DNA of 64,000 nucleotides from sequence record SRR2962707_1122; one strand, given 5' to 3'. The position numbers were made by a program, and so were the translations under genes. Under the pieces are notes generated by a model. That model ran no database searches. It saw only the letters and a list, made by a program, of their open reading frames with translations, and had not been told where the DNA came from. Position 1 is the stretch's first letter. Each line of letters starts with the position of its first letter. Below, piece by piece: positions 1-64,000 of this stretch.

Positions 1-707
1 ACGGATTTGTCTTGCTGCGCCTTGCATGAATGTCCGGTTTTTCCGCCGCCTGGCGGCGCAGATGATTTTGCAATTGCGGCATTTTCTGTGCTGCGAGCGC
101 GTGCAGCGAGAAAACCGAACTCACAGATTGGGCTCGAAGCTGCCCTTAGATCGATTGCAGCATTCTTGGCTTCGACCTTTCAATGAATGGCCGGTTAGGC
201 TTGATCGCCCTTGAGACCTCGTACCTGCACCGAGTGACCGGTTTCCGCCCTCTTGGTCAATCACAATTCACAGTTATAACCCATATTCCAACTTCAAGAC
301 CGCCTCACGCTTCTGCTTCATTGAGCTGCCGCCAGAATTTAGGCCGTAGCCCATGGTCTCTTCTTGTGCCCCAAGATATCCGCAGCAAAAGCGAACAAGT
401 CCCAAACCTGTCGTGGACCTTCTTTCGGATGGGACTGACATCTGCATGATAATCACCAATAACGCTACACAAACACTACACAAGAAGGCCAAAAGGCTGT
501 ACGCAAGTACCTGTAAAACAACGGATAAACTATATGCGCACATCCTCTCCTGGGCACCATATAAAACGTGTAAGTTATTGCCGTATAATAAAAATTTTGC
601 GTTTGTGCTAATCTTATCCACCCAATTATCCCCCTAAGCGTTCTTAGTGGCTGCCGCCTTCGAGGGTTGGGTCTGTTCAATAGATGCGGCTTTGTGATTC
701 ATTATTT

Positions 708-1811
708 CTAAAAGCCATCAATTACCTTTGTCCCTACCATGCATCGGCAACCAATCGCGCACTCACAATGTTCGTGTGGAAGTTCAGGCACGTTTTTCAA
801 AACGATAAACTTTGCCATTGTCTTCAAGACACGCTGAGCAGGTTGTGTTCTGGTTTTCAGTGGCCTGGATTTTATGCTGCATTTCCAGTCCGTTTTCTGC
901 CAGCCGCTTCAACTGTCTCAAGTTTCTAAGATAATTGGCGTGGAACTCGAGCATCCTCGAAAAGAGTTCGACCTGCTCCGCTTGGTCCGGCAATTCAGCT
1001 CTTGGGAATAAGTCACCGAACGCAGACGTTCTCCACAGAACGGACATTGCGGCGCGTTCGCGTATAACAGTAGATACTTCACCAAAGCGTCGCATGTGAA
1101 ATTTGGGTTGCGCGGTGAAGACATCCTTAAGTTTTTGATACAACAATTTTTCAGCAGCAGTCCAATCCATACCGATCCCTCGAGAGTAGAATTGAGCTTG
1201 CTCATATTCGCTAACACGCTCACATGCTTCTTTTAATTGATTTCGTCTTAGAAGTTCTAATGTCTCAATGTTTGCGTTTCGCAACTGGTTTTTCTTGTGT
1301 TCCCGGTGTTTATCTACAACCTTTCGCGCCTCTTCTGAGCAAATCCAAAAATCTATATTTGTAAGTTCTGCCAATAGATCAGGACCGGCATTTTTCAGCA
1401 ATCGGGCGGCTAGTTCATCTTTCCTGCCACTCACCTTAAGCCCCATTTTTTTGCAAGGGCCTTTAATTCCGAAAGATTTCGTGAAGCTGCCAGTTTCTTT
1501 TCTGGGCTAGCGTCGAGCAACAATCCCTCAGTAAACAAAGCCTTTGCCGCTTGTTGGAAAGGCACTCCCAGCTTGTGAGTCCAAAAATCCTGCCACGCTT
1601 CGTGAGGTACGTTTTGAGGGTTGACGCCGTTGCGGAATTTGGCCAGCACTTCCATCTCCGCTTCGGAGCTAAGTGTATTTAGTTCCACCGCATCTTCGCT
1701 AAATCTCGACTGGAAAACCCCTGCCGAAGCTGCTGGACTTTTGCGAGGTTCTGGCGTTTGTTCCGTCGACGTGTCTTGCCTACCAAATAAGCGTCGCCAA
1801 AAATCTGTCAT
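708..1811 (-). pseudogene. Frameshifted gene for a SAP-domain protein with C-terminal CxxC...PELPHxxCxxxxGCRC motif (about 367 aa when reconstructed)
   Basis: ORF 1431..1811 ends LSELKALAKK and ORF 784..1446 begins MGLKVSGRKDELAARLL; joined, they form a SAP motif across an A7 run (T run 1446-1452). After TCSACLEDNGKVYRF a second shift near 793-802 gives NVPELPHEHCECAIGCRCMVGTKVIDGF with stop at 708-710. Confidence 0.75.
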
Positions 1812-2154
1812 TTTCTTATCCTACCTCGATTTCTTACTTTGAGCCTCAAGATGGGCGACGCTGCCGTATCCATTGAGTCGTGAATCCCGAGTGCGAGTCA
1901 AGGATGGCTGACAATCAAAGCCATACTTAAGAGAAACGGTCGACCCAGACAGAATTACTATGCTCGATGCCAAAAGCTATGTGCGATACTTCTAGACGAC
2001 AACAACCGCAAACCCGTGGCTCGACTACATTTCAAAGGCATAAAAAGAAGTTCGTTGACCTCCTTGATTGTGAGACGGAATAGCGCGTAGAAGTTGCATC
2101 CTTGAATGGGTTTTTCGACTCTTCAGAAAGATTAAAGGCAACCATCGCAAAGTA

Positions 2155-2430
2155 TCAGGACTGAAAGAGCGCAATCCGCAACTTCTTTGCGTCCTTGCCA
2201 AGTTTGTTAACTACCTTGCGAAGCCCTACAGCGTCTGCACTGCGTCCGCCATGCTGCCAATTCGGATGCGCTGCGCCAGATTTTGCACCACTTTTTGCGC
2301 CATGCATCCGGCAAACGTTCCAACCGCGAACGGCTGGGGCTTTGCATGGCTGACCTGTGCGTTTTGATTTTGCGGTGCATCTGGGTGCGTCGTGAGCGCT
2401 TTGCATGGGGTAAGCGTCACTTTTCCTCAC
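2155..2430 (-). CDS. HGGxSTG domain-containing small protein (phage/mobile-element associated)
   Basis: RCTAKSKRTGQPCKAPAVRGWNVCRMHGAKSG and NWQHGGRS; start uncertain (GTG 2430 or ATG 2406). Confidence 0.75.
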   Translation of the reverse strand: MRKSDAYPMQSAHDAPRCTAKSKRTGQPCKAPAVRGWNVCRMHGAKSGAKSGAAHPNWQHGGRSADAVGLRKVVNKLGKDAKKLRIALFQS

Positions 2431-2606
2431 AACCCCGCCCCCCTGCCTCGACCTTCGCCTTTGTTTGCCACCGAGACCGCACGGAGGCATTCAACTGAGT
2501 TGGGTCCAATTGCAGTCTTGCTCCGACAGTTTGGCGGAATTCTAGCCTGATGTTGTCAGTCTGAACATGTTCGCCTGCCTCGATGAGAGGTATCAATAAA
2601 GCAACT

Positions 2607-4385
2607 ATGAACTCGTTGAAGGACAGGCTTGTGAACGGCGCAGACATTTTGGTTAAGATGCTTATCGGGTATGATGTGGATACGGTGTTTGGCGTGCCTG
2701 GGGACACCAATGTACCATTCTATGAATCTCTTCAGATGCATGAAGAAGAGATTACCCATGTGATGGCGCGTGATGAACGATCCGCTGGCTACATGGCGGA
2801 TGCTTATGGACGTTTCACAGATCGTCCGGGCATTGTTGAGTGCCCATCAGGCGCTGGTGCGATGTATTCCTTACCGCCGATTGCGGAATCCAATGCGTCC
2901 AGCGTGCCCGTCATTTTGTTGACCATCGATATCCCGCTTCCCGGCGAAGGGCGCGGTGTTTTGACAGAGCTTGATTGTGCGAAACTGTTCGAGCCGGTGA
3001 CGAAGCTTTCCGTTCAGGTTAAGTCAGCGGAAAAATTGCCAGAGATCATTCGTCGTGCGTTCCGCGTTGCGTGTTCTGGCAAGCCGGGTGCAGTTCACTT
3101 GCAGATCCCTGAGGATATGCTCATTGCTGAAGTCGATCTTGAAAAAGTCTCTCTTCACGTTGAAGAAGAATGTAAAACATTTCCAGCGTTCCCGACACGC
3201 CCAGCCCCAGGTTTGGTCGAAGGCCTGATCGAGGCATTGGATCAGGCAGAAAAGCCATTGATCGTCTCTGGTGGTGGTGTCATTCGCGCCTGTGCGGGGG
3301 ATGATATCCTTGCTGTTGCTGAGCGCCTGAACATCCCCGTTTGCACCACGATGACTGGACAAGGCACGATGCCGGACGATCATGAATTGTCTATTGGTGT
3401 GATTGGCGACAACGGGTTCCATCCACATGCAAACCGGTCGATGGAAGAAAGTGACTTTGTGCTTTTCGTTGGCTCGCGCATGGGCTCTGTGGTGACGATT
3501 GGTTGGACATTCCCGAAGATCACGCTCAGCAAACGGGTCGCCCAGATTGATATTAACCCCGATATCATGGCGAATAACTATGAAAACGTGATGTCAATTG
3601 CTGGCGATGCCAAGCTTGTGCTTCGCGATCTTTTGGATGCGGTCCCTGACGGGTACGATGGCGTGAAAAACAAGCCATGGATTGCGCACCTTAACGCGAT
3701 GCGGACGAATTTCTGGGACAACGCGCAAAGCCTGTTGAACAATGATAGCACGCCGTTGCGGCCCGAACGCGCCGTGCGGTGTTTTAACCAGGCGCTTGAG
3801 GCCTCAGGGCAACCTGCGTTGATCTATTCTGATGCAGGCACCCCGACGCCGCATATGACCCGTTTCCTCAAAATCAATGACCCAGCCACACGGTTTGCTA
3901 TTCCACGGGCGTTTGGCGGGCTGGGGTCGGCGCTGCCTGCAACGGTCGGGGCATGGCGCGCTGATCCGACAAAGCGACCCATTGGAATGTTCGGCGATGG
4001 TTCCTTTGGTATGACGGTGGGTGAATTGGAAACGCTGGTGCGCTTGCAAATTCCAGCCATTCTCATCTTATTTAACAACGGTCATTTCGGCTGGATCAAG
4101 GGTCTTCACCGCCTGAAAGGACACAACCAATGTTTCGGCGTCGATTTCACGCCACCACGTGGACAAGCCATCGCGGAAGCCTTTGATATGAAGGCCTGGA
4201 CCGCCAAGTCAGCCGATGAACTTGATTTTGCTTTGGCCGAAGCTTTTAAATGGCGCAAAGGGCCTTACTTTATTGACGTTCATGTTGAATCCATCGCGGA
4301 TCGCGTGCCGCCTGTGTATTCTTGGCTGACGAAAAAGGGCGAAGACCCATTGAACCTTGAGGCCAAGGAAGTCGCGTTCCTTTAA
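2607..4385 (+). CDS. Thiamine-diphosphate-dependent enzyme (acetolactate synthase-like family)
   Basis: VFGVPG, ARDERSAGYMADAY (catalytic Glu), ThDP motif GDGSFGM...FNNG; ORF could start at 2583. Confidence 0.9.
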   Translation: MNSLKDRLVNGADILVKMLIGYDVDTVFGVPGDTNVPFYESLQMHEEEITHVMARDERSAGYMADAYGRFTDRPGIVECPSGAGAMYSLPPIAESNASSVPVILLTIDIPLPGEGRGVLTELDCAKLFEPVTKLSVQVKSAEKLPEIIRRAFRVACSGKPGAVHLQIPEDMLIAEVDLEKVSLHVEEECKTFPAFPTRPAPGLVEGLIEALDQAEKPLIVSGGGVIRACAGDDILAVAERLNIPVCTTMTGQGTMPDDHELSIGVIGDNGFHPHANRSMEESDFVLFVGSRMGSVVTIGWTFPKITLSKRVAQIDINPDIMANNYENVMSIAGDAKLVLRDLLDAVPDGYDGVKNKPWIAHLNAMRTNFWDNAQSLLNNDSTPLRPERAVRCFNQALEASGQPALIYSDAGTPTPHMTRFLKINDPATRFAIPRAFGGLGSALPATVGAWRADPTKRPIGMFGDGSFGMTVGELETLVRLQIPAILILFNNGHFGWIKGLHRLKGHNQCFGVDFTPPRGQAIAEAFDMKAWTAKSADELDFALAEAFKWRKGPYFIDVHVESIADRVPPVYSWLTKKGEDPLNLEAKEVAFL

Positions 4386-4414
4386 AACCTGACGTGTGTA
4401 GGAGGAACGTTAAG

Positions 4415-5683
4415 ATGACCGAGCAGATGGTTACCGTACTGGGCGCAGGCATGGTTGGGGTTTGCACGGCGCTGGAATTGCAGCGCCGTGGAGTTCAGGT
4501 CACACTTGTTGATCGCAAAGCACCAGGTCAGGAAACGTCGTTTGGTAATGCGGGCGTCTTGGCGCGGTCATCGTTGATACCGATTAATAATCCGGGCCTC
4601 TGGTCGAACTTGCCCAAGTTACTCGGCAACAAAAGCACCTCGCTGCGCTACGACCCGATGTTCGTGGCGCGGAACCTACCTTGGGTCACGCAGTTTTTGG
4701 CCAACGCACGCCCGTCAAAATGTGAAGAAACGGCGAAGGCCCTAAACGATCTGATTACATTGTCCATTGAGGCGCATCTGAAGTTGATGACTGAATTCGG
4801 GCTTCAGGATCATTTGTCAGATCAGGGTTGGATGTTTTTATATCGCAATGAAAAAGGGTTTGATGGCGCTCATGCGAACCGCGCTTTGATGGCGCATCAC
4901 GATGTGCCATTTGAGATCCTTACCCCTGACTCTCTGGCTGAGCATGAGCCGCAATTAAAGCCGATTTACCAGAAGGCAGTTTGGATCAAAGGCAGTTATT
5001 CTGTTAACAACCCCGGTGCGATTGTTACGACCTATGCACGTGCGTTTGTAGATGCTGGTGGACAATTGGTTCAGGGTGACGCGACAAACATGACGGAAAC
5101 AGATGATGGGGTGACCTTGAGCCTGTCTGATGGATCGGAGCTTGTTTCTGATCAGCTTGTTGTGTGCTGTGGTCCATGGGCGAAAACGTTTTTGGCGAAT
5201 GGGGGGTATCGCACACGTATGGCATTTGAACGTGGATATCATCGGCATTTTAGGGGGCAGAGCGCAGGTGCCAATCGGCTTGGCCTGAACCGCCCGATTT
5301 GCGACGCCTCGGCGGGTTTTGTTCTGGCGCCGATGCAAGCAGGGCTGCGTTTGACATCAGGGGTGGAATTAGCAGAAAATGCTGGGCCCAAGCGCACGGA
5401 TCAAATCGCCCAAGCAGAGCGGGCCGCCCGCATGGCCATCGAACTTGGTGAGCGCGTCGATAATCAAACCTGGCTTGGCAGCCGTCCGACGTTTCCAGAT
5501 AGCCGTCCTGCGATTGGCATGGCACCAGGGTCGCGGCGTGTCGCTTTGGGCATCGGGCATCAACATATCGGCTTTATGACGGGGGCAGGCACAGGAATCA
5601 TGCTTGCGGATATGCTGACAGGGCGTTCCACTCGAATCGACGTCACACCGTTCCGACCCGAACGCTACATCTACCGATCCTAA
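4415..5683 (+). CDS. FAD-dependent oxidoreductase, D-amino-acid dehydrogenase (DadA/DAO) family
   Basis: VLGAGMVG, ETSFGNAG, RGYH, WLGSRP, GHQHIG; AGGAGG RBS before ATG 4415. Confidence 0.88.
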   Translation: MTEQMVTVLGAGMVGVCTALELQRRGVQVTLVDRKAPGQETSFGNAGVLARSSLIPINNPGLWSNLPKLLGNKSTSLRYDPMFVARNLPWVTQFLANARPSKCEETAKALNDLITLSIEAHLKLMTEFGLQDHLSDQGWMFLYRNEKGFDGAHANRALMAHHDVPFEILTPDSLAEHEPQLKPIYQKAVWIKGSYSVNNPGAIVTTYARAFVDAGGQLVQGDATNMTETDDGVTLSLSDGSELVSDQLVVCCGPWAKTFLANGGYRTRMAFERGYHRHFRGQSAGANRLGLNRPICDASAGFVLAPMQAGLRLTSGVELAENAGPKRTDQIAQAERAARMAIELGERVDNQTWLGSRPTFPDSRPAIGMAPGSRRVALGIGHQHIGFMTGAGTGIMLADMLTGRSTRIDVTPFRPERYIYRS

Positions 5684-5689
5684 ATCGTC

Positions 5690-6604
5690 TTATTCGGTGT
5701 CGAATTGAGGTGCTTCCTTGCGGGCCACAGATTGTATCCAGTCGCGAAAATCGAGAACCGGCTTGGAGACACCAAGTTTGAGGGGATACACGACAAAATA
5801 GCTAAGCCCGCTTGGAACAGCGCTGCCCATGGGCATGTGTAAACTGCCGGATGCAATGTGATCTTGCACCATCAATGTGGGCACGACGGCCAGTCCGATA
5901 CCTGCGCGGGCAGCTTCAATTACCATGCTGGTTTGTGCAAAACGTGGGCCCGAAATAGTTTCGGCGCGGCTCAGTCCCTTGGCGTCAATCCAGCGCAGCC
6001 AGCTGTCGGGGCGGTGGGCATTCTGAATAAGCGGATAGGACGCATAGCTGCTAGGGCTGACAGCGCTACCTGCGGGGATGAGGCTGGGGGCTGCAACCAC
6101 AGCCACGGCCTCGCTCAGTAGATGGTAGGCGTGGGCGTCATCCCACGCGCCGCGTCCGCGCAGCACGGCGACGTCGATGTTTTGCGATTCGAGATCGCGA
6201 TTGTCGCTGATCGGGACAATTGTGAAATTTACGTTGGGAAAGCGTGTGATGAATGCCTGAATTTTAGGCGCGATCCACCGACTGGCGAGACTGTCCTGTA
6301 CACCAATCCTTAGGGAATCGCGCGTGCTGCTGCCGCGCACAATATCGATTGAGGCTTCTTCAAGATCGTCCAGAATTCGCGTGACATCCGCCACATAATT
6401 TCGCCCTGCATCAGTCAGAACCAAGCGTGGCCCGATCCGTTCAAACATCTTAATTCCAAAGTGTTTTTCAAGTTGGCTGACCTGTCGGCTGACGCCACTT
6501 TGCGTCATGCCAAGGTTTTCGGCTGCGCGCGTAAAGCTACGATAGGTTGCTGCTGCTTCAAAGGCGGCAAGTGCTGAAAGGGAGGGGATAAAACGTCTCA
6601 TCAT
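5690..6604 (-). CDS. LysR family regulator (GcvA-like)
   Basis: PSLSALAAFEAAA...SFTRAAENLGMTQSGVSRQV HTH. Confidence 0.93.
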   Translation of the reverse strand: MMRRFIPSLSALAAFEAAATYRSFTRAAENLGMTQSGVSRQVSQLEKHFGIKMFERIGPRLVLTDAGRNYVADVTRILDDLEEASIDIVRGSSTRDSLRIGVQDSLASRWIAPKIQAFITRFPNVNFTIVPISDNRDLESQNIDVAVLRGRGAWDDAHAYHLLSEAVAVVAAPSLIPAGSAVSPSSYASYPLIQNAHRPDSWLRWIDAKGLSRAETISGPRFAQTSMVIEAARAGIGLAVVPTLMVQDHIASGSLHMPMGSAVPSGLSYFVVYPLKLGVSKPVLDFRDWIQSVARKEAPQFDTE

Positions 6605-6619
6605 GAAAATTAGTCATGA
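6601..6619. promoter_or_regulatory. Putative LysR operator TCATGA-N7-TCATGA
   Basis: tcatgaaaattagtcatga has inverted-repeat arms and overlaps the LysR start in the divergent region. Confidence 0.55.
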
Positions 6620-6704
6620 TAAACATATTATTCAACACTTTTCGCATGAAGGGAACTGGGCAATGTTTAAGGAAATCAAAAAACCGCGCAAACAGGGGAC
6701 CAAC

Positions 6705-7187
6705 ATGCAACATCTCAATAGGGATTCCATTGACCGCAATTTGATCGCTATCCTGCAAGACGACGCGCGCATTTCGACATCTGAAATCTCGCGAAAACTT
6801 GGGGTCGCCCGTTCTACGATCACCGAACGGATCGCGCGCCTAGAGCATGACGGTATTATTCTTGGGTATACGGCGGTGGTCTGTCGGAGTGATGAGGTCC
6901 AAGAAACCCAAGCATTTGTGTCTTTGGAATGCGACCGTGTAAAGCGTCGCCAGATTATCCAGACTTTGCGTCAGTACCCAGAGATCAAAGACTGTGTTTC
7001 AATCAGTGGGCAATACGACATGATGTGTACCACCTACGCTCCCTGCGCCGAAGATATTGATGCCTTGATCGAAGATTTGGCGGCGATCCCAGGCATTCGC
7101 AATATCAGCACGACCATCGTTCTTGCCAACAAATTTTCGCGCAACGCTGTCCATGAAATGGCACCTGCACTGTCGTTGGCCTGTTAG
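6705..7187 (+). CDS. Lrp/AsnC family regulator
   Basis: DSIDRNLIAILQDDARISTSEISRKLGVARSTITERIARLE HTH; SISGQYD in the RAM domain. Confidence 0.92.
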   Translation: MQHLNRDSIDRNLIAILQDDARISTSEISRKLGVARSTITERIARLEHDGIILGYTAVVCRSDEVQETQAFVSLECDRVKRRQIIQTLRQYPEIKDCVSISGQYDMMCTTYAPCAEDIDALIEDLAAIPGIRNISTTIVLANKFSRNAVHEMAPALSLAC

Positions 7188-7197
7188 GGGCGTGACC

Positions 7198-8103
7198 CTA
7201 GGTACGTTTGGCCACCTGTTTGCGCAGCCACCCGGTGAATTCAGTCGCGATTGAAGTTGTCTGGCCCATCGGGGTCGCAACAAAATAGCTCTTATTTGAG
7301 TCGCTTTGCACTGTGGCCAGTTTGACCAAGCGCCCGTCCGACAATTCGGGTTCAATCAGGTATGTCGGTAGGATGGCAGCCCCCATGCCAGCCACGGCAG
7401 CCTCGATGATAAGGCTAAATTGGTCAAAGCTGCATCCCTGACGCGCTGCCTCGGGTGAGGTCTCTTTCGGGTCGAATTGTGACCAAAGATGCGGGCGCGA
7501 GGACAGGTGGAGCAGCGGCATTTGCATAATCTCGGTGGGAGTCTTTGCCGAATGCCGTTCAAGCAGCGCAGGCGCGGCGACAGCGATCAGGTTTTCAGGG
7601 CAAAGTGGCGTCAACTGGGTGCCTGGCCAGTCCCAACCACCAAAGTGAACGGCGATATCGATCTTTGCTTCAACCAGATCAAACGGCTCAGACCGGCTAT
7701 AAAGAGCAAGCTGTAACCCTGAATTCTGGGCTTGAAACAAAGGCAAGCGCGGTACGAGCCACCGCGCGGCAAAGGTCGGCGGGGCAGCAATCGCCAGCAC
7801 TTTTGGGCCAGAACCCGCAGCGATTGCATGATGAATGGTGCGGCGCAAACGCTCCAGATCGCCCGAAAGTTCGTGTGACAGTGCGTCACCCGCGATCGTA
7901 AGGCGAACGCCACGACCTTCGCGCCGGAACAAGGGGGTTCCAACATGATCTTCCAGCTCTTTGACCTGCCGGCTCACCGCACTTTGGGTCAGCCCCAACA
8001 CCTCCGCGGCGGCAGTGTAGCTTTGATATTTCGCGGCGGCCTCAAAACAGCGCAGCACGGCAAGTGATGGCAATCGGTCGAGTGGGGGCATCGTTAGACT
8101 CAT
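7198..8103 (-). CDS. LysR family regulator (GcvA-like), divergent from the lysine operon
   Basis: PSLAVLRCFEAAAKYQSYTAAAEVLGLTQSAVSRQV; PTFAARWLVPRL. Confidence 0.93.
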   Translation of the reverse strand: MSLTMPPLDRLPSLAVLRCFEAAAKYQSYTAAAEVLGLTQSAVSRQVKELEDHVGTPLFRREGRGVRLTIAGDALSHELSGDLERLRRTIHHAIAAGSGPKVLAIAAPPTFAARWLVPRLPLFQAQNSGLQLALYSRSEPFDLVEAKIDIAVHFGGWDWPGTQLTPLCPENLIAVAAPALLERHSAKTPTEIMQMPLLHLSSRPHLWSQFDPKETSPEAARQGCSFDQFSLIIEAAVAGMGAAILPTYLIEPELSDGRLVKLATVQSDSNKSYFVATPMGQTTSIATEFTGWLRKQVAKRT

Positions 8104-8192
8104 TCGGTTTGTGAACTATTAAATGACTAAAGCATGAGTTTTATGTCAATCCTGTTTTTGATTACCTCTGCCAAAACATGGAGGCGTTCAAA

Positions 8193-9245
8193 ATGAAAAC
8201 CATCGCAATTTTAGGACTTGGAAAAGTTGGCACGTTGGCTGGCGAACTTTTGCACAACTCAGGTTTCACCGTCACAGGAATCGACAGCCGTGCGGTCGAA
8301 GGTTTGCAGTTTGACTGCAAATCGCTGGACGTGTCCGATCTGGGAGCTTTGCGCACTGCGCTGACGGGACAGGACGCTGTTTTGTCGTGCTTGCCGTATT
8401 TTTTGAACGTCGGTGTCGCGCAAATTGCGCATGATCTAGGGCTGAATTATTTCGACCTGACCGAAGACGTGCCGACAACGAAAACCATCCTTGAGCTGTC
8501 GAAAACATCCAAAGGTCTTATGGCGCCGCAATGTGGTTTGGCGCCGGGTTTTGTGGGGATTGTTGGTGCGGATCTGATTTCCCAATTCGACAGTTGCCGG
8601 TCCTGCCGGATGCGCGTCGGGGCCTTGCCTCAGAACCCGACCGGCCAGATGGGGTATTCGTTCAATTGGTCGCCTGAAGGTGTTGTGAATGAGTATCTCA
8701 ATGATTGTGAGGTTCTTGAAGGTGGAGAAATCAAATGGGTTTCGCCCATGGAGTGGATCGAAAAAGTCATGATCGGCGGGATCGAGCTTGAGGCGTTTAC
8801 CACATCGGGTGGCTTGGGCACGATGTGTGAAACCTATGCCGACAGTGTTCCGAACATGGATTACAAAACGATGCGTTACCCCGGTCACGTGGATCTGATG
8901 AACTTCTTCTTCCATGAGTTGTTGATGCGGGACCGTCGCGAAGAAGCTGGTGAAATTCTTGTGAATGCCAAACCGCCGGTCAATGATGATATCGTGTATA
9001 TCCACGTCTCTGCCGAGGGAGAGATTGCCGGGCGTCTTGAGCGTCGCGAATTTGTGCGCGGGTTGAAACCGGTCGAAATCTCGGGAAAGCATCGCACCGC
9101 GATTGCATGGACCACGGCTTCATCGGTTGTTGCGGTCATTGAAATGGTGCGTGATGGCCTGTTGCCGCAGTCGGGTTTCCTGAAGCAAGAAGACATCCCG
9201 CTCTCGGCTTTCTTGAACACGTCAAACGGCGCGCGCTATGCTTGA
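8193..9245 (+). CDS. Saccharopine dehydrogenase family protein, probable L-lysine 6-dehydrogenase
   Basis: GLGKVG Rossmann fold, YFDLTED, PQCGLAPG, AFTTSGG, YKTMRYPGH; GGAGG RBS; same operon as ALDH7. Confidence 0.82.
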   Translation: MKTIAILGLGKVGTLAGELLHNSGFTVTGIDSRAVEGLQFDCKSLDVSDLGALRTALTGQDAVLSCLPYFLNVGVAQIAHDLGLNYFDLTEDVPTTKTILELSKTSKGLMAPQCGLAPGFVGIVGADLISQFDSCRSCRMRVGALPQNPTGQMGYSFNWSPEGVVNEYLNDCEVLEGGEIKWVSPMEWIEKVMIGGIELEAFTTSGGLGTMCETYADSVPNMDYKTMRYPGHVDLMNFFFHELLMRDRREEAGEILVNAKPPVNDDIVYIHVSAEGEIAGRLERREFVRGLKPVEISGKHRTAIAWTTASSVVAVIEMVRDGLLPQSGFLKQEDIPLSAFLNTSNGARYA

Positions 9246-10419
9246 TCATTCCCCGCCATTTCGTCGTGCGGCGCGTATTGCCGACATTGAGATTTCCCAG
9301 ATCGTTCAGATCGCTGAAGCGGCAGCACAGATGCGTACAGAAGGGGAAGACGTGGTGTCCTTGTCTACCGGAGCGCCCGATTTTGCAACGCCTGAGTTTG
9401 TCATAGAAGCGGCGCACCAAGCGGCATTGGATGGCCAAACGGCATACACTGCGACGGCGGGCACCAATGCCCTTCGCGATGCTGTGGCCGCTGAATATGG
9501 CGCAGCACGCCCCCAAGTGGTGATCTCAACGGGTGCCAAGCAGGTCTTGGCCAATGCCATGCTTGCGACATTGGATGCCGGCGACGAGGTCCTGATTCCG
9601 ACGCCATATTGGACGTCTTACTCTGATATCGTCACGATGTCTGGCGGTACAGTTGTGACCATTCCTTGCCCTATGGAGCAAGGGTTCAAGTTGACGCCTG
9701 AGGCATTGGTTGCCGCGATCACACCCAAAACACGTTGGTTGATGTTGAATTCACCATCGAATCCAACAGGAGCGATTTACACGCCCGATGAAATCAAGGC
9801 TTTGGCTGCGGTGCTTGAAAAGCACCCGCATGTTTGGGTTTTGACAGATGAGATATACGAACACCTTAGCTATGAACCCTTCACAAAATTCATAGCGGCG
9901 GCCCCTGAATTGGCAGACCGCACGTTGATTGTTTCTGGCGTGTCCAAAGCTTGGGCAATGACAGGCTGGCGTATCGGCTGGGGCGTTGGCCCCGCGCCAC
10001 TTATCGCCGCTATGGCAGCTGTACAGGGACAAGTGACGTCCGGTGCGTGCTCGGTCGCACAAGCGGCGGCTTTGGCTGCATTGCAGGGGGACCGTGCGGT
10101 TTTGGCGGAACGCCTGGCCTTGTTTGACGGTCGTCGTCAGCTGGTGATCGCGGGTTTGAATGCGATGCCTGGAATCATATGCCCTGAGCCAGATGGCGCA
10201 TTTTATGTGTTTCCCAATATCGAAGGGCTGATGGCCAAAGGGGGCTTTGCCACCTGCGCCGAGGCTTGCGATTGGATACTGAAAACGGCGCGGGTTGCGA
10301 TTGTGCCGGGGGCCGCCTTTGGCCTACCTAGGCACGCCCGCATCTCGTTCGCTTATTCCCCCGAAGATTTGACCAAGGGTTTGTCGCGCATCGCTGACGC
10401 CCTTTCCAAGCTGCGCTAA
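9238..10419 (+). CDS. Class I/II PLP aminotransferase (probable 2-aminoadipate transaminase from context)
   Basis: GAKQ, LNSPSNPTG, DEIY, SKAWAMTGWRIG. Confidence 0.88.
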   Translation: MLDHSPPFRRAARIADIEISQIVQIAEAAAQMRTEGEDVVSLSTGAPDFATPEFVIEAAHQAALDGQTAYTATAGTNALRDAVAAEYGAARPQVVISTGAKQVLANAMLATLDAGDEVLIPTPYWTSYSDIVTMSGGTVVTIPCPMEQGFKLTPEALVAAITPKTRWLMLNSPSNPTGAIYTPDEIKALAAVLEKHPHVWVLTDEIYEHLSYEPFTKFIAAAPELADRTLIVSGVSKAWAMTGWRIGWGVGPAPLIAAMAAVQGQVTSGACSVAQAAALAALQGDRAVLAERLALFDGRRQLVIAGLNAMPGIICPEPDGAFYVFPNIEGLMAKGGFATCAEACDWILKTARVAIVPGAAFGLPRHARISFAYSPEDLTKGLSRIADALSKLR

Positions 10420-10443
10420 CGCAGCCAATCCCCAACTGGAGAG

Positions 10444-11949
10444 ATGAAAATGGATCACGCTACTGTATTGAAAAATCTTGGCTTTACCGACGCAGAATTG
10501 ACGGGTGGTACACTCAAGGTGACGTCACCTATTGATGCCGTCGAAGTTGCTCAACTGGTTGAAACGCCAGCGGCAGACATGCCCGCAATCATCGCTAAGT
10601 CACAAGATGCGTTCAAAGAATGGCGCAAACTGCCGGCACCACGCCGCGGTGAATTGGTGCGCCTGTTAGGCGAAGAATTGCGCGACGCAAAAGATGCACT
10701 TGGTGCACTTGTCACACTTGAGGCAGGTAAAATCACGTCCGAGGGTTTGGGCGAAGTGCAAGAGATGATCGACATCTGTGACTTCGCAGTGGGTCAGTCT
10801 CGCCAGCTTTACGGTCTCACGATTGCGTCTGAACGCCCTGGTCACAAAATGACCGAGACATGGCACCCGATGGGGCCGGTTGGCGTAATTTCTGCGTTTA
10901 ACTTCCCCGTTGCGGTTTGGTGCTGGAACACGGCCCTCGCGCTGGTGTGTGGTGATCCCGTGATCTGGAAACCCTCTGAGAAAACGCCTCTGACAGCCAT
11001 GGCGTGCCAGAAAATCTTTGAACGTGCGGTTGCCCGCTTCGGCGATGATGCGCCGGATGATTTGTTGCAACTGGTTATCGGTGGGGCCGATGTTGGGGCC
11101 GCGCTTGTGGACTCCAAGGATGTGCCTGTTTTGTCAGCCACAGGATCAACCCGCATGGGGTCTATTGTTGGCCCAAAAGTCGCCGCCCGTTGGGGACGTG
11201 CGATCCTTGAGCTGGGCGGCAACAACGCAATGATCGTGGCTCCATCCGCCGATCTGGATATGGCCGTGCGCGGGATCGTGTTTTCCGCCGTTGGCACCGC
11301 AGGACAGCGGTGCACAACTTTGCGCCGCTTGATCGTGCACAAATCGATCAAGGCAGATTTGGTCGAAAAACTCAAAGCCGCCTATGCCAGCCTGCCGGTT
11401 GGTGACCCGCGCAAAGACGGCACATTGATCGGCCCCTTGGTGGACCAAGGCGCACTTGCATCGATGCAAGCTGCATTGAAAGCCGCAGCAGCCGAAGGTG
11501 GTGTCGTGCACGGCGGCGCGCCTGTCACTGACGGCGTACCAGCAGGGGCATATGCGGCACCCGCACTCGTTGAAATGCCGGGTCAGACGGACACCGTGAA
11601 AACCGAAACCTTCGTGCCGATCCTGTACGTGATGGAATACGATACATTGGACGAGGCGATCCACATCCAGAACGATGTGCCACAAGGTCTTTCCTCCTGT
11701 ATTTTCACTCTGAATGTGCGTGAAGCGGAAACATTCCTGTCTGCTGTCGGCTCTGATTGCGGCATTGCAAACGTTAACATCGGCCCATCGGGTGCGGAAA
11801 TCGGCGGTGCATTCGGCGGCGAAAAAGAAACCGGTGGCGGACGTGAAAGCGGATCAGATGCGTGGAAAGGCTACATGCGTCGCCAAACATCAACCGTAAA
11901 CTACTCAGCCGAGTTGCCATTGGCGCAAGGCGTGTCTTTCGACATCTAA
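10444..11949 (+). CDS. amaB: ALDH7-type 2-aminoadipate-semialdehyde / piperideine-6-carboxylate dehydrogenase
   Basis: EGLGEVQEMIDICDFAVG, ISAFNFPVAVW, LELGGNNA, GTAGQRCT, SGAEIGGAFGGEKETGGGRESGSD. Confidence 0.9.
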   Translation: MKMDHATVLKNLGFTDAELTGGTLKVTSPIDAVEVAQLVETPAADMPAIIAKSQDAFKEWRKLPAPRRGELVRLLGEELRDAKDALGALVTLEAGKITSEGLGEVQEMIDICDFAVGQSRQLYGLTIASERPGHKMTETWHPMGPVGVISAFNFPVAVWCWNTALALVCGDPVIWKPSEKTPLTAMACQKIFERAVARFGDDAPDDLLQLVIGGADVGAALVDSKDVPVLSATGSTRMGSIVGPKVAARWGRAILELGGNNAMIVAPSADLDMAVRGIVFSAVGTAGQRCTTLRRLIVHKSIKADLVEKLKAAYASLPVGDPRKDGTLIGPLVDQGALASMQAALKAAAAEGGVVHGGAPVTDGVPAGAYAAPALVEMPGQTDTVKTETFVPILYVMEYDTLDEAIHIQNDVPQGLSSCIFTLNVREAETFLSAVGSDCGIANVNIGPSGAEIGGAFGGEKETGGGRESGSDAWKGYMRRQTSTVNYSAELPLAQGVSFDI

Positions 11950-11963
11950 TGGACTGTGAAACG

Positions 11964-13334
11964 ATGAAATACTTTTACACCAAGGACGAAATCAGATCGC
12001 TGTTTTCACAAGAAATGTCGGACATGTATCGCACAGAGGTGCCTCAATATGGCACGCTCATCGATCTGGTCCGTGATGTGAATGCACAAACACTCGCAGC
12101 TGATCCCGCGCTTCATGCTCGGCTTGAAGCTGCGGGTGAGCTGGACCGGTTGGATGTCGAACGCCACGGCGCCATCCGTCTTGGCACGGCAGAGGAACTT
12201 AGCATTGTGCGCCGTATGTTTGCGGTGATGGGCATGTTCCCTGTCGGCTACTACGATCTTTCTGTGGCAGGCATTCCGGTGCATTCTACCGCATTCCGCC
12301 CCGTCGACGATACTGCTCTAAAGAAAAACCCGTTCCGCGTTTTCACGTCGCTTTTGCGGCTTGATTTGGTCGAGGATCGTGAACTGGCGGCGAAAGCTGA
12401 GCATATTCTATCCTTACGGTCCATTGTAACGGACGAGGCCAAGGCTTTGATAGAACTGGCCGAAACACAGGGCGGGTTGAGCGAAGGCCAATCGCACAAG
12501 TTTGTGCGTGAAGCTCTGGAAACATTCCGGTGGCATTCTGAGGCGACAGTGTGCACCAACACTTATGGGGCCTTGGTTGACGCGCACCGTTTGATCGCAG
12601 ATGTTGTCAGCTTTAAGGGGCCGCACATCAACCACCTGACCCCACGCACCTTGAATATTGATGAGGTGCAGGCGCAAATGCCAGCCCGTGGCATCACGCC
12701 CAAGGCCGTCATCGAAGGTCCGCCGCGCCGCAAAGCCGACATTCTATTGCGCCAGACGTCTTTTAAGGCGCTGGAAGAAGATGTGATCTTTCAAGGAAGC
12801 AAAGGGCATCACACCGCGCGATTTGGTGAAATCGAACAGCGCGGCGTTGCTCTGACGCCCGCTGGTCGGGCGCTCTATGACACTACGTTGACGTCTGCGA
12901 GAGCCGCAGCAAGCCAGTCTGACACGGACGGCTATGAGGCGGTGCTTGCAGCCGCGTTCGAGACCTTCCCAGATGATCTGGATCGCTTGCGCCGTGAAGA
13001 CCTCGCGTTCTTCCAGTACCGCGTGACAGGCACGGCCAGATATAAGGCTGAAACTGTCAACGACCTTGTTGCGGCGGGTGCTTTGGCGGCTGATCCACAA
13101 GTTTATGAGGATTTCTTGCCTGTGTCTGCGGCTGGTATTTTCCAATCAAATTTGGGGGCGGAAGATCAGTCAAACTACAGCGCCAATGCAAACCAAGATG
13201 CATTCGAGGCAGCCTTGGGGGCGACGGTGATCGACGAAATGGCGCTCTATGCCCAGATTCAGGAAACAAGCCTTAAGGCAGCCCTTGCAGCCCTTGGGCA
13301 AGACCACCTGATCCACAAACGGCAGGCGGCATAA
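11964..13334 (+). CDS. hglS: 2-oxoadipate dioxygenase/decarboxylase (YdcJ/DUF1338)
   Basis: MSDMYRTEVPQY, ERHGAIRLG, PVHSTAFRP, GPHINHLTPR, LLRQTSF, HTARFGEIEQRG, YEDFLPVSAAGIFQSNL. Confidence 0.92.
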   Translation: MKYFYTKDEIRSLFSQEMSDMYRTEVPQYGTLIDLVRDVNAQTLAADPALHARLEAAGELDRLDVERHGAIRLGTAEELSIVRRMFAVMGMFPVGYYDLSVAGIPVHSTAFRPVDDTALKKNPFRVFTSLLRLDLVEDRELAAKAEHILSLRSIVTDEAKALIELAETQGGLSEGQSHKFVREALETFRWHSEATVCTNTYGALVDAHRLIADVVSFKGPHINHLTPRTLNIDEVQAQMPARGITPKAVIEGPPRRKADILLRQTSFKALEEDVIFQGSKGHHTARFGEIEQRGVALTPAGRALYDTTLTSARAAASQSDTDGYEAVLAAAFETFPDDLDRLRREDLAFFQYRVTGTARYKAETVNDLVAAGALAADPQVYEDFLPVSAAGIFQSNLGAEDQSNYSANANQDAFEAALGATVIDEMALYAQIQETSLKAALAALGQDHLIHKRQAA

Positions 13335-16129
13335 TGCCAGACGGGGGTGGGGCCCAAGACGCGGTTGCCCGGTTCGCCGCATCGCTGACCGCCCTTGGCT
13401 TTACCGGTGACATCGCCCGCGACCCCGGAACGCGGGCGGTGTATTCGACCGACAATTCGGTTTATGAACTGCCCCCTTTGGCCGTGGTCTTTCCTCGCGA
13501 ACCGGATGACCTGAACCGGATCGTCACAGCAGCCTCGACCTGCGGCGTGGCGATTACGGCGCGCGGTGGTGGGACGGGCACCAATGGGCAATCCTTGACC
13601 GACAAAGTCTGCGTCGATTGCAGCCGCTACCTGACTAAGATCGAGGAGCTCAACCCAAAGGACGGCTATGCGATCGTGCAGCCCGGCGTGATCTTGGATC
13701 AGCTGAACCGCGCCGCTGCGGTGCATGGGATGTTTTTTGCACCCACCGTGTCGACGGCATCCCGTGCAACACTGGGGGGGATGGCCGCGACGGATGCCTC
13801 AGGTAAGGGCTCGCGTGTTTACGGGCGCATGTCCGATCATGTGCTGGAAATGGATGTGGTCCGGGTGGATGGCAGCGGATTTAACACCTCGGGCGCTGGG
13901 GATCTTGGCGCGGAAATACAGGCACTGTTGCAGCCCGAAGTGGATGAAATCGCACGGATTTTTCCGGTTATGAACCGTGGTTTGAACGGCTATAATCTGC
14001 AAGAAACGCTGCAATCCCAAAGCCTTGTTAAACTTCTGTGCGGGTCCGAAGGCACGCTTGCGTTGACCAAACGCCTTAAACTGCGCTTGCTGCCTAAACC
14101 TGGATGCCGGGCCTTGGCGGTGTTTGCCTATGGCGACATGATGGTCGCCCTGCGGGACGTGCAGCGCTTGGTCCAAGCCGAACCCGTAGCGATTGAATTT
14201 ATCGACGACAAAATCCTGTCATTGGCGCAACAAGATCCCGTCTGGGGCAGCATTTCCAACGTGCTGGGCGATGTGGGCGCCCCTGTCCAAGGGTTGAACT
14301 TCATCGAAGTAATTGGCGCCACCAAGGCAGAGGTCGACGCCGGTTTGGCACGGCTGGAACAGCTTGGCGGCGCACCAGCCGAATTGATCAACGCCCAAGC
14401 GGTGACCGACCCCGCAATCATCGCCGAGCTTTGGCAGCTCAGGTCAAAATGCGTTGGGCTATTGGGCCGGATGGACCCAACCCGCCAAGGCACCCCCTTT
14501 GTCGAAGACGCAGCGGTCCCGGCCGAACGGCTTGCGGATTTCGTGACAGAGTTTCGCGCCGTCTTGGACAAGGAAGGCCTGCAATATGGCATGTTCGGCC
14601 ACGCGGATGTCGGCTGTGTGCATGTGCGACCTGCGCTGGATATGCGGCGGCCCGATGATGCGGCGATGATCCGGCGGGTGTCTGATCAGGTGAATGCCTT
14701 GGCGCGATCTCATGGGGGACTAATTTGGGGTGAACACGGCAAAGGGTTTCGCGGCGAATACGGCCCCAAGCTGTTCGGCCCGCGTCTTTATGCCGTCATG
14801 TGCCAGATCAAGGCGATGTTTGACCCGGACGGTTTGCTCAACCCCGGCAAAATCGCGATGCCGGACACGGATCACCTGCTGACGCCGCTCGACGCCGTCC
14901 CGTTTCGAGGACCGTTGGATGCGGGTATTTCTGTGGACCTCAGCCGCACCTACGAAGCCGCGATCAAGTGCAACGGCAACGGCCAATGTATGGGCCAAGA
15001 TTTCGACGACGCCATGTGCCCGTCCTACAAAGCGACCGGCGACCGAACCCGCAGCCCCAAGGGGCGCGCCGCGATGCTGCGGCAATGGTCTAGGATGCAA
15101 TCCCAAGGTGCCGCCGCCCAAGATCTGCCCGCTCTCGAGGCCGCGTTGCACGACAGTCTTTCCGATTGTCTGGGCTGCAAAGCCTGCGCGTCCCAATGCC
15201 CGGTGAAGGTCGGTATCCCGAAAATGCGCAGCCGGTTCTACGCCAGCTACTACGCGCGCCACCGCAGGCCATTGGCCCACCGCTTGCTAACCCTGCTAGA
15301 ACCCATCAGCCCGGCCCTGCGCGCCATGCCGTACCTGTCGAATACGGCGAAGAGCCTGACCGCCCCTGCTTTGCGGCTGGTCGGCTTGGTGGACCTGCCC
15401 CCCATACACCCCATGCGCAAACCATCCGCCCCCGCGGCCAAGGTGGTTTTGGTCGCAGACAGCTTTCTGGGCACGTTTGATGGCGGCGTTCTGGACGCGG
15501 CCGCCGATGTTCTTGCCCAGTTGGGCCACGACGTCTCCGTGTCAGCGCCTGTGGCCACAGGCAAGCCCGCCCATGTAATCGGCGCAGTAACCGCGTTTGA
15601 AAAAACCGCTACGAAAACCCTGCGATCCCTGTCCGATTTGGCTGAGAGTGGCGCGCAGTTGATCGCGATTGAGCCTTCCTTTTTGTCTATGTTTACGAAT
15701 GAGTATGCTGATTTGGGGCTGGAGGTTCCGTCCGTTACCTCGCTTGATCAATTTCTGTACGACACTTTAGGCGAAGACACCGCTTCGGCGGAGGATAAGG
15801 TGTTCACGCTTTTCACCCATTGCACCGAAACCGCAGCCGATCCAAAGACCGGCGCGCGATGGAGTGTTATTTTTCAACGTCTTGGGGCGCGGATTGAAAC
15901 GACGCGGACGGGGTGCTGCGGCATGGCGGGGACATTCGGGCACGAAGCCGCAAAAGTAGAGATGTCCAAGACGCTTTTCGATCTGTCATGGAAGGATAAG
16001 GTCGATGCCGCTGATGGGCCTATTTTGGCCACAGGATTCTCCTGCCGCTGTCAGGTGAAACGCTTTTCAGCAAAGCGTGCGGTGCATCCAATCGAGGCAC
16101 TGCGCGAAATTCTTATCTCACGCAGCTGA
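13334..16129 (+). CDS. ydiJ: FAD-binding and 4Fe-4S oxidoreductase, YdiJ-like D-2-hydroxyglutarate dehydrogenase
   Basis: RGGGTGTNGQSL, TDASGKGS, GEHGKG, CNGNGQC, CLGCKACASQCP, GCCGMAG, ATGFSCRCQ; TAATG coupling to hglS. Confidence 0.85.
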   Translation: MPDGGGAQDAVARFAASLTALGFTGDIARDPGTRAVYSTDNSVYELPPLAVVFPREPDDLNRIVTAASTCGVAITARGGGTGTNGQSLTDKVCVDCSRYLTKIEELNPKDGYAIVQPGVILDQLNRAAAVHGMFFAPTVSTASRATLGGMAATDASGKGSRVYGRMSDHVLEMDVVRVDGSGFNTSGAGDLGAEIQALLQPEVDEIARIFPVMNRGLNGYNLQETLQSQSLVKLLCGSEGTLALTKRLKLRLLPKPGCRALAVFAYGDMMVALRDVQRLVQAEPVAIEFIDDKILSLAQQDPVWGSISNVLGDVGAPVQGLNFIEVIGATKAEVDAGLARLEQLGGAPAELINAQAVTDPAIIAELWQLRSKCVGLLGRMDPTRQGTPFVEDAAVPAERLADFVTEFRAVLDKEGLQYGMFGHADVGCVHVRPALDMRRPDDAAMIRRVSDQVNALARSHGGLIWGEHGKGFRGEYGPKLFGPRLYAVMCQIKAMFDPDGLLNPGKIAMPDTDHLLTPLDAVPFRGPLDAGISVDLSRTYEAAIKCNGNGQCMGQDFDDAMCPSYKATGDRTRSPKGRAAMLRQWSRMQSQGAAAQDLPALEAALHDSLSDCLGCKACASQCPVKVGIPKMRSRFYASYYARHRRPLAHRLLTLLEPISPALRAMPYLSNTAKSLTAPALRLVGLVDLPPIHPMRKPSAPAAKVVLVADSFLGTFDGGVLDAAADVLAQLGHDVSVSAPVATGKPAHVIGAVTAFEKTATKTLRSLSDLAESGAQLIAIEPSFLSMFTNEYADLGLEVPSVTSLDQFLYDTLGEDTASAEDKVFTLFTHCTETAADPKTGARWSVIFQRLGARIETTRTGCCGMAGTFGHEAAKVEMSKTLFDLSWKDKVDAADGPILATGFSCRCQVKRFSAKRAVHPIEALREILISRS

Positions 16130-16831
16130 CCCACTTGCGGCCATCATCATATTGGCCGCATCCAACAGATGGAAGACAGGGCGTCCCGTGGCCATGCGTA
16201 TCGCATCGGCATAGGGCGGCAGATTTCCGCATTCGAGCAAAATGGCCCCGACATCGGGCGCCCTTTGGGTCAACTCAATCGCCTGCGCAACGACGGCTTG
16301 CTCCATCAGATCTGTGTCAAATTCCAGAACTTGTTGGTCGCGAGTCGCGAGAAAGGCGCTTGCGAAAACCGGAGCATCTTCCATCCCTTGAATGACAACG
16401 TCATCAGGGGTGATCTGCGCCGCCTCAAGCGCCATCGCACCAAGTGCTGAACAGGACGCGGTGAGAATACCCACCCGCCCAGACGTCATTGCACGCACAC
16501 TTGGCAGCATCGAAAGCGCGGACAAGATCACTGGAATTTTCACCTGTGACGCGATACGCGATTGCGCCGTAATCAAGAAGCCGCAGGTCGAAACGATTGC
16601 TTGTGCGCCATTGTCCTCAAGACTGCGAGCGGCAGCGTCAAACGCGCGCAGAATAGCTTCGTCTGGCAGACCGTCTTTGACGATTTTTGTCGCATCGGCC
16701 CCATCGACCACTTTGACCTTGGCTGCAAATGGATAACTGTCAGGGTTGCCGACGTCGCCCAAAACGCGTGGAAACTGCGTGTCCAGAGATAGGATGCCAA
16801 GATGGGGATGGTTCATTTTTTCTGATGTCAT
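16118..16831 (-). CDS. Aspartate/glutamate racemase family protein
   Basis: LGILSLDTQFPRVLGDVGN; two catalytic-type Cys in STCGF and LECGNLPP; start 16831 or 16816. Confidence 0.8.
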   Translation of the reverse strand: MTSEKMNHPHLGILSLDTQFPRVLGDVGNPDSYPFAAKVKVVDGADATKIVKDGLPDEAILRAFDAAARSLEDNGAQAIVSTCGFLITAQSRIASQVKIPVILSALSMLPSVRAMTSGRVGILTASCSALGAMALEAAQITPDDVVIQGMEDAPVFASAFLATRDQQVLEFDTDLMEQAVVAQAIELTQRAPDVGAILLECGNLPPYADAIRMATGRPVFHLLDAANMMMAASGSAA

Positions 16832-17049
16832 CAGGAATTTCCATGGGTCAAGTCGTATCGGTTCCGTTCGCAAGCAACAGAGTGATGGGGGCGGGATGAA
16901 CACTCAAGTCGGTATTGCAGTCAGATTGCCTGACACACTCGTCAAAATGACGAAATAGAGGAAAATCCCGTCAGTCGCGGGCTTGGCCAGTACATGTTTT
17001 TTGCGCGACCCTGATGACAGACAAAAACCAAACTCTCAGGGAAGCTATC

Positions 17050-18015
17050 ATGAAGAACATTCTATCATATACTGCTGTTGCATCGATGTCCTTGGCTGGG
17101 GCTGCGGCTCAAGCTGAAACATGGGATTTGGCGCTCGCCTATTCCGCCACCAACTACCATTCTGAAATCGCGGCAGAATTTGCCGCTGAAGTTACTGCAA
17201 ATACCGATCTGGATGTTGTCACTCACCCAGGCGGATCGCTGTTTTCTGGGTCAGAAATTTATGGCGCCGTACGTCGCGGTCTTGCCCCAATGGGCGAACG
17301 TTTGATTTCTGCGCTTTCCAACGAAAATCCTGTTTTCGAAGTCGACTCTGTTCCTTTCTTGGCGACTGGTTTTGAAGGTGCTGCGAAGCTTTATGAAGCG
17401 TCTAAGCCGGCCTTGGAAGCAACGCTGGAAGAAGATGGACTGGTGTTCTTGTACTCTTGCCCATGGCCACCACAAGGGTTCTACTCAGTTGCGGAAGCCA
17501 CAGATCTTGCTGCGATCTCTGGTCAGAAATTCCGTGCTTACAACGCGACGACGTCTCGTATGGCCGAAGGCCTTGGCATGGTTCCGACCACCATTGAAGC
17601 TTCAGAGCTGAGCCAAGCTTTCGCGACAGGTGTTGCACAGGCGATGATCTCATCTGGTTCTACCGGATATGACCGCAAATTGTGGGAACACGTTGATTAC
17701 TACTACGACGTACAAGCTTGGTTGCCGCGCAATATGGTTATTGTGAATGGAAAAGCTTGGGCGGGTCTCAATGAAGCCACGCAAACTGCCATTCACTCAG
17801 CTGCCGCGACTGCGGAAACAGCATGTTGGGCCAAAGCTGAAGAGCTTGCCGTTTGGTACGTAGAACAGTTCTCTGAAAATGGCATGACTGTCGGCACGCT
17901 TGATGGCGAAGTTCTTGAAGGCTTCAAATCAGTTGGTGCTGAGTTGCGTGCCGATTGGGAAGAACGTGCGGGTGACGCAGGTGCTGCCATCATCAAGGCG
18001 TTTGAAGCTGAGTAA
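17050..18015 (+). CDS. dctP: TRAP transporter substrate-binding protein
   Basis: Signal peptide, HPGGSLF, WPPQG, KFRAYN. Confidence 0.9.
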   Translation: MKNILSYTAVASMSLAGAAAQAETWDLALAYSATNYHSEIAAEFAAEVTANTDLDVVTHPGGSLFSGSEIYGAVRRGLAPMGERLISALSNENPVFEVDSVPFLATGFEGAAKLYEASKPALEATLEEDGLVFLYSCPWPPQGFYSVAEATDLAAISGQKFRAYNATTSRMAEGLGMVPTTIEASELSQAFATGVAQAMISSGSTGYDRKLWEHVDYYYDVQAWLPRNMVIVNGKAWAGLNEATQTAIHSAAATAETACWAKAEELAVWYVEQFSENGMTVGTLDGEVLEGFKSVGAELRADWEERAGDAGAAIIKAFEAE

Positions 18016-18020
18016 ACTTC

Positions 18021-18041
18021 AATAGGCGTAGACGCCTTATT
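18021..18041 (+). terminator. Stem-loop after dctP (mRNA stabiliser or attenuator)
   Basis: AATAGGCGT-AG-ACGCCTTATT near-perfect inverted repeat just after the stop. Confidence 0.45.
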
Positions 18042-18109
18042 GGAACCTATCTCTGGCATGGTGAAAGCTGTGCCAGCTTTCTCACCCCGTTTCCCACAAA
18101 GAGGTCCCC

Positions 18110-18640
18110 ATGTGGCGTTCTGTTTCATCAGCCTTAAATAGGCTCTATGTCATTGCCGGAATTTGTTCGGGCCTTCTACTTGTCGGGCTCTGTTGCATGA
18201 TCCTGTACAGCGTCGTTGGGCGGCTCTTGAGCGTTCACTTGGGCGGCGTCAATGATCTTGCGGGCTATGTCATGGCCACCAGTACTTTCCTTGCCCTGTC
18301 TTATACGTTTCATACCAACGGCCACATTCGCGTGGCGTTGCTTTTGAGCCGCGCGACGGGGAAACTGCGTCGTGCACTTGAAACCTTGTGTTTGGTCATC
18401 ATGACGGCGGTGATTTGGTATTTCGCGTTCTACATGTGCCGGCTTGTCTGGTTTAGCTACGATTTCCAAGAACGCAGCGAAGGCGCGGACGCGATTTTGT
18501 TGTGGATCCCGCAGACACCTGTCGCCATTGGAGCCGTTCTTTTTGCCATTTCTGTTGTGCATTTGTTGGTCGAAACTTTGTTCGAATACGATCGCGTCAA
18601 TCCAGAAACCAACGCTTCAGAAGGGGTGAATGAAGTATGA
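18110..18640 (+). CDS. dctQ: TRAP small permease
   Basis: Four TM segments, GHIRVALL. Confidence 0.9.
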   Translation: MWRSVSSALNRLYVIAGICSGLLLVGLCCMILYSVVGRLLSVHLGGVNDLAGYVMATSTFLALSYTFHTNGHIRVALLLSRATGKLRRALETLCLVIMTAVIWYFAFYMCRLVWFSYDFQERSEGADAILLWIPQTPVAIGAVLFAISVVHLLVETLFEYDRVNPETNASEGVNEV

Positions 18641-19935
18641 CCGAGACACTCGCAATCCTGATCTTTGTCGGATCTCTTTTCTCATTGCTCGCTTTGGGCG
18701 TTTGGGTTGGTGCTGCATTGCTCACCACCGCGGCCATTGGTCTAGCCCTTTTCACGTCGCGGCCTATTGGCGATTCCATGGCTCTGACAATCTGGGGCGA
18801 ACAATCGTCATGGACACTGACCGCCTTGCCGCTGTTCATCTGGATGGGTGAAATCCTGTTTCGAACGAAATTATCAGAAACGCTGTTTCGTGGCCTTGCT
18901 CCGTTTATGCGCAAACTCCCCGGTGGTTTGTTGCACGTGAATATTGGTGCATCTGCGATTTTTGCTGCGATTTCAGGTTCATCCGCCGCAACTGTGGCGA
19001 CCGTTGGCAAAATGTCGATCCCGGAATTGCGCCGTCGTAACTACCCAGAACATATGATCATCGGGACGCTGTCGGGGGCTGGCACATTGGGCCTATTGAT
19101 CCCGCCGTCCATTGCGATGATCGTCTTTGGTGTCACCGTAAATGAAAGCATCTCGAAGCTGTTCATGGCGGCGATGATCCCAGGGATCGTTTTGGCGCTT
19201 TGCTTCATGCTGTACGTGATTGTTTGGTCGCTCGTAAACAAGGGCACGTTCAACCCGATTGTGGATGTAGATGTCTCAGGTATGGGGCGCCGCTTGCTTG
19301 ATCTGTTGCCTGTCGTCTGTCTGATCATTGCCGTCATCGGCTCGATCTACACAGGGGTCGCTACAGCAACCGAAGCTTCCGCGCTGGGCGTTTTGGGGGC
19401 GATTGTATTGTCCGCTGTTCAACGCACCTTGTCGATTGAAACGCTCAAAGAAAGCATCATGGGGTCGGTCCGCACGACCGCGATGATCATGATGATCCTG
19501 ATGGGCGCAGGGTTCCTGTCGCTTGCCATGGGCTTTACCGGAATTCCGCGCGCTTTGGCAGAAGGCATCGAAGCATGGGAACTTTCCCCCGTGATGCTCA
19601 TCGTTATTCTGACGCTTTTTTACATCGTTTTGGGCTGTTTTCTTGATGGGCTGAGCTCGATTGTTCTGACAATGGCGGTCATCGAACCAATGGTCCGTGC
19701 GGCAGGGTTTGATATGCTTTGGTTTGGCGTTTACGTGATGATCGTAGTGGAAATGGCGCAAATCACGCCTCCCATCGGGTTCAACCTCTTTGTCCTGCAA
19801 GGCATGACAGGGCGCGACATGGGCTTTATTGGCCGCGCATCATTCCCGATGTTTCTCGTCATGGCGGCCTTCATCGTTTTGTTGTTCCTCTTCCCCGGAA
19901 TGGCAACATGGTTGCCTGAAGCCCTGAGCAAATAG
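18637..19935 (+). CDS. dctM: TRAP large permease
   Basis: ALPLFIWMG, SGSSAAT, GTLGLLIPPS, ITPPIGFNLF. Confidence 0.93.
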   Translation: MTETLAILIFVGSLFSLLALGVWVGAALLTTAAIGLALFTSRPIGDSMALTIWGEQSSWTLTALPLFIWMGEILFRTKLSETLFRGLAPFMRKLPGGLLHVNIGASAIFAAISGSSAATVATVGKMSIPELRRRNYPEHMIIGTLSGAGTLGLLIPPSIAMIVFGVTVNESISKLFMAAMIPGIVLALCFMLYVIVWSLVNKGTFNPIVDVDVSGMGRRLLDLLPVVCLIIAVIGSIYTGVATATEASALGVLGAIVLSAVQRTLSIETLKESIMGSVRTTAMIMMILMGAGFLSLAMGFTGIPRALAEGIEAWELSPVMLIVILTLFYIVLGCFLDGLSSIVLTMAVIEPMVRAAGFDMLWFGVYVMIVVEMAQITPPIGFNLFVLQGMTGRDMGFIGRASFPMFLVMAAFIVLLFLFPGMATWLPEALSK

Positions 19936-19946
19936 GAGTATAAGGC

Positions 19947-20360
19947 ATGCCTGATACGATCATCATTCTTGTCGATATCGCTAATCCAAAGTCTGCTGCG
20001 GCCCTCATGGCAAAGGCGAAAGCCCGCTATGAAGGGCAGGCTTTGCACGTGGCCTATGTGATGCCCTACGGGTTTTACAGCTACGTCGAGCCATTCGTGT
20101 CCAAAGAAAGTCAAGACAGTGCGGCAGAGCGAGCCCACACGGAACTCAAGCAACTGATAACACAAACGGGCCTCGAAGGTGCACAGCGACATGTCCTGCG
20201 CGGAGGCATTGGGGATCAAATTCTGGAATTGGCCAAGGCAACGAAAGCAGAGATCCTTGTGCTAAATGCCGTGCGTTCAAACAGCCACTTGAGCACACTC
20301 GGCACGCACGCCGCCCAAATCGTGCGGCATGCCCCATGCGATGTTCATGTGATACGTTAG
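19947..20360 (+). CDS. Universal stress protein (TRAP-associated, TeaD-like position)
   Basis: Usp fold with C-terminal LGTHAAQIVRHAPCDVHVIR. Confidence 0.88.
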   Translation: MPDTIIILVDIANPKSAAALMAKAKARYEGQALHVAYVMPYGFYSYVEPFVSKESQDSAAERAHTELKQLITQTGLEGAQRHVLRGGIGDQILELAKATKAEILVLNAVRSNSHLSTLGTHAAQIVRHAPCDVHVIR

Positions 20361-20964
20361 AGATAAATTTGCGGTGAGGTGCATTGCTGGATTTGCGCCT
20401 CAAACTTGATGGCCAGAGTTCTGTAGGGTGCAGGTCTCGAGCAACACCTCTATGTGGTCTGTTTTTTTCTCTAAGTGGACCTGTCAAGCCTCACACGTTC
20501 AGACAGAAAATCATGTTTTTTGTCCAAAAGTAGACACTCGAGCAACCACCGGCATTGGTCGATATGGGCTCTTTGCTGCGGTGGAAAGCGTCGTGTGATG
20601 CCGAAGCGTCTGCTTTTATTCAAAAGAAATCTATCCAGGCAAGGCTGCTCAAAGAGCGTCTGGCCACGCAAACCAATCCAAGCCGAAGAATTTTCTTGGT
20701 AAGGTTCAATGATCGCGTCGGCGGCATCTTTTGACTTTTCGATTACCTTTCTGTGAAAATCGGTAAGTTACCTCTCCTGCATGCAGCTGCATCGTCGTCC
20801 TTTATGCAAAGGGCAGCAATCTGCGCTTTGGGCGAAAACGGAAATTTCACAGCTAAATGCACCAAAGTATAGAGTACGGACATAGTCGGCGTTGCCTTCC
20901 GCTCAGCTCGCGACCACATCACAAATACTGCAACAGGAAAGCAAGTCGTGTGGGGCAGAGATAG

Positions 20965-21999
20965 TCAGTACCAATCGAGCTCAGAAACGTTTTCTTTCAT
21001 GACAATATGAGCCGGAAGGAACACGGATGAAGGCACCGAATGACCTGCTCGTTTAAGGGCAATGACCTTTAAGCCTTCTGACAGAACGTCATAGTTATTC
21101 GTTCCGATCTGGGCCCCGACAAGATCGCGTTGAAGCAAGTCTTTGAGCGGGCTGAAGAGTTCGTGCCCGATAATAAAGGTCCGGTTCTCGGGGCTTTGGT
21201 CTTTGATCGCGTTTGTCAGGCCGACGACGCCAGAAGACGGAGAATAGACAGCGTCGACATGGCAGCCCTGCTGAATAAGGTCTTCAAGTAGCGCTTGCGC
21301 CTCCTCGTTGCGACCTGACATGGTGGGAAGCTCGACAATACGCCCTTTGAAGTTCAGGTTGCGCAATGTCGATCGAAACCCCATCTCGCGCTCGCCCTCA
21401 CAGCGCCAGTTGCGTCCGATGTGCAGAGCAACCAGCTGATCCGCGCTGTTTGAACGCAAAGCGACCAGGCGGGCGGCCATCCTTCCCGCTGCGACTTGAT
21501 CCATTCCAACATAGCCGAGCCGCCGAGAGCCTGGAAAGTCTGTGGTGACACAGACGACTTCAGTTCCTGCGCTAACAGTTTCGTTGATTTGCCCGACCAT
21601 AGCTGCGCTTGTGCGGGCGACCAGAATGATCCCATCGAGCCCCTGCGAAACGTCACGCATTTCGTTGGCGGCTTCGAGAACGCTTTCCGAATTGAACTGC
21701 AGAACTTTCGGCGTGTGCTTTAGGCCAAAACGAGCGGCAAAGCGCGGGACGAGGTCTTGATACGCTTTATTCAGCATTCCTGTTGTGTTCAGAACAAAAC
21801 CTACGCGCAGGTCTGTAATATCAATTGAGCCACTTTTACGGGCGCCTTCATTCAACACCTCAATTGCGGCTTCGACTTTTTGCCGTGTCTTTTCGCGAAC
21901 GCCGGGGCGGTTGTTCAGAACCCGATCGACCGTTGCGGTGCTTACATCAGCCGTGAAAGCAATTTGCTTGATCGCAGGCGTGGTGAATTTGGTTTTCAC
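20965..21999 (-). CDS. LacI family regulator
   Basis: IKQIAFTADVSTATVDRVLNNRPGV HTH; GTG start with AGGAAAGGA RBS (ORF track starts at 22059). Confidence 0.9.
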   Translation of the reverse strand: MKTKFTTPAIKQIAFTADVSTATVDRVLNNRPGVREKTRQKVEAAIEVLNEGARKSGSIDITDLRVGFVLNTTGMLNKAYQDLVPRFAARFGLKHTPKVLQFNSESVLEAANEMRDVSQGLDGIILVARTSAAMVGQINETVSAGTEVVCVTTDFPGSRRLGYVGMDQVAAGRMAARLVALRSNSADQLVALHIGRNWRCEGEREMGFRSTLRNLNFKGRIVELPTMSGRNEEAQALLEDLIQQGCHVDAVYSPSSGVVGLTNAIKDQSPENRTFIIGHELFSPLKDLLQRDLVGAQIGTNNYDVLSEGLKVIALKRAGHSVPSSVFLPAHIVMKENVSELDWY

Positions 22000-22148
22000 G
22001 GCGTGTCCTTTCCTTGATTTGACAAGCCTGTCGCTGCCCTGATGGAAATGATACATCAAATGATGTCACTTTAGTGTATTTTTGTAGACTCGATTTTCTT
22101 TCGATGCCAGCAGTGAATGCGAGGATAACGATCACATGGGAGGAAACT

Positions 22149-23732
22149 ATGTTTTTCTACACTAAACAGAGCATTTGCGCAGCCATCTTGGGGGTGTCGT
22201 TAATCGCACCTGCGGCGCAGGCTGAAACCACTTTGCGCTACATGGGACTGTCAAAGTTGGACATGCTAGATCCTATTTGGACCACGAATTACGGCGTGCG
22301 CGATCACGGGTACCTAATTTACGACACTTTGTTTGCCCAAGATTCTGAAGGTAGTATTCAACCTCAAATGATTGATTCATGGTCGATCAGTGAGGATCAA
22401 ATGGTCTACACTTTCACGCTTCGTGAAGGCCTGAAATTCCATGACGGGGCCCCTGTCACCAGCGCAGACGTTATCGCGTCGCTGGGGCGCTGGATGCAAA
22501 AGGACACGTTTGGCGTTGAAATTAAAAACAGGCTCGCGTCGATGGATGCCGTGGATGACACCAAGTTCACCTTGTCGCTGACAGAACCTTTCGGCTTGGT
22601 TGTCGAAGCCCTTGGCAAAACGGCGTCCAGTGTTCCGTTCATTATGCCAGCGCGGATCGCTAGTGGCTCTGTCGATGATCAAATTTCTGATCCCGTTGGG
22701 TCAGGGCCATTTAAGTTTGTATTGGATGACTGGCAGCCCGGCGTCAAAGCGGTCTACGAAAAATTCGACGAATATGTGCCCCGCGACGAGGCCCCTTCGG
22801 GTTTGGCTGGCGGTAAGGTTGCCATGGTCGATCGAATTGAACGTGTGTTCTTTCCAGATGACATTACTGCAGTGAACGCGCTCTCAACGGGTGAAATCGA
22901 CTATATCCCACAATTTCAACCTGATCTGATCCCTATTCTTGCAGGGTCCAGTGACGTGGTGGTGCAGCCGCACAATCCACTTGGTCAGACAATCCAGATC
23001 ATCCCGAACTTCCTGCAACCGCCAACCAACGACGTGCGGGTGCGCCAAGCCATGCAATTGGCGCTTGGACAAGAAGACTATATGACCTCTATTCTTGGGT
23101 CCTATGACGAACTTTACAGCTATTGTCCGTCGATCTTTATGTGTGGAACAGCACTGGAAAATGACGCGAATAGTGAACGGCAGATGTCTCAAGATGCCGA
23201 GGCAGCAAAAGCATTGCTCGCGGAAGCTGGCTATGACGGAACACCGATCACTTTGCTGCATGCCACTGACGTCAGTGATCAACGTACGGGCGGTTCTGTC
23301 ACAGCGCAGCGCCTTCGTGAAGCCGGGTTTGTGGTGGACGATGTTGTCTCAGACTGGGCGACCGTTGCCCAGCGTCGTGCGAACAAAGCGCCGATTGCAG
23401 AGGGCGGTTGGAATGTTTTCCAAACAGGTTGGGATGGCATGGCGCTGCAAAGTCCGCTTACGAACGTGTATGTCAGCGGGGCTTGCGATGATGCTTGGTA
23501 CGGCTGGAACTGTTCCGAAACGCTGCAACAGCTGAAGCAAGACTTTATCAATGCGACCTCGGATGCTGAACGCAAGGCAATCGGTGAAGCCATGCAGCAG
23601 GAAGCCTACGAGATTGTTTCAGTGATTATGATGGGGCAATACACTCAAGCCAGTGCGTGGTCAGCCAAGCTTGACGGGATGCGTCAAGCCACAGTGACAA
23701 CGAACCTCTGGGGTGTCTCTAAGGCGGACTAA
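22149..23732 (+). CDS. ABC transporter substrate-binding protein, family 5 (DppA/OppA-like)
   Basis: Signal peptide, LDPIWTT, IYDTL, YTFTLREGLKFHDG, GSGPF; GGAGG RBS. Confidence 0.92.
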   Translation: MFFYTKQSICAAILGVSLIAPAAQAETTLRYMGLSKLDMLDPIWTTNYGVRDHGYLIYDTLFAQDSEGSIQPQMIDSWSISEDQMVYTFTLREGLKFHDGAPVTSADVIASLGRWMQKDTFGVEIKNRLASMDAVDDTKFTLSLTEPFGLVVEALGKTASSVPFIMPARIASGSVDDQISDPVGSGPFKFVLDDWQPGVKAVYEKFDEYVPRDEAPSGLAGGKVAMVDRIERVFFPDDITAVNALSTGEIDYIPQFQPDLIPILAGSSDVVVQPHNPLGQTIQIIPNFLQPPTNDVRVRQAMQLALGQEDYMTSILGSYDELYSYCPSIFMCGTALENDANSERQMSQDAEAAKALLAEAGYDGTPITLLHATDVSDQRTGGSVTAQRLREAGFVVDDVVSDWATVAQRRANKAPIAEGGWNVFQTGWDGMALQSPLTNVYVSGACDDAWYGWNCSETLQQLKQDFINATSDAERKAIGEAMQQEAYEIVSVIMMGQYTQASAWSAKLDGMRQATVTTNLWGVSKAD

Positions 23733-23821
23733 GCGCAAGCGTTTCGACCCAGGCGGATTTCATATTCGACTGGGTCTACGCCAAAGAGTTCCCCAGTCTC
23801 CCCCAGAAAAAGAAGACACTC

Positions 23822-24763
23822 ATGTTTAAGTATATCTCCGGAAGGCTTTTGGCTTCAGTTCCGATTGTTCTGTTCGTTGCCGTTTTTGTGTTCCTGCTAA
23901 GCCACCTTGCGCCGGGCGATCCTGCGGCCTTAATCGCAGGCGAAAACGCCACGCCTGAGCAAATCGCGCAGATCAGAGACAGATTGCATCTGGACGAACC
24001 GCTTGTGACGCAATTTGGGTATTGGTTTTCAGATATCCTGCGCTTTGATTTGGGGAACTCTATTTTTTCAAACAGGCCGGTCACTGAACTGATCGCGGCG
24101 CGCTTGGAGCCAACGTTGGTGCTGACCAGTTTGACGATTGTTCTGACGATCGTCTTGGCCGTACCCGCCGGCGTGATGGCTGCGTGGAAGGTCAACTCGA
24201 CGTCGGATCGTTCGATCATGATCCTATCGGTTCTTGGGTTTTCGGTACCTGCCTTCTTGATCGGCTATGCCAATATGTATGTCTTTGCGCTGAAGCTGGG
24301 GTGGTTTCCTGTGCAAGGATACGCCAACCTGAGTGACGGTGTCTTGGGCACGTTGCGGTCTGTCGCACTTCCTGCGTTTACCATTACTCTCGTGTTCTGG
24401 GCCTTAGTTGCGCGCATCACGCGTGCCGCGATGATCGAAATCTTGCAAGAAGGCTATACGCGTACCGCACGTGCAAAAGGGTTGAGCGAAGGAAAAGTTC
24501 TTTTTGTTCACGCACTCAAAAACGCAGGCGTGCCCATTTCCACTGTCATCGGTGTTGGGATTGCGATCCTTATTTCGGGCGTTGTGGTCACGGAATCCGT
24601 ATTTAACATCCCCGGAATTGGACGGCTTGTCGTCGATGCAATCACCCAGCGCGATTTCCCCGTCGTACAAGGCACCATGATCTTTTTCTCGGTCGTTTTG
24701 ATTTTCGTCAATCTTCTTGTGGATCTGAGCTACGTGCTTTTTGACCCGCGGATCCGGTACTGA
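23822..24763 (+). CDS. Peptide-type ABC permease (DppB-like)
   Basis: PGDPA, DLGNS, TARAKGL, ESVFNIPGIG, DPRIRY. Confidence 0.92.
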   Translation: MFKYISGRLLASVPIVLFVAVFVFLLSHLAPGDPAALIAGENATPEQIAQIRDRLHLDEPLVTQFGYWFSDILRFDLGNSIFSNRPVTELIAARLEPTLVLTSLTIVLTIVLAVPAGVMAAWKVNSTSDRSIMILSVLGFSVPAFLIGYANMYVFALKLGWFPVQGYANLSDGVLGTLRSVALPAFTITLVFWALVARITRAAMIEILQEGYTRTARAKGLSEGKVLFVHALKNAGVPISTVIGVGIAILISGVVVTESVFNIPGIGRLVVDAITQRDFPVVQGTMIFFSVVLIFVNLLVDLSYVLFDPRIRY

Positions 24764-24772
24764 GGCCATAAT

Positions 24773-25663
24773 ATGAGCAATTCCCAAGCCGTGCCGCAAC
24801 AACATGTCCAGCGATCGCGAATGGCGGACTTTCGGCAGTTTCTCCGTGAATTTACAGATGGCCGTGTCGAAAAAGCCGCCGTTTTGATTTTGATCGCAGC
24901 GGTCTTAATCTCGATTGTCGCTCCGATGATTTACCACAGCTATTCTGACATCAACCCATTGGCCAGAATGAAACCGCCAAGTGGCGACCACTTTTTCGGG
25001 ACAGATCACCTTGGCCGTGATGTGTTTGAACGCACGATGGTTGGCACAAGGAATTCACTTATCATCGGTTTCAGCGTTGCCATCGCAACCACGATCATTG
25101 GCTGCTTTCTTGGGCTGGTGTCCGGCTTTATCAGTTTTGGTGACAAGATCATCATGCGTTTGATGGACGGCTTTATGGCAATTCCAAATGTGCTGTTGGC
25201 TATTGCGCTTGTTGCCTTGATGGGATCGAGCCTGCTGACAATTATCATTGCCATTTCCGTGCCTGAAATCCCACGCATGGCACGGATCGTGCGCAGCGTC
25301 GTCGTGTCGCTCAAGGAAATGCCGTTCATTGATGCCGCCGTGACCATGGGGACGCCTAAATGGAAAATCTTACTACGTCATCTGCTGCCAAACACGGTTG
25401 GCGCTTTGTCTGTTCAGGCAACGGCAACCTGTGCTTCGGCGATTATGACTGAAGCGATCTTGAGCTTTCTCGGCGCTGGCACCCCCCCCAATATTCCAAG
25501 CTGGGGCGGGATTATCGCGGAAAGCAGGGTCTTTTTCCAAATCGCGCCTTGGGCCATTGGTTTTCCAGGTTTGATGCTGTCGTTGCTTGTTTTGTCCGTG
25601 AATATTCTGGGGGACCGGCTGCGTGAAGTCTTGGACCCTCGGGTTGCGCGTAGGAGGTCTTGA
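24773..25663 (+). CDS. Peptide-type ABC permease (DppC-like)
   Basis: HFFGTDHLGRD, DAAVTMG, RHLLPN, LSFLG, PSWG. Confidence 0.92.
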   Translation: MSNSQAVPQQHVQRSRMADFRQFLREFTDGRVEKAAVLILIAAVLISIVAPMIYHSYSDINPLARMKPPSGDHFFGTDHLGRDVFERTMVGTRNSLIIGFSVAIATTIIGCFLGLVSGFISFGDKIIMRLMDGFMAIPNVLLAIALVALMGSSLLTIIIAISVPEIPRMARIVRSVVVSLKEMPFIDAAVTMGTPKWKILLRHLLPNTVGALSVQATATCASAIMTEAILSFLGAGTPPNIPSWGGIIAESRVFFQIAPWAIGFPGLMLSLLVLSVNILGDRLREVLDPRVARRRS

Positions 25664-25664
25664 G

Positions 25665-26663
25665 ATGAGTGTGAATAAGAAAATTTTAGAGGTGAAGGGG
25701 CTGAATATCCGGTTCGGATCCGCCGTCGCACCCACAGTCGAAGATCTGTCGTTTGATCTACGGGCGGGCGAAACACTGTGTCTTGTTGGCGAATCTGGAT
25801 CTGGAAAATCAATCAGCGCCTTAAGCTTATTGGGTCTTTTGCCTGAAAGCGCCCATGCGACAGCAGACCGTTTCATGTTTGACGGGGTCGAAATTGACCC
25901 CAAAGACAGACAGGCGTTGAAGGCGTTGCGGGGTCAAGGTGTCGCGATGATTTTTCAAGACCCCATGTCGTCGCTGAATCCTGCCTTCACCATTGGCTAT
26001 CAGATGATCGAGGCAATACGGCTTGCTCCAAACATCAGCAAACGAGAGGCGAAAGAAAAGGCGATCCACTATCTTGAGTTGGTCCGGATCGCAGATGCGG
26101 CCAAGCGGATGCAAGGCTACCCACATCAGCTTTCGGGTGGCATGCGGCAACGCGTGATGATTGCGATGGCCTTGTCCCGCAATCCCAAAGTGTTGATCGC
26201 GGATGAGCCGACCACAGCGCTTGATGTGACGATCCAAGCTCAAATCTTAGCTTTGATTGATGACATTAAAAAGGAACTGGGCACCGCGGTTTTGTTCATC
26301 ACCCATGATCTGGGTGTTGTTGCCGAAACGGCCGATCGCGTGGCGGTGATGTACGCGGGGCGCATGGTCGAAGCTGGCCAAGTGGCCGAAGTGTTCGATA
26401 GCCCGCAGCACGCTTACACAATCGGTTTGATGCGCGCGAGCCCCCGTACTGCAGCAGGACAAAGGCGTCTGAATGATATTCCGGGCTCTGTGCCTGAGCT
26501 GCGTGACCGCCCGCAAGGATGCACGTTCGCGCCACGTTGCGCGGTTACGATCTCTGCCTGCCAAGTGCCTGGCGCTGAAAAGGCAGTGCAGGTTGGAACG
26601 CATTTAAGCCGCTGCATGAGACGTGATGAATTGGGCGCTTTACTAGGAGCGACACATGTCTGA
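25665..26663 (+). CDS. Peptide-type ABC ATP-binding protein (DppD-like)
   Basis: [24 protein letters not shown]-terminal Cys motif. Confidence 0.93.
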
Positions 26664-27612
26664 AGCATTGTTGGAGACAAAAGACCTTTCGAAAGCCTTT
26701 AAAATTGGAAAGGGGAAATCCCTTAAAGCCGTGAGCAATGTTTCCCTGAGGCTCAATAAAGGGGAAACGCTTGCCATCGTGGGGGAAAGCGGTTGTGGAA
26801 AGTCGACGCTTGCGCGGCTTTTGTTGCGCCTCGAACAGGCAACATCTGGCGGCATTGAATTTGACGGAAAAGACATTTCCGAGATTTCTGGCGCTGCCGA
26901 AAAGCAGTGGCGTCGCAATGTCCAAATGGTGTTTCAGGACCCCTATACCTCGTTAAATCCTCGGATGGTCGCGCATGATGCGATCCGTGAACCGCTGGAC
27001 AATTACGCCGAGGGCACCAAAAAAGAGCGCAACCAGAAGGTCCATGATCTGCTGCATCGTGTAGGTCTGAACGCTGACTTTGGCCAACGGTATCCGCATG
27101 AGCTTTCAGGCGGACAATGCCAGCGGCTTGGGATTGCGCGCGCATTGGCGTTGCACCCAAAAGTGCTGATTGCCGACGAGCCTGTGTCTGCATTGGATGT
27201 ATCAATACAAGCGCAGGTTTTGAATCTCATGATGGACCTGCAAGCCGATCTTGGGATCTCTATCGTGTTTGTTTCACATGATCTGTCTGTCGTCCGTCAT
27301 ATCAGCGACCGCGTTGTCGTTATGTATCTGGGCCGCATTGTCGAAGAAGGCCCGGTTGAAATCGTGCTCGACACCCCATCGCATCCTTACACTAAGGCCT
27401 TGCTGGATTCCGTCCCGATTGATCATCCCTCCAAACGGCGCAGCAAAACGCTTTTGTCTGGCGAAGTCGCAAGTCCGCTCAATCCTCCGAGCGGCTGCGC
27501 GTTTAGAACACGGTGCCCTGTCGCGACACCTCAATGTGCGCAAGCTATCCCTAAACTTCGCAGCGTGGGCCCAAAGGTCTCAGCCGCCTGTATATTGTTG
27601 GAGCCAAAATGA
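26656..27612 (+). CDS. Peptide-type ABC ATP-binding protein (DppF-like)
   Basis: GESGCGKS, LSGGQCQR, HPYT, PPSGCAFRTRCP. Confidence 0.93.
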   Translation: MSEALLETKDLSKAFKIGKGKSLKAVSNVSLRLNKGETLAIVGESGCGKSTLARLLLRLEQATSGGIEFDGKDISEISGAAEKQWRRNVQMVFQDPYTSLNPRMVAHDAIREPLDNYAEGTKKERNQKVHDLLHRVGLNADFGQRYPHELSGGQCQRLGIARALALHPKVLIADEPVSALDVSIQAQVLNLMMDLQADLGISIVFVSHDLSVVRHISDRVVVMYLGRIVEEGPVEIVLDTPSHPYTKALLDSVPIDHPSKRRSKTLLSGEVASPLNPPSGCAFRTRCPVATPQCAQAIPKLRSVGPKVSAACILLEPK

Positions 27613-28586
27613 AGCTTCCAAGACATCTCCGGGAACACTACGCCACACTCGACCCTGACGTTCGCGAAATACTCGAATGGAATGCCGAGCATGCAGCCCC
27701 CCAAAGTGCGAGTATCGCAGAACTGCGCAGGCGTCATACTGAAATGGCTGCTGTCTTTGATATCGTTCCTGCACAGGTCGCCGGTACCAAGGACTTAACG
27801 GTTCCGAACACCCGCCAACCCGCGTCAATCCGGATTTACGAACCTGTTGAAACCTGTGCAGGCGGCGAAGACGCGGCAATATTCTTTGCCCACGGGGGGG
27901 CTTGGATTGTTGGAAATATTGCGAGCCACGACAATCTGTGTCGACAAATCTGCGCTGCCACTGGGGTAAAGGTCATAAGTGCGGATTATGGAATGGCGCC
28001 AGAAAACCCTTTTCCGTATCAAACAGAAGACTGCATCCGTATCTATGACTGGGCGCTTTCACAGGCAGCGAGCTTCGGTATCAAGCCGGAAAAGGTCATA
28101 CTTTGCGGGGATAGTTCTGGCGCAAATTTGGTCGCGGTTCTGTCGCATGACTTAAAAAGCCGCAATGGGGTAATGCCAATAGGCCAAGTGCTGATTTACC
28201 CAAGCGTGGCGTTGTCCAAACATCGAGACTATCCATCATGGAAAACCTATCCAACGGGGTATCTCATCGGAGAAGCGTCGTTGGCGCGCACCATTGAGCA
28301 CTACCTGCGTGACGAAGCAGACCTCACGGATCCAGGGGTCAGCCCGTTGCTCTTTGAGGATTTCTCAGGTCTTCCTCCTGCGCTCGTCATCACAGCAGAG
28401 CACGATCCAATACGTGATGGCGGGCGCGAATATGCCGAAAAGCTTGTTGCTGCTGGAGTTGAAACGCATTTTGTAGAGTGCGCCGGCACCATTCATGGCT
28501 TCATGACCTATGGAAAACCATGGGGAGAAATTGAACGCGCATTGGGGCAAATAAAGACCTTTGTGCACCAATCGCTTATGCCTTAG
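27609..28586 (+). CDS. Alpha/beta hydrolase, HSL family (family IV esterase)
   Basis: HGGAW, GDSSG nucleophile elbow, HDPIRD, HGF. Confidence 0.9.
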   Translation: MKLPRHLREHYATLDPDVREILEWNAEHAAPQSASIAELRRRHTEMAAVFDIVPAQVAGTKDLTVPNTRQPASIRIYEPVETCAGGEDAAIFFAHGGAWIVGNIASHDNLCRQICAATGVKVISADYGMAPENPFPYQTEDCIRIYDWALSQAASFGIKPEKVILCGDSSGANLVAVLSHDLKSRNGVMPIGQVLIYPSVALSKHRDYPSWKTYPTGYLIGEASLARTIEHYLRDEADLTDPGVSPLLFEDFSGLPPALVITAEHDPIRDGGREYAEKLVAAGVETHFVECAGTIHGFMTYGKPWGEIERALGQIKTFVHQSLMP

Positions 28587-29108
28587 CTGGGATTGAGAGG
28601 GCCGTCTTGAGCAAATCCCCCAGAGTTTGAAGCGCGCGCCACCTGAAGCAGGTGCTGTCAGACGACTGCAAAGACACCTAAAAAGGCCAGGCGATCAATT
28701 TCTAGCGGGCGCACATGTCTTGCGAACCGCTAAATGACCGATCACGCAAAAGTTTGGCTCTGAGGCGGCAAAGTACGTGACGTTGAGGGCCGAACAGGTT
28801 GAATGTTGCAGCGTGAATCCACATACATTTTTACAAACTGCACATAGCTTTAAATCGGCACGTGGTCTTTGTCGCTAGCATAAATTTGGGTTTGAGTGTT
28901 CCAAAGGGGGTGCAATTGTGCTGCTTGATGGCGATCTAAAAGGCGCAACGTGCTGCTCGATCGGGACCCAATTAGTCCTTTGCGACCTCATGCAGGGGCA
29001 TATGCATAGCGAGACGTTTTCTAAAGCCCTTAAAGCGTGCGCTGCGATTTCTACACTTTGGAACAAGGCCCTAAAGTTAGATTCCTTTCATGACCGATAG
29101 CGTACCAC

Positions 29109-29315
29109 TGGACCTGCCCAGCTTTCGAGCCGCCCTAAGTGCTCGTTTATGCCAGCTTCCATTCAAAAGCGATGGGGCTTTTCGATCCCAGTGTAGAGTG
29201 CCGTCGTCGGGGATTGTCGAAGCCATTGATGTATTCAAAGATCGCCATCTCAGCTTGTCGGCGTGTTTTCCTATGTCCGTCGCCGGATCAACTCAGCTTT
29301 GATAGTTTTGAAGAG
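29109..29315 (-). mobile_element. IS3-family remnant (3' end of the integrase ORF plus terminal repeat)
   Basis: Minus strand reads FKTIKAELIRRRT*, then after a frameshift TRRQAEMAIFEYINGFDNPRRRHSTLGSKSPIAFE; end sequence TGGACCTGCC at 29109. Confidence 0.82.
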
Positions 29316-29319
29316 GGTG

Positions 29320-29495
29320 AGAAGGATCAAAAGACGACGCGCCATCGACGCGCAGTTTACCGTGGGACTGCAGAAAGCAAGGCTCCGGGCGCGCTATCTG
29401 CGCGTCGCTCAACCAGAAAAGATCAGACATGCCACCCCTCTGTATTCAGACGATGAAGCATGACACTATCACAAAATCAACGGATCCTGACCCTA
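29320..29495 (-). mobile_element. IS5-family remnant (left end plus 5' start of the transposase)
   Basis: ATG at 29430 gives MSDLFWLSDAQIARPEPCFLQSHGKLRVD, a decayed form of the MSDLFWLTDAQMARLEPFFPKSHGKPRVDDRR-type N-terminus; upstream end CTAGGGTCAGGATCCGTTGATTT. Confidence 0.78.
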
Positions 29496-29622
29496 GGCGC
29501 TGGATCTACTGAAAAGGGGCAGTGGCTCAACGCTCCCATTGGCAGCCCGGTTTTCCCTGCGACAGAGTGTGCCGTCCAAGTCGGCTATGCGCTGCCAGCG
29601 GGCTCATAGGCTTTCAAGGGTA

Positions 29623-30201
29623 TCAGGTTCCGGAGGATCCAAGCGGATGCATCAAGCGGTTTGCCCAACCAAAAATTGCAATTGCATGAATAAGATCGAC
29701 AATTTCTGAGTTGGTCATTCCGGCGTTTTTCAGATCGGAAATATGCTGATCGTTTGCACTGGGCGGGGTCGTTGAAAGGGCTTTTGCAAAGGCAACGATT
29801 GCGCCGTCCCGATCAGTCATCGCGTCGGGTCGTTCGAAAAAGAGCGAAGATATCACCTTTGACGAGCCTGCCAACGAGGCATGCCTGCGCGCATGCACGT
29901 TCGCACAATACTTGCAGCCGTTGGTCAATGATGCGGCAAGCGCCCCAAGTTCCCGATCAGCGCGCGACAGACCGCCTTCGACATACATGATGTCGTTAAA
30001 CAATTGTGTCCTTGCGACATAGCTTTCTGGGTCATGCGCCAGCGTACGCACATAGGGTGACACCTTGGATTTGGAGGGCGTCACCTGCATCGCGTCCAAT
30101 TGTTCAGCCGATGCTTGAGGCACCTCGACAGGAGGTAAATGGGGCGCCCATTTGAGTGGTTTGAGTTTAATACGCGGTAGGACGTGAGTTGTTGCAGTCA
30201 T
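29623..30201 (-). CDS. Alkylhydroperoxidase AhpD/CMD-family protein (Avi_7169-like)
   Basis: LSRADRELGALAASLTNGCKYCANVHA (CxxC), FGWANRLM. Confidence 0.85.
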   Translation of the reverse strand: MTATTHVLPRIKLKPLKWAPHLPPVEVPQASAEQLDAMQVTPSKSKVSPYVRTLAHDPESYVARTQLFNDIMYVEGGLSRADRELGALAASLTNGCKYCANVHARRHASLAGSSKVISSLFFERPDAMTDRDGAIVAFAKALSTTPPSANDQHISDLKNAGMTNSEIVDLIHAIAIFGWANRLMHPLGSSGT

Positions 30202-30686
30202 TCCTGATATTCCAATAGTGATAGTCCATGCGCGACTTGCGCTTGAAAGCAGACAAAAGCCAAAAGCTCGGACAGGGCGATAACCTGTGGGGTCTTAAGG
30301 CCTGCGGACAGGAGGTTTTCCAAATGGGCTTTTGACACCTGTCCGGGGGCAAGGGCGATTTCGTCGGCATAATTTGCAATCACGCTCAGCTGTTTGTCTG
30401 TGGGGCTTTTTCCTTCTGACATTGCCTGCAACTTGGCGTCACGCGGAAGTGGGTAGTCGGCGACCAGAGACCCGTTGCCCAAAGTCTTTGCGACGCGCCG
30501 TGCAATGGCAGCCCGCAAATCAGGGCTTAGTCCTAAGTCATCCTTGGGGGTAAGAACGGAAGCCTGACAGGCATGGCCCCCTTGAATAAACTCTGGCCTG
30601 AGGGCGCGGAGTTCAAAAATTGGGCCCTTTGGCTCTAGGCCTGCTGCACGATCAAACGTATCGGGTCGCATATCAAGAGTATTCAT
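30198..30686 (-). CDS. CMD-domain protein (Avi_7170-like), without the CxxC motif
   Basis: LRAAIARRVA, LLSAGLKTPQVIALSELLAFVCFQAQVAHGL; coupled to the AhpD-like gene. Confidence 0.72.
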   Translation of the reverse strand: MNTLDMRPDTFDRAAGLEPKGPIFELRALRPEFIQGGHACQASVLTPKDDLGLSPDLRAAIARRVAKTLGNGSLVADYPLPRDAKLQAMSEGKSPTDKQLSVIANYADEIALAPGQVSKAHLENLLSAGLKTPQVIALSELLAFVCFQAQVAHGLSLLEYQE

Positions 30687-31978
30687 GGCGCTGCTGTCCC
30701 CATGACAAAATTAGGAAGCCACAGAGTGATGATTGGAAAGGCCGAAATCAGCACAAGTGCTACAAATGGTGGGATTAACAATGGCAGGATCGCTACGGCC
30801 AGGCGCTCAAATTTCACGCCGGACACTGCAGACATCAGGTAGAGCCCGACGCCTAAGGGCGGCGTCGCAATCCCGATCAGCAAGGCCAACGTGATGATCA
30901 TACCAAACTGCACACGGTCGATGCCAAAGGCATCCGCAGCGGGCAACAAGAGCGGTAACAGAATGATTTTGGCAGGCGTCGCTTCCATGAAGCAGCCGAT
31001 CACGATCAGAAGCCCAACGACGAAAACAAGGAACATCGCGCGCCCGTTGATCGCATCTAGAAAGCCCGACGCAAACGCCTGTGGCACTTGTTCAAAGGCG
31101 AAAAGCCATCCCATAGTCTGCGACGCGCCGATGATCATCATGATCAAAGCTGAAAGCATCGCGCTTTCGACCAAAGCCGTCCACAGCATTTGGAAGTTCA
31201 CAACACGGTAGGCCAGTCCAACGATCAGCGTATAAACGCAGGCGATAACGCCAGCTTCGGTGGCAGTTGCAAAGCCAAAGATGATGGCTCCGAGAATGAT
31301 GCCAGGCGCAACAAGGGCGGGCAAACCTTCGAGAATGGCCCGGCGGAATGACGCCATTGTCGCGGGGGCCTCTCGGGGCATCGGCTGAAAGATGCACAAG
31401 ACACGGATATAGGCGATGAAGGAGAGCGCCACGAGAATACCGGGCACGATCCCTGCAAGAAACAGCCGGGCAACGGACTCGTTTGCCAACCAAGCGTAGA
31501 CGATAAGGCTGATCGACGGAGGCACTATCGGGCCGACCAACGATGTCGCAACAGTCAAGGCAGCCGCGAATTCGTGGCTATATCCCCGTTCGCGCATTGC
31601 TTTGACTTCGATCTGACCAAGCCCAGCGATATCAGCTGTTGCGGCACCTGAAACGCCGGCAAAGATCAATGACGCGATGACGTTCACGTAAGCAAGGCCA
31701 GCCTGTACGCTGCCGACTAAAGCCAGCGCAAAGTTAAAGATCTTGTCGGTCATACCGACGGCGTTCATCAGATTTCCGGCCAGAATAAAGAACGGGATAG
31801 CAAGCAGAGCAGGTTTGCTGGCGCCGTCGATGATCTGCTGCGGAAAGACCAGCGCAAAATCAAGCAGACCGGCCCAATAAAGACCAGCGACGGTGCCAGC
31901 CCCAATAGCAATGGTTACCGACACACCAAGGAGCATCAGCACCATGAAACATCCGATGACAACGAGGCCTAGAGTCAT
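30683..31978 (-). CDS. dctM: TRAP large permease
   Basis: LLAIPFFILAGNLM, GVSGAATAD, GPIVPPS, TPPLG. Confidence 0.93.
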   Translation of the reverse strand: MTLGLVVIGCFMVLMLLGVSVTIAIGAGTVAGLYWAGLLDFALVFPQQIIDGASKPALLAIPFFILAGNLMNAVGMTDKIFNFALALVGSVQAGLAYVNVIASLIFAGVSGAATADIAGLGQIEVKAMRERGYSHEFAAALTVATSLVGPIVPPSISLIVYAWLANESVARLFLAGIVPGILVALSFIAYIRVLCIFQPMPREAPATMASFRRAILEGLPALVAPGIILGAIIFGFATATEAGVIACVYTLIVGLAYRVVNFQMLWTALVESAMLSALIMMIIGASQTMGWLFAFEQVPQAFASGFLDAINGRAMFLVFVVGLLIVIGCFMEATPAKIILLPLLLPAADAFGIDRVQFGMIITLALLIGIATPPLGVGLYLMSAVSGVKFERLAVAILPLLIPPFVALVLISAFPIITLWLPNFVMGTAAP

Positions 31979-32512
31979 TTAGCGCGCCTTATCTAATGGG
32001 TCACGAGAGTGAGCAGAATTGAAGGGGATCACTTCTCCGGTCGCGACCAACAGAGCGTGAAGTGCAAAATGAATGGAGAGGCAGGTTGCCGAGAGAAAAA
32101 GGGGGAGACTGCCAACGTAAATAGGCAATGCAATTGATTCCATGTTTCCGGTCTGCATCGCAAAGAGCTGCGTTGCGGGCGAGAGCACCATGTACATAAA
32201 GATCAGACCGGTCACATCAGCGGCAATTGCCAAAGCTTGACGAATGATCAACGGCAGTCTTGTTGCGATGAGATCAACAACAACGTCCCGGTTTGCGCGT
32301 ACATAGACAAAGAATCCGAGGCAGACCATCCAAACGAACATAAGAATCGTCCAGTGGAAAACCCAGTCAAACGCGCCGCCCAAGAAGGATCGGAAGATAA
32401 TGTTGACCGTGTTTATGGCCAACATAACTAATAGTAACAGGGCGATTGCGGCTTTAAACACCGCCGCAATCGCGTCCAAAGTCACTCCAATTCTGGAGAG
32501 AATCTCTGACAT
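31979..32512 (-). CDS. dctQ: TRAP small permease
   Basis: Four TM segments, located between dctP and dctM. Confidence 0.85.
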   Translation of the reverse strand: MSEILSRIGVTLDAIAAVFKAAIALLLLVMLAINTVNIIFRSFLGGAFDWVFHWTILMFVWMVCLGFFVYVRANRDVVVDLIATRLPLIIRQALAIAADVTGLIFMYMVLSPATQLFAMQTGNMESIALPIYVGSLPLFLSATCLSIHFALHALLVATGEVIPFNSAHSRDPLDKAR

Positions 32513-33513
32513 CAGTTCGCGCTTTGCCGTGCTGCTTCAACAGCTTCAATCAAACCTTCTGGCAGTTCGCCAGCTTCTGCACGTTCTGCATAAAGTGCGG
32601 CCGTCTTGGCAACAATTGGCGTGGTGTCGAAACTGTCGGAATAGGTGACGCCGTCCAAAGCTTTGAGCCGCTCAATGGTCGCATCCGCGCCAGAGAAGAT
32701 TTCGTTCCAAGCAAAGGCCGATGCATCAGCATGGGCTTTCACCAGCGCGTCCTGGTTCGCTTCTGACAGGCCTTCAAATGCCTTATTGTTCATCATGAAC
32801 GCAATAGCCTGAGGATATTCGTCGGTTCGCACAATGTTGGGCGCAACTTCGTAGAAGCGCGTAGACTCAATGAGCTCAAGCGGCGACGTGACAGCGTTCA
32901 CAATGTTGCGGTTGATTGCGTCATAGACTTCGCCCCAGGGCAAAACCACAACTTCTGCGCCCAGGTTTTCCCAAACGTCGATAACCAGTTGGCTGTTGAA
33001 CTGACGGATGCCTTTTCCGTCAATGTCGTCGGCGGTTTCGATAGGATCGACGGTCAGAAGGGTTCGGAACGATCCACGTGGGAATGCAGGTGCGTCACCC
33101 AGAACGGATATACCAGAAGCTTCGGTTACGTTGCCCAGCCAGCCTTGAACCAGATCGCCCCGAATGAAAGTCGCCCAGTGATCGTAGTCATCAAACATGA
33201 AAGGCGCAGAGGCGTAGCGAATATTCTCTTCCCAGCGGGCAAGGAATGTCATCGCCGAAGGCGCCAATTGGATCACACCTCCGCTGAGCTGTTCGACCAC
33301 GGCGTCCATCTTGCCGATCTGCGAGTTCGGGAAAATCTTGATGGACATGTCACCGTCTGAGTATTCAGCCGCCTTTTCGGCGAAAAGCTCATAGGCGCGA
33401 CCTTCGATACTGTCAGGGGAGACCTGAGAACTGAGCCGCCAGGTTTCGGCAGCGGCAGGAAGTGCGAGGGTGGCCATAATGGCCACAGAGGCAAAGCGGG
33501 TTAAATGTGACAT
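32512..33513 (-). CDS. dctP: TRAP substrate-binding protein
   Basis: Signal peptide MSHLTRF..., IFPNSQIG, GKGIR, LPWGEVY; AGGAG RBS. Confidence 0.9.
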   Translation of the reverse strand: MSHLTRFASVAIMATLALPAAAETWRLSSQVSPDSIEGRAYELFAEKAAEYSDGDMSIKIFPNSQIGKMDAVVEQLSGGVIQLAPSAMTFLARWEENIRYASAPFMFDDYDHWATFIRGDLVQGWLGNVTEASGISVLGDAPAFPRGSFRTLLTVDPIETADDIDGKGIRQFNSQLVIDVWENLGAEVVVLPWGEVYDAINRNIVNAVTSPLELIESTRFYEVAPNIVRTDEYPQAIAFMMNNKAFEGLSEANQDALVKAHADASAFAWNEIFSGADATIERLKALDGVTYSDSFDTTPIVAKTAALYAERAEAGELPEGLIEAVEAARQSAN

Positions 33514-33583
33514 CTGTTTTCTCCTGTGAGATCTGAAATCCAGACTTGCAACTATCTTCATATAGCATAATAGTAGGCCTATC

Positions 33584-34564
33584 ATGTCAACAGAAAATAA
33601 TAAAAGATTTGACCTCAAGGTCCTCGAAGCATTCCATGCGGCCATGTCTTGTGGGTCCATGACCCAAGCGGCAGAGCATCTTGGTATCGGTCAACCCGCC
33701 GTAACCAGGATGATCAAAGAGCTCGAGGTCTCTGTCGGATTTCAACTTTTCCATCGGAACGGACCACGGATTTCACCCACGGATCGTGGATTGAAATTCC
33801 ATGAAGAGGTCGAGCGTATCGTTGCGGGGGTTCGTCAAATTGGTCAGCGGGCCGAGGCAATCCGAAAAGAACGGGTGGCCTCTATCGATATTGCTGCGAC
33901 GCCAACAATGGCGGGCGGTTTACTGGGGCCATCCCTGTCCGGTTTAGGTGCGGCATTGCCGGATCACGTGCATGTGCAAACCATGAGTGCCGAATACGTT
34001 ATTCGTGCGTTACGCAGTCGGACGGCTGATTTCGGAATTGCCGCCAACCCCATTGATCACGCAGGGTTAGCGCGTCATGTGGTCTGTTCTTCCCGCCTGG
34101 TGGCTGCTGTGGCGGAAACGTCGCCATATGCCAAGAGCACAGCGCCGCTGCCCTTGTCTGTCTTTCGAGATGAGCGACTGGTTACCGTCGGCAATGCCGT
34201 TAGAATTCGCCATACAATCGATACAGAACTCAGCGGTTTAGGGATCGTTCCACAAACGGAGTTTGCCACGAACTCATCCCTGAATGCGGTTATGGCCGCA
34301 CGATCCGGGCTTGGTGTCGCGATTGTGGACCCAGTCACCGCATACGGTATTCCCGTCAAGGGAGTGAAGATTGTCCCGCTCGAAACTGAAATGCCATACG
34401 TCTGGGAGCTTTTGAGCGGTGCAGATCGTGTATTGACGGCCCCTTTAACCGAATTCATCGAAGCATTCCGAAATGCTTGTCTTGAGACCGTTCCCGATTG
34501 CGTTGTTCAGGGAGCGAAAGGACAAGATGAGGTCGCCGCTCTTCAAAAGAAAACGAAAGGATAG
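33584..34564 (+). CDS. LysR family regulator
   Basis: GSMTQAAEHLGIGQPAVTRMIKELE. Confidence 0.92.
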   Translation: MSTENNKRFDLKVLEAFHAAMSCGSMTQAAEHLGIGQPAVTRMIKELEVSVGFQLFHRNGPRISPTDRGLKFHEEVERIVAGVRQIGQRAEAIRKERVASIDIAATPTMAGGLLGPSLSGLGAALPDHVHVQTMSAEYVIRALRSRTADFGIAANPIDHAGLARHVVCSSRLVAAVAETSPYAKSTAPLPLSVFRDERLVTVGNAVRIRHTIDTELSGLGIVPQTEFATNSSLNAVMAARSGLGVAIVDPVTAYGIPVKGVKIVPLETEMPYVWELLSGADRVLTAPLTEFIEAFRNACLETVPDCVVQGAKGQDEVAALQKKTKG

Positions 34565-34569
34565 GGCGC

Positions 34570-36015
34570 ATGAGCCATCTTTCTGGCCTTCCCGCATTAG
34601 AGGAAGAGTTGATCCGGCAGCGGGAGTTGCTCAACTTACCACCGAAAGCATGGATGCCGGAAACCAAAGGGCCCAATGGTGAAGACGTGCTTGACGTTTT
34701 GATCGTCGGCGCTGGGCTTTGTGGTCTGGTGGCAAATGCGGCTCTTGCCATGGATGGGATAACAAATGTTCGTTTGTTGGATCGCGCGCCAAAAGGGCTT
34801 GAGGGCCCTTGGATCACCTATGCGCGGATGGATACGCTCCGCACGATAAAAGAAGCGGCCGGGCCAGCGTTGGGCATTCCTGCGCTGACATTCCGAGCGT
34901 GGTTCGAGGCTCAATGGGGCGACAAAGCCTGGCACGAGATGAACCTGGCACCCCGCCAGATGTGGATGGGCTACATGCTCTGGTATCGCAAGATGACCAA
35001 GCCGGATGTCGTGAACAACTGTGAGGTTTCGGCAATTCTGCCGTTTGGAACGTTATTCCGGGTTCAGACAAGCAGGGGTGAAATGTTGGCGCGCCGCGTG
35101 GTGCTCGCGACAGGATTGGATGCTCTTGGCGCACCAAAATTGCCAGAGGTGGCCCGTGGCCTGGAGACAGGTAAAGTATATCATTCAGCTGATGTTTTTG
35201 ATCCTGCCAGCCTAAAAGGAAAGCGCGTGATTGTCGTGGGGGCAGGGGCCTCTGCGATGGATAATGCGGCAACAGCACTTGAAGCTGGCTGCGCGCGCAT
35301 GGATCTTCTTGTGCGCCGCAAGGCGATTCCAACGATCGATAAGTTTACGGGCACCGGATCCCGCGGCATGACGGCAGGGTTCGTTGCCTTGGACGACACC
35401 GAAAAATGGGCGTTGATGAACGAAGGTGACCGTTTTCCAGTGCCGCCGCCCGCGCATTCCGTCGCGCGCGTCGCGAAACATAGCAATGCCTATCTTCACG
35501 TAGGGTCGCCTGTCGAGGCGATCGAGGAAACGCCCGGTGGCTTGCGGGTAAAAACACCTAAGGGCGACCTGGAAACAGACGTTATGATCTTTGCGACAGG
35601 TTTTGGAATCGCCCCTAGCGAGCGGTCGGAATTATCAGAATTTGCCCCGCATTTTTTGACTTGGGGGGATGTTGTCGGGCCAGAAAAAGCGGCTCAAAAC
35701 CCTACACTCTCTGGGCATCCTTATTTGCGAGATGATTTTACGTTCACTGAACGCTGCCCTGGTGACTGTCCCGGTCTTTCACGGTTGTTGTGCTTTGCCT
35801 ATGCGGCGGTACCAAGTCACGGCAAAGTCACCTCGGGTATTCCGTCGGCAAGCGAAGGCGCGCGCCGTCTATCTTCTGGGTTGGTGCGATCCTTCTTTGC
35901 TGAAGACAGCGCAGTTCACCTCGACCGTTTCCACAGCTATGAAACGCCCGATTTTACTGCGGATGCATGGCCCGCAGTGGAAGCCACTTTAGAAAACGAT
36001 GGACCAATCCGATGA
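34570..36015 (+). CDS. FAD/NAD(P)H-dependent flavoprotein monooxygenase, HpyO-like family
   Basis: IVGAGLCG, EGPWITYARMDTLRT, GPALGIPALTFRAWFEAQ, VVLATG, second VGAGASAMD motif, FATGF. Confidence 0.78.
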   Translation: MSHLSGLPALEEELIRQRELLNLPPKAWMPETKGPNGEDVLDVLIVGAGLCGLVANAALAMDGITNVRLLDRAPKGLEGPWITYARMDTLRTIKEAAGPALGIPALTFRAWFEAQWGDKAWHEMNLAPRQMWMGYMLWYRKMTKPDVVNNCEVSAILPFGTLFRVQTSRGEMLARRVVLATGLDALGAPKLPEVARGLETGKVYHSADVFDPASLKGKRVIVVGAGASAMDNAATALEAGCARMDLLVRRKAIPTIDKFTGTGSRGMTAGFVALDDTEKWALMNEGDRFPVPPPAHSVARVAKHSNAYLHVGSPVEAIEETPGGLRVKTPKGDLETDVMIFATGFGIAPSERSELSEFAPHFLTWGDVVGPEKAAQNPTLSGHPYLRDDFTFTERCPGDCPGLSRLLCFAYAAVPSHGKVTSGIPSASEGARRLSSGLVRSFFAEDSAVHLDRFHSYETPDFTADAWPAVEATLENDGPIR

Positions 36016-37007
36016 CCGATTCCAACCTCCACAACAGCTCCCTCGTAATCGATGCTCTGCAATGCTCTGATTTCAATAGAGATTTGCTATTAGACGCCCA
36101 GAAAGGCGGGATTACCGCTATCAACGCCTCTTCTGTTCTATGGGAGAATTTCCGCGGCGGGATGGATTACGTCGCGATGTGGCGGCAAAAACTGGCTGAA
36201 AACGCCGATATCGCCATGCCGATCAGAACGACACAGGATATACTGAGCGCTAAGACGGAAGGGAAAGTAGGCATAATTCTGGGTTGGCAAAACACCTCTC
36301 CCATCGAAGATCGACTGGATAATTTTGCCACGTTCAAAGAGTTGGGGGTCAACATTATGCAGTTGACCTACAATACGCAAAACTTCTTTGGCGCGGGCTA
36401 TCTTGAAGGAAAAGACAGCGGTCTGACAGGTTTTGGACGTGAAGCGGTGGACGAGATGGCCAAATGCGGCGTTCTGATCGACCTTAGTCATGTGGGTATC
36501 CAGACGTCTCTTGATACAATTGACTATTCACGCAAGCCCGTTGCGATTACCCATTGCTTGCCCAGTGGGCTGTCCGATGTGCCACGCAATAAGCCAGGTG
36601 AAGTCTTCAAGGCCTGCGCTGCCAAGGGTGGTGTCATCGGGACATCTCTTTTTGCGCCGGGGCTGGCAAAAGGAAACGACGCGAATGTTCGCGACGTGAT
36701 TGATGCGTTGGAATTCACACTCAATCTTGTTGGCGAAGACCATGTCGCCTTTGGAACGGACTTTAATCACAATCGTCCGCGCCCGGGGCCTTGGCTTTTG
36801 TGGGCGAACAAGGACAAGGGAACGGGCCGAACTTTGGCCGAGTTTGGCTCAGCGAAGATCACCAAGCCCGAGGGCATTCGCCATAGCGGTGAATTCATGA
36901 ACCTAACCGTCGAAATGAAGCGACGGGGCTGGGACGACATTCGAATTGCCAAGATCCTTGGCGGCAATTGGATGCGTCTGTTTGAAGAGGTCTGGGCTGG
37001 GGAATAA
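36012..37007 (+). CDS. Peptidase M19 (membrane dipeptidase-like amidohydrolase), atypical subfamily
   Basis: QLTYN, DSGLTGFG, IDLSH, THC, PRNK, GTDF, ILGGNW; the N-terminal HxD motif is absent (IDALQ). Confidence 0.85.
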   Translation: MTDSNLHNSSLVIDALQCSDFNRDLLLDAQKGGITAINASSVLWENFRGGMDYVAMWRQKLAENADIAMPIRTTQDILSAKTEGKVGIILGWQNTSPIEDRLDNFATFKELGVNIMQLTYNTQNFFGAGYLEGKDSGLTGFGREAVDEMAKCGVLIDLSHVGIQTSLDTIDYSRKPVAITHCLPSGLSDVPRNKPGEVFKACAAKGGVIGTSLFAPGLAKGNDANVRDVIDALEFTLNLVGEDHVAFGTDFNHNRPRPGPWLLWANKDKGTGRTLAEFGSAKITKPEGIRHSGEFMNLTVEMKRRGWDDIRIAKILGGNWMRLFEEVWAGE

Positions 37008-37125
37008 TCGCCTTTCAGGGAACAAACCCAGAAGGTGCGCAATTTCGGCCGCACTGCCCGGGTTTCGAGCGCGCAATGTCAATGACTCAGAACTATGACA
37101 ACACGCTTCTGAGTCTTGTCGCCCC

Positions 37126-37629
37126 TTAAGGGTTTTGTGCCGTGTCGTGTAAAACGATGTTGAAACCCTCGTCCGGCGACGGCGGAACAAAATGCTTCGA
37201 AATCTGCAGGAATTGTTCCTGAGTGGCGGCAAAAGGATGATCCCCTTTCGCGTTGCGTGCCTGCAGTCGGGCGAGGCAAACCTCATCTGGTGTGTTCAGC
37301 ACGTGAAGCTGATGAGCGGCGTTGGTTTGCGCCAAAATGCTCTGCATCCACGCGCGCGTTTCAATTGTGTTTGCGGGAAAATCTAGGACAACCGAAATTC
37401 CGGCATTCAGTAAGGACGCAATGTGTGGCGCCATGATTTCGCGAAGTTTGGACGAACAGCGGACATAATCGGAAATCGAAGCCATCTGGTCGGCATAAAG
37501 CGCCGTTAACCAGTCGTCTTCGGCAATTACGATTGTTCCCTTTGCGCCGCAAAGTTGGGCCGTCAGTGTGGATTTTCCTGACGCGATTTTTCCGCATAGC
37601 AAATGGAGTGTAGGTGATTCTGGGGACAT
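37126..37629 (-). CDS. Small P-loop kinase/ATP-binding protein (AAA_33-like)
   Basis: LLCGKIASGKST, VVLDF, CLARLQARN. Confidence 0.8.
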   Translation of the reverse strand: MSPESPTLHLLCGKIASGKSTLTAQLCGAKGTIVIAEDDWLTALYADQMASISDYVRCSSKLREIMAPHIASLLNAGISVVLDFPANTIETRAWMQSILAQTNAAHQLHVLNTPDEVCLARLQARNAKGDHPFAATQEQFLQISKHFVPPSPDEGFNIVLHDTAQNP

Positions 37630-37739
37630 CAGAAGATCCTTACTTTGCGCACTCTTGTCGCCAAAAAACTAACCTCACATGCTGTGAAAGCCGTGATGGA
37701 ACTCATGTTTAACGGTCCTATGAATGGAGGCACTTAAGA

Positions 37740-38186
37740 CTAAGTGATTTTACCAAGAAGTCGCTGCAAGGTGTCTTTTTCCTTGTCTGTCAAAGGGGCA
37801 AGCGTTTCCTCTGTGACTTTGATCGCAGCTTGAACAGACAAATCTGCCAGTTCGATACCCTGATCCGTCAATGAAATCAGGCGGCGTCGACGGTCTTCTG
37901 GATCAGCATGCATTTGAAGCAATCCGCGTGCAATCAATCGATCCACAACGCCCTTTGTGGTGGCGGCGTCCATCGCGACTGAGCGGCCCAGTCGATTCTG
38001 AGACATTGGCCCTTCGTTAGCCAGGCGGAACATGATTGAGAACTGAGTCGTGGTCAGTTTACCCGGCACCAATTCTGCGAAAATGGTTGAATTGCGCTGA
38101 TAGGCTTTGCGAAGCAGAAAACCAATTTGCTCATCCAGCTCATACCCGTGGTCAGCACTGGTCATTGGCTTAGGAACAGTATTCAC
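37740..38186 (-). CDS. MarR family regulator, NicR-like
   Basis: EQIGFLLRKAYQR, LTTTQF, MDAATTKGVVDRL, DPEDRRR; resembles my recollection of P. putida NicR; last gene of the pyridine operon. Confidence 0.85.
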   Translation of the reverse strand: MNTVPKPMTSADHGYELDEQIGFLLRKAYQRNSTIFAELVPGKLTTTQFSIMFRLANEGPMSQNRLGRSVAMDAATTKGVVDRLIARGLLQMHADPEDRRRRLISLTDQGIELADLSVQAAIKVTEETLAPLTDKEKDTLQRLLGKIT

Positions 38187-38263
38187 GGGGGGATCCTCCA
38201 GCTTTTCAAAGCCACAGGAACTACATTAGCCGATCTTTGATGGCAATGCCCCCCACAAATTGC

Positions 38264-38965
38264 CTAAACCGACAGATATGCATCACGAATTTCGGGATGT
38301 GCTTCCAATTCGGCAAAACTGCCGTCGAACTTCTTTTCTCCGCTTTCAATGATGATCGCACGGTCAGCAACCGCGCGGGCAAAGTGCAGGTTTTGCTCGG
38401 AAATCACGACGGTCAGACCCTCAGACTTGAGCGTTTTTATGGTTTCAACCATTTGTTCCACAATGACGGGCGCAATACCTTCAGAAGGTTCGTCTAGCAA
38501 AAGAAGCGCAGGATTGCCCATCAGTGTTCGCGCGATCGTTAGCATCTGCTGTTCCCCGCCGGACATGTGTTTTCCTCGGTTTGTTCTGCGTTCGGACAGG
38601 TTCGGGAAAAGTTCAAACAGTTGGTCTACTGTCCATACCGGGGCATCGGCCCGCTTGGGTTGGCGCCCAACTTCGAGGTTCTCCATCACCGTCAGATCGC
38701 TAAAGATGCGGCGATCTTCGGGAACATAACCGATCCCATTTCTGGCCACGTGATACGAGGGCACGCCGACAAGCTCTTTGTCTAGGAAGGTCACGGATCC
38801 TGAACGCGGGCGCACCAGCTGCATCACTGATTTCATCGTGGTGGACTTCCCGGCACCGTTTCGACCCAGGAGCGCGACAACTTCACCGCGCCCAACCTCG
38901 AACGACAGGCCGTCTAGGATATGAGCCTTACCATAGTAGCTGTGGATACTCTGAATATTAAGCAT
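38264..38965 (-). CDS. Liv-type ABC ATP-binding protein (LivF-like)
   Basis: GRNGAGKS, MSGGEQQM, LDEPSEG. Confidence 0.92.
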   Translation of the reverse strand: MLNIQSIHSYYGKAHILDGLSFEVGRGEVVALLGRNGAGKSTTMKSVMQLVRPRSGSVTFLDKELVGVPSYHVARNGIGYVPEDRRIFSDLTVMENLEVGRQPKRADAPVWTVDQLFELFPNLSERRTNRGKHMSGGEQQMLTIARTLMGNPALLLLDEPSEGIAPVIVEQMVETIKTLKSEGLTVVISEQNLHFARAVADRAIIIESGEKKFDGSFAELEAHPEIRDAYLSV

Positions 38966-39728
38966 CTTTAGCTTCCTCAAACAATGTTCCGCCGCCCAAA
39001 TAAACTTCTTGAACCTGCGGATTATTTCTAACTTGAGTGGCATCACCGTCAGCGATTAGTTCGCCTCGGTTCAAAACCATGATGTGGTGCGAATGAGCAA
39101 ACACAACGTCCATGTCGTGTTCGGTAAACAGAACCGAAACACCCTGATCCCGGACAATGTCAGCCACAAGCTGCATCAGCTCAACCCGCGCCGTGGGGGC
39201 CATCCCCGCTGTGGGTTCATCCATCAGTAAAAGCCTCGGGCGATGGGTCAAAGCAATTGCCAGCTCAAGACGTTTGAGATCACCGTAAGCCAATATGGAG
39301 CAAGGGCGGTCTTTCTGGTCTTGCATGGAGACAGTCGTCAGGAACTCCAATGCTTCATCGCGATAAAGCTTCCACGCCCGAGAGCGGATGTCGAACAATC
39401 GCCGATGATGGCTCATCAATGCCATTTGGACGTTTTCGATAACTGTCATGGATTGATAGGTGCCCGTGATCTGGAACGTCCGCCCCACACCCTTGCGCCA
39501 GATTTCGCGGGGTTTCCGCCCCGTGATCAGCTCTCCATCCAGAAATACGTTGCCTGCTGTTGCCTTTAACTGCCCCATCAACATGTTGAAACAGGTGGAC
39601 TTGCCGGCTCCGTTCGGACCGATGAGCGCCTTTAACTCTCCGGGCATTACAGAAAACGACACATCGTTGACGGCCAAGAAGCCATCGTAACTTTTCTTCA
39701 GATTTTCTACGCGAAGGATCTCGGTCAT
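38958..39728 (-). CDS. Liv-type ABC ATP-binding protein (LivG-like)
   Basis: GPNGAGKS, LAYGDLKRLE, EHDMDVV, VQEVYLG. Confidence 0.92.
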   Translation of the reverse strand: MTEILRVENLKKSYDGFLAVNDVSFSVMPGELKALIGPNGAGKSTCFNMLMGQLKATAGNVFLDGELITGRKPREIWRKGVGRTFQITGTYQSMTVIENVQMALMSHHRRLFDIRSRAWKLYRDEALEFLTTVSMQDQKDRPCSILAYGDLKRLELAIALTHRPRLLLMDEPTAGMAPTARVELMQLVADIVRDQGVSVLFTEHDMDVVFAHSHHIMVLNRGELIADGDATQVRNNPQVQEVYLGGGTLFEEAKDA

Positions 39729-41587
39729 TTTGTTGCCTCCTCTCCTTCGGAGCCTCGAATGCGTCGCCAGAAGCTGCGCATTGAGCCGACAATGCCCTCG
39801 GGGGCGATCACAACAACGGCAATAATGATAAGCCCAAGGAGCAAGCGCCAATATTCGAGGCGGGTGATCCAGTCTTCTGCGAGTGTCATAAAGCTGGCAC
39901 CGACAACGCCACCGGCAATGGTTTTGACACCGCCCAAGAAGACCACAATCAACGCATCAAAGCTGGCAGCGATTTCCAATTCTGTCGGAAACACCGACCC
40001 TTTGGAAAACACGAAGATCCCGCCAGCAAGTCCGGCCAGAACACCAGCAAGGGCAAAGGCCAGATATTGGATACGCTTCACATTGATCCCCATGGCTTCT
40101 GCTTGACGGGGGCTATCCCGTCCGGCGCGCAAGGCATACCCAAAGGGTGAATGGATCACGTGGCGCAGGAACAGAATACCACCGATCCCGAAAATGAGCG
40201 TGAAATAATAGTAAGGTATCGAACTGTTCAACCATGGGGCGGGCCAAATGTTGACCAGCCCATCGTCACCTCGGGTGACCGCGCGCCACTGAAAGGCCAG
40301 AGACCAAACCAGCTGAGAAAACGCTAAGGTGAGCATGGCGAAATAGACCCCGGTTAACCGGATACAGAACCACCCGATCCCTAACGCAAGCAGTCCAGCG
40401 GCAAGCGGTGCCAAAAGGAAAGCCAGCTCCATTGGCGTGTCCGTGTGAAACACCAGTAACGCGGCGGCATATGCGCCCCCGCCGAAAAAGGCGGCGTGGC
40501 CAAAGCTAACCAACCCGCCGGAGCCAAGGATAAAGTGCAAGGACGCGGCGAAGAGCGCGAAGACAACAATATCGACCAGAAGTGTCAGAACAAATTGCTC
40601 TGCGACCAAAGGCAGAATGGCGAGGATCACAAACAAGCCCGCGACCAATGCCTGACCGACGCGTCCATAGGGGCGGATCGGTTCTTCTGGAGCGCCCACT
40701 TGGCCGTGTTCCCCCGCCACTTCTTCACGACCAAACAGGCCGTAGGGGCGGATGATCAGGACAAGCGCCATCACAACGAACATCAGAACCAAGGTTGATT
40801 GGGGCAGGTAGGTGACGCCAAAGGCGTTCAGAACCGAGATCAATACAGAGGCCACAAATGCCCCCGGCAATGAACCCATGCCGCCAATCACAACGACCAC
40901 AAACACGGCGCCGATGATGTTGAAATCCATCAGCAAGTCTGCGCCCCCTTTGGGCAATTGCAGCGCGCCTCCCCATCCGGCGAGGGCGGAACCCAGGGCA
41001 AAAACACCTGTAAACAACCAAGCCTGATTAACTCCAAGCGCACCGACCATCTCGCGGTCCTGGGTGGCGGCTCTGACCAGAATGCCAACACGTGTTTTGG
41101 TGATCAAATACCAAAGGGCAAACAGGATGAACGGTGTAATAGCGATCAAGACAATATCGTATTTCAACACGGGTTCACCAAAAACACGCCAGATTCCACG
41201 AAGACCTGGCGCGCGTGGCCCAAGCTGGTCTTCGGCGCCCCAAATCATCAATGCCAAATCCTGAATGATGAGGATCACACCGAAGGTCGCCACCAGCTGG
41301 AATAGTTCAGGTGCGCGGTAAATCGGTCTCAGAACGATCATTTCCACCAAAGCGCCAATCAGGCCTACGATCAATCCGGTAAGCAGGATCGCGGTCCAGA
41401 ATCCGACGGCACCAGAGAGGGTGTCCATCAGGAAAATACCGATGAAGGCGCCCAGCATGTAAAAGGATCCATGGGCAAAATTGACAATACGCGTGACGCC
41501 AAAAATGAGCGACAAGCCCGAGGCTACAAGAAACAGGGCGGCGGCATTCGCCAATCCTGTCAGGAACAGTGAGAAGAAAAAGGCCAT
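39725..41587 (-). CDS. Fused LivH-LivM-type ABC permease
   Basis: IVNFAHG (LivH half) and VSFGHAAFFG...TLAFSQ (LivM half) in one 620 aa ORF. Confidence 0.9.
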   Translation of the reverse strand: MAFFFSLFLTGLANAAALFLVASGLSLIFGVTRIVNFAHGSFYMLGAFIGIFLMDTLSGAVGFWTAILLTGLIVGLIGALVEMIVLRPIYRAPELFQLVATFGVILIIQDLALMIWGAEDQLGPRAPGLRGIWRVFGEPVLKYDIVLIAITPFILFALWYLITKTRVGILVRAATQDREMVGALGVNQAWLFTGVFALGSALAGWGGALQLPKGGADLLMDFNIIGAVFVVVVIGGMGSLPGAFVASVLISVLNAFGVTYLPQSTLVLMFVVMALVLIIRPYGLFGREEVAGEHGQVGAPEEPIRPYGRVGQALVAGLFVILAILPLVAEQFVLTLLVDIVVFALFAASLHFILGSGGLVSFGHAAFFGGGAYAAALLVFHTDTPMELAFLLAPLAAGLLALGIGWFCIRLTGVYFAMLTLAFSQLVWSLAFQWRAVTRGDDGLVNIWPAPWLNSSIPYYYFTLIFGIGGILFLRHVIHSPFGYALRAGRDSPRQAEAMGINVKRIQYLAFALAGVLAGLAGGIFVFSKGSVFPTELEIAASFDALIVVFLGGVKTIAGGVVGASFMTLAEDWITRLEYWRLLLGLIIIAVVVIAPEGIVGSMRSFWRRIRGSEGEEATK

Positions 41588-41713
41588 GAGTAAGAGCCGT
41601 TCCTAACGTCTGAAAGCTGGGTCGCATCTCGAGGCTCTGCGAAAAGCGCGTCAAGTGCCGACAGAAAGGGGGGCGGGTCTCCTGGCTGGGGTGCCGGAGA
41701 TGTATATATGGAT

Positions 41714-41738
41714 GGGCGCAGACAATAAGCCTGCGCCC
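41714..41738 (-). terminator. Stem-loop after the binding-protein gene
   Basis: GGGCGCAG-N9-CTGCGCCC inverted repeat. Confidence 0.5.
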
Positions 41739-41745
41739 GGAACCA

Positions 41746-42954
41746 TTAGTCAGCTGGGCGCATTTCTGCGATTTCAGCATCCGAAGGCATGTATGGGGCT
41801 GGATCTTTGTATTCCCAATCTACCATCACACCTTTGCCATCCTCGATAGCAATCGTGCCGACGTAGGCGCCCATGGTCGACTGGTTATCAATCGAGCGAT
41901 ATTTCAGCATGCCAATCGGCGTATCAGGGATTTCGAGATCTTCGAAGGCTGCCATCAAGGCCGCAGTGTCCGTCGATCCGGCTTTTTCGATTGCGGCGGC
42001 AATCGACAACACGTCCATATAGCCGACGAGTGACCCGATCTTTGGCGTTTCGCCTGTGGCCGCAATATAAGCATCGACAAAGTCCTGCTCAGGCGTGCCT
42101 TCTTCGAAGCCATACCAAGGGTAGCCCGTCACAAACCAACCTTCTGGGGCTTCGTCACCGAGTGGCTCAAGATACTCTGGTTCACCTGTCAAAAGGCCAT
42201 AGACACTGCGGCCATCGAAAAGACCGCGGTCCGTACCATCCCGCACGAATTTCGCGAGGTCTGAGCCAAAGGTCACGTTGTAGATCGCGTCCGGCTTAGA
42301 CCGTTCGATGGCCTGAACTTCCGCACCGGCATCGATTTTGAACAAAGCGGGCCACTGTTCTGCAACGAACTCAACCTCAGGCTTAAGCGCTTTTAGGTTC
42401 GCCTTGAAAGCGGCAACCGCATCTTGGCCATAGGCATAGTTCGGCGCGATAGTTGCGTACTTGATGGCGTCTGTCTTGGCGGCTTCTTCGGCCAACATCG
42501 CGGCCTGAACCCAAGTGGAGGCGCGCAAACGGAAAGTTTCGGCATTGCCTGAGCTCCAGACAAGGCTGTCTGCCAACGGTTCGGCCGCCAGATAGAGATA
42601 GCCTTTTTCCGATGCAAAGGAGGAGAGGGCCAGACCAACGTGGCTGAGGATCGTGCCGGTCAGCATGACCGCGCCGTCACGCGTCATCAGCTCTTCGGCG
42701 ATTTTGATCGCTTCGGCGGGGTCGCCTTGGTCATCGCGGTAGATGAACTCAAGCGGTTTGCCGAGTACACCGCCATCCGCGTTCACTTCGGATAAGGCAA
42801 GCTCAATTCCCAGTTTATACGGGGCCGCAAAGGCCGCCATACGTTTGTAATGATTGATTTCACCAATCTTGATTGTGTCTTGCGCAAACGCCGCGGCCGG
42901 AGCCATGGTAAGCAATGCAGCAGTCGCAAGTAATATACGTCGCGTAAAGGTCAT
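41746..42954 (-). CDS. Liv-type ABC substrate-binding protein
   Basis: Signal peptide, IKIGEIN, GGVLGKPLEFIYRDD, APNYAYG. Confidence 0.9.
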   Translation of the reverse strand: MTFTRRILLATAALLTMAPAAAFAQDTIKIGEINHYKRMAAFAAPYKLGIELALSEVNADGGVLGKPLEFIYRDDQGDPAEAIKIAEELMTRDGAVMLTGTILSHVGLALSSFASEKGYLYLAAEPLADSLVWSSGNAETFRLRASTWVQAAMLAEEAAKTDAIKYATIAPNYAYGQDAVAAFKANLKALKPEVEFVAEQWPALFKIDAGAEVQAIERSKPDAIYNVTFGSDLAKFVRDGTDRGLFDGRSVYGLLTGEPEYLEPLGDEAPEGWFVTGYPWYGFEEGTPEQDFVDAYIAATGETPKIGSLVGYMDVLSIAAAIEKAGSTDTAALMAAFEDLEIPDTPIGMLKYRSIDNQSTMGAYVGTIAIEDGKGVMVDWEYKDPAPYMPSDAEIAEMRPAD

Positions 42955-43017
42955 ATTGTTTCTCCTGTTGGGGAATGGATGCCTTGCGGCCAGTGGGGAC
43001 ACCCGGTCTTGTGCCGG

Positions 43018-44088
43018 TTAGTCGTGATAAACGAAGGCGGGGGATAAATCCGCAGGTAAGACTTCGGTGCGCTCAAGCTCTAATAGCTCGTTGATACGCT
43101 TGCGATAAACTAAGGGTCCTTTGTCGATAGCAATACGTATAGGACGGCGTTTGGCTGGGCGCATTTCTTCGGCCTGGACGGCTTCGAGGATCTCTTTGTC
43201 CTCATCAAACGCTTTGCGGAACATGGCGTCCATTGTTTCTTCGGCCGCGGGATCATCCAGCGCGGTGTTGCGGATGTGCATCCAGCGATCAATTGTGTAG
43301 CCTTCTGTCACCGGAGTCATGAAGTGCAGTGCAAAAATGCGCACGCCTTTATCGCGTTCATCCTCAGCGATTGCTGCCTCGACTGGGGCCGAACCAAAAT
43401 CAATCACAGCCGTGCAAGGGGTGTACAAGTAGTAGTAGTGCCAACGGTCGACGTTGCCTTCAAAGCCGCCGAACCCTTTGAAGAAACCAATGGGTTCCGC
43501 GTCTCTGATCCAGCGCCAGGCTACAATCGCCTCGCCTTCTGTTTGAACATGCACGGGCACATTTTCAGATGCGGCATTGCCCAAGGTTGTTGGGTGAACA
43601 AAGCTTACATGGGCTGGATCGACCAAATTCTCGGCCACATTAAGATAGTTGGATTTCAGATGCAGCGCATCGCCATGATGAACGGCCCAGGCAGGGTCCG
43701 TAAACTGGGGCATGTCAAAGATGTCGGCGGTGTCTGCCTTTTCAGGATCCCCCATCCAGATCCAGACAATGCCGTGTCGTTCTTCGATCGGAAAGGCCAG
43801 GACATAGGCGCTTTTGGGCAGGTTGGTTTGTCCAGGCACCCGAACGCAGGCCCCGGAACAGTCAAAGGTCAGGCCATGATACCCGCATTGCACGGTGTCT
43901 CCGATCCTCTTGCCCTTGGACAAGGGCAACAAGCGGTGCGGGCAACGGTCTTCCAACGCGGCTACTGTACCGTCGGACTTTCGGAACATGACAATGTTGT
44001 CATCCAGAATGGTAAAGCGGCGTAATTCATCGTCAATTTCACTGGACCAACCGGCGACATACCAAGCATTTCGTACGAAATTTGTCAT
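43018..44088 (-). CDS. Rieske non-heme iron oxygenase alpha subunit, VanA-like (O/N-demethylase-type group)
   Basis: NAWYVA, DRCPHR...CGYHG Rieske site, ENLVDPAHVSFVH mononuclear Fe site, FDEDKEILEAVQ. Confidence 0.9.
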   Translation of the reverse strand: MTNFVRNAWYVAGWSSEIDDELRRFTILDDNIVMFRKSDGTVAALEDRCPHRLLPLSKGKRIGDTVQCGYHGLTFDCSGACVRVPGQTNLPKSAYVLAFPIEERHGIVWIWMGDPEKADTADIFDMPQFTDPAWAVHHGDALHLKSNYLNVAENLVDPAHVSFVHPTTLGNAASENVPVHVQTEGEAIVAWRWIRDAEPIGFFKGFGGFEGNVDRWHYYYLYTPCTAVIDFGSAPVEAAIAEDERDKGVRIFALHFMTPVTEGYTIDRWMHIRNTALDDPAAEETMDAMFRKAFDEDKEILEAVQAEEMRPAKRRPIRIAIDKGPLVYRKRINELLELERTEVLPADLSPAFVYHD

Positions 44089-44116
44089 AAGCCTTGTTCC
44101 TTCGTCTCTAGAGTCG

Positions 44117-44695
44117 TTAGCGCAAGCCGTCCGCGCCAATGATATTTTGGTGTTCTAATCCGCCCACACGTGGGTTTGGGCGACCGCCGATTTGCAAGGC
44201 AATGGCGACAAGAATTTCTGTCGAGCGCGGCGCGTCAGGCAATTGTAGGCGCATGCCGTCAAAATGGCTGCGGACATAGGCGGCATCTTTATGGCCCAAA
44301 GGCACGTCGATCACGTCCCCAGGTCCACCCATCGCCTTCGATGAGGGAACCAAAGCTTTGCCGCCGCCCAGAACGTTCCGCAAGGGGGCGCCCATTTTGG
44401 GATGAAGCAATGCCGCGGCATGTTCCAGCTCTCCGGCCTCACCGACCAAAGCCGCTTTGCCATATCCTTGAACGTCTGAGGCATCGCAGCCCAAAGCCAT
44501 AAGAGCTTCTTGTCCTAAAAGGCTGCCTAAATGTGCACCGGTTTCGATCAATTCGCCCAAGTCGTCGCTATAGCGTCCGGCAAACGGATTAGCGATCACC
44601 GCTGCCGCCAAAGCGCGCTGGGCGGGGGGGGAAATCTCCCGCCCCATTTCGCGCCGGGTTTCTTCGCGCAGAGTTATGATGCGGCGAATTTTCAA
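44117..44695 (-). CDS. DUF1185 / 'amino acid synthesis' family protein
   Basis: NPFAGRY, GYGKAALVG, GELEH, VRSHFD, GGL. Confidence 0.85.
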   Translation of the reverse strand: MKIRRIITLREETRREMGREISPPAQRALAAAVIANPFAGRYSDDLGELIETGAHLGSLLGQEALMALGCDASDVQGYGKAALVGEAGELEHAAALLHPKMGAPLRNVLGGGKALVPSSKAMGGPGDVIDVPLGHKDAAYVRSHFDGMRLQLPDAPRSTEILVAIALQIGGRPNPRVGGLEHQNIIGADGLR

Positions 44696-45276
44696 CGCAA
44701 GCCATCCTCGCCTTTGACGTCCTTGGCCGCCAAACCGCCGACACGTGCGTGGATGCGGCTGCCTGTGCTCATGACCAGTACCAGAAGAATTTCATCGGCT
44801 TTTGGGGCGTCCGGTAGGCCAACTTCGATCGCATCAAAATGGGACCGCACATAAGAGGCATTGGTGTGTGTGATCGGGACATCCAAACGCGCGCCGGGGG
44901 CGCCGACTTTTTTGGTTGAGGGTACGATGGCCATGTTTTCTGCAATCACATCGCGCATCGCATAGCCGCCGGGAACATGCCAAAGCGCGCCATGCTCGAT
45001 TTCGCCATTTGTGCCGACAATGGCGCCCTTTCCGTATCCTTCAACCACGGCAGCATCACCGCCAAGGGCGTCGACTAACTGCTTGGCCATATCGGCCCCA
45101 AGGGGTTCGAGATCTTTCATGAAGCCTTGGATGTCTTCCACATAACGCCCCGCAAAGGGGTTCGCGATCACAGTCATACAGGCGGCGCGCTTCAAGGGAA
45201 CTTCGGGTGTGGGCCCGCCTTCGTGGAAAATGGTTTCAACCAGAATTGCCGATTTTCGAATGATGGGTTCAGGCAT
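44692..45276 (-). CDS. DUF1185 / 'amino acid synthesis' family protein (paralog)
   Basis: NPFAGRY, GYGKGAIVG, GEIEH, YVRSHFD, RIHARVGGL. Confidence 0.85.
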   Translation of the reverse strand: MPEPIIRKSAILVETIFHEGGPTPEVPLKRAACMTVIANPFAGRYVEDIQGFMKDLEPLGADMAKQLVDALGGDAAVVEGYGKGAIVGTNGEIEHGALWHVPGGYAMRDVIAENMAIVPSTKKVGAPGARLDVPITHTNASYVRSHFDAIEVGLPDAPKADEILLVLVMSTGSRIHARVGGLAAKDVKGEDGLR

Positions 45277-46132
45277 GTGATAGTTCCTTGCGTGTGACGA
45301 GGTCGCCAATTGTTATCCGCTCTCCCTGGCACGCGAGGCATGCCGCGGATATGAGACCTTGTTTTCTATAGTGGTCGGCCAGTTTTGCCCCGTTCGCAAG
45401 CGCTTGTTGCGCTTCAGAGGGAACCAAGGGCCCAACGTCAACTGTGACAGGACGAGTGCCAAGATCACTGTCAGGGGACAAAGTGTCGGCGGGTGCACGG
45501 GTAATGGCAGGATGATCCGTCAAGTTTACTGAGTTGGCAATAAGCGTTGCGGCAGCGTCCGCCACCGCGGCAGACTTTGCCAGAACCGTGACGGCATCGG
45601 CGATTCCCATGGAATGAGAACGCCCGCGCCATCCAGACGTTGCGACACCACCGATGCCATCCCTGGGCCCGATCTGTGCCTTGGCGCCGAGTGTCCTACT
45701 GATCGGGTCTTCGCAGACTGTCAGGCGGAGCGGATCTTTCACCGTCCACAGGGCGATGTCCCCACCATTATTCACATGTGCCTGTGACAAGCCGTGATTG
45801 TGCGTCAGAACGGCCGCCAAGATATGATCGGCGACACTGCCGGCAACGGCGGCCATAGGGGTAATAAAGGTCGGGGCGAAACGCGAAATCGCCTGCTGCA
45901 TCCTACGGGCCACGTCTCCGGTGACCTGAGGCCCAGAGTTAGACCGTAATCTAGGCAGTTCCGAAACCAAACTATTCAAGATGGGTTGAAAGGCCTTGTT
46001 CGCGCGGTTGTAGGCAGATCGTACCGCGTCGGGTGACCCTTTGAGCGTCACGATAAGGTCAATTGGGCCGTGCACCAAACGAAGCCTGCCGTCTTGCGAT
46101 AAACGCGCCGAAGGAGTTTCGGTCCAGCTCAT
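45269..46132 (-). CDS. UPF0280 family protein (ApbE-like fold)
   Basis: HGPIDL, TPMAAVAGSVAD, VNNGGDIA, ATSGWRGRSHSMGIADAVTV, ADAAAT. Confidence 0.85.
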   Translation of the reverse strand: MSWTETPSARLSQDGRLRLVHGPIDLIVTLKGSPDAVRSAYNRANKAFQPILNSLVSELPRLRSNSGPQVTGDVARRMQQAISRFAPTFITPMAAVAGSVADHILAAVLTHNHGLSQAHVNNGGDIALWTVKDPLRLTVCEDPISRTLGAKAQIGPRDGIGGVATSGWRGRSHSMGIADAVTVLAKSAAVADAAATLIANSVNLTDHPAITRAPADTLSPDSDLGTRPVTVDVGPLVPSEAQQALANGAKLADHYRKQGLISAACLACQGERITIGDLVTRKELSHA

Positions 46133-47637
46133 TTGCTGCGCTCCTTTGAGCCGGGCCAAGGCGTGCCATCTTTGCGCCCTTCTGTTCGTTGCCCGGATAA
46201 CCGATGATCGTTCTGGCGCCCAACGATGCCTTTGAGCGCATCCTCAATTGGCATTACATAATCCATATGTCCGCCAAGCGCGGCATAGTCCGATGCGGTC
46301 ATTGTGAATTCAATCGGGGCGACCAGGGCCGGTGTCGGGACGTAGCCAAAGGCGTTTTTCGGCATCTTCGTGACATCTGCCATAAAGGTAATGCCACCAC
46401 CGGGCCACATCATCACAGGTGCACCGCCCACGGTGACACGTGTCAAGCGGGACTGAACGGACCGCGTCAGGCTGACAGGGTTTTCCGTGACACCAGACCG
46501 CAAGGATCCCCCTGCGCCCGCCATAAACAACACAGAGGTCAGCGACGGTTCACAGTTTTCTTCGATCCGCTGAACGGACGGCATCAACCGTGCCGGCATT
46601 TCCTTTTCGACGGGTACCAGCTCTTCGTTCAACTCGAAATACGCTGCGTTTTCACCCGTGGTCGAGACCATCAACAAGGATAGCCCGGGCCAAGCTTGTG
46701 CTGGCTTCCAGCTATCGAGGATCGTCAGAGGATCAGAAAGGTCAGTTCCGCCCCAACCAGTACCGGGCTCTGCCACTTGAAAATAGCGTCCGGGGGTCGA
46801 GCGCCGTCCACGAATGCGGATGCCCGTTGGCTTCCATCCAATGACTTTGCCCGCCTGATGCTCTGACATAACGCCTGTAATATGGTCATCAACCACGACC
46901 ACCTCATCGACCAAGCCCTGCCATTGGGCGGCAAACATGCCCACCGTCGCAGAACCGCAGCCGACTCTCATGCGTTCTTCTCGGTGTCCGTTAACAATCG
47001 GGGCCTGTCCGGCCTTAATTTCAAGGTCAGATCCGTCGTCGATCGTAAGCTGTACGCTTTCACCATTGCACAAAGCAAGTAGGGCGGAACACGTAGCGCG
47101 CCCCTCTTTCTTAGACCCCCCGGTCAGGTGATTAACACCACCTAGCGATAGCATTTGCGAGCCGTATTCTGAGGTTGTGACGTGACCGATAATTTCGCCA
47201 TCAGCCCGGACCGAGGCACATTCGCTGCCCAAGTGCCGGTCGGTGTCGATTTTTACTTTGGCACCGCAGTAGGAAAAAATACCTTCGGTGACGACAGTTA
47301 TCATATCCGTATCGGCGGTTTTTGACGCGACGATAAAGGGCGCTGGTTTATAGTCAGGATACGTGGTGCCAGAGCCTACGGCGGTGATGAAGTTTTCATC
47401 GCCGGACACCAAATTACCGTCCCATTCACGATCAAGGAAAGGCACCAAAGGTGTTTCTGACGGGCGGTTTTCCAGAATGGTCAATGGATCAAGGCGGACT
47501 AGTTCGCCGCCTTCATTGGCATAGCGATCACAGGCGCCCGAGCGTCCGTCGGCGATATAGCACATTACCGGGCAAGCATCGCACCGGATTTTCTCCGGTT
47601 TGTCGGCGGCGCTGCGTTTGGTCCTAGTCTCGGTCAC
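46129..47637 (-). CDS. hnr: 6-hydroxynicotinate reductase-like Fe-S flavoprotein
   Basis: CDACPVMC...GACDRY, GSGTTYPDYKPAPF, MRVGCGSA, DDHITG, STPGRYF, GAGGSLR, WPGGGIT; likely GTG start at 47637 after GGAG. Confidence 0.85.
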   Translation of the reverse strand: MTETRTKRSAADKPEKIRCDACPVMCYIADGRSGACDRYANEGGELVRLDPLTILENRPSETPLVPFLDREWDGNLVSGDENFITAVGSGTTYPDYKPAPFIVASKTADTDMITVVTEGIFSYCGAKVKIDTDRHLGSECASVRADGEIIGHVTTSEYGSQMLSLGGVNHLTGGSKKEGRATCSALLALCNGESVQLTIDDGSDLEIKAGQAPIVNGHREERMRVGCGSATVGMFAAQWQGLVDEVVVVDDHITGVMSEHQAGKVIGWKPTGIRIRGRRSTPGRYFQVAEPGTGWGGTDLSDPLTILDSWKPAQAWPGLSLLMVSTTGENAAYFELNEELVPVEKEMPARLMPSVQRIEENCEPSLTSVLFMAGAGGSLRSGVTENPVSLTRSVQSRLTRVTVGGAPVMMWPGGGITFMADVTKMPKNAFGYVPTPALVAPIEFTMTASDYAALGGHMDYVMPIEDALKGIVGRQNDHRLSGQRTEGRKDGTPWPGSKERSK

Positions 47638-47671
47638 GGTCTGAGCTCCAATGTCGGCGCGTGCGGCGAAT

Positions 47672-47689
47672 TCATTCGTATACGAACGC
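47672..47689. promoter_or_regulatory. Palindromic operator 1 (core TTCGTATACGAA) upstream of hnr
   Basis: Perfect 12 bp palindrome at 47675-47686; TTGACA on the minus strand about 20 bp upstream. Confidence 0.7.
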
Positions 47690-47738
47690 ATAATGATTGT
47701 TTGTGTGTCAACAAGTTTGAGAAACTTTTTGTGATCGC

Positions 47739-48566
47739 TCAGTCCACAAAGGCTTTTTCGACCACGAATTCAGCGGGTTTGTTGTTGGCCCCTTCTGTGA
47801 GGCCCAAGTTTACACAAAGATCGCGACAATCGCGTAGCATTTCCATTGAGCCACAGATCATGACACGGTCATTTTTTGGGGTTATTGGCGGTACCGAAAG
47901 CTCTTTGTAGATGTAGCCGGACTCAATCAGTGTCGTTAACCGTCCTTGCACTGGAAAGGCTTCGCGGGTGACGGAGTTGAAAAGATGCAGGCGGCCACTG
48001 GCAAGCTCTCCGACTAAGGGATCTTCTTTTGTTGCTTGAGTAATTTCTTGACCGTAGGAGAGTTCTGCCACCTGACGCGCGCCATGACACAGGATAACCT
48101 CTTCAAATTGCTCATATGTTTCGGGATCCCGGATCAGGGACGCAAATGGTGCGATGCCGGTTCCGGTGGACAACATCCAAAGCCGTTTGCCCGGAGTTAA
48201 GGCGTCAACAACAAGCGTCCCGGTTGGCTTTTTACGCATCAGGACAGTGTCGCCCTCGCGAATTTTTTGCAGATGCTCTGTCAAAGGGCCGTCCGGGACT
48301 TTGATCGAATAGAATTCGATTGTGTCGTCCCAGGAAGGCGAAGCGATAGAGTATGCTCTCATGACAGGGCGATCAGAGTTCGGCAGTCCGATCATCACAA
48401 ATTCACCCGACCGGAACCTAAAAGAAGCAGGCCGTGTCACGCGAAACCGAAAGAGCCGGTCCGTGTAGTGCTGCACTTCTGTCACCGCAAGAGCAAAGCA
48501 ATTTGCCGGTACCGCGAATCCCGCTGTGTCCTTTTCAGAGTCCAGCTTTGCAGCTTGAGTGATCAT
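47739..48566 (-). CDS. fpr: Ferredoxin--NADP(+) reductase (bacterial Fpr type)
   Basis: FRSGEFVMIGL, RAYSIAS, GPLT, TGTGIAPF, MICGS, FVVEKAF. Confidence 0.92.
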   Translation of the reverse strand: MITQAAKLDSEKDTAGFAVPANCFALAVTEVQHYTDRLFRFRVTRPASFRFRSGEFVMIGLPNSDRPVMRAYSIASPSWDDTIEFYSIKVPDGPLTEHLQKIREGDTVLMRKKPTGTLVVDALTPGKRLWMLSTGTGIAPFASLIRDPETYEQFEEVILCHGARQVAELSYGQEITQATKEDPLVGELASGRLHLFNSVTREAFPVQGRLTTLIESGYIYKELSVPPITPKNDRVMICGSMEMLRDCRDLCVNLGLTEGANNKPAEFVVEKAFVD

Positions 48567-48614
48567 CTTTGAGCTCCGTTTTGCATCATTTCAGGGCGGA
48601 TGCTGCGCTAAAAA

Positions 48615-48630
48615 TCATTCGTATACAAAT
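48615..48630. promoter_or_regulatory. Operator 2 (TCATTCGTATACAAAT) in the fpr / Mo-hydroxylase divergent region
   Basis: Near-identical to operator 1. Confidence 0.68.
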
Positions 48631-48716
48631 AAAAAACAACTTTTGACTAAAGTTTGCAGTGATGTGCACGAAGGCAATTGACAACTTTTCATGCAGCTTC
48701 CTACGGTGTGCACATA

Positions 48717-48734
48717 TCATTTGCGTACGAATGA
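48717..48734. promoter_or_regulatory. Operator 3 (TCATTTGCGTACGAATGA) upstream of the Mo-hydroxylase
   Basis: Reverse complement TCATTCGTACGCAAATGA fits the same consensus; lies downstream of TTGACA at 48678. Confidence 0.65.
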
Positions 48735-48760
48735 TGATTTGTAACCCGAGGTAGGCCGAC

Positions 48761-49597
48761 ATGACGCTTCATCGCCCCGAATCGCTCGACGCTGCGCTCT
48801 CGCTGCTGTCTGACACTGGTGCCGTAGTTTTGGCTGGGGGCACCGATTTATACCCGAGCCTGCGTGACGGGGCGCCACCAGCGGTCATGATTGATGTCTC
48901 CGGTATATCTGGGCTGCGCGGCATTACGCTTGAAGACAACGGCTGGCGCTTTGGTGCCGCAACCACGTGGACGGATATCCTTGTGGCCGATCTTCCCCAT
49001 TTGTTTGACGGGTTAAAGGCAGCGGCACGCGAAGTGGGTTCGGTCCAAATTCAGAATACCGGAACGGTGGCGGGCAACCTTTGCAATGCCTCCCCGGCCG
49101 CGGATGGGGTGCCAGCGTTGATGGCACTGGACGCAGAAGTAGAGTTGGTCAGCCCAAACGGAACCCGCAAATTGCCATTGGCAAAATTCATAACGGGTCC
49201 GCGACGGACGGAATTGCAGCCGGGTGAACTCGTCTCTGCCATCTTGATTCCGAAAGCTGCCGGATCCGGTGCGTTTTTGAAACTGGGTGCGCGGAAATAC
49301 CTTGTGATCTCAATTGCGATGACATCGGCCGTGATTGAAACAGAGGCTAATCAGATCACACGGGCGCGCCTGTCGGTTGGGGCCTGCTCTCCGGTTGCGT
49401 TGCGGTTCTCAGATTTGGAGACCGCTTTGATCGGGGCCACGGCACAAACCGTGGGGGATATCATCGCCGCTTCTGAACTGCCCGGAATTGCGCCAATCGA
49501 TGATGTCCGGGCCAGTGGACTGTATCGGACAGGAGCGCTTCGAACCCTATTAACTCGCACCATTCTGAAGGCTATGGAGAACTCTGATGTCGCTTGA
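48761..49597 (+). CDS. Molybdenum hydroxylase FAD subunit (nicotinate dehydrogenase NdhF/CoxM-like)
   Basis: LAGGTDL, QIQNTGTVAGNLCNASPAAD, PIDDVRAS. Confidence 0.9.
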   Translation: MTLHRPESLDAALSLLSDTGAVVLAGGTDLYPSLRDGAPPAVMIDVSGISGLRGITLEDNGWRFGAATTWTDILVADLPHLFDGLKAAAREVGSVQIQNTGTVAGNLCNASPAADGVPALMALDAEVELVSPNGTRKLPLAKFITGPRRTELQPGELVSAILIPKAAGSGAFLKLGARKYLVISIAMTSAVIETEANQITRARLSVGACSPVALRFSDLETALIGATAQTVGDIIAASELPGIAPIDDVRASGLYRTGALRTLLTRTILKAMENSDVA

Positions 49598-52310
49598 TTC
49601 CCCCTTCGATCCGATTTCCTTTACCCTGAATGGCGCAAAGCTATCTGTTTCAGTCAATCCTGCGACCCGCCTGTCTGATGTGCTGCGTGACACGGCGAAT
49701 GCCAAGGATGTCAAAGTGGGCTGCAATGCGGGCGATTGCGGGGCGTGTACTGTCCTATTGGATGGCGCACCGATCTGTTCCTGTATTACCGCCGCAGGGC
49801 AGGCCGAGGGCAGAACGGTGGAGACACAGGCTGGCTTGTCCACAACAGACCCAGACGGCCAGAGATTGGCCAAAGCCTTCCAACGTCATCAGGCCGCGCA
49901 ATGCGGGATTTGCACACCGGGGATGATGGTCTCAGCTGTCGCGCTATTGCGGTCTGGCGAAGAGCTAACATCCGACTCTGTGTCTGATGCCTTGGGCGGC
50001 GTTCTTTGCCGTTGTACAGGCTACCGCAAAATTATCGACGCGGTTTTAGACGCTTCTACTGATGAGCTTTTGACAGACGGGACTTTGGGCGACTCCATTA
50101 CTCGGTTGGACGGTTGGCCCAAGGTGACCGGGACAGAGCTGTTTGGCGACGACGTCGCGCCCGTTGATGCGTTAACGCTACACGTAATCCGGTCGCCCTT
50201 CCATCGGGCCGGGTTCTCATTCGGAGATCTTGAGGCATTTCGGAGCCAGAATGGGCTTGATCTGGTCCTGACCGCCCATGACGTGCCGGGTGACAACAAA
50301 TTCGGTGTCATTCCTGGCTTCGAAGACCAGCCCGTCTTTGCGGAAACCGAAGCGCGCTTTAAGGGCGAAGCCGTTGCCGCTGTTATTGGAACAGCTGCGG
50401 CGCTCGCGGCGATGTCTGAGTTTCCGGTTGTTTGGCAAGAGCTTCCCAGCAACTTGACCCCTAAAGGTGCGGCCTCAGCTGCATTGTTGCACGACGACCG
50501 CTCGGACAATGTCATGTGCCGAGGATATGTCGCATGCGGCGATGCAGCAGCGGGCCTGAAGACGGCGGCACATGTGGTTTCGGGTGATTTTTCGACTGGG
50601 TTTATTGAGCATGGGTATATTGAACCAGAGGCCGCCTGGGCTCAACGGGTTGCTGACCGGCTAGAGCTGCAATGCTGCACACAGGCGCCCTATATGAACC
50701 GCGAAGCGATTGCGCGCATTCTTGGGCTAAAGGAAGAAGAAGTTCGGGTTGTACCAACCGCAACCGGGGGTGGATTTGGTTCTAAACTGGATTTGTCGGC
50801 GCAACCTTTTGTGGCTCTGGCTGCGTGGAAACTCGGGCGTCCGGTCAAATTGGCGTATACGCGAACGGAAAGCCTTATGAGCACGACGAAGCGCCATCCC
50901 TCTGAAATCCACATGGAGATCGGGGCCGATGAGACGGGCCGGATCGTTGCGGTGCGTTTTGATGGAGTGTTCAACACGGGGGCTTATGCCAGTTGGGGCC
51001 CAACAGTGGCCAACCGTGTCCCTATTCACGCATCAGGCCCGTATCTGACCCCAAACTACGAAGCAAAGAGTGCCGGTATTCACACGAATACCGCACCATC
51101 CGGCGCGTTTCGCGGTTTTGGCGTACCGCAATCCGCGGTCGCGCAAGAACAACTCTATGACATCATGGCCGACAAGCTTGGGATCGACCGGTTAGAGTTT
51201 CGCCGGAAGAACTGCTTGCTAAACGGGAATCCAACGGTCACGGGGCAGGTTTTTGATATCGGCATGGGTATGGATGCTTGTCTGGATGCGTTAACCACCC
51301 GTTGGCACGCGGCCTTGGCAGAGGCGGAGGCCTTTAACAAAACGAACACAACCCGGAAACGGGGCGTCGGTGTTGCAGGGGGATGGTATGGGTGTGGAAA
51401 TACATCAATGTCCAATCCGTCGACCGTTCGAGCCGGGGTGACCAGTGACGGTGAACTGTGTTTGCATCAGGGGGCCGTTGATATCGGGCAGGGGTCCAAC
51501 ACCGTCATCACGCAGATCTTTGCAGAAGCAATAGGCGTTCCGGTGTCACAAATCACCCGATTGGGCGCCGACACAGATCTTACACCGGATGCCGGGAAAA
51601 GCTCGGCCAGCCGCCAAACCTTTGTTACAGGGAATGCCGCGCGCTTGTGTGGAGAAAACCTCAGGGCTCAGATTCTGAAGATGGCCAATGTTGGGGATGG
51701 CGCGACAATCACCTTTGTTGATGGTGTGATCGAATTATCGGACGAAGGGACAACCAGCCGTGTCGTGCTTGACGCGGTAGAAGGGTATGCTTTGGAAGCG
51801 ATCGAAAGTTATGATCCACCGACGACAGCCTTGGACTCAAATGGTCAGGGCGATCCCTATGCCGTTTTTGGTACCGCCGCCCAAATGGTCGAGCTGGAAG
51901 TCGATATGGAGTTGGGCACAGTCAAATTGTTGGAATTCGCTGCCGCCCATGATGTGGGGCGCGCAGTCAATCCGCTTCTGGTCGAAGGGCAAATTGAAGG
52001 CGGTATTGCCCAAGGGATCGGTCTGGCTTTGATGGAAGAATTTTTGCCCGGCCGGACGGAGAACCTCCATGACTATCTTATCCCGACAATCGGGGATGTG
52101 CCGGAAATCGATTGCATCATTATCGAGACCGGTGATGCGCATGGCCCTTATGGCGCTAAGGGTTTAGGAGAGCATTGCCTGATCCCGACAGCGCCGGCGG
52201 TGCTTAATGCCATCGCCCATGCCAGCGGCGCCCGGATTCATCATCTACCAGCTACTCCTGATCAGGTGCGAACAGCGATTCTCGCGACTGAATCAGGCGC
52301 TGGATCGTGA
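49587..52310 (+). CDS. Molybdenum hydroxylase, fused 2x[2Fe-2S] + molybdopterin subunit (nicotinate dehydrogenase-like)
   Basis: GCNAGDCGAC, QCGICTPG, LCRCTGY, GGGFGSK, AFRGFG, DIGQG, SASRQT, GAKGLGE. Confidence 0.9.
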   Translation: MSLDSPFDPISFTLNGAKLSVSVNPATRLSDVLRDTANAKDVKVGCNAGDCGACTVLLDGAPICSCITAAGQAEGRTVETQAGLSTTDPDGQRLAKAFQRHQAAQCGICTPGMMVSAVALLRSGEELTSDSVSDALGGVLCRCTGYRKIIDAVLDASTDELLTDGTLGDSITRLDGWPKVTGTELFGDDVAPVDALTLHVIRSPFHRAGFSFGDLEAFRSQNGLDLVLTAHDVPGDNKFGVIPGFEDQPVFAETEARFKGEAVAAVIGTAAALAAMSEFPVVWQELPSNLTPKGAASAALLHDDRSDNVMCRGYVACGDAAAGLKTAAHVVSGDFSTGFIEHGYIEPEAAWAQRVADRLELQCCTQAPYMNREAIARILGLKEEEVRVVPTATGGGFGSKLDLSAQPFVALAAWKLGRPVKLAYTRTESLMSTTKRHPSEIHMEIGADETGRIVAVRFDGVFNTGAYASWGPTVANRVPIHASGPYLTPNYEAKSAGIHTNTAPSGAFRGFGVPQSAVAQEQLYDIMADKLGIDRLEFRRKNCLLNGNPTVTGQVFDIGMGMDACLDALTTRWHAALAEAEAFNKTNTTRKRGVGVAGGWYGCGNTSMSNPSTVRAGVTSDGELCLHQGAVDIGQGSNTVITQIFAEAIGVPVSQITRLGADTDLTPDAGKSSASRQTFVTGNAARLCGENLRAQILKMANVGDGATITFVDGVIELSDEGTTSRVVLDAVEGYALEAIESYDPPTTALDSNGQGDPYAVFGTAAQMVELEVDMELGTVKLLEFAAAHDVGRAVNPLLVEGQIEGGIAQGIGLALMEEFLPGRTENLHDYLIPTIGDVPEIDCIIIETGDAHGPYGAKGLGEHCLIPTAPAVLNAIAHASGARIHHLPATPDQVRTAILATESGAGS

Positions 52311-52395
52311 AGCACAGCAACCGTAGTTCAAGCCGTTTCCAACCCGTAGATACGTTTGCTCTTTGGTTGAGTGCCAAAGTGAAGGAAAGAACAAC

Positions 52396-54459
52396 ATGAA
52401 TGACTTTAAGACGCCAAATGGCACCTTCGCTGGCATCGATGTAGGCGGTACCTTCACCGATCTTGTCCATTACGACAGCAATGCGGGTCGGGTGAAACTC
52501 GCTAAGGTTCCGACGACTTTGGACAATCAGGCGCATGGGGTCTTGGCGGCGCTGGACGCGGCAGATGTGGACGCTGCGACGCTTGACTTAATCGTCCACG
52601 GAACGACAACAACGACAAATGCTGTGTTGGAACGGCAGCTTTGCAAAACAGGTTTGATCACCACTCTTGGTTTTCGGGATGTTTTGGAATTGGGGCGGCG
52701 CACTCGGCCCAATGCTTATGGGATGTCTGGGCAGTTCAAACCGCTGATTCCGCGTGACCTACGCCTGGAAGTGCCTCAGCGACATTTGGCGGATGGGTCC
52801 GAATACCTTGCCTTGGATGAAGATGCCGTGCGTGCAGCGGTGCAAACGCTGCGCGACGCTGATTGCGAAGCCATCGTTATTCATTTCCTGCATGCTTATG
52901 CCAATCCAGCCCATGAATTGTGCGCGCGGGACGTTGCTTTGGAGATTTGGCCAGAGGCCAACATCACGATGGGCCACGCGCTTTTGTCGGAAAGCCGGGA
53001 ATATGAGCGCGGCGTTACAGCAGCAGTGAATGCGTCGGTTCAACCCTTGTTGCGCCGATATGTTGAGCGCTTGGCGGATCGTTTGGCAGAACGCGGGTAT
53101 GAACGTGACTTGTTGGTGATGAATGGGAACGGCGGCATGGTGTCCGCGCGGATCGTTGCAGAAGAGGCCGCCAAAACGGTGATGTCCGGTCCGGCGTCTG
53201 GGGTGATGGCCGCAGCTTATACAGGCCGCCGGGCGAAAATCCCTGATCTTCTGACGTATGATATGGGGGGCACATCGACCGATGTCGCCATGATCCGAGG
53301 CGCCGATCCTGCGGTCAGCCACGAGATCGAGATTGAATATGCCATGCCAATTCACGTCCCGATGGTCGATGTGCGCACGGTAGGTGCGGGTGGTGGATCT
53401 ATCGCGCGGGTGGATGCGGCAGGTTTGTTGCAGGTGGGTCCGGATAGCGCGGGCAGCACGCCCGGGCCAATCTGTTACGGCAAGGGCGGCACCGACCCGA
53501 CGATTTCGGACGCCAATATGCTGCTAGGTCGGATGAACCCCGCGAAACTGAATACAATTGCCGGGGATGTGTCGATCGAGATGATCCGCGACGTCTTTGA
53601 CAAAGAGCTGGGGCAGGCGTTGAATCTGGACGCCATCGAAGCAGCGTCAGCTGTCTTGAAAGTGGCGACCGCCAAAATGGCAGATGCGGTTCGGATGGTC
53701 TCGATCTCTTTGGGCGAAGATCCAAGAGATTTTGCCCTCTTCGCTTTTGGTGGGGCCGGGCCTTTGCACGCCTGTGCCATTGCGCGGGAACTTGGCGTGC
53801 CACGTGTGCTTGTGCCAGCACGTCCCGGCATTACAAATGCGCTGGGCTGCATTGTGGCTGACTTGCGCCATGACTTTGTACAGACGATCAATAAACCCCT
53901 TGATCAATGTGATATGGACGAGGTCCACGCGGCCTTTGCCCGGCAGGTGTCGGATGGCAACAAAGCCATTGACCGAGAACGCGTTCAGATTGCGGAACGG
54001 CGCATCATGTATTTGGCCGAGATGAAGTTCATTGGTCAAACGCATTTGCTGCGTGTTCCGCTTCCAAATGCGGAACCCACAAGAGACGAGCTTCAGGAGC
54101 TATTTGAAGAAGCGTATTTCAAACGGTTTCAGGTAGCCTTGCCAGAGATCCGCGCCGCTTTGGTCAATGTGTCGACCTCTGTCATTGGTCGTCGTCCCGA
54201 GATCGATTTGTCCGCCTTGATCGACAAAGATGGTCGCAAGGCAACTTTGGAAGACGCTCAAACAGGTACGCGTTCGGTCTGGTTTGATGGGTGGGTTGAG
54301 ACACCTGTCTATTGGCGCGATCACTTACCCGCCGATGCAACGCTAAAGGGGCCGGCCATCGTTGAGCAAATGGACTGTACCCTAGTGATGGAGCCGGGTG
54401 ATGCCGCAGAACAAGACACGGACGGAAATCTTATCGTGACTGTAGGAGACGCCGCATGA
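52396..54459 (+). CDS. Hydantoinase/oxoprolinase subunit A (ATP-dependent lactamase)
   Basis: IDVGGTFTD, HGTTTTTNA, SGPASG, DMGGTSTD, GAGGGS, FGGAG. Confidence 0.92.
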   Translation: MNDFKTPNGTFAGIDVGGTFTDLVHYDSNAGRVKLAKVPTTLDNQAHGVLAALDAADVDAATLDLIVHGTTTTTNAVLERQLCKTGLITTLGFRDVLELGRRTRPNAYGMSGQFKPLIPRDLRLEVPQRHLADGSEYLALDEDAVRAAVQTLRDADCEAIVIHFLHAYANPAHELCARDVALEIWPEANITMGHALLSESREYERGVTAAVNASVQPLLRRYVERLADRLAERGYERDLLVMNGNGGMVSARIVAEEAAKTVMSGPASGVMAAAYTGRRAKIPDLLTYDMGGTSTDVAMIRGADPAVSHEIEIEYAMPIHVPMVDVRTVGAGGGSIARVDAAGLLQVGPDSAGSTPGPICYGKGGTDPTISDANMLLGRMNPAKLNTIAGDVSIEMIRDVFDKELGQALNLDAIEAASAVLKVATAKMADAVRMVSISLGEDPRDFALFAFGGAGPLHACAIARELGVPRVLVPARPGITNALGCIVADLRHDFVQTINKPLDQCDMDEVHAAFARQVSDGNKAIDRERVQIAERRIMYLAEMKFIGQTHLLRVPLPNAEPTRDELQELFEEAYFKRFQVALPEIRAALVNVSTSVIGRRPEIDLSALIDKDGRKATLEDAQTGTRSVWFDGWVETPVYWRDHLPADATLKGPAIVEQMDCTLVMEPGDAAEQDTDGNLIVTVGDAA

Positions 54460-56159
54460 CACTTGATCCCATTACATTGACCGTCATTCAATCTGGTCTT
54501 CAACAAGTCTGTGATGAGATGGATGTCAGTTTCTCTCGCGCGGCGTTTTCACCTGTAATTGCAGAGGCCAATGATCGCTCAGACGGTATTTATTCGGCGG
54601 TCGATGGCAGTTTGATCGCCCAAGGCTCGCAAGGTTTGCCGGTCTTTGTCGGGACGATGCAATACTCCACGGCTACGCTCATCGAGATGATCGCAAACGG
54701 GAAAGCCGTACCGCCAAAGCCCGGCGACATATATATCGTCAACGACCCGTATCTGGGCGGAACGCACCTTATGGACGTGCGCTTTGCGATGCCGGTTTGG
54801 CGGGACGGCAAGATCTTTTGTTGGCTGTCCAACACCGGCCATTGGCCCGATACGGGCGGTGCGGTTCCCGGTGGCTTTTCGGCCTCTGCGACAGAAGTGG
54901 AACAGGAAGGTTTGCGCCTGCCGCCCGTACGGCTGTTCAAGGAAGGCGAACTTGATCCCGAAATCTATGCCATCATTTGTTCAAACATCCGCGTTGCGGA
55001 CCAACGTATCGGCGATGTGAAAGCTCAGGCCGCCGCCCTTTATGTTGGACAGGCGCGATTGATCCGCCTTTTGGATCGCTATGGCGATGACACAGTGCAA
55101 GACGCGATTGGCCAATTACGCAGCCGTGCGGCGCAACAAATGAGGGCCAACATCGCGGGAATTCCACCGGGCACTTACCACTCTGTGGCCTATGTCGACA
55201 GCGATGGTGTTGTAAACGAACCTTTGGAAATTCGTCTTGCAATTAAAGCCGACGGGGAAACATTGGAGTTTGATTTTACCGGGTCGTCCGCACCTTGTGC
55301 GGGCCCAATGAACTCGGTTCTCGCAACCACGCATTCGTCGGTCTACCTCGCTATGCGGCATATTTTTCCTGATGTCCCAATCAGCGCCGGCGCGTTTGAG
55401 CCGTTGCGGATTGTTCGTCCGACAGACACGTTCTTGGATGCGCATTATCCGCGGCCTGTTTCAGGCTGCGCGGCCGAAGTCAGTCAACGTATCGCAGAGG
55501 CGGTCTTTGCCGCCTTGGTAGAACCTTTGCCGCATTTGGTGACGGCCTCGCCTGCCGGGTCGTCTGGTAATTTTGCTCTAGGGGGCGATGTGCCGGAAGA
55601 AGGCCGTAGCTATGTCATGTACCAGATTTCCGGGGGCGGTTATGGCGGTTATGCCGAAGGTGATGGTATTTCCAACGGATGTTCGACCATCGGTATTTCC
55701 AAAGCCCCACCTGTCGAAATCATGGAACAACAATTCCCCGTTCTGTACCACCGCTACGCTTTGCACGAAGGGTCCGGAGGAGCAGGCAAGCACCGTGGTG
55801 GCTTTGGGCTCGACTACGAAGTTGAGATCCTGAAAGGGACAGCGCGCGCCAGCTTTGTCATGGACCATGGAAAGTTTGGCCCTCAGGGCGCCGTTGGCGG
55901 TAAAGATGGCGGCGTGAACGAGATTTTGGTCACGCAAGGAGGTCAGAGTTTTGTACCTGAGCATCTATCAAAAGCGCAGGGAATTGCGCTGTCTGCTGGG
56001 GATCGTGTGCGGGTAAAGACGCCCGGCGGCGGCGGCTACGGTGCCCCGCAAGATCGCGACCCGGTCTTGATCGCTGAAGATGTGCGGCTTGGGCGCTATA
56101 CGGCAGAAGATTCTGAGCGTCTTTTTGGTCAAGCAGAGATCAAGGCCACCGACGGGTAG
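54456..56159 (+). CDS. Hydantoinase B / oxoprolinase subunit
   Basis: FSPVIAEAND, NDPYLGGTHLMD, HWPDTGG, GSGGAGKHRGG, TPGGGGYG. Confidence 0.92.
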   Translation: MTLDPITLTVIQSGLQQVCDEMDVSFSRAAFSPVIAEANDRSDGIYSAVDGSLIAQGSQGLPVFVGTMQYSTATLIEMIANGKAVPPKPGDIYIVNDPYLGGTHLMDVRFAMPVWRDGKIFCWLSNTGHWPDTGGAVPGGFSASATEVEQEGLRLPPVRLFKEGELDPEIYAIICSNIRVADQRIGDVKAQAAALYVGQARLIRLLDRYGDDTVQDAIGQLRSRAAQQMRANIAGIPPGTYHSVAYVDSDGVVNEPLEIRLAIKADGETLEFDFTGSSAPCAGPMNSVLATTHSSVYLAMRHIFPDVPISAGAFEPLRIVRPTDTFLDAHYPRPVSGCAAEVSQRIAEAVFAALVEPLPHLVTASPAGSSGNFALGGDVPEEGRSYVMYQISGGGYGGYAEGDGISNGCSTIGISKAPPVEIMEQQFPVLYHRYALHEGSGGAGKHRGGFGLDYEVEILKGTARASFVMDHGKFGPQGAVGGKDGGVNEILVTQGGQSFVPEHLSKAQGIALSAGDRVRVKTPGGGGYGAPQDRDPVLIAEDVRLGRYTAEDSERLFGQAEIKATDG

Positions 56160-56182
56160 GTCAGTTTTGCACTCAAAGGAAG

Positions 56183-57397
56183 TTAGGCGACCGCTAGGAC
56201 CGGTCTTCTGTTAATTGTTAGCCACAGCGCAGAAACAATGATCAGATTGATCACCCCGGCGATCGCCGCGTTTGCAAAGGTCCATTGGTAATTGCCTGTC
56301 AGGTCGAACAAGAAGCCGCCTTGCCAGCCGCCAAGCCCATGTCCCAGATACGCGAAGGCCATAATGATCCCCAATGAAGACGCACGCCTTGCCGGAGCGG
56401 TAACATTGCGGGTGGTCACAATAATTGCCGTCATCACCCCGGCATATCCAAATCCATAAATTGCCGCATAGATGAAAAAGCTGTTTAGGTTTTCAACGTA
56501 GAAGAAACCGAACACGAGCAAGGTTTGCCATCCCGACGCCAAAAGATACGAAGGGATCGCGCCAATTAGGTCGGTCAGTTTACCAAAGGCAACGCGCCCA
56601 AAGATTGCGACCGTGAGCATCACCATCGCGACGCTACCCGCTTCGGGGGCCGTAAAGCCTCTGTCTTGGATCAATGGAACAAGGTGCATCAAGGGAACGG
56701 CCATACAGGTGCAGCAACAAATCACAGCCAAAGAAAGCCATGCGGTGATCACCCCATTGGGCAGACCTGAAGGTGTTTTGTCGGACAAGGTGATCTGGCT
56801 TTTGCTCGACGGGGGATCTCTCAAAAGAAGTCCAATTGGGAAAAGCACACCGATTGTCACCGCGCCTTGCGCCATCATCGCGCCGCGCCATCCTAACGCA
56901 TCGATCAGGAAGGCGCCGGTAAAGGGAACCCCACCTTGCCCCAATGCCTGACCCGCAGAGGCGATACCGATGGCAAGCCCAGCGCCCAAAGCAAACCAAT
57001 TTCCGACCAAGGCCATGAGCGGGGCCGAAATCGCGCCGCCACCAAGTGCTCCAGCCAGGAAAAACAAGGTATAGAGCTGCCATAGTTCGGTCGCCCGCGA
57101 TGCCGCCATAATAGACAGGCCGGTGATAAGAATGCCGGACAGGGCAACGATGCGCACGCCGAATTTCTCGGCAGCAAAGCCCATAAAGATTGACCCTAGG
57201 GCCAAGCCCAATAAACCAGAGGTGTTGATCAAGGCGATATCGCCACGACCCCATCCCTGCGAAGCTTCAATCGGGATGAAATACACGGAAAGCCCGTTGA
57301 CGAGCTGACCCATTGTCACCGCTAGAATAATTGTTGAGACCGTCAGCACCACCCAACGATAGCGGTGATCTTGGTCGAATTCTGTGGCTTTGGTCAT
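56183..57397 (-). CDS. MFS transporter
   Basis: About 12 hydrophobic segments, GFAAEKFGVR loop motif. Confidence 0.88.
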   Translation of the reverse strand: MTKATEFDQDHRYRWVVLTVSTIILAVTMGQLVNGLSVYFIPIEASQGWGRGDIALINTSGLLGLALGSIFMGFAAEKFGVRIVALSGILITGLSIMAASRATELWQLYTLFFLAGALGGGAISAPLMALVGNWFALGAGLAIGIASAGQALGQGGVPFTGAFLIDALGWRGAMMAQGAVTIGVLFPIGLLLRDPPSSKSQITLSDKTPSGLPNGVITAWLSLAVICCCTCMAVPLMHLVPLIQDRGFTAPEAGSVAMVMLTVAIFGRVAFGKLTDLIGAIPSYLLASGWQTLLVFGFFYVENLNSFFIYAAIYGFGYAGVMTAIIVTTRNVTAPARRASSLGIIMAFAYLGHGLGGWQGGFLFDLTGNYQWTFANAAIAGVINLIIVSALWLTINRRPVLAVA

Positions 57398-57794
57398 CTC
57401 AAACTACTCCGAGTTGGACGGCGACACGGCCAAGTGTTTGTACCTTCCTGGATGGTACGCGGCTTATGTGAGGATGACTAGCTTTGGTTCAAAGTTTTGA
57501 CGTGAAGGTGTTTCGGTATTCAGGCGTCATTCCCGTTCAAATCACGACAGAATGGGCCATGTTCAGGAATTTGGCGTCGAGCCGTTTGGTGGCGGCAACA
57601 GGCTTCATTGGCCTGTCCAGGGGGTTTTGCGCGTTCGGGAGAGCGACCCTGTTCCTTTTGTGCGTGATAGCGTTTTGACGCAGCGTATCCGGTTTTTTGC
57701 AACGAACGGTTTGCGTCACTGCAAAAGCCTTCGCATAGTTATCCCGCGTTTTATCCGATAGGATCGAACGCGTCGCAACAAAGAGGATTTAATC

Positions 57795-58130
57795 ATGGCC
57801 TTTCCTGAATTCATCATGGGGTTCCCCGCGATAGATGTGCCCTTTGCCGAAGATATCGTCAAAACCCGCGCAATCAGATCGGATGCGGGCCTTGTGGTCT
57901 TTTTCACGTTTCTGACGGACTTTGAATTGCCGATGCATTCGCACGGGGCTCAATGGGGCACGGTTGTCGAGGGCGAGATCAAATTCGTGATCGGTGGAAA
58001 AGCTGTCACCTGTGGGCCGGGCGACAGCTATGACATTCCAGCAGGAGTCGAGCATGGCGCTTCGATCAAAGCCGGGACTTTGGCAATTGATGTGTTCCAC
58101 GAAGCGGATCGTTATCCAATCAAGGGGTAA
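57795..58130 (+). CDS. Cupin domain protein
   Basis: PMHSH...QWG and GDSYDIPAGVEH; GAGGA RBS. Confidence 0.85.
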   Translation: MAFPEFIMGFPAIDVPFAEDIVKTRAIRSDAGLVVFFTFLTDFELPMHSHGAQWGTVVEGEIKFVIGGKAVTCGPGDSYDIPAGVEHGASIKAGTLAIDVFHEADRYPIKG

Positions 58131-58164
58131 GTTCCGACCCATACGGCGGACCCAAAAGTCCGCG

Positions 58165-58920
58165 CTATAGGACGCGTTCCAACCCGGCTTGCACCTTTTT
58201 CAGGTGCGGCAGATAGCGCGTGATCACGTCTTGGGCAGACTCCTGAACCGCCGCCATCCCCGTGTTAAGCGCCGCAACCGTTTCGCCGCGTGAAGTCAGC
58301 AATGGGATGGCGATGGATCGCAGGCCGACCTCAATTTCCTGATCAACCAAAGCATACCCATCGATCTTGGCCTGTGTGACCTTCGCCATAATTTCTTGGG
58401 GATCGGTCAAACTGGTGGGGGTGCGGGGCGTCAGATCAGAAGCGGTGATCCGATCGTAGGCTTGGTCCGAAGGTAAAGTCCCGAGCAACACCCGTCCCAT
58501 GGATGTGCAATAGGCAGGCAAGCGGGAACCCGGCATCAACCCGATAGACATGACACGGCGTTGGGCGGCGCGGGCGATATACACAATTTCGGTATCGTCC
58601 AGAATGGCGACGGAACAGGATTGTCCGATCTGCTCTGACAGCTGATCAAGCCAAGGCTGCACCAGTTTGGGTAAAGGCAAAGACGTCATCGCCCCCATTC
58701 CAAGGCGCAATGCACGATGCGTCAGTGTAAAGAACTTACCATCATAGTCGGCATAGCCTTCATGGTGCAGCGTCAACAGGCACCGCCGTGCCGTCGCCCG
58801 ATCAAGTCCGGTCGTGGCCGCCGCCTCTGCGATCGACAGGCGGGGGTGGTTGCTGCCAAAGGCCTCAAGCACGCGCAATCCCTTTGCGAGTGAACCAATG
58901 TGATCTGTGGTCTTGATCAT
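58165..58920 (-). CDS. pcaR: IclR family regulator, PcaR-like
   Basis: SLAKGLRVLEAF, TGLDRATARRCLLTL, GSRLPAYCTSMGRVLL; divergent from pcaIJF. Confidence 0.85.
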   Translation of the reverse strand: MIKTTDHIGSLAKGLRVLEAFGSNHPRLSIAEAAATTGLDRATARRCLLTLHHEGYADYDGKFFTLTHRALRLGMGAMTSLPLPKLVQPWLDQLSEQIGQSCSVAILDDTEIVYIARAAQRRVMSIGLMPGSRLPAYCTSMGRVLLGTLPSDQAYDRITASDLTPRTPTSLTDPQEIMAKVTQAKIDGYALVDQEIEVGLRSIAIPLLTSRGETVAALNTGMAAVQESAQDVITRYLPHLKKVQAGLERVL

Positions 58921-59121
58921 AGCTATGCACCAAAAAATTGCTCAAGAGAACGGACGTCACCTAAGTTGATTTTGTTGGTTCAAGCAAGGGCACCAAGCCT
59001 TGCGTCCTATACCTGAGACAGACTGAATGACTGGTTTGTCGACACGGGCTTTCCGCTGGTTCTGGGCAACTTGTCTAAACCCTTAGGTGAAAATGAGAGT
59101 TCTAGGCGGTTGCTTCGGCTG

Positions 59122-59162
59122 TTTGTACGGCATGCGATCACCTTTGTTCGCAATGTGAACAA
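59122..59162. promoter_or_regulatory. Putative tandem PcaR-type operator
   Basis: TTTGTACGGCATGCGATC followed by the near-palindrome TTTGTTCGCAATGTGAACAA, resembling PcaR/PcaU boxes. Confidence 0.6.
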
Positions 59163-59241
59163 GGGACACTATGTGAACTTTTCCTCTCGGGGGATTGCAG
59201 TTTCCACTGTAAGCCGATCCGCAAAGAAAGAGGAGACAGCG

Positions 59242-59964
59242 ATGGACAAAACCCTCAACACCTTGGCTGAGGCCGTGGCCGACATCAAAGATGGCTCTGT
59301 TTTGATGGTGGGTGGTTTTGGCGGCTCTGGCGCGCCAATAGAGCTGATCCATGCGCTGATCGACAGGTATAAAGCAACGGGCAGTCCAGCCAATTTGACG
59401 GTGATCAACAACAATGCCGGAAACGGTAAGATCGGCATTGCTGCCATGATCCTTGTCGGCATGGTTAAAAAAATGGTTTGCTCCTTTCCAAGATCCTCCG
59501 ATCCGCGTGCTTTCACACAAAAGTATCTCGCTGGGGAGATTGAGCTGGATCTGGTCCCTCAGGGCACCTTGGCAGAGCGTATTCGTGCGGCGGGGGCGGG
59601 CATTCCGGCTTTCTTTACGCCGACCAGCTATGGCACTGACCTTGCCGAAGGTAAGCAGCAACAGGACTTTGATGGTAAGACCTATGTCATGGAGCGGTGG
59701 CTCAAGGCTGATTTCGCCATCGTCAAGGGCGAGCTGGGGGATAGCCACGGCAACCTGACTTATCGTTTGGCAGGACGAAACTTCAATCCGTTGATGTGCA
59801 TGGCCGCAGAAAAGACAATTGCCCAAGTAAGCCGCGTGGTGACGCCTGGTGAGATCGATCCAGAGCAGGTGATCACTCCGGGATTGTTTGTGGACGCTGT
59901 TGTCGAAGTGTCAGAACCACAACAAGAAGAGGCGCTAAACCGCGCCAGGATGGACTACACATGA
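59242..59964 (+). CDS. pcaI: 3-oxoadipate CoA-transferase subunit A
   Basis: VGGFGGSG, INNNAG, CSFPRS, PQGTLAERIRA, RNFNP; GAGGAG RBS. Confidence 0.88.
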   Translation: MDKTLNTLAEAVADIKDGSVLMVGGFGGSGAPIELIHALIDRYKATGSPANLTVINNNAGNGKIGIAAMILVGMVKKMVCSFPRSSDPRAFTQKYLAGEIELDLVPQGTLAERIRAAGAGIPAFFTPTSYGTDLAEGKQQQDFDGKTYVMERWLKADFAIVKGELGDSHGNLTYRLAGRNFNPLMCMAAEKTIAQVSRVVTPGEIDPEQVITPGLFVDAVVEVSEPQQEEALNRARMDYT

Positions 59965-60638
59965 GCTGGACAAAACTAAGCAACGCTCAGATCGCGTGGC
60001 GCGCAGCGCAGGATCTTGAGGATGGCGCCTATGTTAACCTTGGTATCGGGTTCCCGGAAATGATTGCCAAGTTTCAGCCCAAAGGGCGTCATATCACCTA
60101 TCACACCGAAAATGGTCTTTTGGGCTTTGGCAAAGCCCCTGAAGAAGGGGAAGAAGACTGGGATTTGATCAATGCCGGTAAAAAGGCGGTAACGCTTAAA
60201 CCCGGCGCTTCGATCTTTCACCATGCCGACAGCTTTGCAATGGTGCGTGGCGGACATCTCGATCTTGCGGTCCTTGGCGCCTACCAAGTGGCCGAAAATG
60301 GCGATCTGGCCAACTGGAGCGTGGGTAAGAAAGGCGTGCCTGCTGTAGGCGGTGCCATGGACCTTGTACACGGGGCAATGCGCGTTGCCGTGATCACCGA
60401 TCACGTGACCAAAAATGGAAAGCCAAAACTTGTGGAGCGCTGCACCATGCCTCTTACCGGGGTTGGTTGCATTACACGCGTCTATACCTCAATGGCCTTG
60501 ATCGATATCGAAGACGGACGATTTATCCTACGTGAGAAACTGGCAAGTTTGTCGTTAGATGAATTACAGTCCATGACAGGCGCGCGCTTGCACGTGACGG
60601 GCGAAATTGCCGACTTAAAAGTACCGGAGTTGACTTAA
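59961..60638 (+). CDS. pcaJ: 3-oxoadipate CoA-transferase subunit B
   Basis: VNLGIG, TENG (catalytic Glu), NAGK, RGGHLD, GGAMDL. Confidence 0.88.
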   Translation: MSWTKLSNAQIAWRAAQDLEDGAYVNLGIGFPEMIAKFQPKGRHITYHTENGLLGFGKAPEEGEEDWDLINAGKKAVTLKPGASIFHHADSFAMVRGGHLDLAVLGAYQVAENGDLANWSVGKKGVPAVGGAMDLVHGAMRVAVITDHVTKNGKPKLVERCTMPLTGVGCITRVYTSMALIDIEDGRFILREKLASLSLDELQSMTGARLHVTGEIADLKVPELT

Positions 60639-61837
60639 TGACTGACGTATATATTTGCGACTATATCCGAACCCCGATTGGACGCTTTGGAGGCGGGCTT
60701 GCCGCTGTTCGCGCCGATGATCTGGGTGCTGTACCGCTGCGGGCATTGGCTGAGCGCAATCCCGATTTGGACCTGACTGCCATTGATGAAGTGATCTTTG
60801 GATGTGCCAACCAAGCAGGCGAAGACAATCGCAACGTTGCACGCATGTCCCTGCTGTTGGCGGGCTATCCGGACAGTATTCCGGCAACCACCATGAACCG
60901 TCTATGTGGGTCAGGTATGGATGCAGTCATCACCGCCGCGCGTGCGATTAAAGCGGGTGAAGCCGATTTGATGGTTGCCGGTGGTGTCGAAAGCATGAGC
61001 CGCGCTCCGTTTGTCATGCCAAAGGCAACAGCTGCTTTCTCCCGTGCGAACGAAGTCCATGACACGACCATAGGCTGGCGGTTCGTGAACCCGGTGATGG
61101 AAGCGCAATATGGTGTCGATTCAATGCCTGAAACGGCGGAAAACGTTGCCGAAGACTTTAACATCAGCCGAGCGGATCAGGACGCTTTTGCGTTGCGGAG
61201 CCAAGGGAAAGCTGGCGCCGCTATAGCAAACGGACGGTTGGCGCGTGAAATCACACCTGTGACCATTCCTCAGCGTCGGGGTGATCCAAAAGTCATTGAC
61301 ACGGACGAACACGCGCGTCCCCAAACCACAGCCGAAGACCTAGCCCGGCTTAAGACGTTTGTGAAAGCTGACGGCTCCGTTACGGCTGGGAATGCCTCTG
61401 GTGTCAACGACGGCGCGGCGGCCTTGATTTTGGCCTCGGCCGACGCCGTCAAAGCTCATGGCTTGACGCCAATCGCTCGGGTCTTGGGCGGCGCGACTGC
61501 CGGGGTTCCACCACGCATCATGGGGTTCGGCCCGGCACCTGCGTCTAAGAAACTTATGGCGCGTTTGGGGCTGAGCGTAGAGGATTTTGCAGTTATCGAA
61601 CTGAATGAAGCTTTCGCGTCACAAGGGCTGGCGACATTGCGGGATCTTGGCATTGCAGACGACGATCCTCGGGTGAACCCGAACGGCGGCGCAATTGCGT
61701 TGGGGCATCCTTTGGGCATGTCTGGGGCTCGGATTACCGGTTCAGCAGCGCTGGATCTGAAGCCGGGTGAAAAAGCCTTGGCAACAATGTGCATTGGTGT
61801 TGGCCAAGGCATCGCCATCGCGCTTGAAGCTGTCTGA
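60638..61837 (+). CDS. pcaF: 3-oxoadipyl-CoA thiolase
   Basis: ANQAGEDNRNVARM, NRLCGSG, DTTIGWRF, NEAFA, GHPLG, MCIGVGQG. Confidence 0.9.
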   Translation: MTDVYICDYIRTPIGRFGGGLAAVRADDLGAVPLRALAERNPDLDLTAIDEVIFGCANQAGEDNRNVARMSLLLAGYPDSIPATTMNRLCGSGMDAVITAARAIKAGEADLMVAGGVESMSRAPFVMPKATAAFSRANEVHDTTIGWRFVNPVMEAQYGVDSMPETAENVAEDFNISRADQDAFALRSQGKAGAAIANGRLAREITPVTIPQRRGDPKVIDTDEHARPQTTAEDLARLKTFVKADGSVTAGNASGVNDGAAALILASADAVKAHGLTPIARVLGGATAGVPPRIMGFGPAPASKKLMARLGLSVEDFAVIELNEAFASQGLATLRDLGIADDDPRVNPNGGAIALGHPLGMSGARITGSAALDLKPGEKALATMCIGVGQGIAIALEAV

Positions 61838-61852
61838 TCGACCGCTACTTTG

Positions 61853-61877
61853 GTGGCGGGGATTTTGTTCCCGCCAC
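61853..61877. terminator. Hairpin between convergent pcaF and LacI genes
   Basis: GTGGCGGG...CCCGCCAC inverted repeat. Confidence 0.55.
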
Positions 61878-61951
61878 TCATGCATGGGACCGTATGGACA
61901 AGGTGAATGCCAAGTCTGTGCCGTGCCCCCTGATTTGGTCTTGAAAGAGAT

Positions 61952-62983
61952 CTATTGGCTGGGGGGAGGCGCTGTGCTGTCTCTGACAACCAGTTCAACG
62001 TCAATCAATTGAATTTCATCCTGCTGTAGCGCCTTTTCAGAGCCAAGGCGCGCTAATAACTGCTCTGCAGCCCGGCGGCCAAGGCCAAGTCGATCCTGCC
62101 GGATCGTTGTGAGCGCTGGGATGTAGCACTCGGTCAGTTCAATATCATCAAAGCCGACAACAGAAATGTCCTCTGGTACACGTATTCCGTTGGCATTCAG
62201 GACCGAAATTAGGCCAAAGGCCACCTGATCCGAGGCGCAGAAGACCGCGGTAGGGCGGTCCTTCATCGCCAGAATTTTCAGAGCGGCCTCTTTACCGGAT
62301 TGCAGTGAAAAGTCCCCGCGGATGATCCAGTCTTCGTTCATCGTCAGCCCCAACCGCGCACGTTCTTCTAACATACCTGTGCGACGGGCATGGGTCAGAA
62401 CGTTATCGGCAGGGCCTGTGACATGGGCGATCTTGTGGTGACCGAGGTTATGCAAATGTTGTACGACCAGCCGCGCCCCTTTGATATTGTCGCTACGGAC
62501 AGAGGGGAAATCAGCATCATGTACCCATTCGCAGGCAAACACGATGTGATTGGAAACGTTGTCTTGTCCAAGATCTGAGAGTTCCGCGACAGACAGCCCT
62601 CCGTCGAGTGAAATCATGCCGTCTACACGAGAGTCGAGGAAGTAGTCGACAAGGCGTTTTTCGGTGCTTGGTTGGCGCGCGGTATCCACTATGAGGACGG
62701 AATAATCCGTGTCCGCGAAACGCTCCGAAAGGCCCGCCAGAATTTGCGAGAAAAACGGGTTTCCCAAATTGGGGACAAGGACCAGAACCGCACCTGCCCG
62801 CTGTGTTCTCAGGTTTCGTGCGGCACGATTCGCACGGTATCCAGTGGTGCGAATTGCCTCAAATACGGCGTCACGTGTCTTCTCGGTCAGCAAATTTGGA
62901 TTGCTCAGAGCCCGGCTCACTGTTGCGGTAGATACACCTGCCTCGCGGGCAACGTCCTGAATTCTGGCAGGTTTCTTTGACAT
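61952..62983 (-). CDS. LacI family regulator
   Basis: IQDVAREAGVSTATVSRAL, NPFFS, SVVGFDD, LTTIRQ. Confidence 0.93.
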   Translation of the reverse strand: MSKKPARIQDVAREAGVSTATVSRALSNPNLLTEKTRDAVFEAIRTTGYRANRAARNLRTQRAGAVLVLVPNLGNPFFSQILAGLSERFADTDYSVLIVDTARQPSTEKRLVDYFLDSRVDGMISLDGGLSVAELSDLGQDNVSNHIVFACEWVHDADFPSVRSDNIKGARLVVQHLHNLGHHKIAHVTGPADNVLTHARRTGMLEERARLGLTMNEDWIIRGDFSLQSGKEAALKILAMKDRPTAVFCASDQVAFGLISVLNANGIRVPEDISVVGFDDIELTECYIPALTTIRQDRLGLGRRAAEQLLARLGSEKALQQDEIQLIDVELVVRDSTAPPPSQ

Positions 62984-63060
62984 AGTGGTCTCGTTTGTCG
63001 AGGGTTTCTGAGCTGATTACATAGCGGGTTGACAGAAATGTACTATCGGTAAATAAATTA

Positions 63061-63115
63061 TGTAATCGTTTTCAAAGAGAATGTTTGACCAAAACCGACG
63101 ATGTAAACGATTTCA
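63061..63115. promoter_or_regulatory. Two LacI-type operators
   Basis: TGTAATCGTTTTCA (63061-63074) and TGTAAACGATTTCA (63102-63115) fit TGWAANCGNTTWCA. Confidence 0.65.
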
Positions 63116-63181
63116 TAGCGGTGTACCGCGAACAGGATGTAAGTGCCGCGTGACGGCATGTTGTCCTTCAGGGAGGAAGAA

Positions 63182-64000
63182 ATGAACACATTCCGAAAGA
63201 TATTTATGGTCTCGACGGCGCTTTGCGCAGCGACGGCTGTTTCGGCAACAGAGTTGGAAGTTACGCATTGGTGGACTTCGGGCGGAGAAGCTGCGGCCGT
63301 AGCTGAATTGGCAAAGGCATTTGATGCCACAGGCAACACATGGGTCGACGGCGCGATTGCCGGATCTGGTGGCGTTGCTCGTCCGATCATGATCAGCCGG
63401 ATCACCGGCGGTGATCCAATGGCGGCAACACAATTCAACCACGGTCGTCAGGCCGAAGAACTGGTCGAAGCCGGACTAATGCGCGATCTGACTGACATCG
63501 CAGAAGCAGAAGGTTGGAAAGACATCATTAACCCGCCTTCGCTTTTGGATTCCTGCACGTTGGATGGCCGCGTCTATTGCGCGCCGGTCAACATTCACTC
63601 GTGGCAGTGGATTTGGCTGAGCCACAAAGCTTATGCGGATGCGGGCGTCCCGGTTCCCACAAATTGGGATGAGTTTGTTGCGGCAGCCCCCGCTTTGGAA
63701 GCGGCAGGTAAAATCCCGATGGCGATTGGCCAGCAGTCTTGGCAGACGTCCGGTGCGTTCAACGTTCTGATGGTCGCTCTTGCCGGCAAAGAAACCTATC
63801 TGAAGGTCTATGGCGATAAAGACGCTGATGTCGCTGGGGGTCCAGACGTAGCGCGGGTCTTTAAGGCCGCGGATGATGCACGGCGCATGTCAGCAAAGTC
63901 GACGGTTCAGGATTGGAACCAGGCGACAAACCTCGTGATCACAGGTCAGGCCGGTGGTCAGATCATGGGCGATTGGGCTCAGGGCGAATTCCAGGTGGCC
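63182..64000 (+). CDS. Sugar ABC transporter substrate-binding protein (glucose/mannose GtsA-like), truncated by the window end
   Basis: GGAGG RBS; reads MNTFRKIFMVSTALCAATAVSATELEVTHWWTSGGEAAAV...PVNIHS...QIMGDWAQGEF; absent from the ORF track because there is no stop in the window. Confidence 0.88.
   Translation, partial: MNTFRKIFMVSTALCAATAVSATELEVTHWWTSGGEAAAVAELAKAFDATGNTWVDGAIAGSGGVARPIMISRITGGDPMAATQFNHGRQAEELVEAGLMRDLTDIAEAEGWKDIINPPSLLDSCTLDGRVYCAPVNIHSWQWIWLSHKAYADAGVPVPTNWDEFVAAAPALEAAGKIPMAIGQQSWQTSGAFNVLMVALAGKETYLKVYGDKDADVAGGPDVARVFKAADDARRMSAKSTVQDWNQATNLVITGQAGGQIMGDWAQGEFQVA

Follow-up and report, generated by a model that had tools for sequence, protein, structure and literature searches.

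Nicotinate fermentation in Eubacterium barkeri was reportedly described by Alhapel et al. in 2006. The enzymes of this route, Ndh, Hnr and enamidase, are cited here through the available portions of PMC9304392 and PMC3511419. Related gene clusters are found in Azorhizobium caulinodans (AZC_2790-2804), Bradyrhizobium japonicum (blr3818-3830) and Bradyrhizobiaceae SG-6C, where, according to the part of PMC3511419 accessible to us, they encode the first three steps together with a transporter of the ABC class and a pair of conserved proteins of unknown function, counterparts of UPF0280 and DUF1185. For N-methylated pyridine carboxylates, the excerpted text of PMC13236597 describes the tgn (Acinetobacter) and homABCDER routes, in which a flavin monooxygenase pair opens the methylated ring oxidatively and the methyl group is kept.

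The locus at positions 37740-56159 of the 64-kb stretch of DNA analyzed here (the window) is of an already described kind, a proteobacterial reductive (Hnr/THON) nicotinate cluster as in Azorhizobium and the Bradyrhizobiaceae, since its gene set is that of the published Azorhizobium, Bradyrhizobium and SG-6C cluster, as far as the available text of PMC3511419 documents it, and since its core order MoFAD-MoFeS-Hnr-UPF0280-DUF1185-DUF1185 was found repeatedly among 82 related loci. In the comparison that this source allows, gene order is the same, and hnr, UPF0280, DUF1185, a Liv-type ABC transporter, MarR and a nicotinate hydroxylase are common to both, whereas the locus studied here has HydA/HydB and no enamidase, and carries an extra Rieske oxygenase gene between DUF1185b and the binding-protein gene. 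With E. barkeri the locus would share, to judge from its genes, Mo-dependent 6-hydroxylation followed by Hnr reduction to 1,4,5,6-tetrahydro-6-oxonicotinate (THON). It differs in the proposed use of an ATP-dependent lactamase for ring opening instead of the metal amidohydrolase enamidase (PDB 2VUN), in pairing an aerobic host with Fpr rather than relying on a fermentative ferredoxin, and in having none of the later fermentation genes.

Gene content and regulation

Every gene listed in the first-pass annotation is present (ORF listing, Pfam and NCBIfam; Table 1), including a VanA-like Rieske gene inside the hnr-side gene string and a hydantoinase/oxoprolinase A+B pair behind the hydroxylase. 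The description as a nicotinate-type Hnr cluster without enamidase was likewise borne out, as a tblastn search of the window with a verified enamidase ortholog gave a best E value of 0.054 over 72 residues. The variation relative to the known cluster is modular and does not constitute a single remodelled pathway, and because the modules vary independently, nicotinate is the likely core substrate. The best joint reading, which we hold to be probable, takes the locus as a regulon of the MarR/NicR type that serves the reductive breakdown of nicotinate, with HydAB in the place of enamidase and the Rieske oxygenase as an optional add-on. Relatives with this type of cluster include Sagittula stellata E-37 and Pseudosulfitobacter pseudonitzschiae.

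Table 1. Features observed directly in the cluster, with the evidence for each assignment or, for operator copies, their setting
Feature	Position	Strand	Evidence or setting
MarR-family (NicR-like) repressor, last of minus-strand gene string	37740-38186	-	Pfam MarR 1.8e-12
Liv-type ABC ATPase, first of two	38264-39046	-	Pfam ABC_tran, BCA_ABC_TP_C
Liv-type ABC ATPase, second of two	38958-39851	-	Pfam ABC_tran, BCA_ABC_TP_C
Fused LivH/LivM-type permease	39725-41587	-	Pfam BPD_transp_2, two stretches, 1.3e-69
Periplasmic binding protein, nicotinate the presumed ligand	41746-43002	-	Pfam Peripla_BP_6 7.5e-59
VanA/DdmC-type Rieske monooxygenase, accessory	43018-44139	-	Pfam Rieske + VanA_C
AA_synth/DUF1185 paralogs, tandem pair	44117-44695, 44692-45309	-	Pfam PF06684 2.6e-67, 2.3e-69
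UPF0280 protein	45269-46159	-	NCBIfam NF003322, 324 bits (cutoff 290)
Hnr homolog, 520-aa ORF	46129-47691	-	Named homologs
Operator copy 1	47672-47689		Upstream of probable hnr start, just 3' of TTGACA
Fpr-type ferredoxin-NADP reductase	47739-48566	-	Pfam FAD_binding_6 + NAD_binding_1
Operator copy 2	48615-48632		Upstream of fpr
Operator copy 3	48717-48734		27 nt upstream of Mo-hydroxylase operon
Mo hydroxylase FAD subunit	48761-49597	+	Pfam FAD_binding_5, CO_deh_flav_C
Mo hydroxylase fused 2Fe-2S/Mo subunit	49587-52310	+	Pfam Fer2, Fer2_2, Ald_Xan_dh_C, MoCoBD_1, MoCoBD_2
HydA	52363-54459	+	Pfam Hydant_A_N, Hydantoinase_A, Hydant_A_C
HydB	54456-56159	+	Pfam Hydantoinase_B

All enzymatic steps of the pathway proposed here are ones that we infer, with the substrate of the Rieske enzyme as the least certain part. 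Nicotinate would be imported via the Liv-type ABC system and hydroxylated at C6 by the XDH-family Mo enzyme, after which Hnr would reduce 6-hydroxynicotinate to THON with electrons passed from NADPH through Fpr and with a covalent flavin that UPF0280 may install. HydA/HydB, in enamidase's stead, would then open the THON lactam in an ATP-dependent reaction to 2-formylglutarate and ammonia. The DUF1185 pair is part of the conserved core. The Rieske oxygenase would most likely convert a methylated relative, with trigonelline as the lead candidate, to nicotinate or 6-hydroxynicotinate and formaldehyde. Three promoters under one palindromic operator would make up the MarR/NicR-type regulon.

Most related loci include an ortholog of MarR, and in most of them the genes of the Mo hydroxylase, a member of the xanthine dehydrogenase family and the presumed nicotinate 6-hydroxylase, are syntenic with hnr. 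The nearest solved homolog of the binding protein is PDB 3I45 (4.8e-134), and the starts of the Liv-type ATPases probably lie downstream of the ORF starts. The operator itself, the 18-bp palindrome TCATTCGTATACGAATGA, has three matches in the window with at most three mismatches (at 47672, 48615 and 48717; 0.01 expected from shuffles), all within the hnr/fpr/Mo promoter region. The three copies agree with the first-pass annotation, which had them link the locus; at the same threshold, the window contains no copy at marR or the transporter genes. In Neorhizobium the same operator also lies immediately 5' of hyuA, and in Chelativorans it occupies this place in front of HydA.

Hnr and its predicted partners

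The Hnr ORF has no match in Pfam, NCBIfam or PDB, and its homologs form at least 8000 clusters, for which the names shown (NCBI, UniRef and JGI) are 'hypothetical protein' or 6-hydroxynicotinate reductase only. In an alignment of 31 sequences, nine Cys residues and the motif GCGSA are invariant, and the T directly after this motif is nearly so. The true start is probably the GTG at 47637, given a GGAG 8 nt upstream and a stop inside the extension in a relative (L004).

The AlphaFold model of UPF0280 (pLDDT 92.4) retrieved DVU1097 as the top Foldseek match, followed by the flavin transferases ApbE, FmnB and Ftp (E 3.5e-5 to 6e-3, TM 0.3-0.5), and this ApbE-like modelled fold makes the protein a candidate flavin transferase for Hnr. 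The DUF1185 pair (PDB 3byq, 7.7e-61) lies 3' of hnr-UPF0280 in nearly all related loci. Fpr consists of FAD and NAD domains only, with no Fe-S domain in Pfam, and scores 144 bits against NCBIfam PRK10926, under the cutoff. It occurs in 12 of the 82 loci, six with and six without the Rieske gene, and in the latter six it adjoins hnr or the lactamase gene, including a Xanthobacter cluster where it stands beside hnr. From this placement, Fpr more likely passes electrons to Hnr than to the Rieske enzyme.

HydAB and enamidase

In relatives, the amidohydrolase encoded next to hnr proved to be a genuine ortholog of enamidase (PDB 2VUN, 1.2e-107). Within 10 kb of hnr, HydAB was observed in 12 of the 82 loci, enamidase in 30 and both in none. 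The genome survey covered a 151-genome sample of the family of a close relative, in which 58 genomes carry hnr and 93 do not. A HydB ortholog (at least 74% identity) is encoded in 29 of the 58 and enamidase in 26, with no genome having both and three having neither, so that 55 have exactly one of the two; the Fisher tests of this co-distribution take no account of relatedness among the genomes. All but one of the 30 HydB orthologs in the sample (29/30) are in hnr genomes, the exception being a genome without hnr (G140). Whole-genome searches found enamidase in none of five HydAB-type genomes and in five of five control genomes; among 10 genomes with neither ring-opener at the hnr locus, eight encode it. 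By analogy with these relatives, the source organism would be expected to lack enamidase elsewhere in its genome as well. As enamidase and the HydB ortholog exclude each other, both within 10 kb of hnr in the 82 loci and across the 58 hnr genomes, the HydAB pair is the best candidate for an ATP-dependent opener of the tetrahydro-6-oxonicotinate lactam, in line with the earlier suggestion of such a lactamase. Our literature search found no paper on an exchange of enamidase for an ATP-dependent lactamase.

Linkage to hnr extends to a plasmid collection, where nine contexts of HydB at 68% identity or more were inspected (at least seven further records fall in this band). Eight of the nine sit with hnr, across five families, and two show a single operon hnr-UPF0280-DUF1185-DUF1185-hyuA-hyuB; matches at 57% and 42% identity had no hnr linkage. 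In S. medicae, HydAB occurs with a DUF1185 gene, and hnr is absent from the 14-kb flanks.

The best PDB matches of HydAB are N-methylhydantoinase (2.7e-126) and then 5-oxoprolinase. Like CapAB, OplAB and HyuAB, as these are presented in the available part of PMC8453981, HydAB has two subunits, Hydantoinase_A and Hydantoinase_B, conserved ATP-binding motifs and a cyclic amide as its proposed substrate; the motifs DVGGTFTD, DMGGTSTD and GSTPGP, all present in HydA, are those named there for caprolactamase. HydAB differs in forming an hnr-tied ortholog group of its own (at least 68% identity, then 57% and 42%), in its proposed substrate, the enamide delta-lactam THON, and in its scores against the NCBIfam caprolactamase equivalogs (485 and 287 bits), which are so far below the cutoff of 1000 that its substrate is not readable from homology. 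According to the same portion of PMC8453981, the family also counts acetone and acetophenone carboxylases among its members, and sequence does not allow substrate specificity to be predicted. HydAB might thus act on another lactam, or later as an ATP-dependent carboxylase, with the ring opened by the DUF1185 pair or an unrecognised hydrolase. We consider this quite unlikely: this breadth of the family, the S. medicae pair and the HydB ortholog of G140 would fit it, but the strict complementarity with enamidase and the operon and operator common to HydAB and hnr in several families argue against it, and the DUF1185 pair is found in enamidase-type and HydAB-type clusters alike and hence substitutes for neither.

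An accessory Rieske oxygenase

By its distribution, the Rieske gene is a mobile accessory, optional and bound to the hnr pathway. Its ortholog occurs in 26 of the 82 hnr loci and, in the family sample, in 11 of the 58 hnr genomes (missing from 47) and in none of the 93 hnr-less ones. It accompanies both HydAB (nine loci, four genomes) and enamidase (11 loci, six genomes) and is absent from HydAB clusters outside the Roseobacter group (those of Rhizobiaceae, Pleomorphomonas, Fuscovulum and Methylobacterium), and its distribution on the Hnr tree requires 14 gains or losses. The gene is thus dispensable and does not encode one of the core steps of the pathway.

The first-pass annotation had dedicated the whole cluster to a methylated pyridine carboxylate, with trigonelline converted to N-methyl-6-pyridone-3-carboxylate by the Mo enzyme, demethylated to 6-hydroxynicotinate by the Rieske enzyme with Fpr, and passed on to Hnr and HydAB. 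All four enzyme types are present with one operator in common, Mo hydroxylases of this family oxidise N-methylpyridinium compounds, the Rieske protein is complete, VanA/DdmC-type and demethylase-like, and its nearest paralogs have N-methylamine contexts. We nevertheless judge a dedicated pathway unlikely, as Rieske, Fpr and HydAB vary as three independent modules across loci and genomes: the neighborhood survey upheld the exclusion between enamidase and HydAB but tied neither the Rieske gene nor Fpr to HydAB. Furthermore, a gene annotated as nicB, nicotinate dehydrogenase, adjoins the Neorhizobium HydAB cluster, and the Mo enzyme is not extra-divergent between Rieske-plus and Rieske-minus sister loci. 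Nor is the binding protein, which between such sisters is as similar (86-88%) as Hnr (87-90%) and hence offers no hint that a second substrate is imported. Nothing in the data favors action of the Mo enzyme before demethylation over a demethylation that leads straight to nicotinate.

Beside a core that probably serves nicotinate, the Rieske enzyme could plausibly act as a trigonelline-type demethylase. In the plasmid collection, its identity runs at 68% or more and then falls straight to 44%. Three paralogs at 42-44% identity were inspected in context, and all lie in N-methylamine-type clusters, one of them 3' of a sarcosine-oxidase-like operon and two with VanB-like reductase and amine ABC transporter genes. 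Among natural derivatives of nicotinate, trigonelline is the abundant one where the carriers live, in marine and legume habitats. The enzyme might instead act on another nicotinate-related compound, by hydroxylation or O-demethylation of a ring-methyl or methoxy group, or on a pathway intermediate, an alternative that we regard as possible though doubtful. It would accord with the best solved homolog, the O-demethylase DdmC, with the N-demethylase NdmA aligning over the Rieske domain only, with a binding protein unchanged by Rieske presence, and with the lack of a conserved formaldehyde-handling gene nearby (a Zn-dependent alcohol dehydrogenase, possibly serving this role, lies near the Rieske gene in just 1 of the 26 loci). 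The paralog contexts, the abundance of trigonelline and the dispensability of the gene weigh against it. No paper on a gene for a trigonelline-type Rieske demethylase was found in our literature search.

If the trigonelline reading holds, the cell could also use this algal and plant compound. The substrate class would then be shared with the tgn and homABCDER systems, as far as the excerpt of PMC13236597 describes them, whose type of flavin monooxygenase genes is absent from the locus. The Rieske orthologs, unlike DdmC and VanA, occur only with hnr; no VanB-type reductase or DdmA/DdmB partner lies nearby, and the 26 loci have no conserved reductase or ferredoxin partner, Fpr being absent from 20. 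The homology to DdmC and VanA is full-length (1.7e-46 to DdmC), the Rieske ligands and mononuclear-iron motifs are kept (CPH..CxYH, H..H and D aligned), and the alignment indicates that the true start of the gene is probably at 44088.

Gene content and identity of the cluster

Open reading frame lists together with Pfam and NCBIfam scans recovered every gene that the first-pass annotation had named in the cluster (see the table below). Its gene content marks the locus as a variant of a nicotinate cluster described in Proteobacteria such as Azorhizobium caulinodans, Bradyrhizobium japonicum and strain SG-6C, and nicotinate use is predicted for it. PMC3511419 reports for the Hnr-type (6-hydroxynicotinate reductase) nicotinate cluster a MarR regulator, an ABC transporter of Liv type and two conserved unknown proteins, all of which the Pfam and NCBIfam scans show here too; the pathway chemistry is summarised in PMC9304392.

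Coordinates of the cluster genes, operators and neighbouring gene groups
Feature	Position	Strand	Content
Minus-strand string	47691 down to 37740	-	in order hnr, UPF0280, DUF1185/AA_synth x2, Rieske + VanA_C, Peripla_BP_6 (binding protein), fused LivHM permease, two ATPases, MarR
Fpr-type FNR	47739-48566	-	5' of hnr and co-directional with it
Mo operon	48761-56159	+	FAD subunit, fused 2Fe-2S/Mo subunit, HydA, HydB; four genes divergent from Fpr
Operator copies	47672, 48615, 48717		preceding hnr, fpr and the Mo operon, respectively
Group just outside the cluster	33584-37629		LysR regulator, FMO-like flavoprotein, M19 membrane dipeptidase (35967-37007), AAA_33 kinase
CoA-transferase group	58165-61837		IclR regulator, then CoA-transferase subunits A + B and thiolase (pcaIJF-like order)
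Five-gene string	8178-16129	+	saccharopine dehydrogenase-like, class I/II aminotransferase, aldehyde dehydrogenase, HGLS (2-oxoadipate dioxygenase/decarboxylase), FAD-linked oxidase fused to a 4Fe-4S domain

For comparison, the proteins of the window were mapped by tblastn onto 80 hnr loci with 10-kb flanks, which showed a near-universal core order of MoFAD-MoFeS-Hnr-UPF0280-DUF1185-DUF1185 and fixed Hnr, UPF0280 and the two DUF1185 proteins as the conserved core. Pseudosulfitobacter pseudonitzschiae and Sagittula stellata carry the same gene string as the window on plasmids. By its Pfam domains, the Mo hydroxylase consists of an FAD subunit of the XDH family plus a fused FeS/Mo subunit; it is syntenic with hnr in most relatives and is the candidate nicotinate hydroxylase of the cluster.

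The single operator in three copies noticed in the first pass was borne out as an 18-bp palindrome (at most three mismatches), with three copies in the window versus 0.01 expected by chance. It recurs in 23 of 93 loci, where it can stand directly 5' of hyuA (Neorhizobium) or of HydA (Chelativorans). The copy preceding hnr overlaps the N-terminus of the annotated gene; because a GGAG lies 8 nt 5' of a GTG at 47637, and because the related locus L004 has a stop codon within the N-terminal extension, this GTG is taken as the probable true start of hnr.

A probable ATP-dependent lactamase in place of enamidase

As the first reading of the sequence had stated, an enamidase is missing from the locus: the search gave no match within the 64-kb window (best E 0.054). 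In many relatives a 391-aa amidohydrolase adjoins hnr, and it is a true enamidase ortholog (1.2e-107 against PDB 2VUN). Enamidase and the hydantoinase/oxoprolinase A+B pair (HydAB) were mutually exclusive within 10 kb of hnr, with enamidase at 30 of 82 loci, HydA/HydB at 12 and both at none. The remaining 40 loci, with neither ring-opener, are partly an artefact, since the flanks extended 10 kb to each side and HydB often lies 11–15 kb from hnr in the family sample. An enamidase was found genome-wide in 8 of 10 genomes with neither gene at the locus, and one of the other two carries, on a different contig, a HydB of 76% identity. Searches of whole genomes found enamidase in none of the five closest HydAB-type relatives versus all five control genomes.

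The same exclusion holds for 151 genomes from the family of the close relative G001, among whose named members the nearest are marine bacteria of the Roseobacter group. The 58 genomes with hnr divide into 29 with a HydB ortholog (at least 74% identity), 26 with enamidase and three with neither, and none has both (Fisher p = 3e-13, a value that ignores relatedness among the genomes), and only one of 30 HydB orthologs occurs in a genome lacking hnr. One of the three genomes with neither gene, G036, has an hnr homolog with five stop codons (G036:C28:4403-5617), and its nicotinate pathway appears to be decaying.

HydB identity in the plasmid collection steps from at least 68% to 57% and then 42%. 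Nine contexts were inspected in the upper band, which holds at least seven further records, and eight of them contain hnr (two Pseudosulfitobacter plasmids, Sagittula, Neorhizobium, R. lusitanum, Pleomorphomonas, Fuscovulum and Methylobacterium), with the order hnr-UPF0280-DUF1185-DUF1185-hyuA-hyuB in Neorhizobium and R. lusitanum. The contexts of the 57% and 42% matches in this collection showed no linkage to hnr. On pSMED01 of Sinorhizobium medicae WSM419 (L083), HydA/HydB orthologs (60% and 72% identity) stand beside a MarR gene and one gene for DUF1185, and the 14-kb flanks contain no hnr; this locus may be a remnant, or HydAB and DUF1185 may serve there in something other than the Hnr pathway.

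The two subunits contain the Hydantoinase_A and Hydantoinase_B domains (Pfam 2.5e-86 and 5.2e-154), and their best PDB match is an N-methylhydantoinase (2.7e-126). HydA retains the ATP-binding motifs of the lactamase A subunit (DxGGTxTD, DxGGT and GxxPGP, as given for caprolactamase CapAB in PMC8453981) as DVGGTFTD at residue 26, DMGGTSTD at 300 and GSTPGP at 364. For the Asp-His-Asp-His metal site of the B subunit, HydB has as candidates an Asp near residue 40 together with H104, D107 and H129. In contrast to caprolactamase proper (NF050156 / NF050157), the pair scores 485 and 287 bits against equivalog cutoffs of 1000.

The best reading is that HydAB is a non-orthologous replacement of enamidase and would act as an ATP-dependent lactamase on 1,4,5,6-tetrahydro-6-oxonicotinate (THON); comparative genomics lends good support to the swap of ring-openers proposed in the first-pass annotation. 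In the family sampled around G001, roughly every second genome with hnr has the swap, which is therefore no rarity. If HydAB opens THON, these genomes spend ATP where others simply hydrolyse, and a poorly understood family of ATP-dependent lactamases would gain a natural substrate. Searches of openly available article texts found no paper connecting nicotinate with genes for hydantoinase, oxoprolinase or caprolactamase.

A creatininase-family amidohydrolase is convergent to the last transporter gene at four loci (L029:18292-19092, L036:18272-19087, L042:19253-20062 and L053:19276-20070). It was considered as a third ring-opener and dropped; because two of the four genomes, those of L029 and L042, carry enamidase elsewhere, it probably does not have this role.

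Hnr and its putative helper proteins

Hnr is 64–88% identical to the Hnr of the 80 compared loci. The 520-aa hnr reading frame has at least 8000 homolog clusters, for which every name other than "hypothetical protein" in NCBI, UniRef and JGI is 6-hydroxynicotinate reductase, and it gave no match in Pfam, NCBIfam or, with phmmer, PDB. A structural model (pLDDT 72.6) likewise matched no PDB fold at E ≤0.001. Conserved features are a GCGSAT stretch, in which GCGSA is invariant and T near-invariant, and nine invariant Cys.

The Hnr of E. barkeri depends on ferredoxin. The ferredoxin-NADP reductase Fpr lacks an Fe-S domain according to Pfam. The 12 of 82 loci with Fpr divide equally into six with and six without the Rieske gene. 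In the Rieske-less locus of Xanthobacter, Fpr lies between enamidase and hnr, and Neorhizobium and R. lusitanum likewise have it close to hnr. We assign Fpr to Hnr because it occurs equally with and without Rieske and adjoins hnr in Rieske-less loci, and it would accordingly be predicted to serve Hnr. Six enamidase-type loci (L015, L017, L020, L022, L023 and L025) encode an aldehyde:ferredoxin oxidoreductase (AFOR_N + AFOR_C) directly 5' of the Mo hydroxylase or hnr, for example at L015:4583-6304; this enzyme might reduce ferredoxin for Hnr while oxidising the ring-opened aldehyde.

Alhapel reportedly found the flavin of Hnr to be covalently bound. The UPF0280 model (pLDDT 92.4) retrieved DVU1097 first in Foldseek and then ApbE/FmnB/Ftp flavin transferases with weak TM scores of 0.3–0.5; a Pfam ApbE match was absent. 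UPF0280 could attach the covalent flavin of Hnr. For DUF1185, a structure paper (PMC2954203) guesses at "amino-acid metabolism" from neighbouring Liv genes. The searched literature, with the same scope, assigned no function to DUF1185 or UPF0280 and contained no functional study of SPO0826-0831.

An optional Rieske oxygenase and its possible link to trigonelline

The product of the Rieske gene is a complete VanA/DdmC-type oxygenase (Pfam Rieske 9.8e-22, VanA_C 3.8e-47). CPHR, CGYHG, the AHVSFVH region and EDK are conserved in alignment to DdmC, corresponding to the Rieske CxH...CxxH and the catalytic His/His/Asp. Unlike in VanA/DdmC systems, no dedicated reductase is encoded alongside; Fpr has no Fe-S domain and is missing from 20 of the 26 Rieske loci.

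Orthologs occur in 26 of 82 loci, usually between the second DUF1185 gene and the binding-protein gene or at the head of the transporter operon; 11 of these loci also have enamidase, and nine have HydAB. Rieske, Fpr and enamidase are all on one plasmid in Sulfitobacter pontiacus, and on the Hnr tree the Rieske gene must have been gained or lost 14 times. Within the family sample, all 11 of the 151 genomes with the gene also have hnr (four of HydB type, six of enamidase type and one with neither). This distribution across loci, genomes and the Hnr tree ties the Rieske gene to the Hnr pathway and marks it as dispensable and independent of the ring-opener.

The first-pass annotation had read the whole cluster as a pathway for a methylated pyridine. 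As the Rieske gene and the ring-opener vary independently, this claim is not supported for the cluster as a whole and can be kept, as a hypothesis, only for the optional Rieske gene. A demethylase feeding a methylated analogue into the Hnr pathway would fit the facts on the Rieske gene, and trigonelline would be the obvious candidate. Trigonelline, the N-methyl betaine of nicotinate, is abundant in algae and legumes and is a major marine and rhizosphere metabolite; both compounds are common algal and plant exudates. It is conceivable, although we hold it to be rather doubtful, that the hnr-linked Rieske oxygenase is a trigonelline N-demethylase that converts trigonelline to nicotinate (or its pyridone to 6-hydroxynicotinate) plus formaldehyde, as a plug-in widening the nicotinate pathway. 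The order proposed initially, with the Mo enzyme ahead of the demethylation, requires more assumptions than a direct demethylation to nicotinate.

Such a route would differ from the known one. Both the tgn route and the homABCDER operon for homarine work with a flavin monooxygenase pair, and the methyl group is retained (PMC13236597). The domains of the tgn/hom route (two-component flavin reductase/monooxygenase pair, amidase and aldehyde dehydrogenase) were found by Pfam in none of the reading frames of 37740-56159, in agreement with the contrast to the tgn route drawn in the first reading. The same openly available literature named no gene for a bacterial trigonelline demethylase. If the Rieske enzyme demethylates trigonelline, this reaction would obtain its gene, which could serve as a marker of trigonelline use in ocean and rhizosphere metagenomes; together with an ATP-dependent THON lactamase it would make up a second, demethylating trigonelline route, distinct from the tgn flavin route.

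The binding protein showed no divergence with Rieske presence, being 86–88% identical between Rieske-plus and Rieske-minus sister loci (Hnr 87–90%). Its homolog PDB 3I45 may hold nicotinate; no paper on this ligand was found in the literature. Formaldehyde-handling genes were not seen beside Rieske in the heterogeneous flanks of the 26 loci, apart from one Zn-dependent alcohol dehydrogenase (L031).

Rieske identity in the plasmid collection falls from at least 68% to 44%. Three contexts of paralogs at 42–44% were inspected and all are N-methylamine-like: two have a VanB-like reductase and amine ABC transporter genes, and one follows a sarcosine-oxidase-like operon. The latter (L093, plasmid of Rhodobacteraceae bacterium M382, 2080-8047) has the 42%-identical paralog directly after a soxBDAG-like heterotetrameric sarcosine-oxidase operon and 5' of a Liv-type ABC transporter, and is, by its gene content, an uncharacterised N-methylamine catabolic cluster.

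Other genes of the window

None of the genes just outside the cluster is conserved adjoining hnr among 81 loci. The M19 dipeptidase, considered as an alternative hydrolase, was rejected, as it stood beside hnr in none of these. The CoA-transferase group showed no conservation beside hnr in the tblastn survey of related loci; its products could act in glutarate or 3-oxoadipate activation downstream of nicotinate. The five-gene plus-strand string looks like a route from lysine/2-oxoadipate to 2-hydroxyglutarate.
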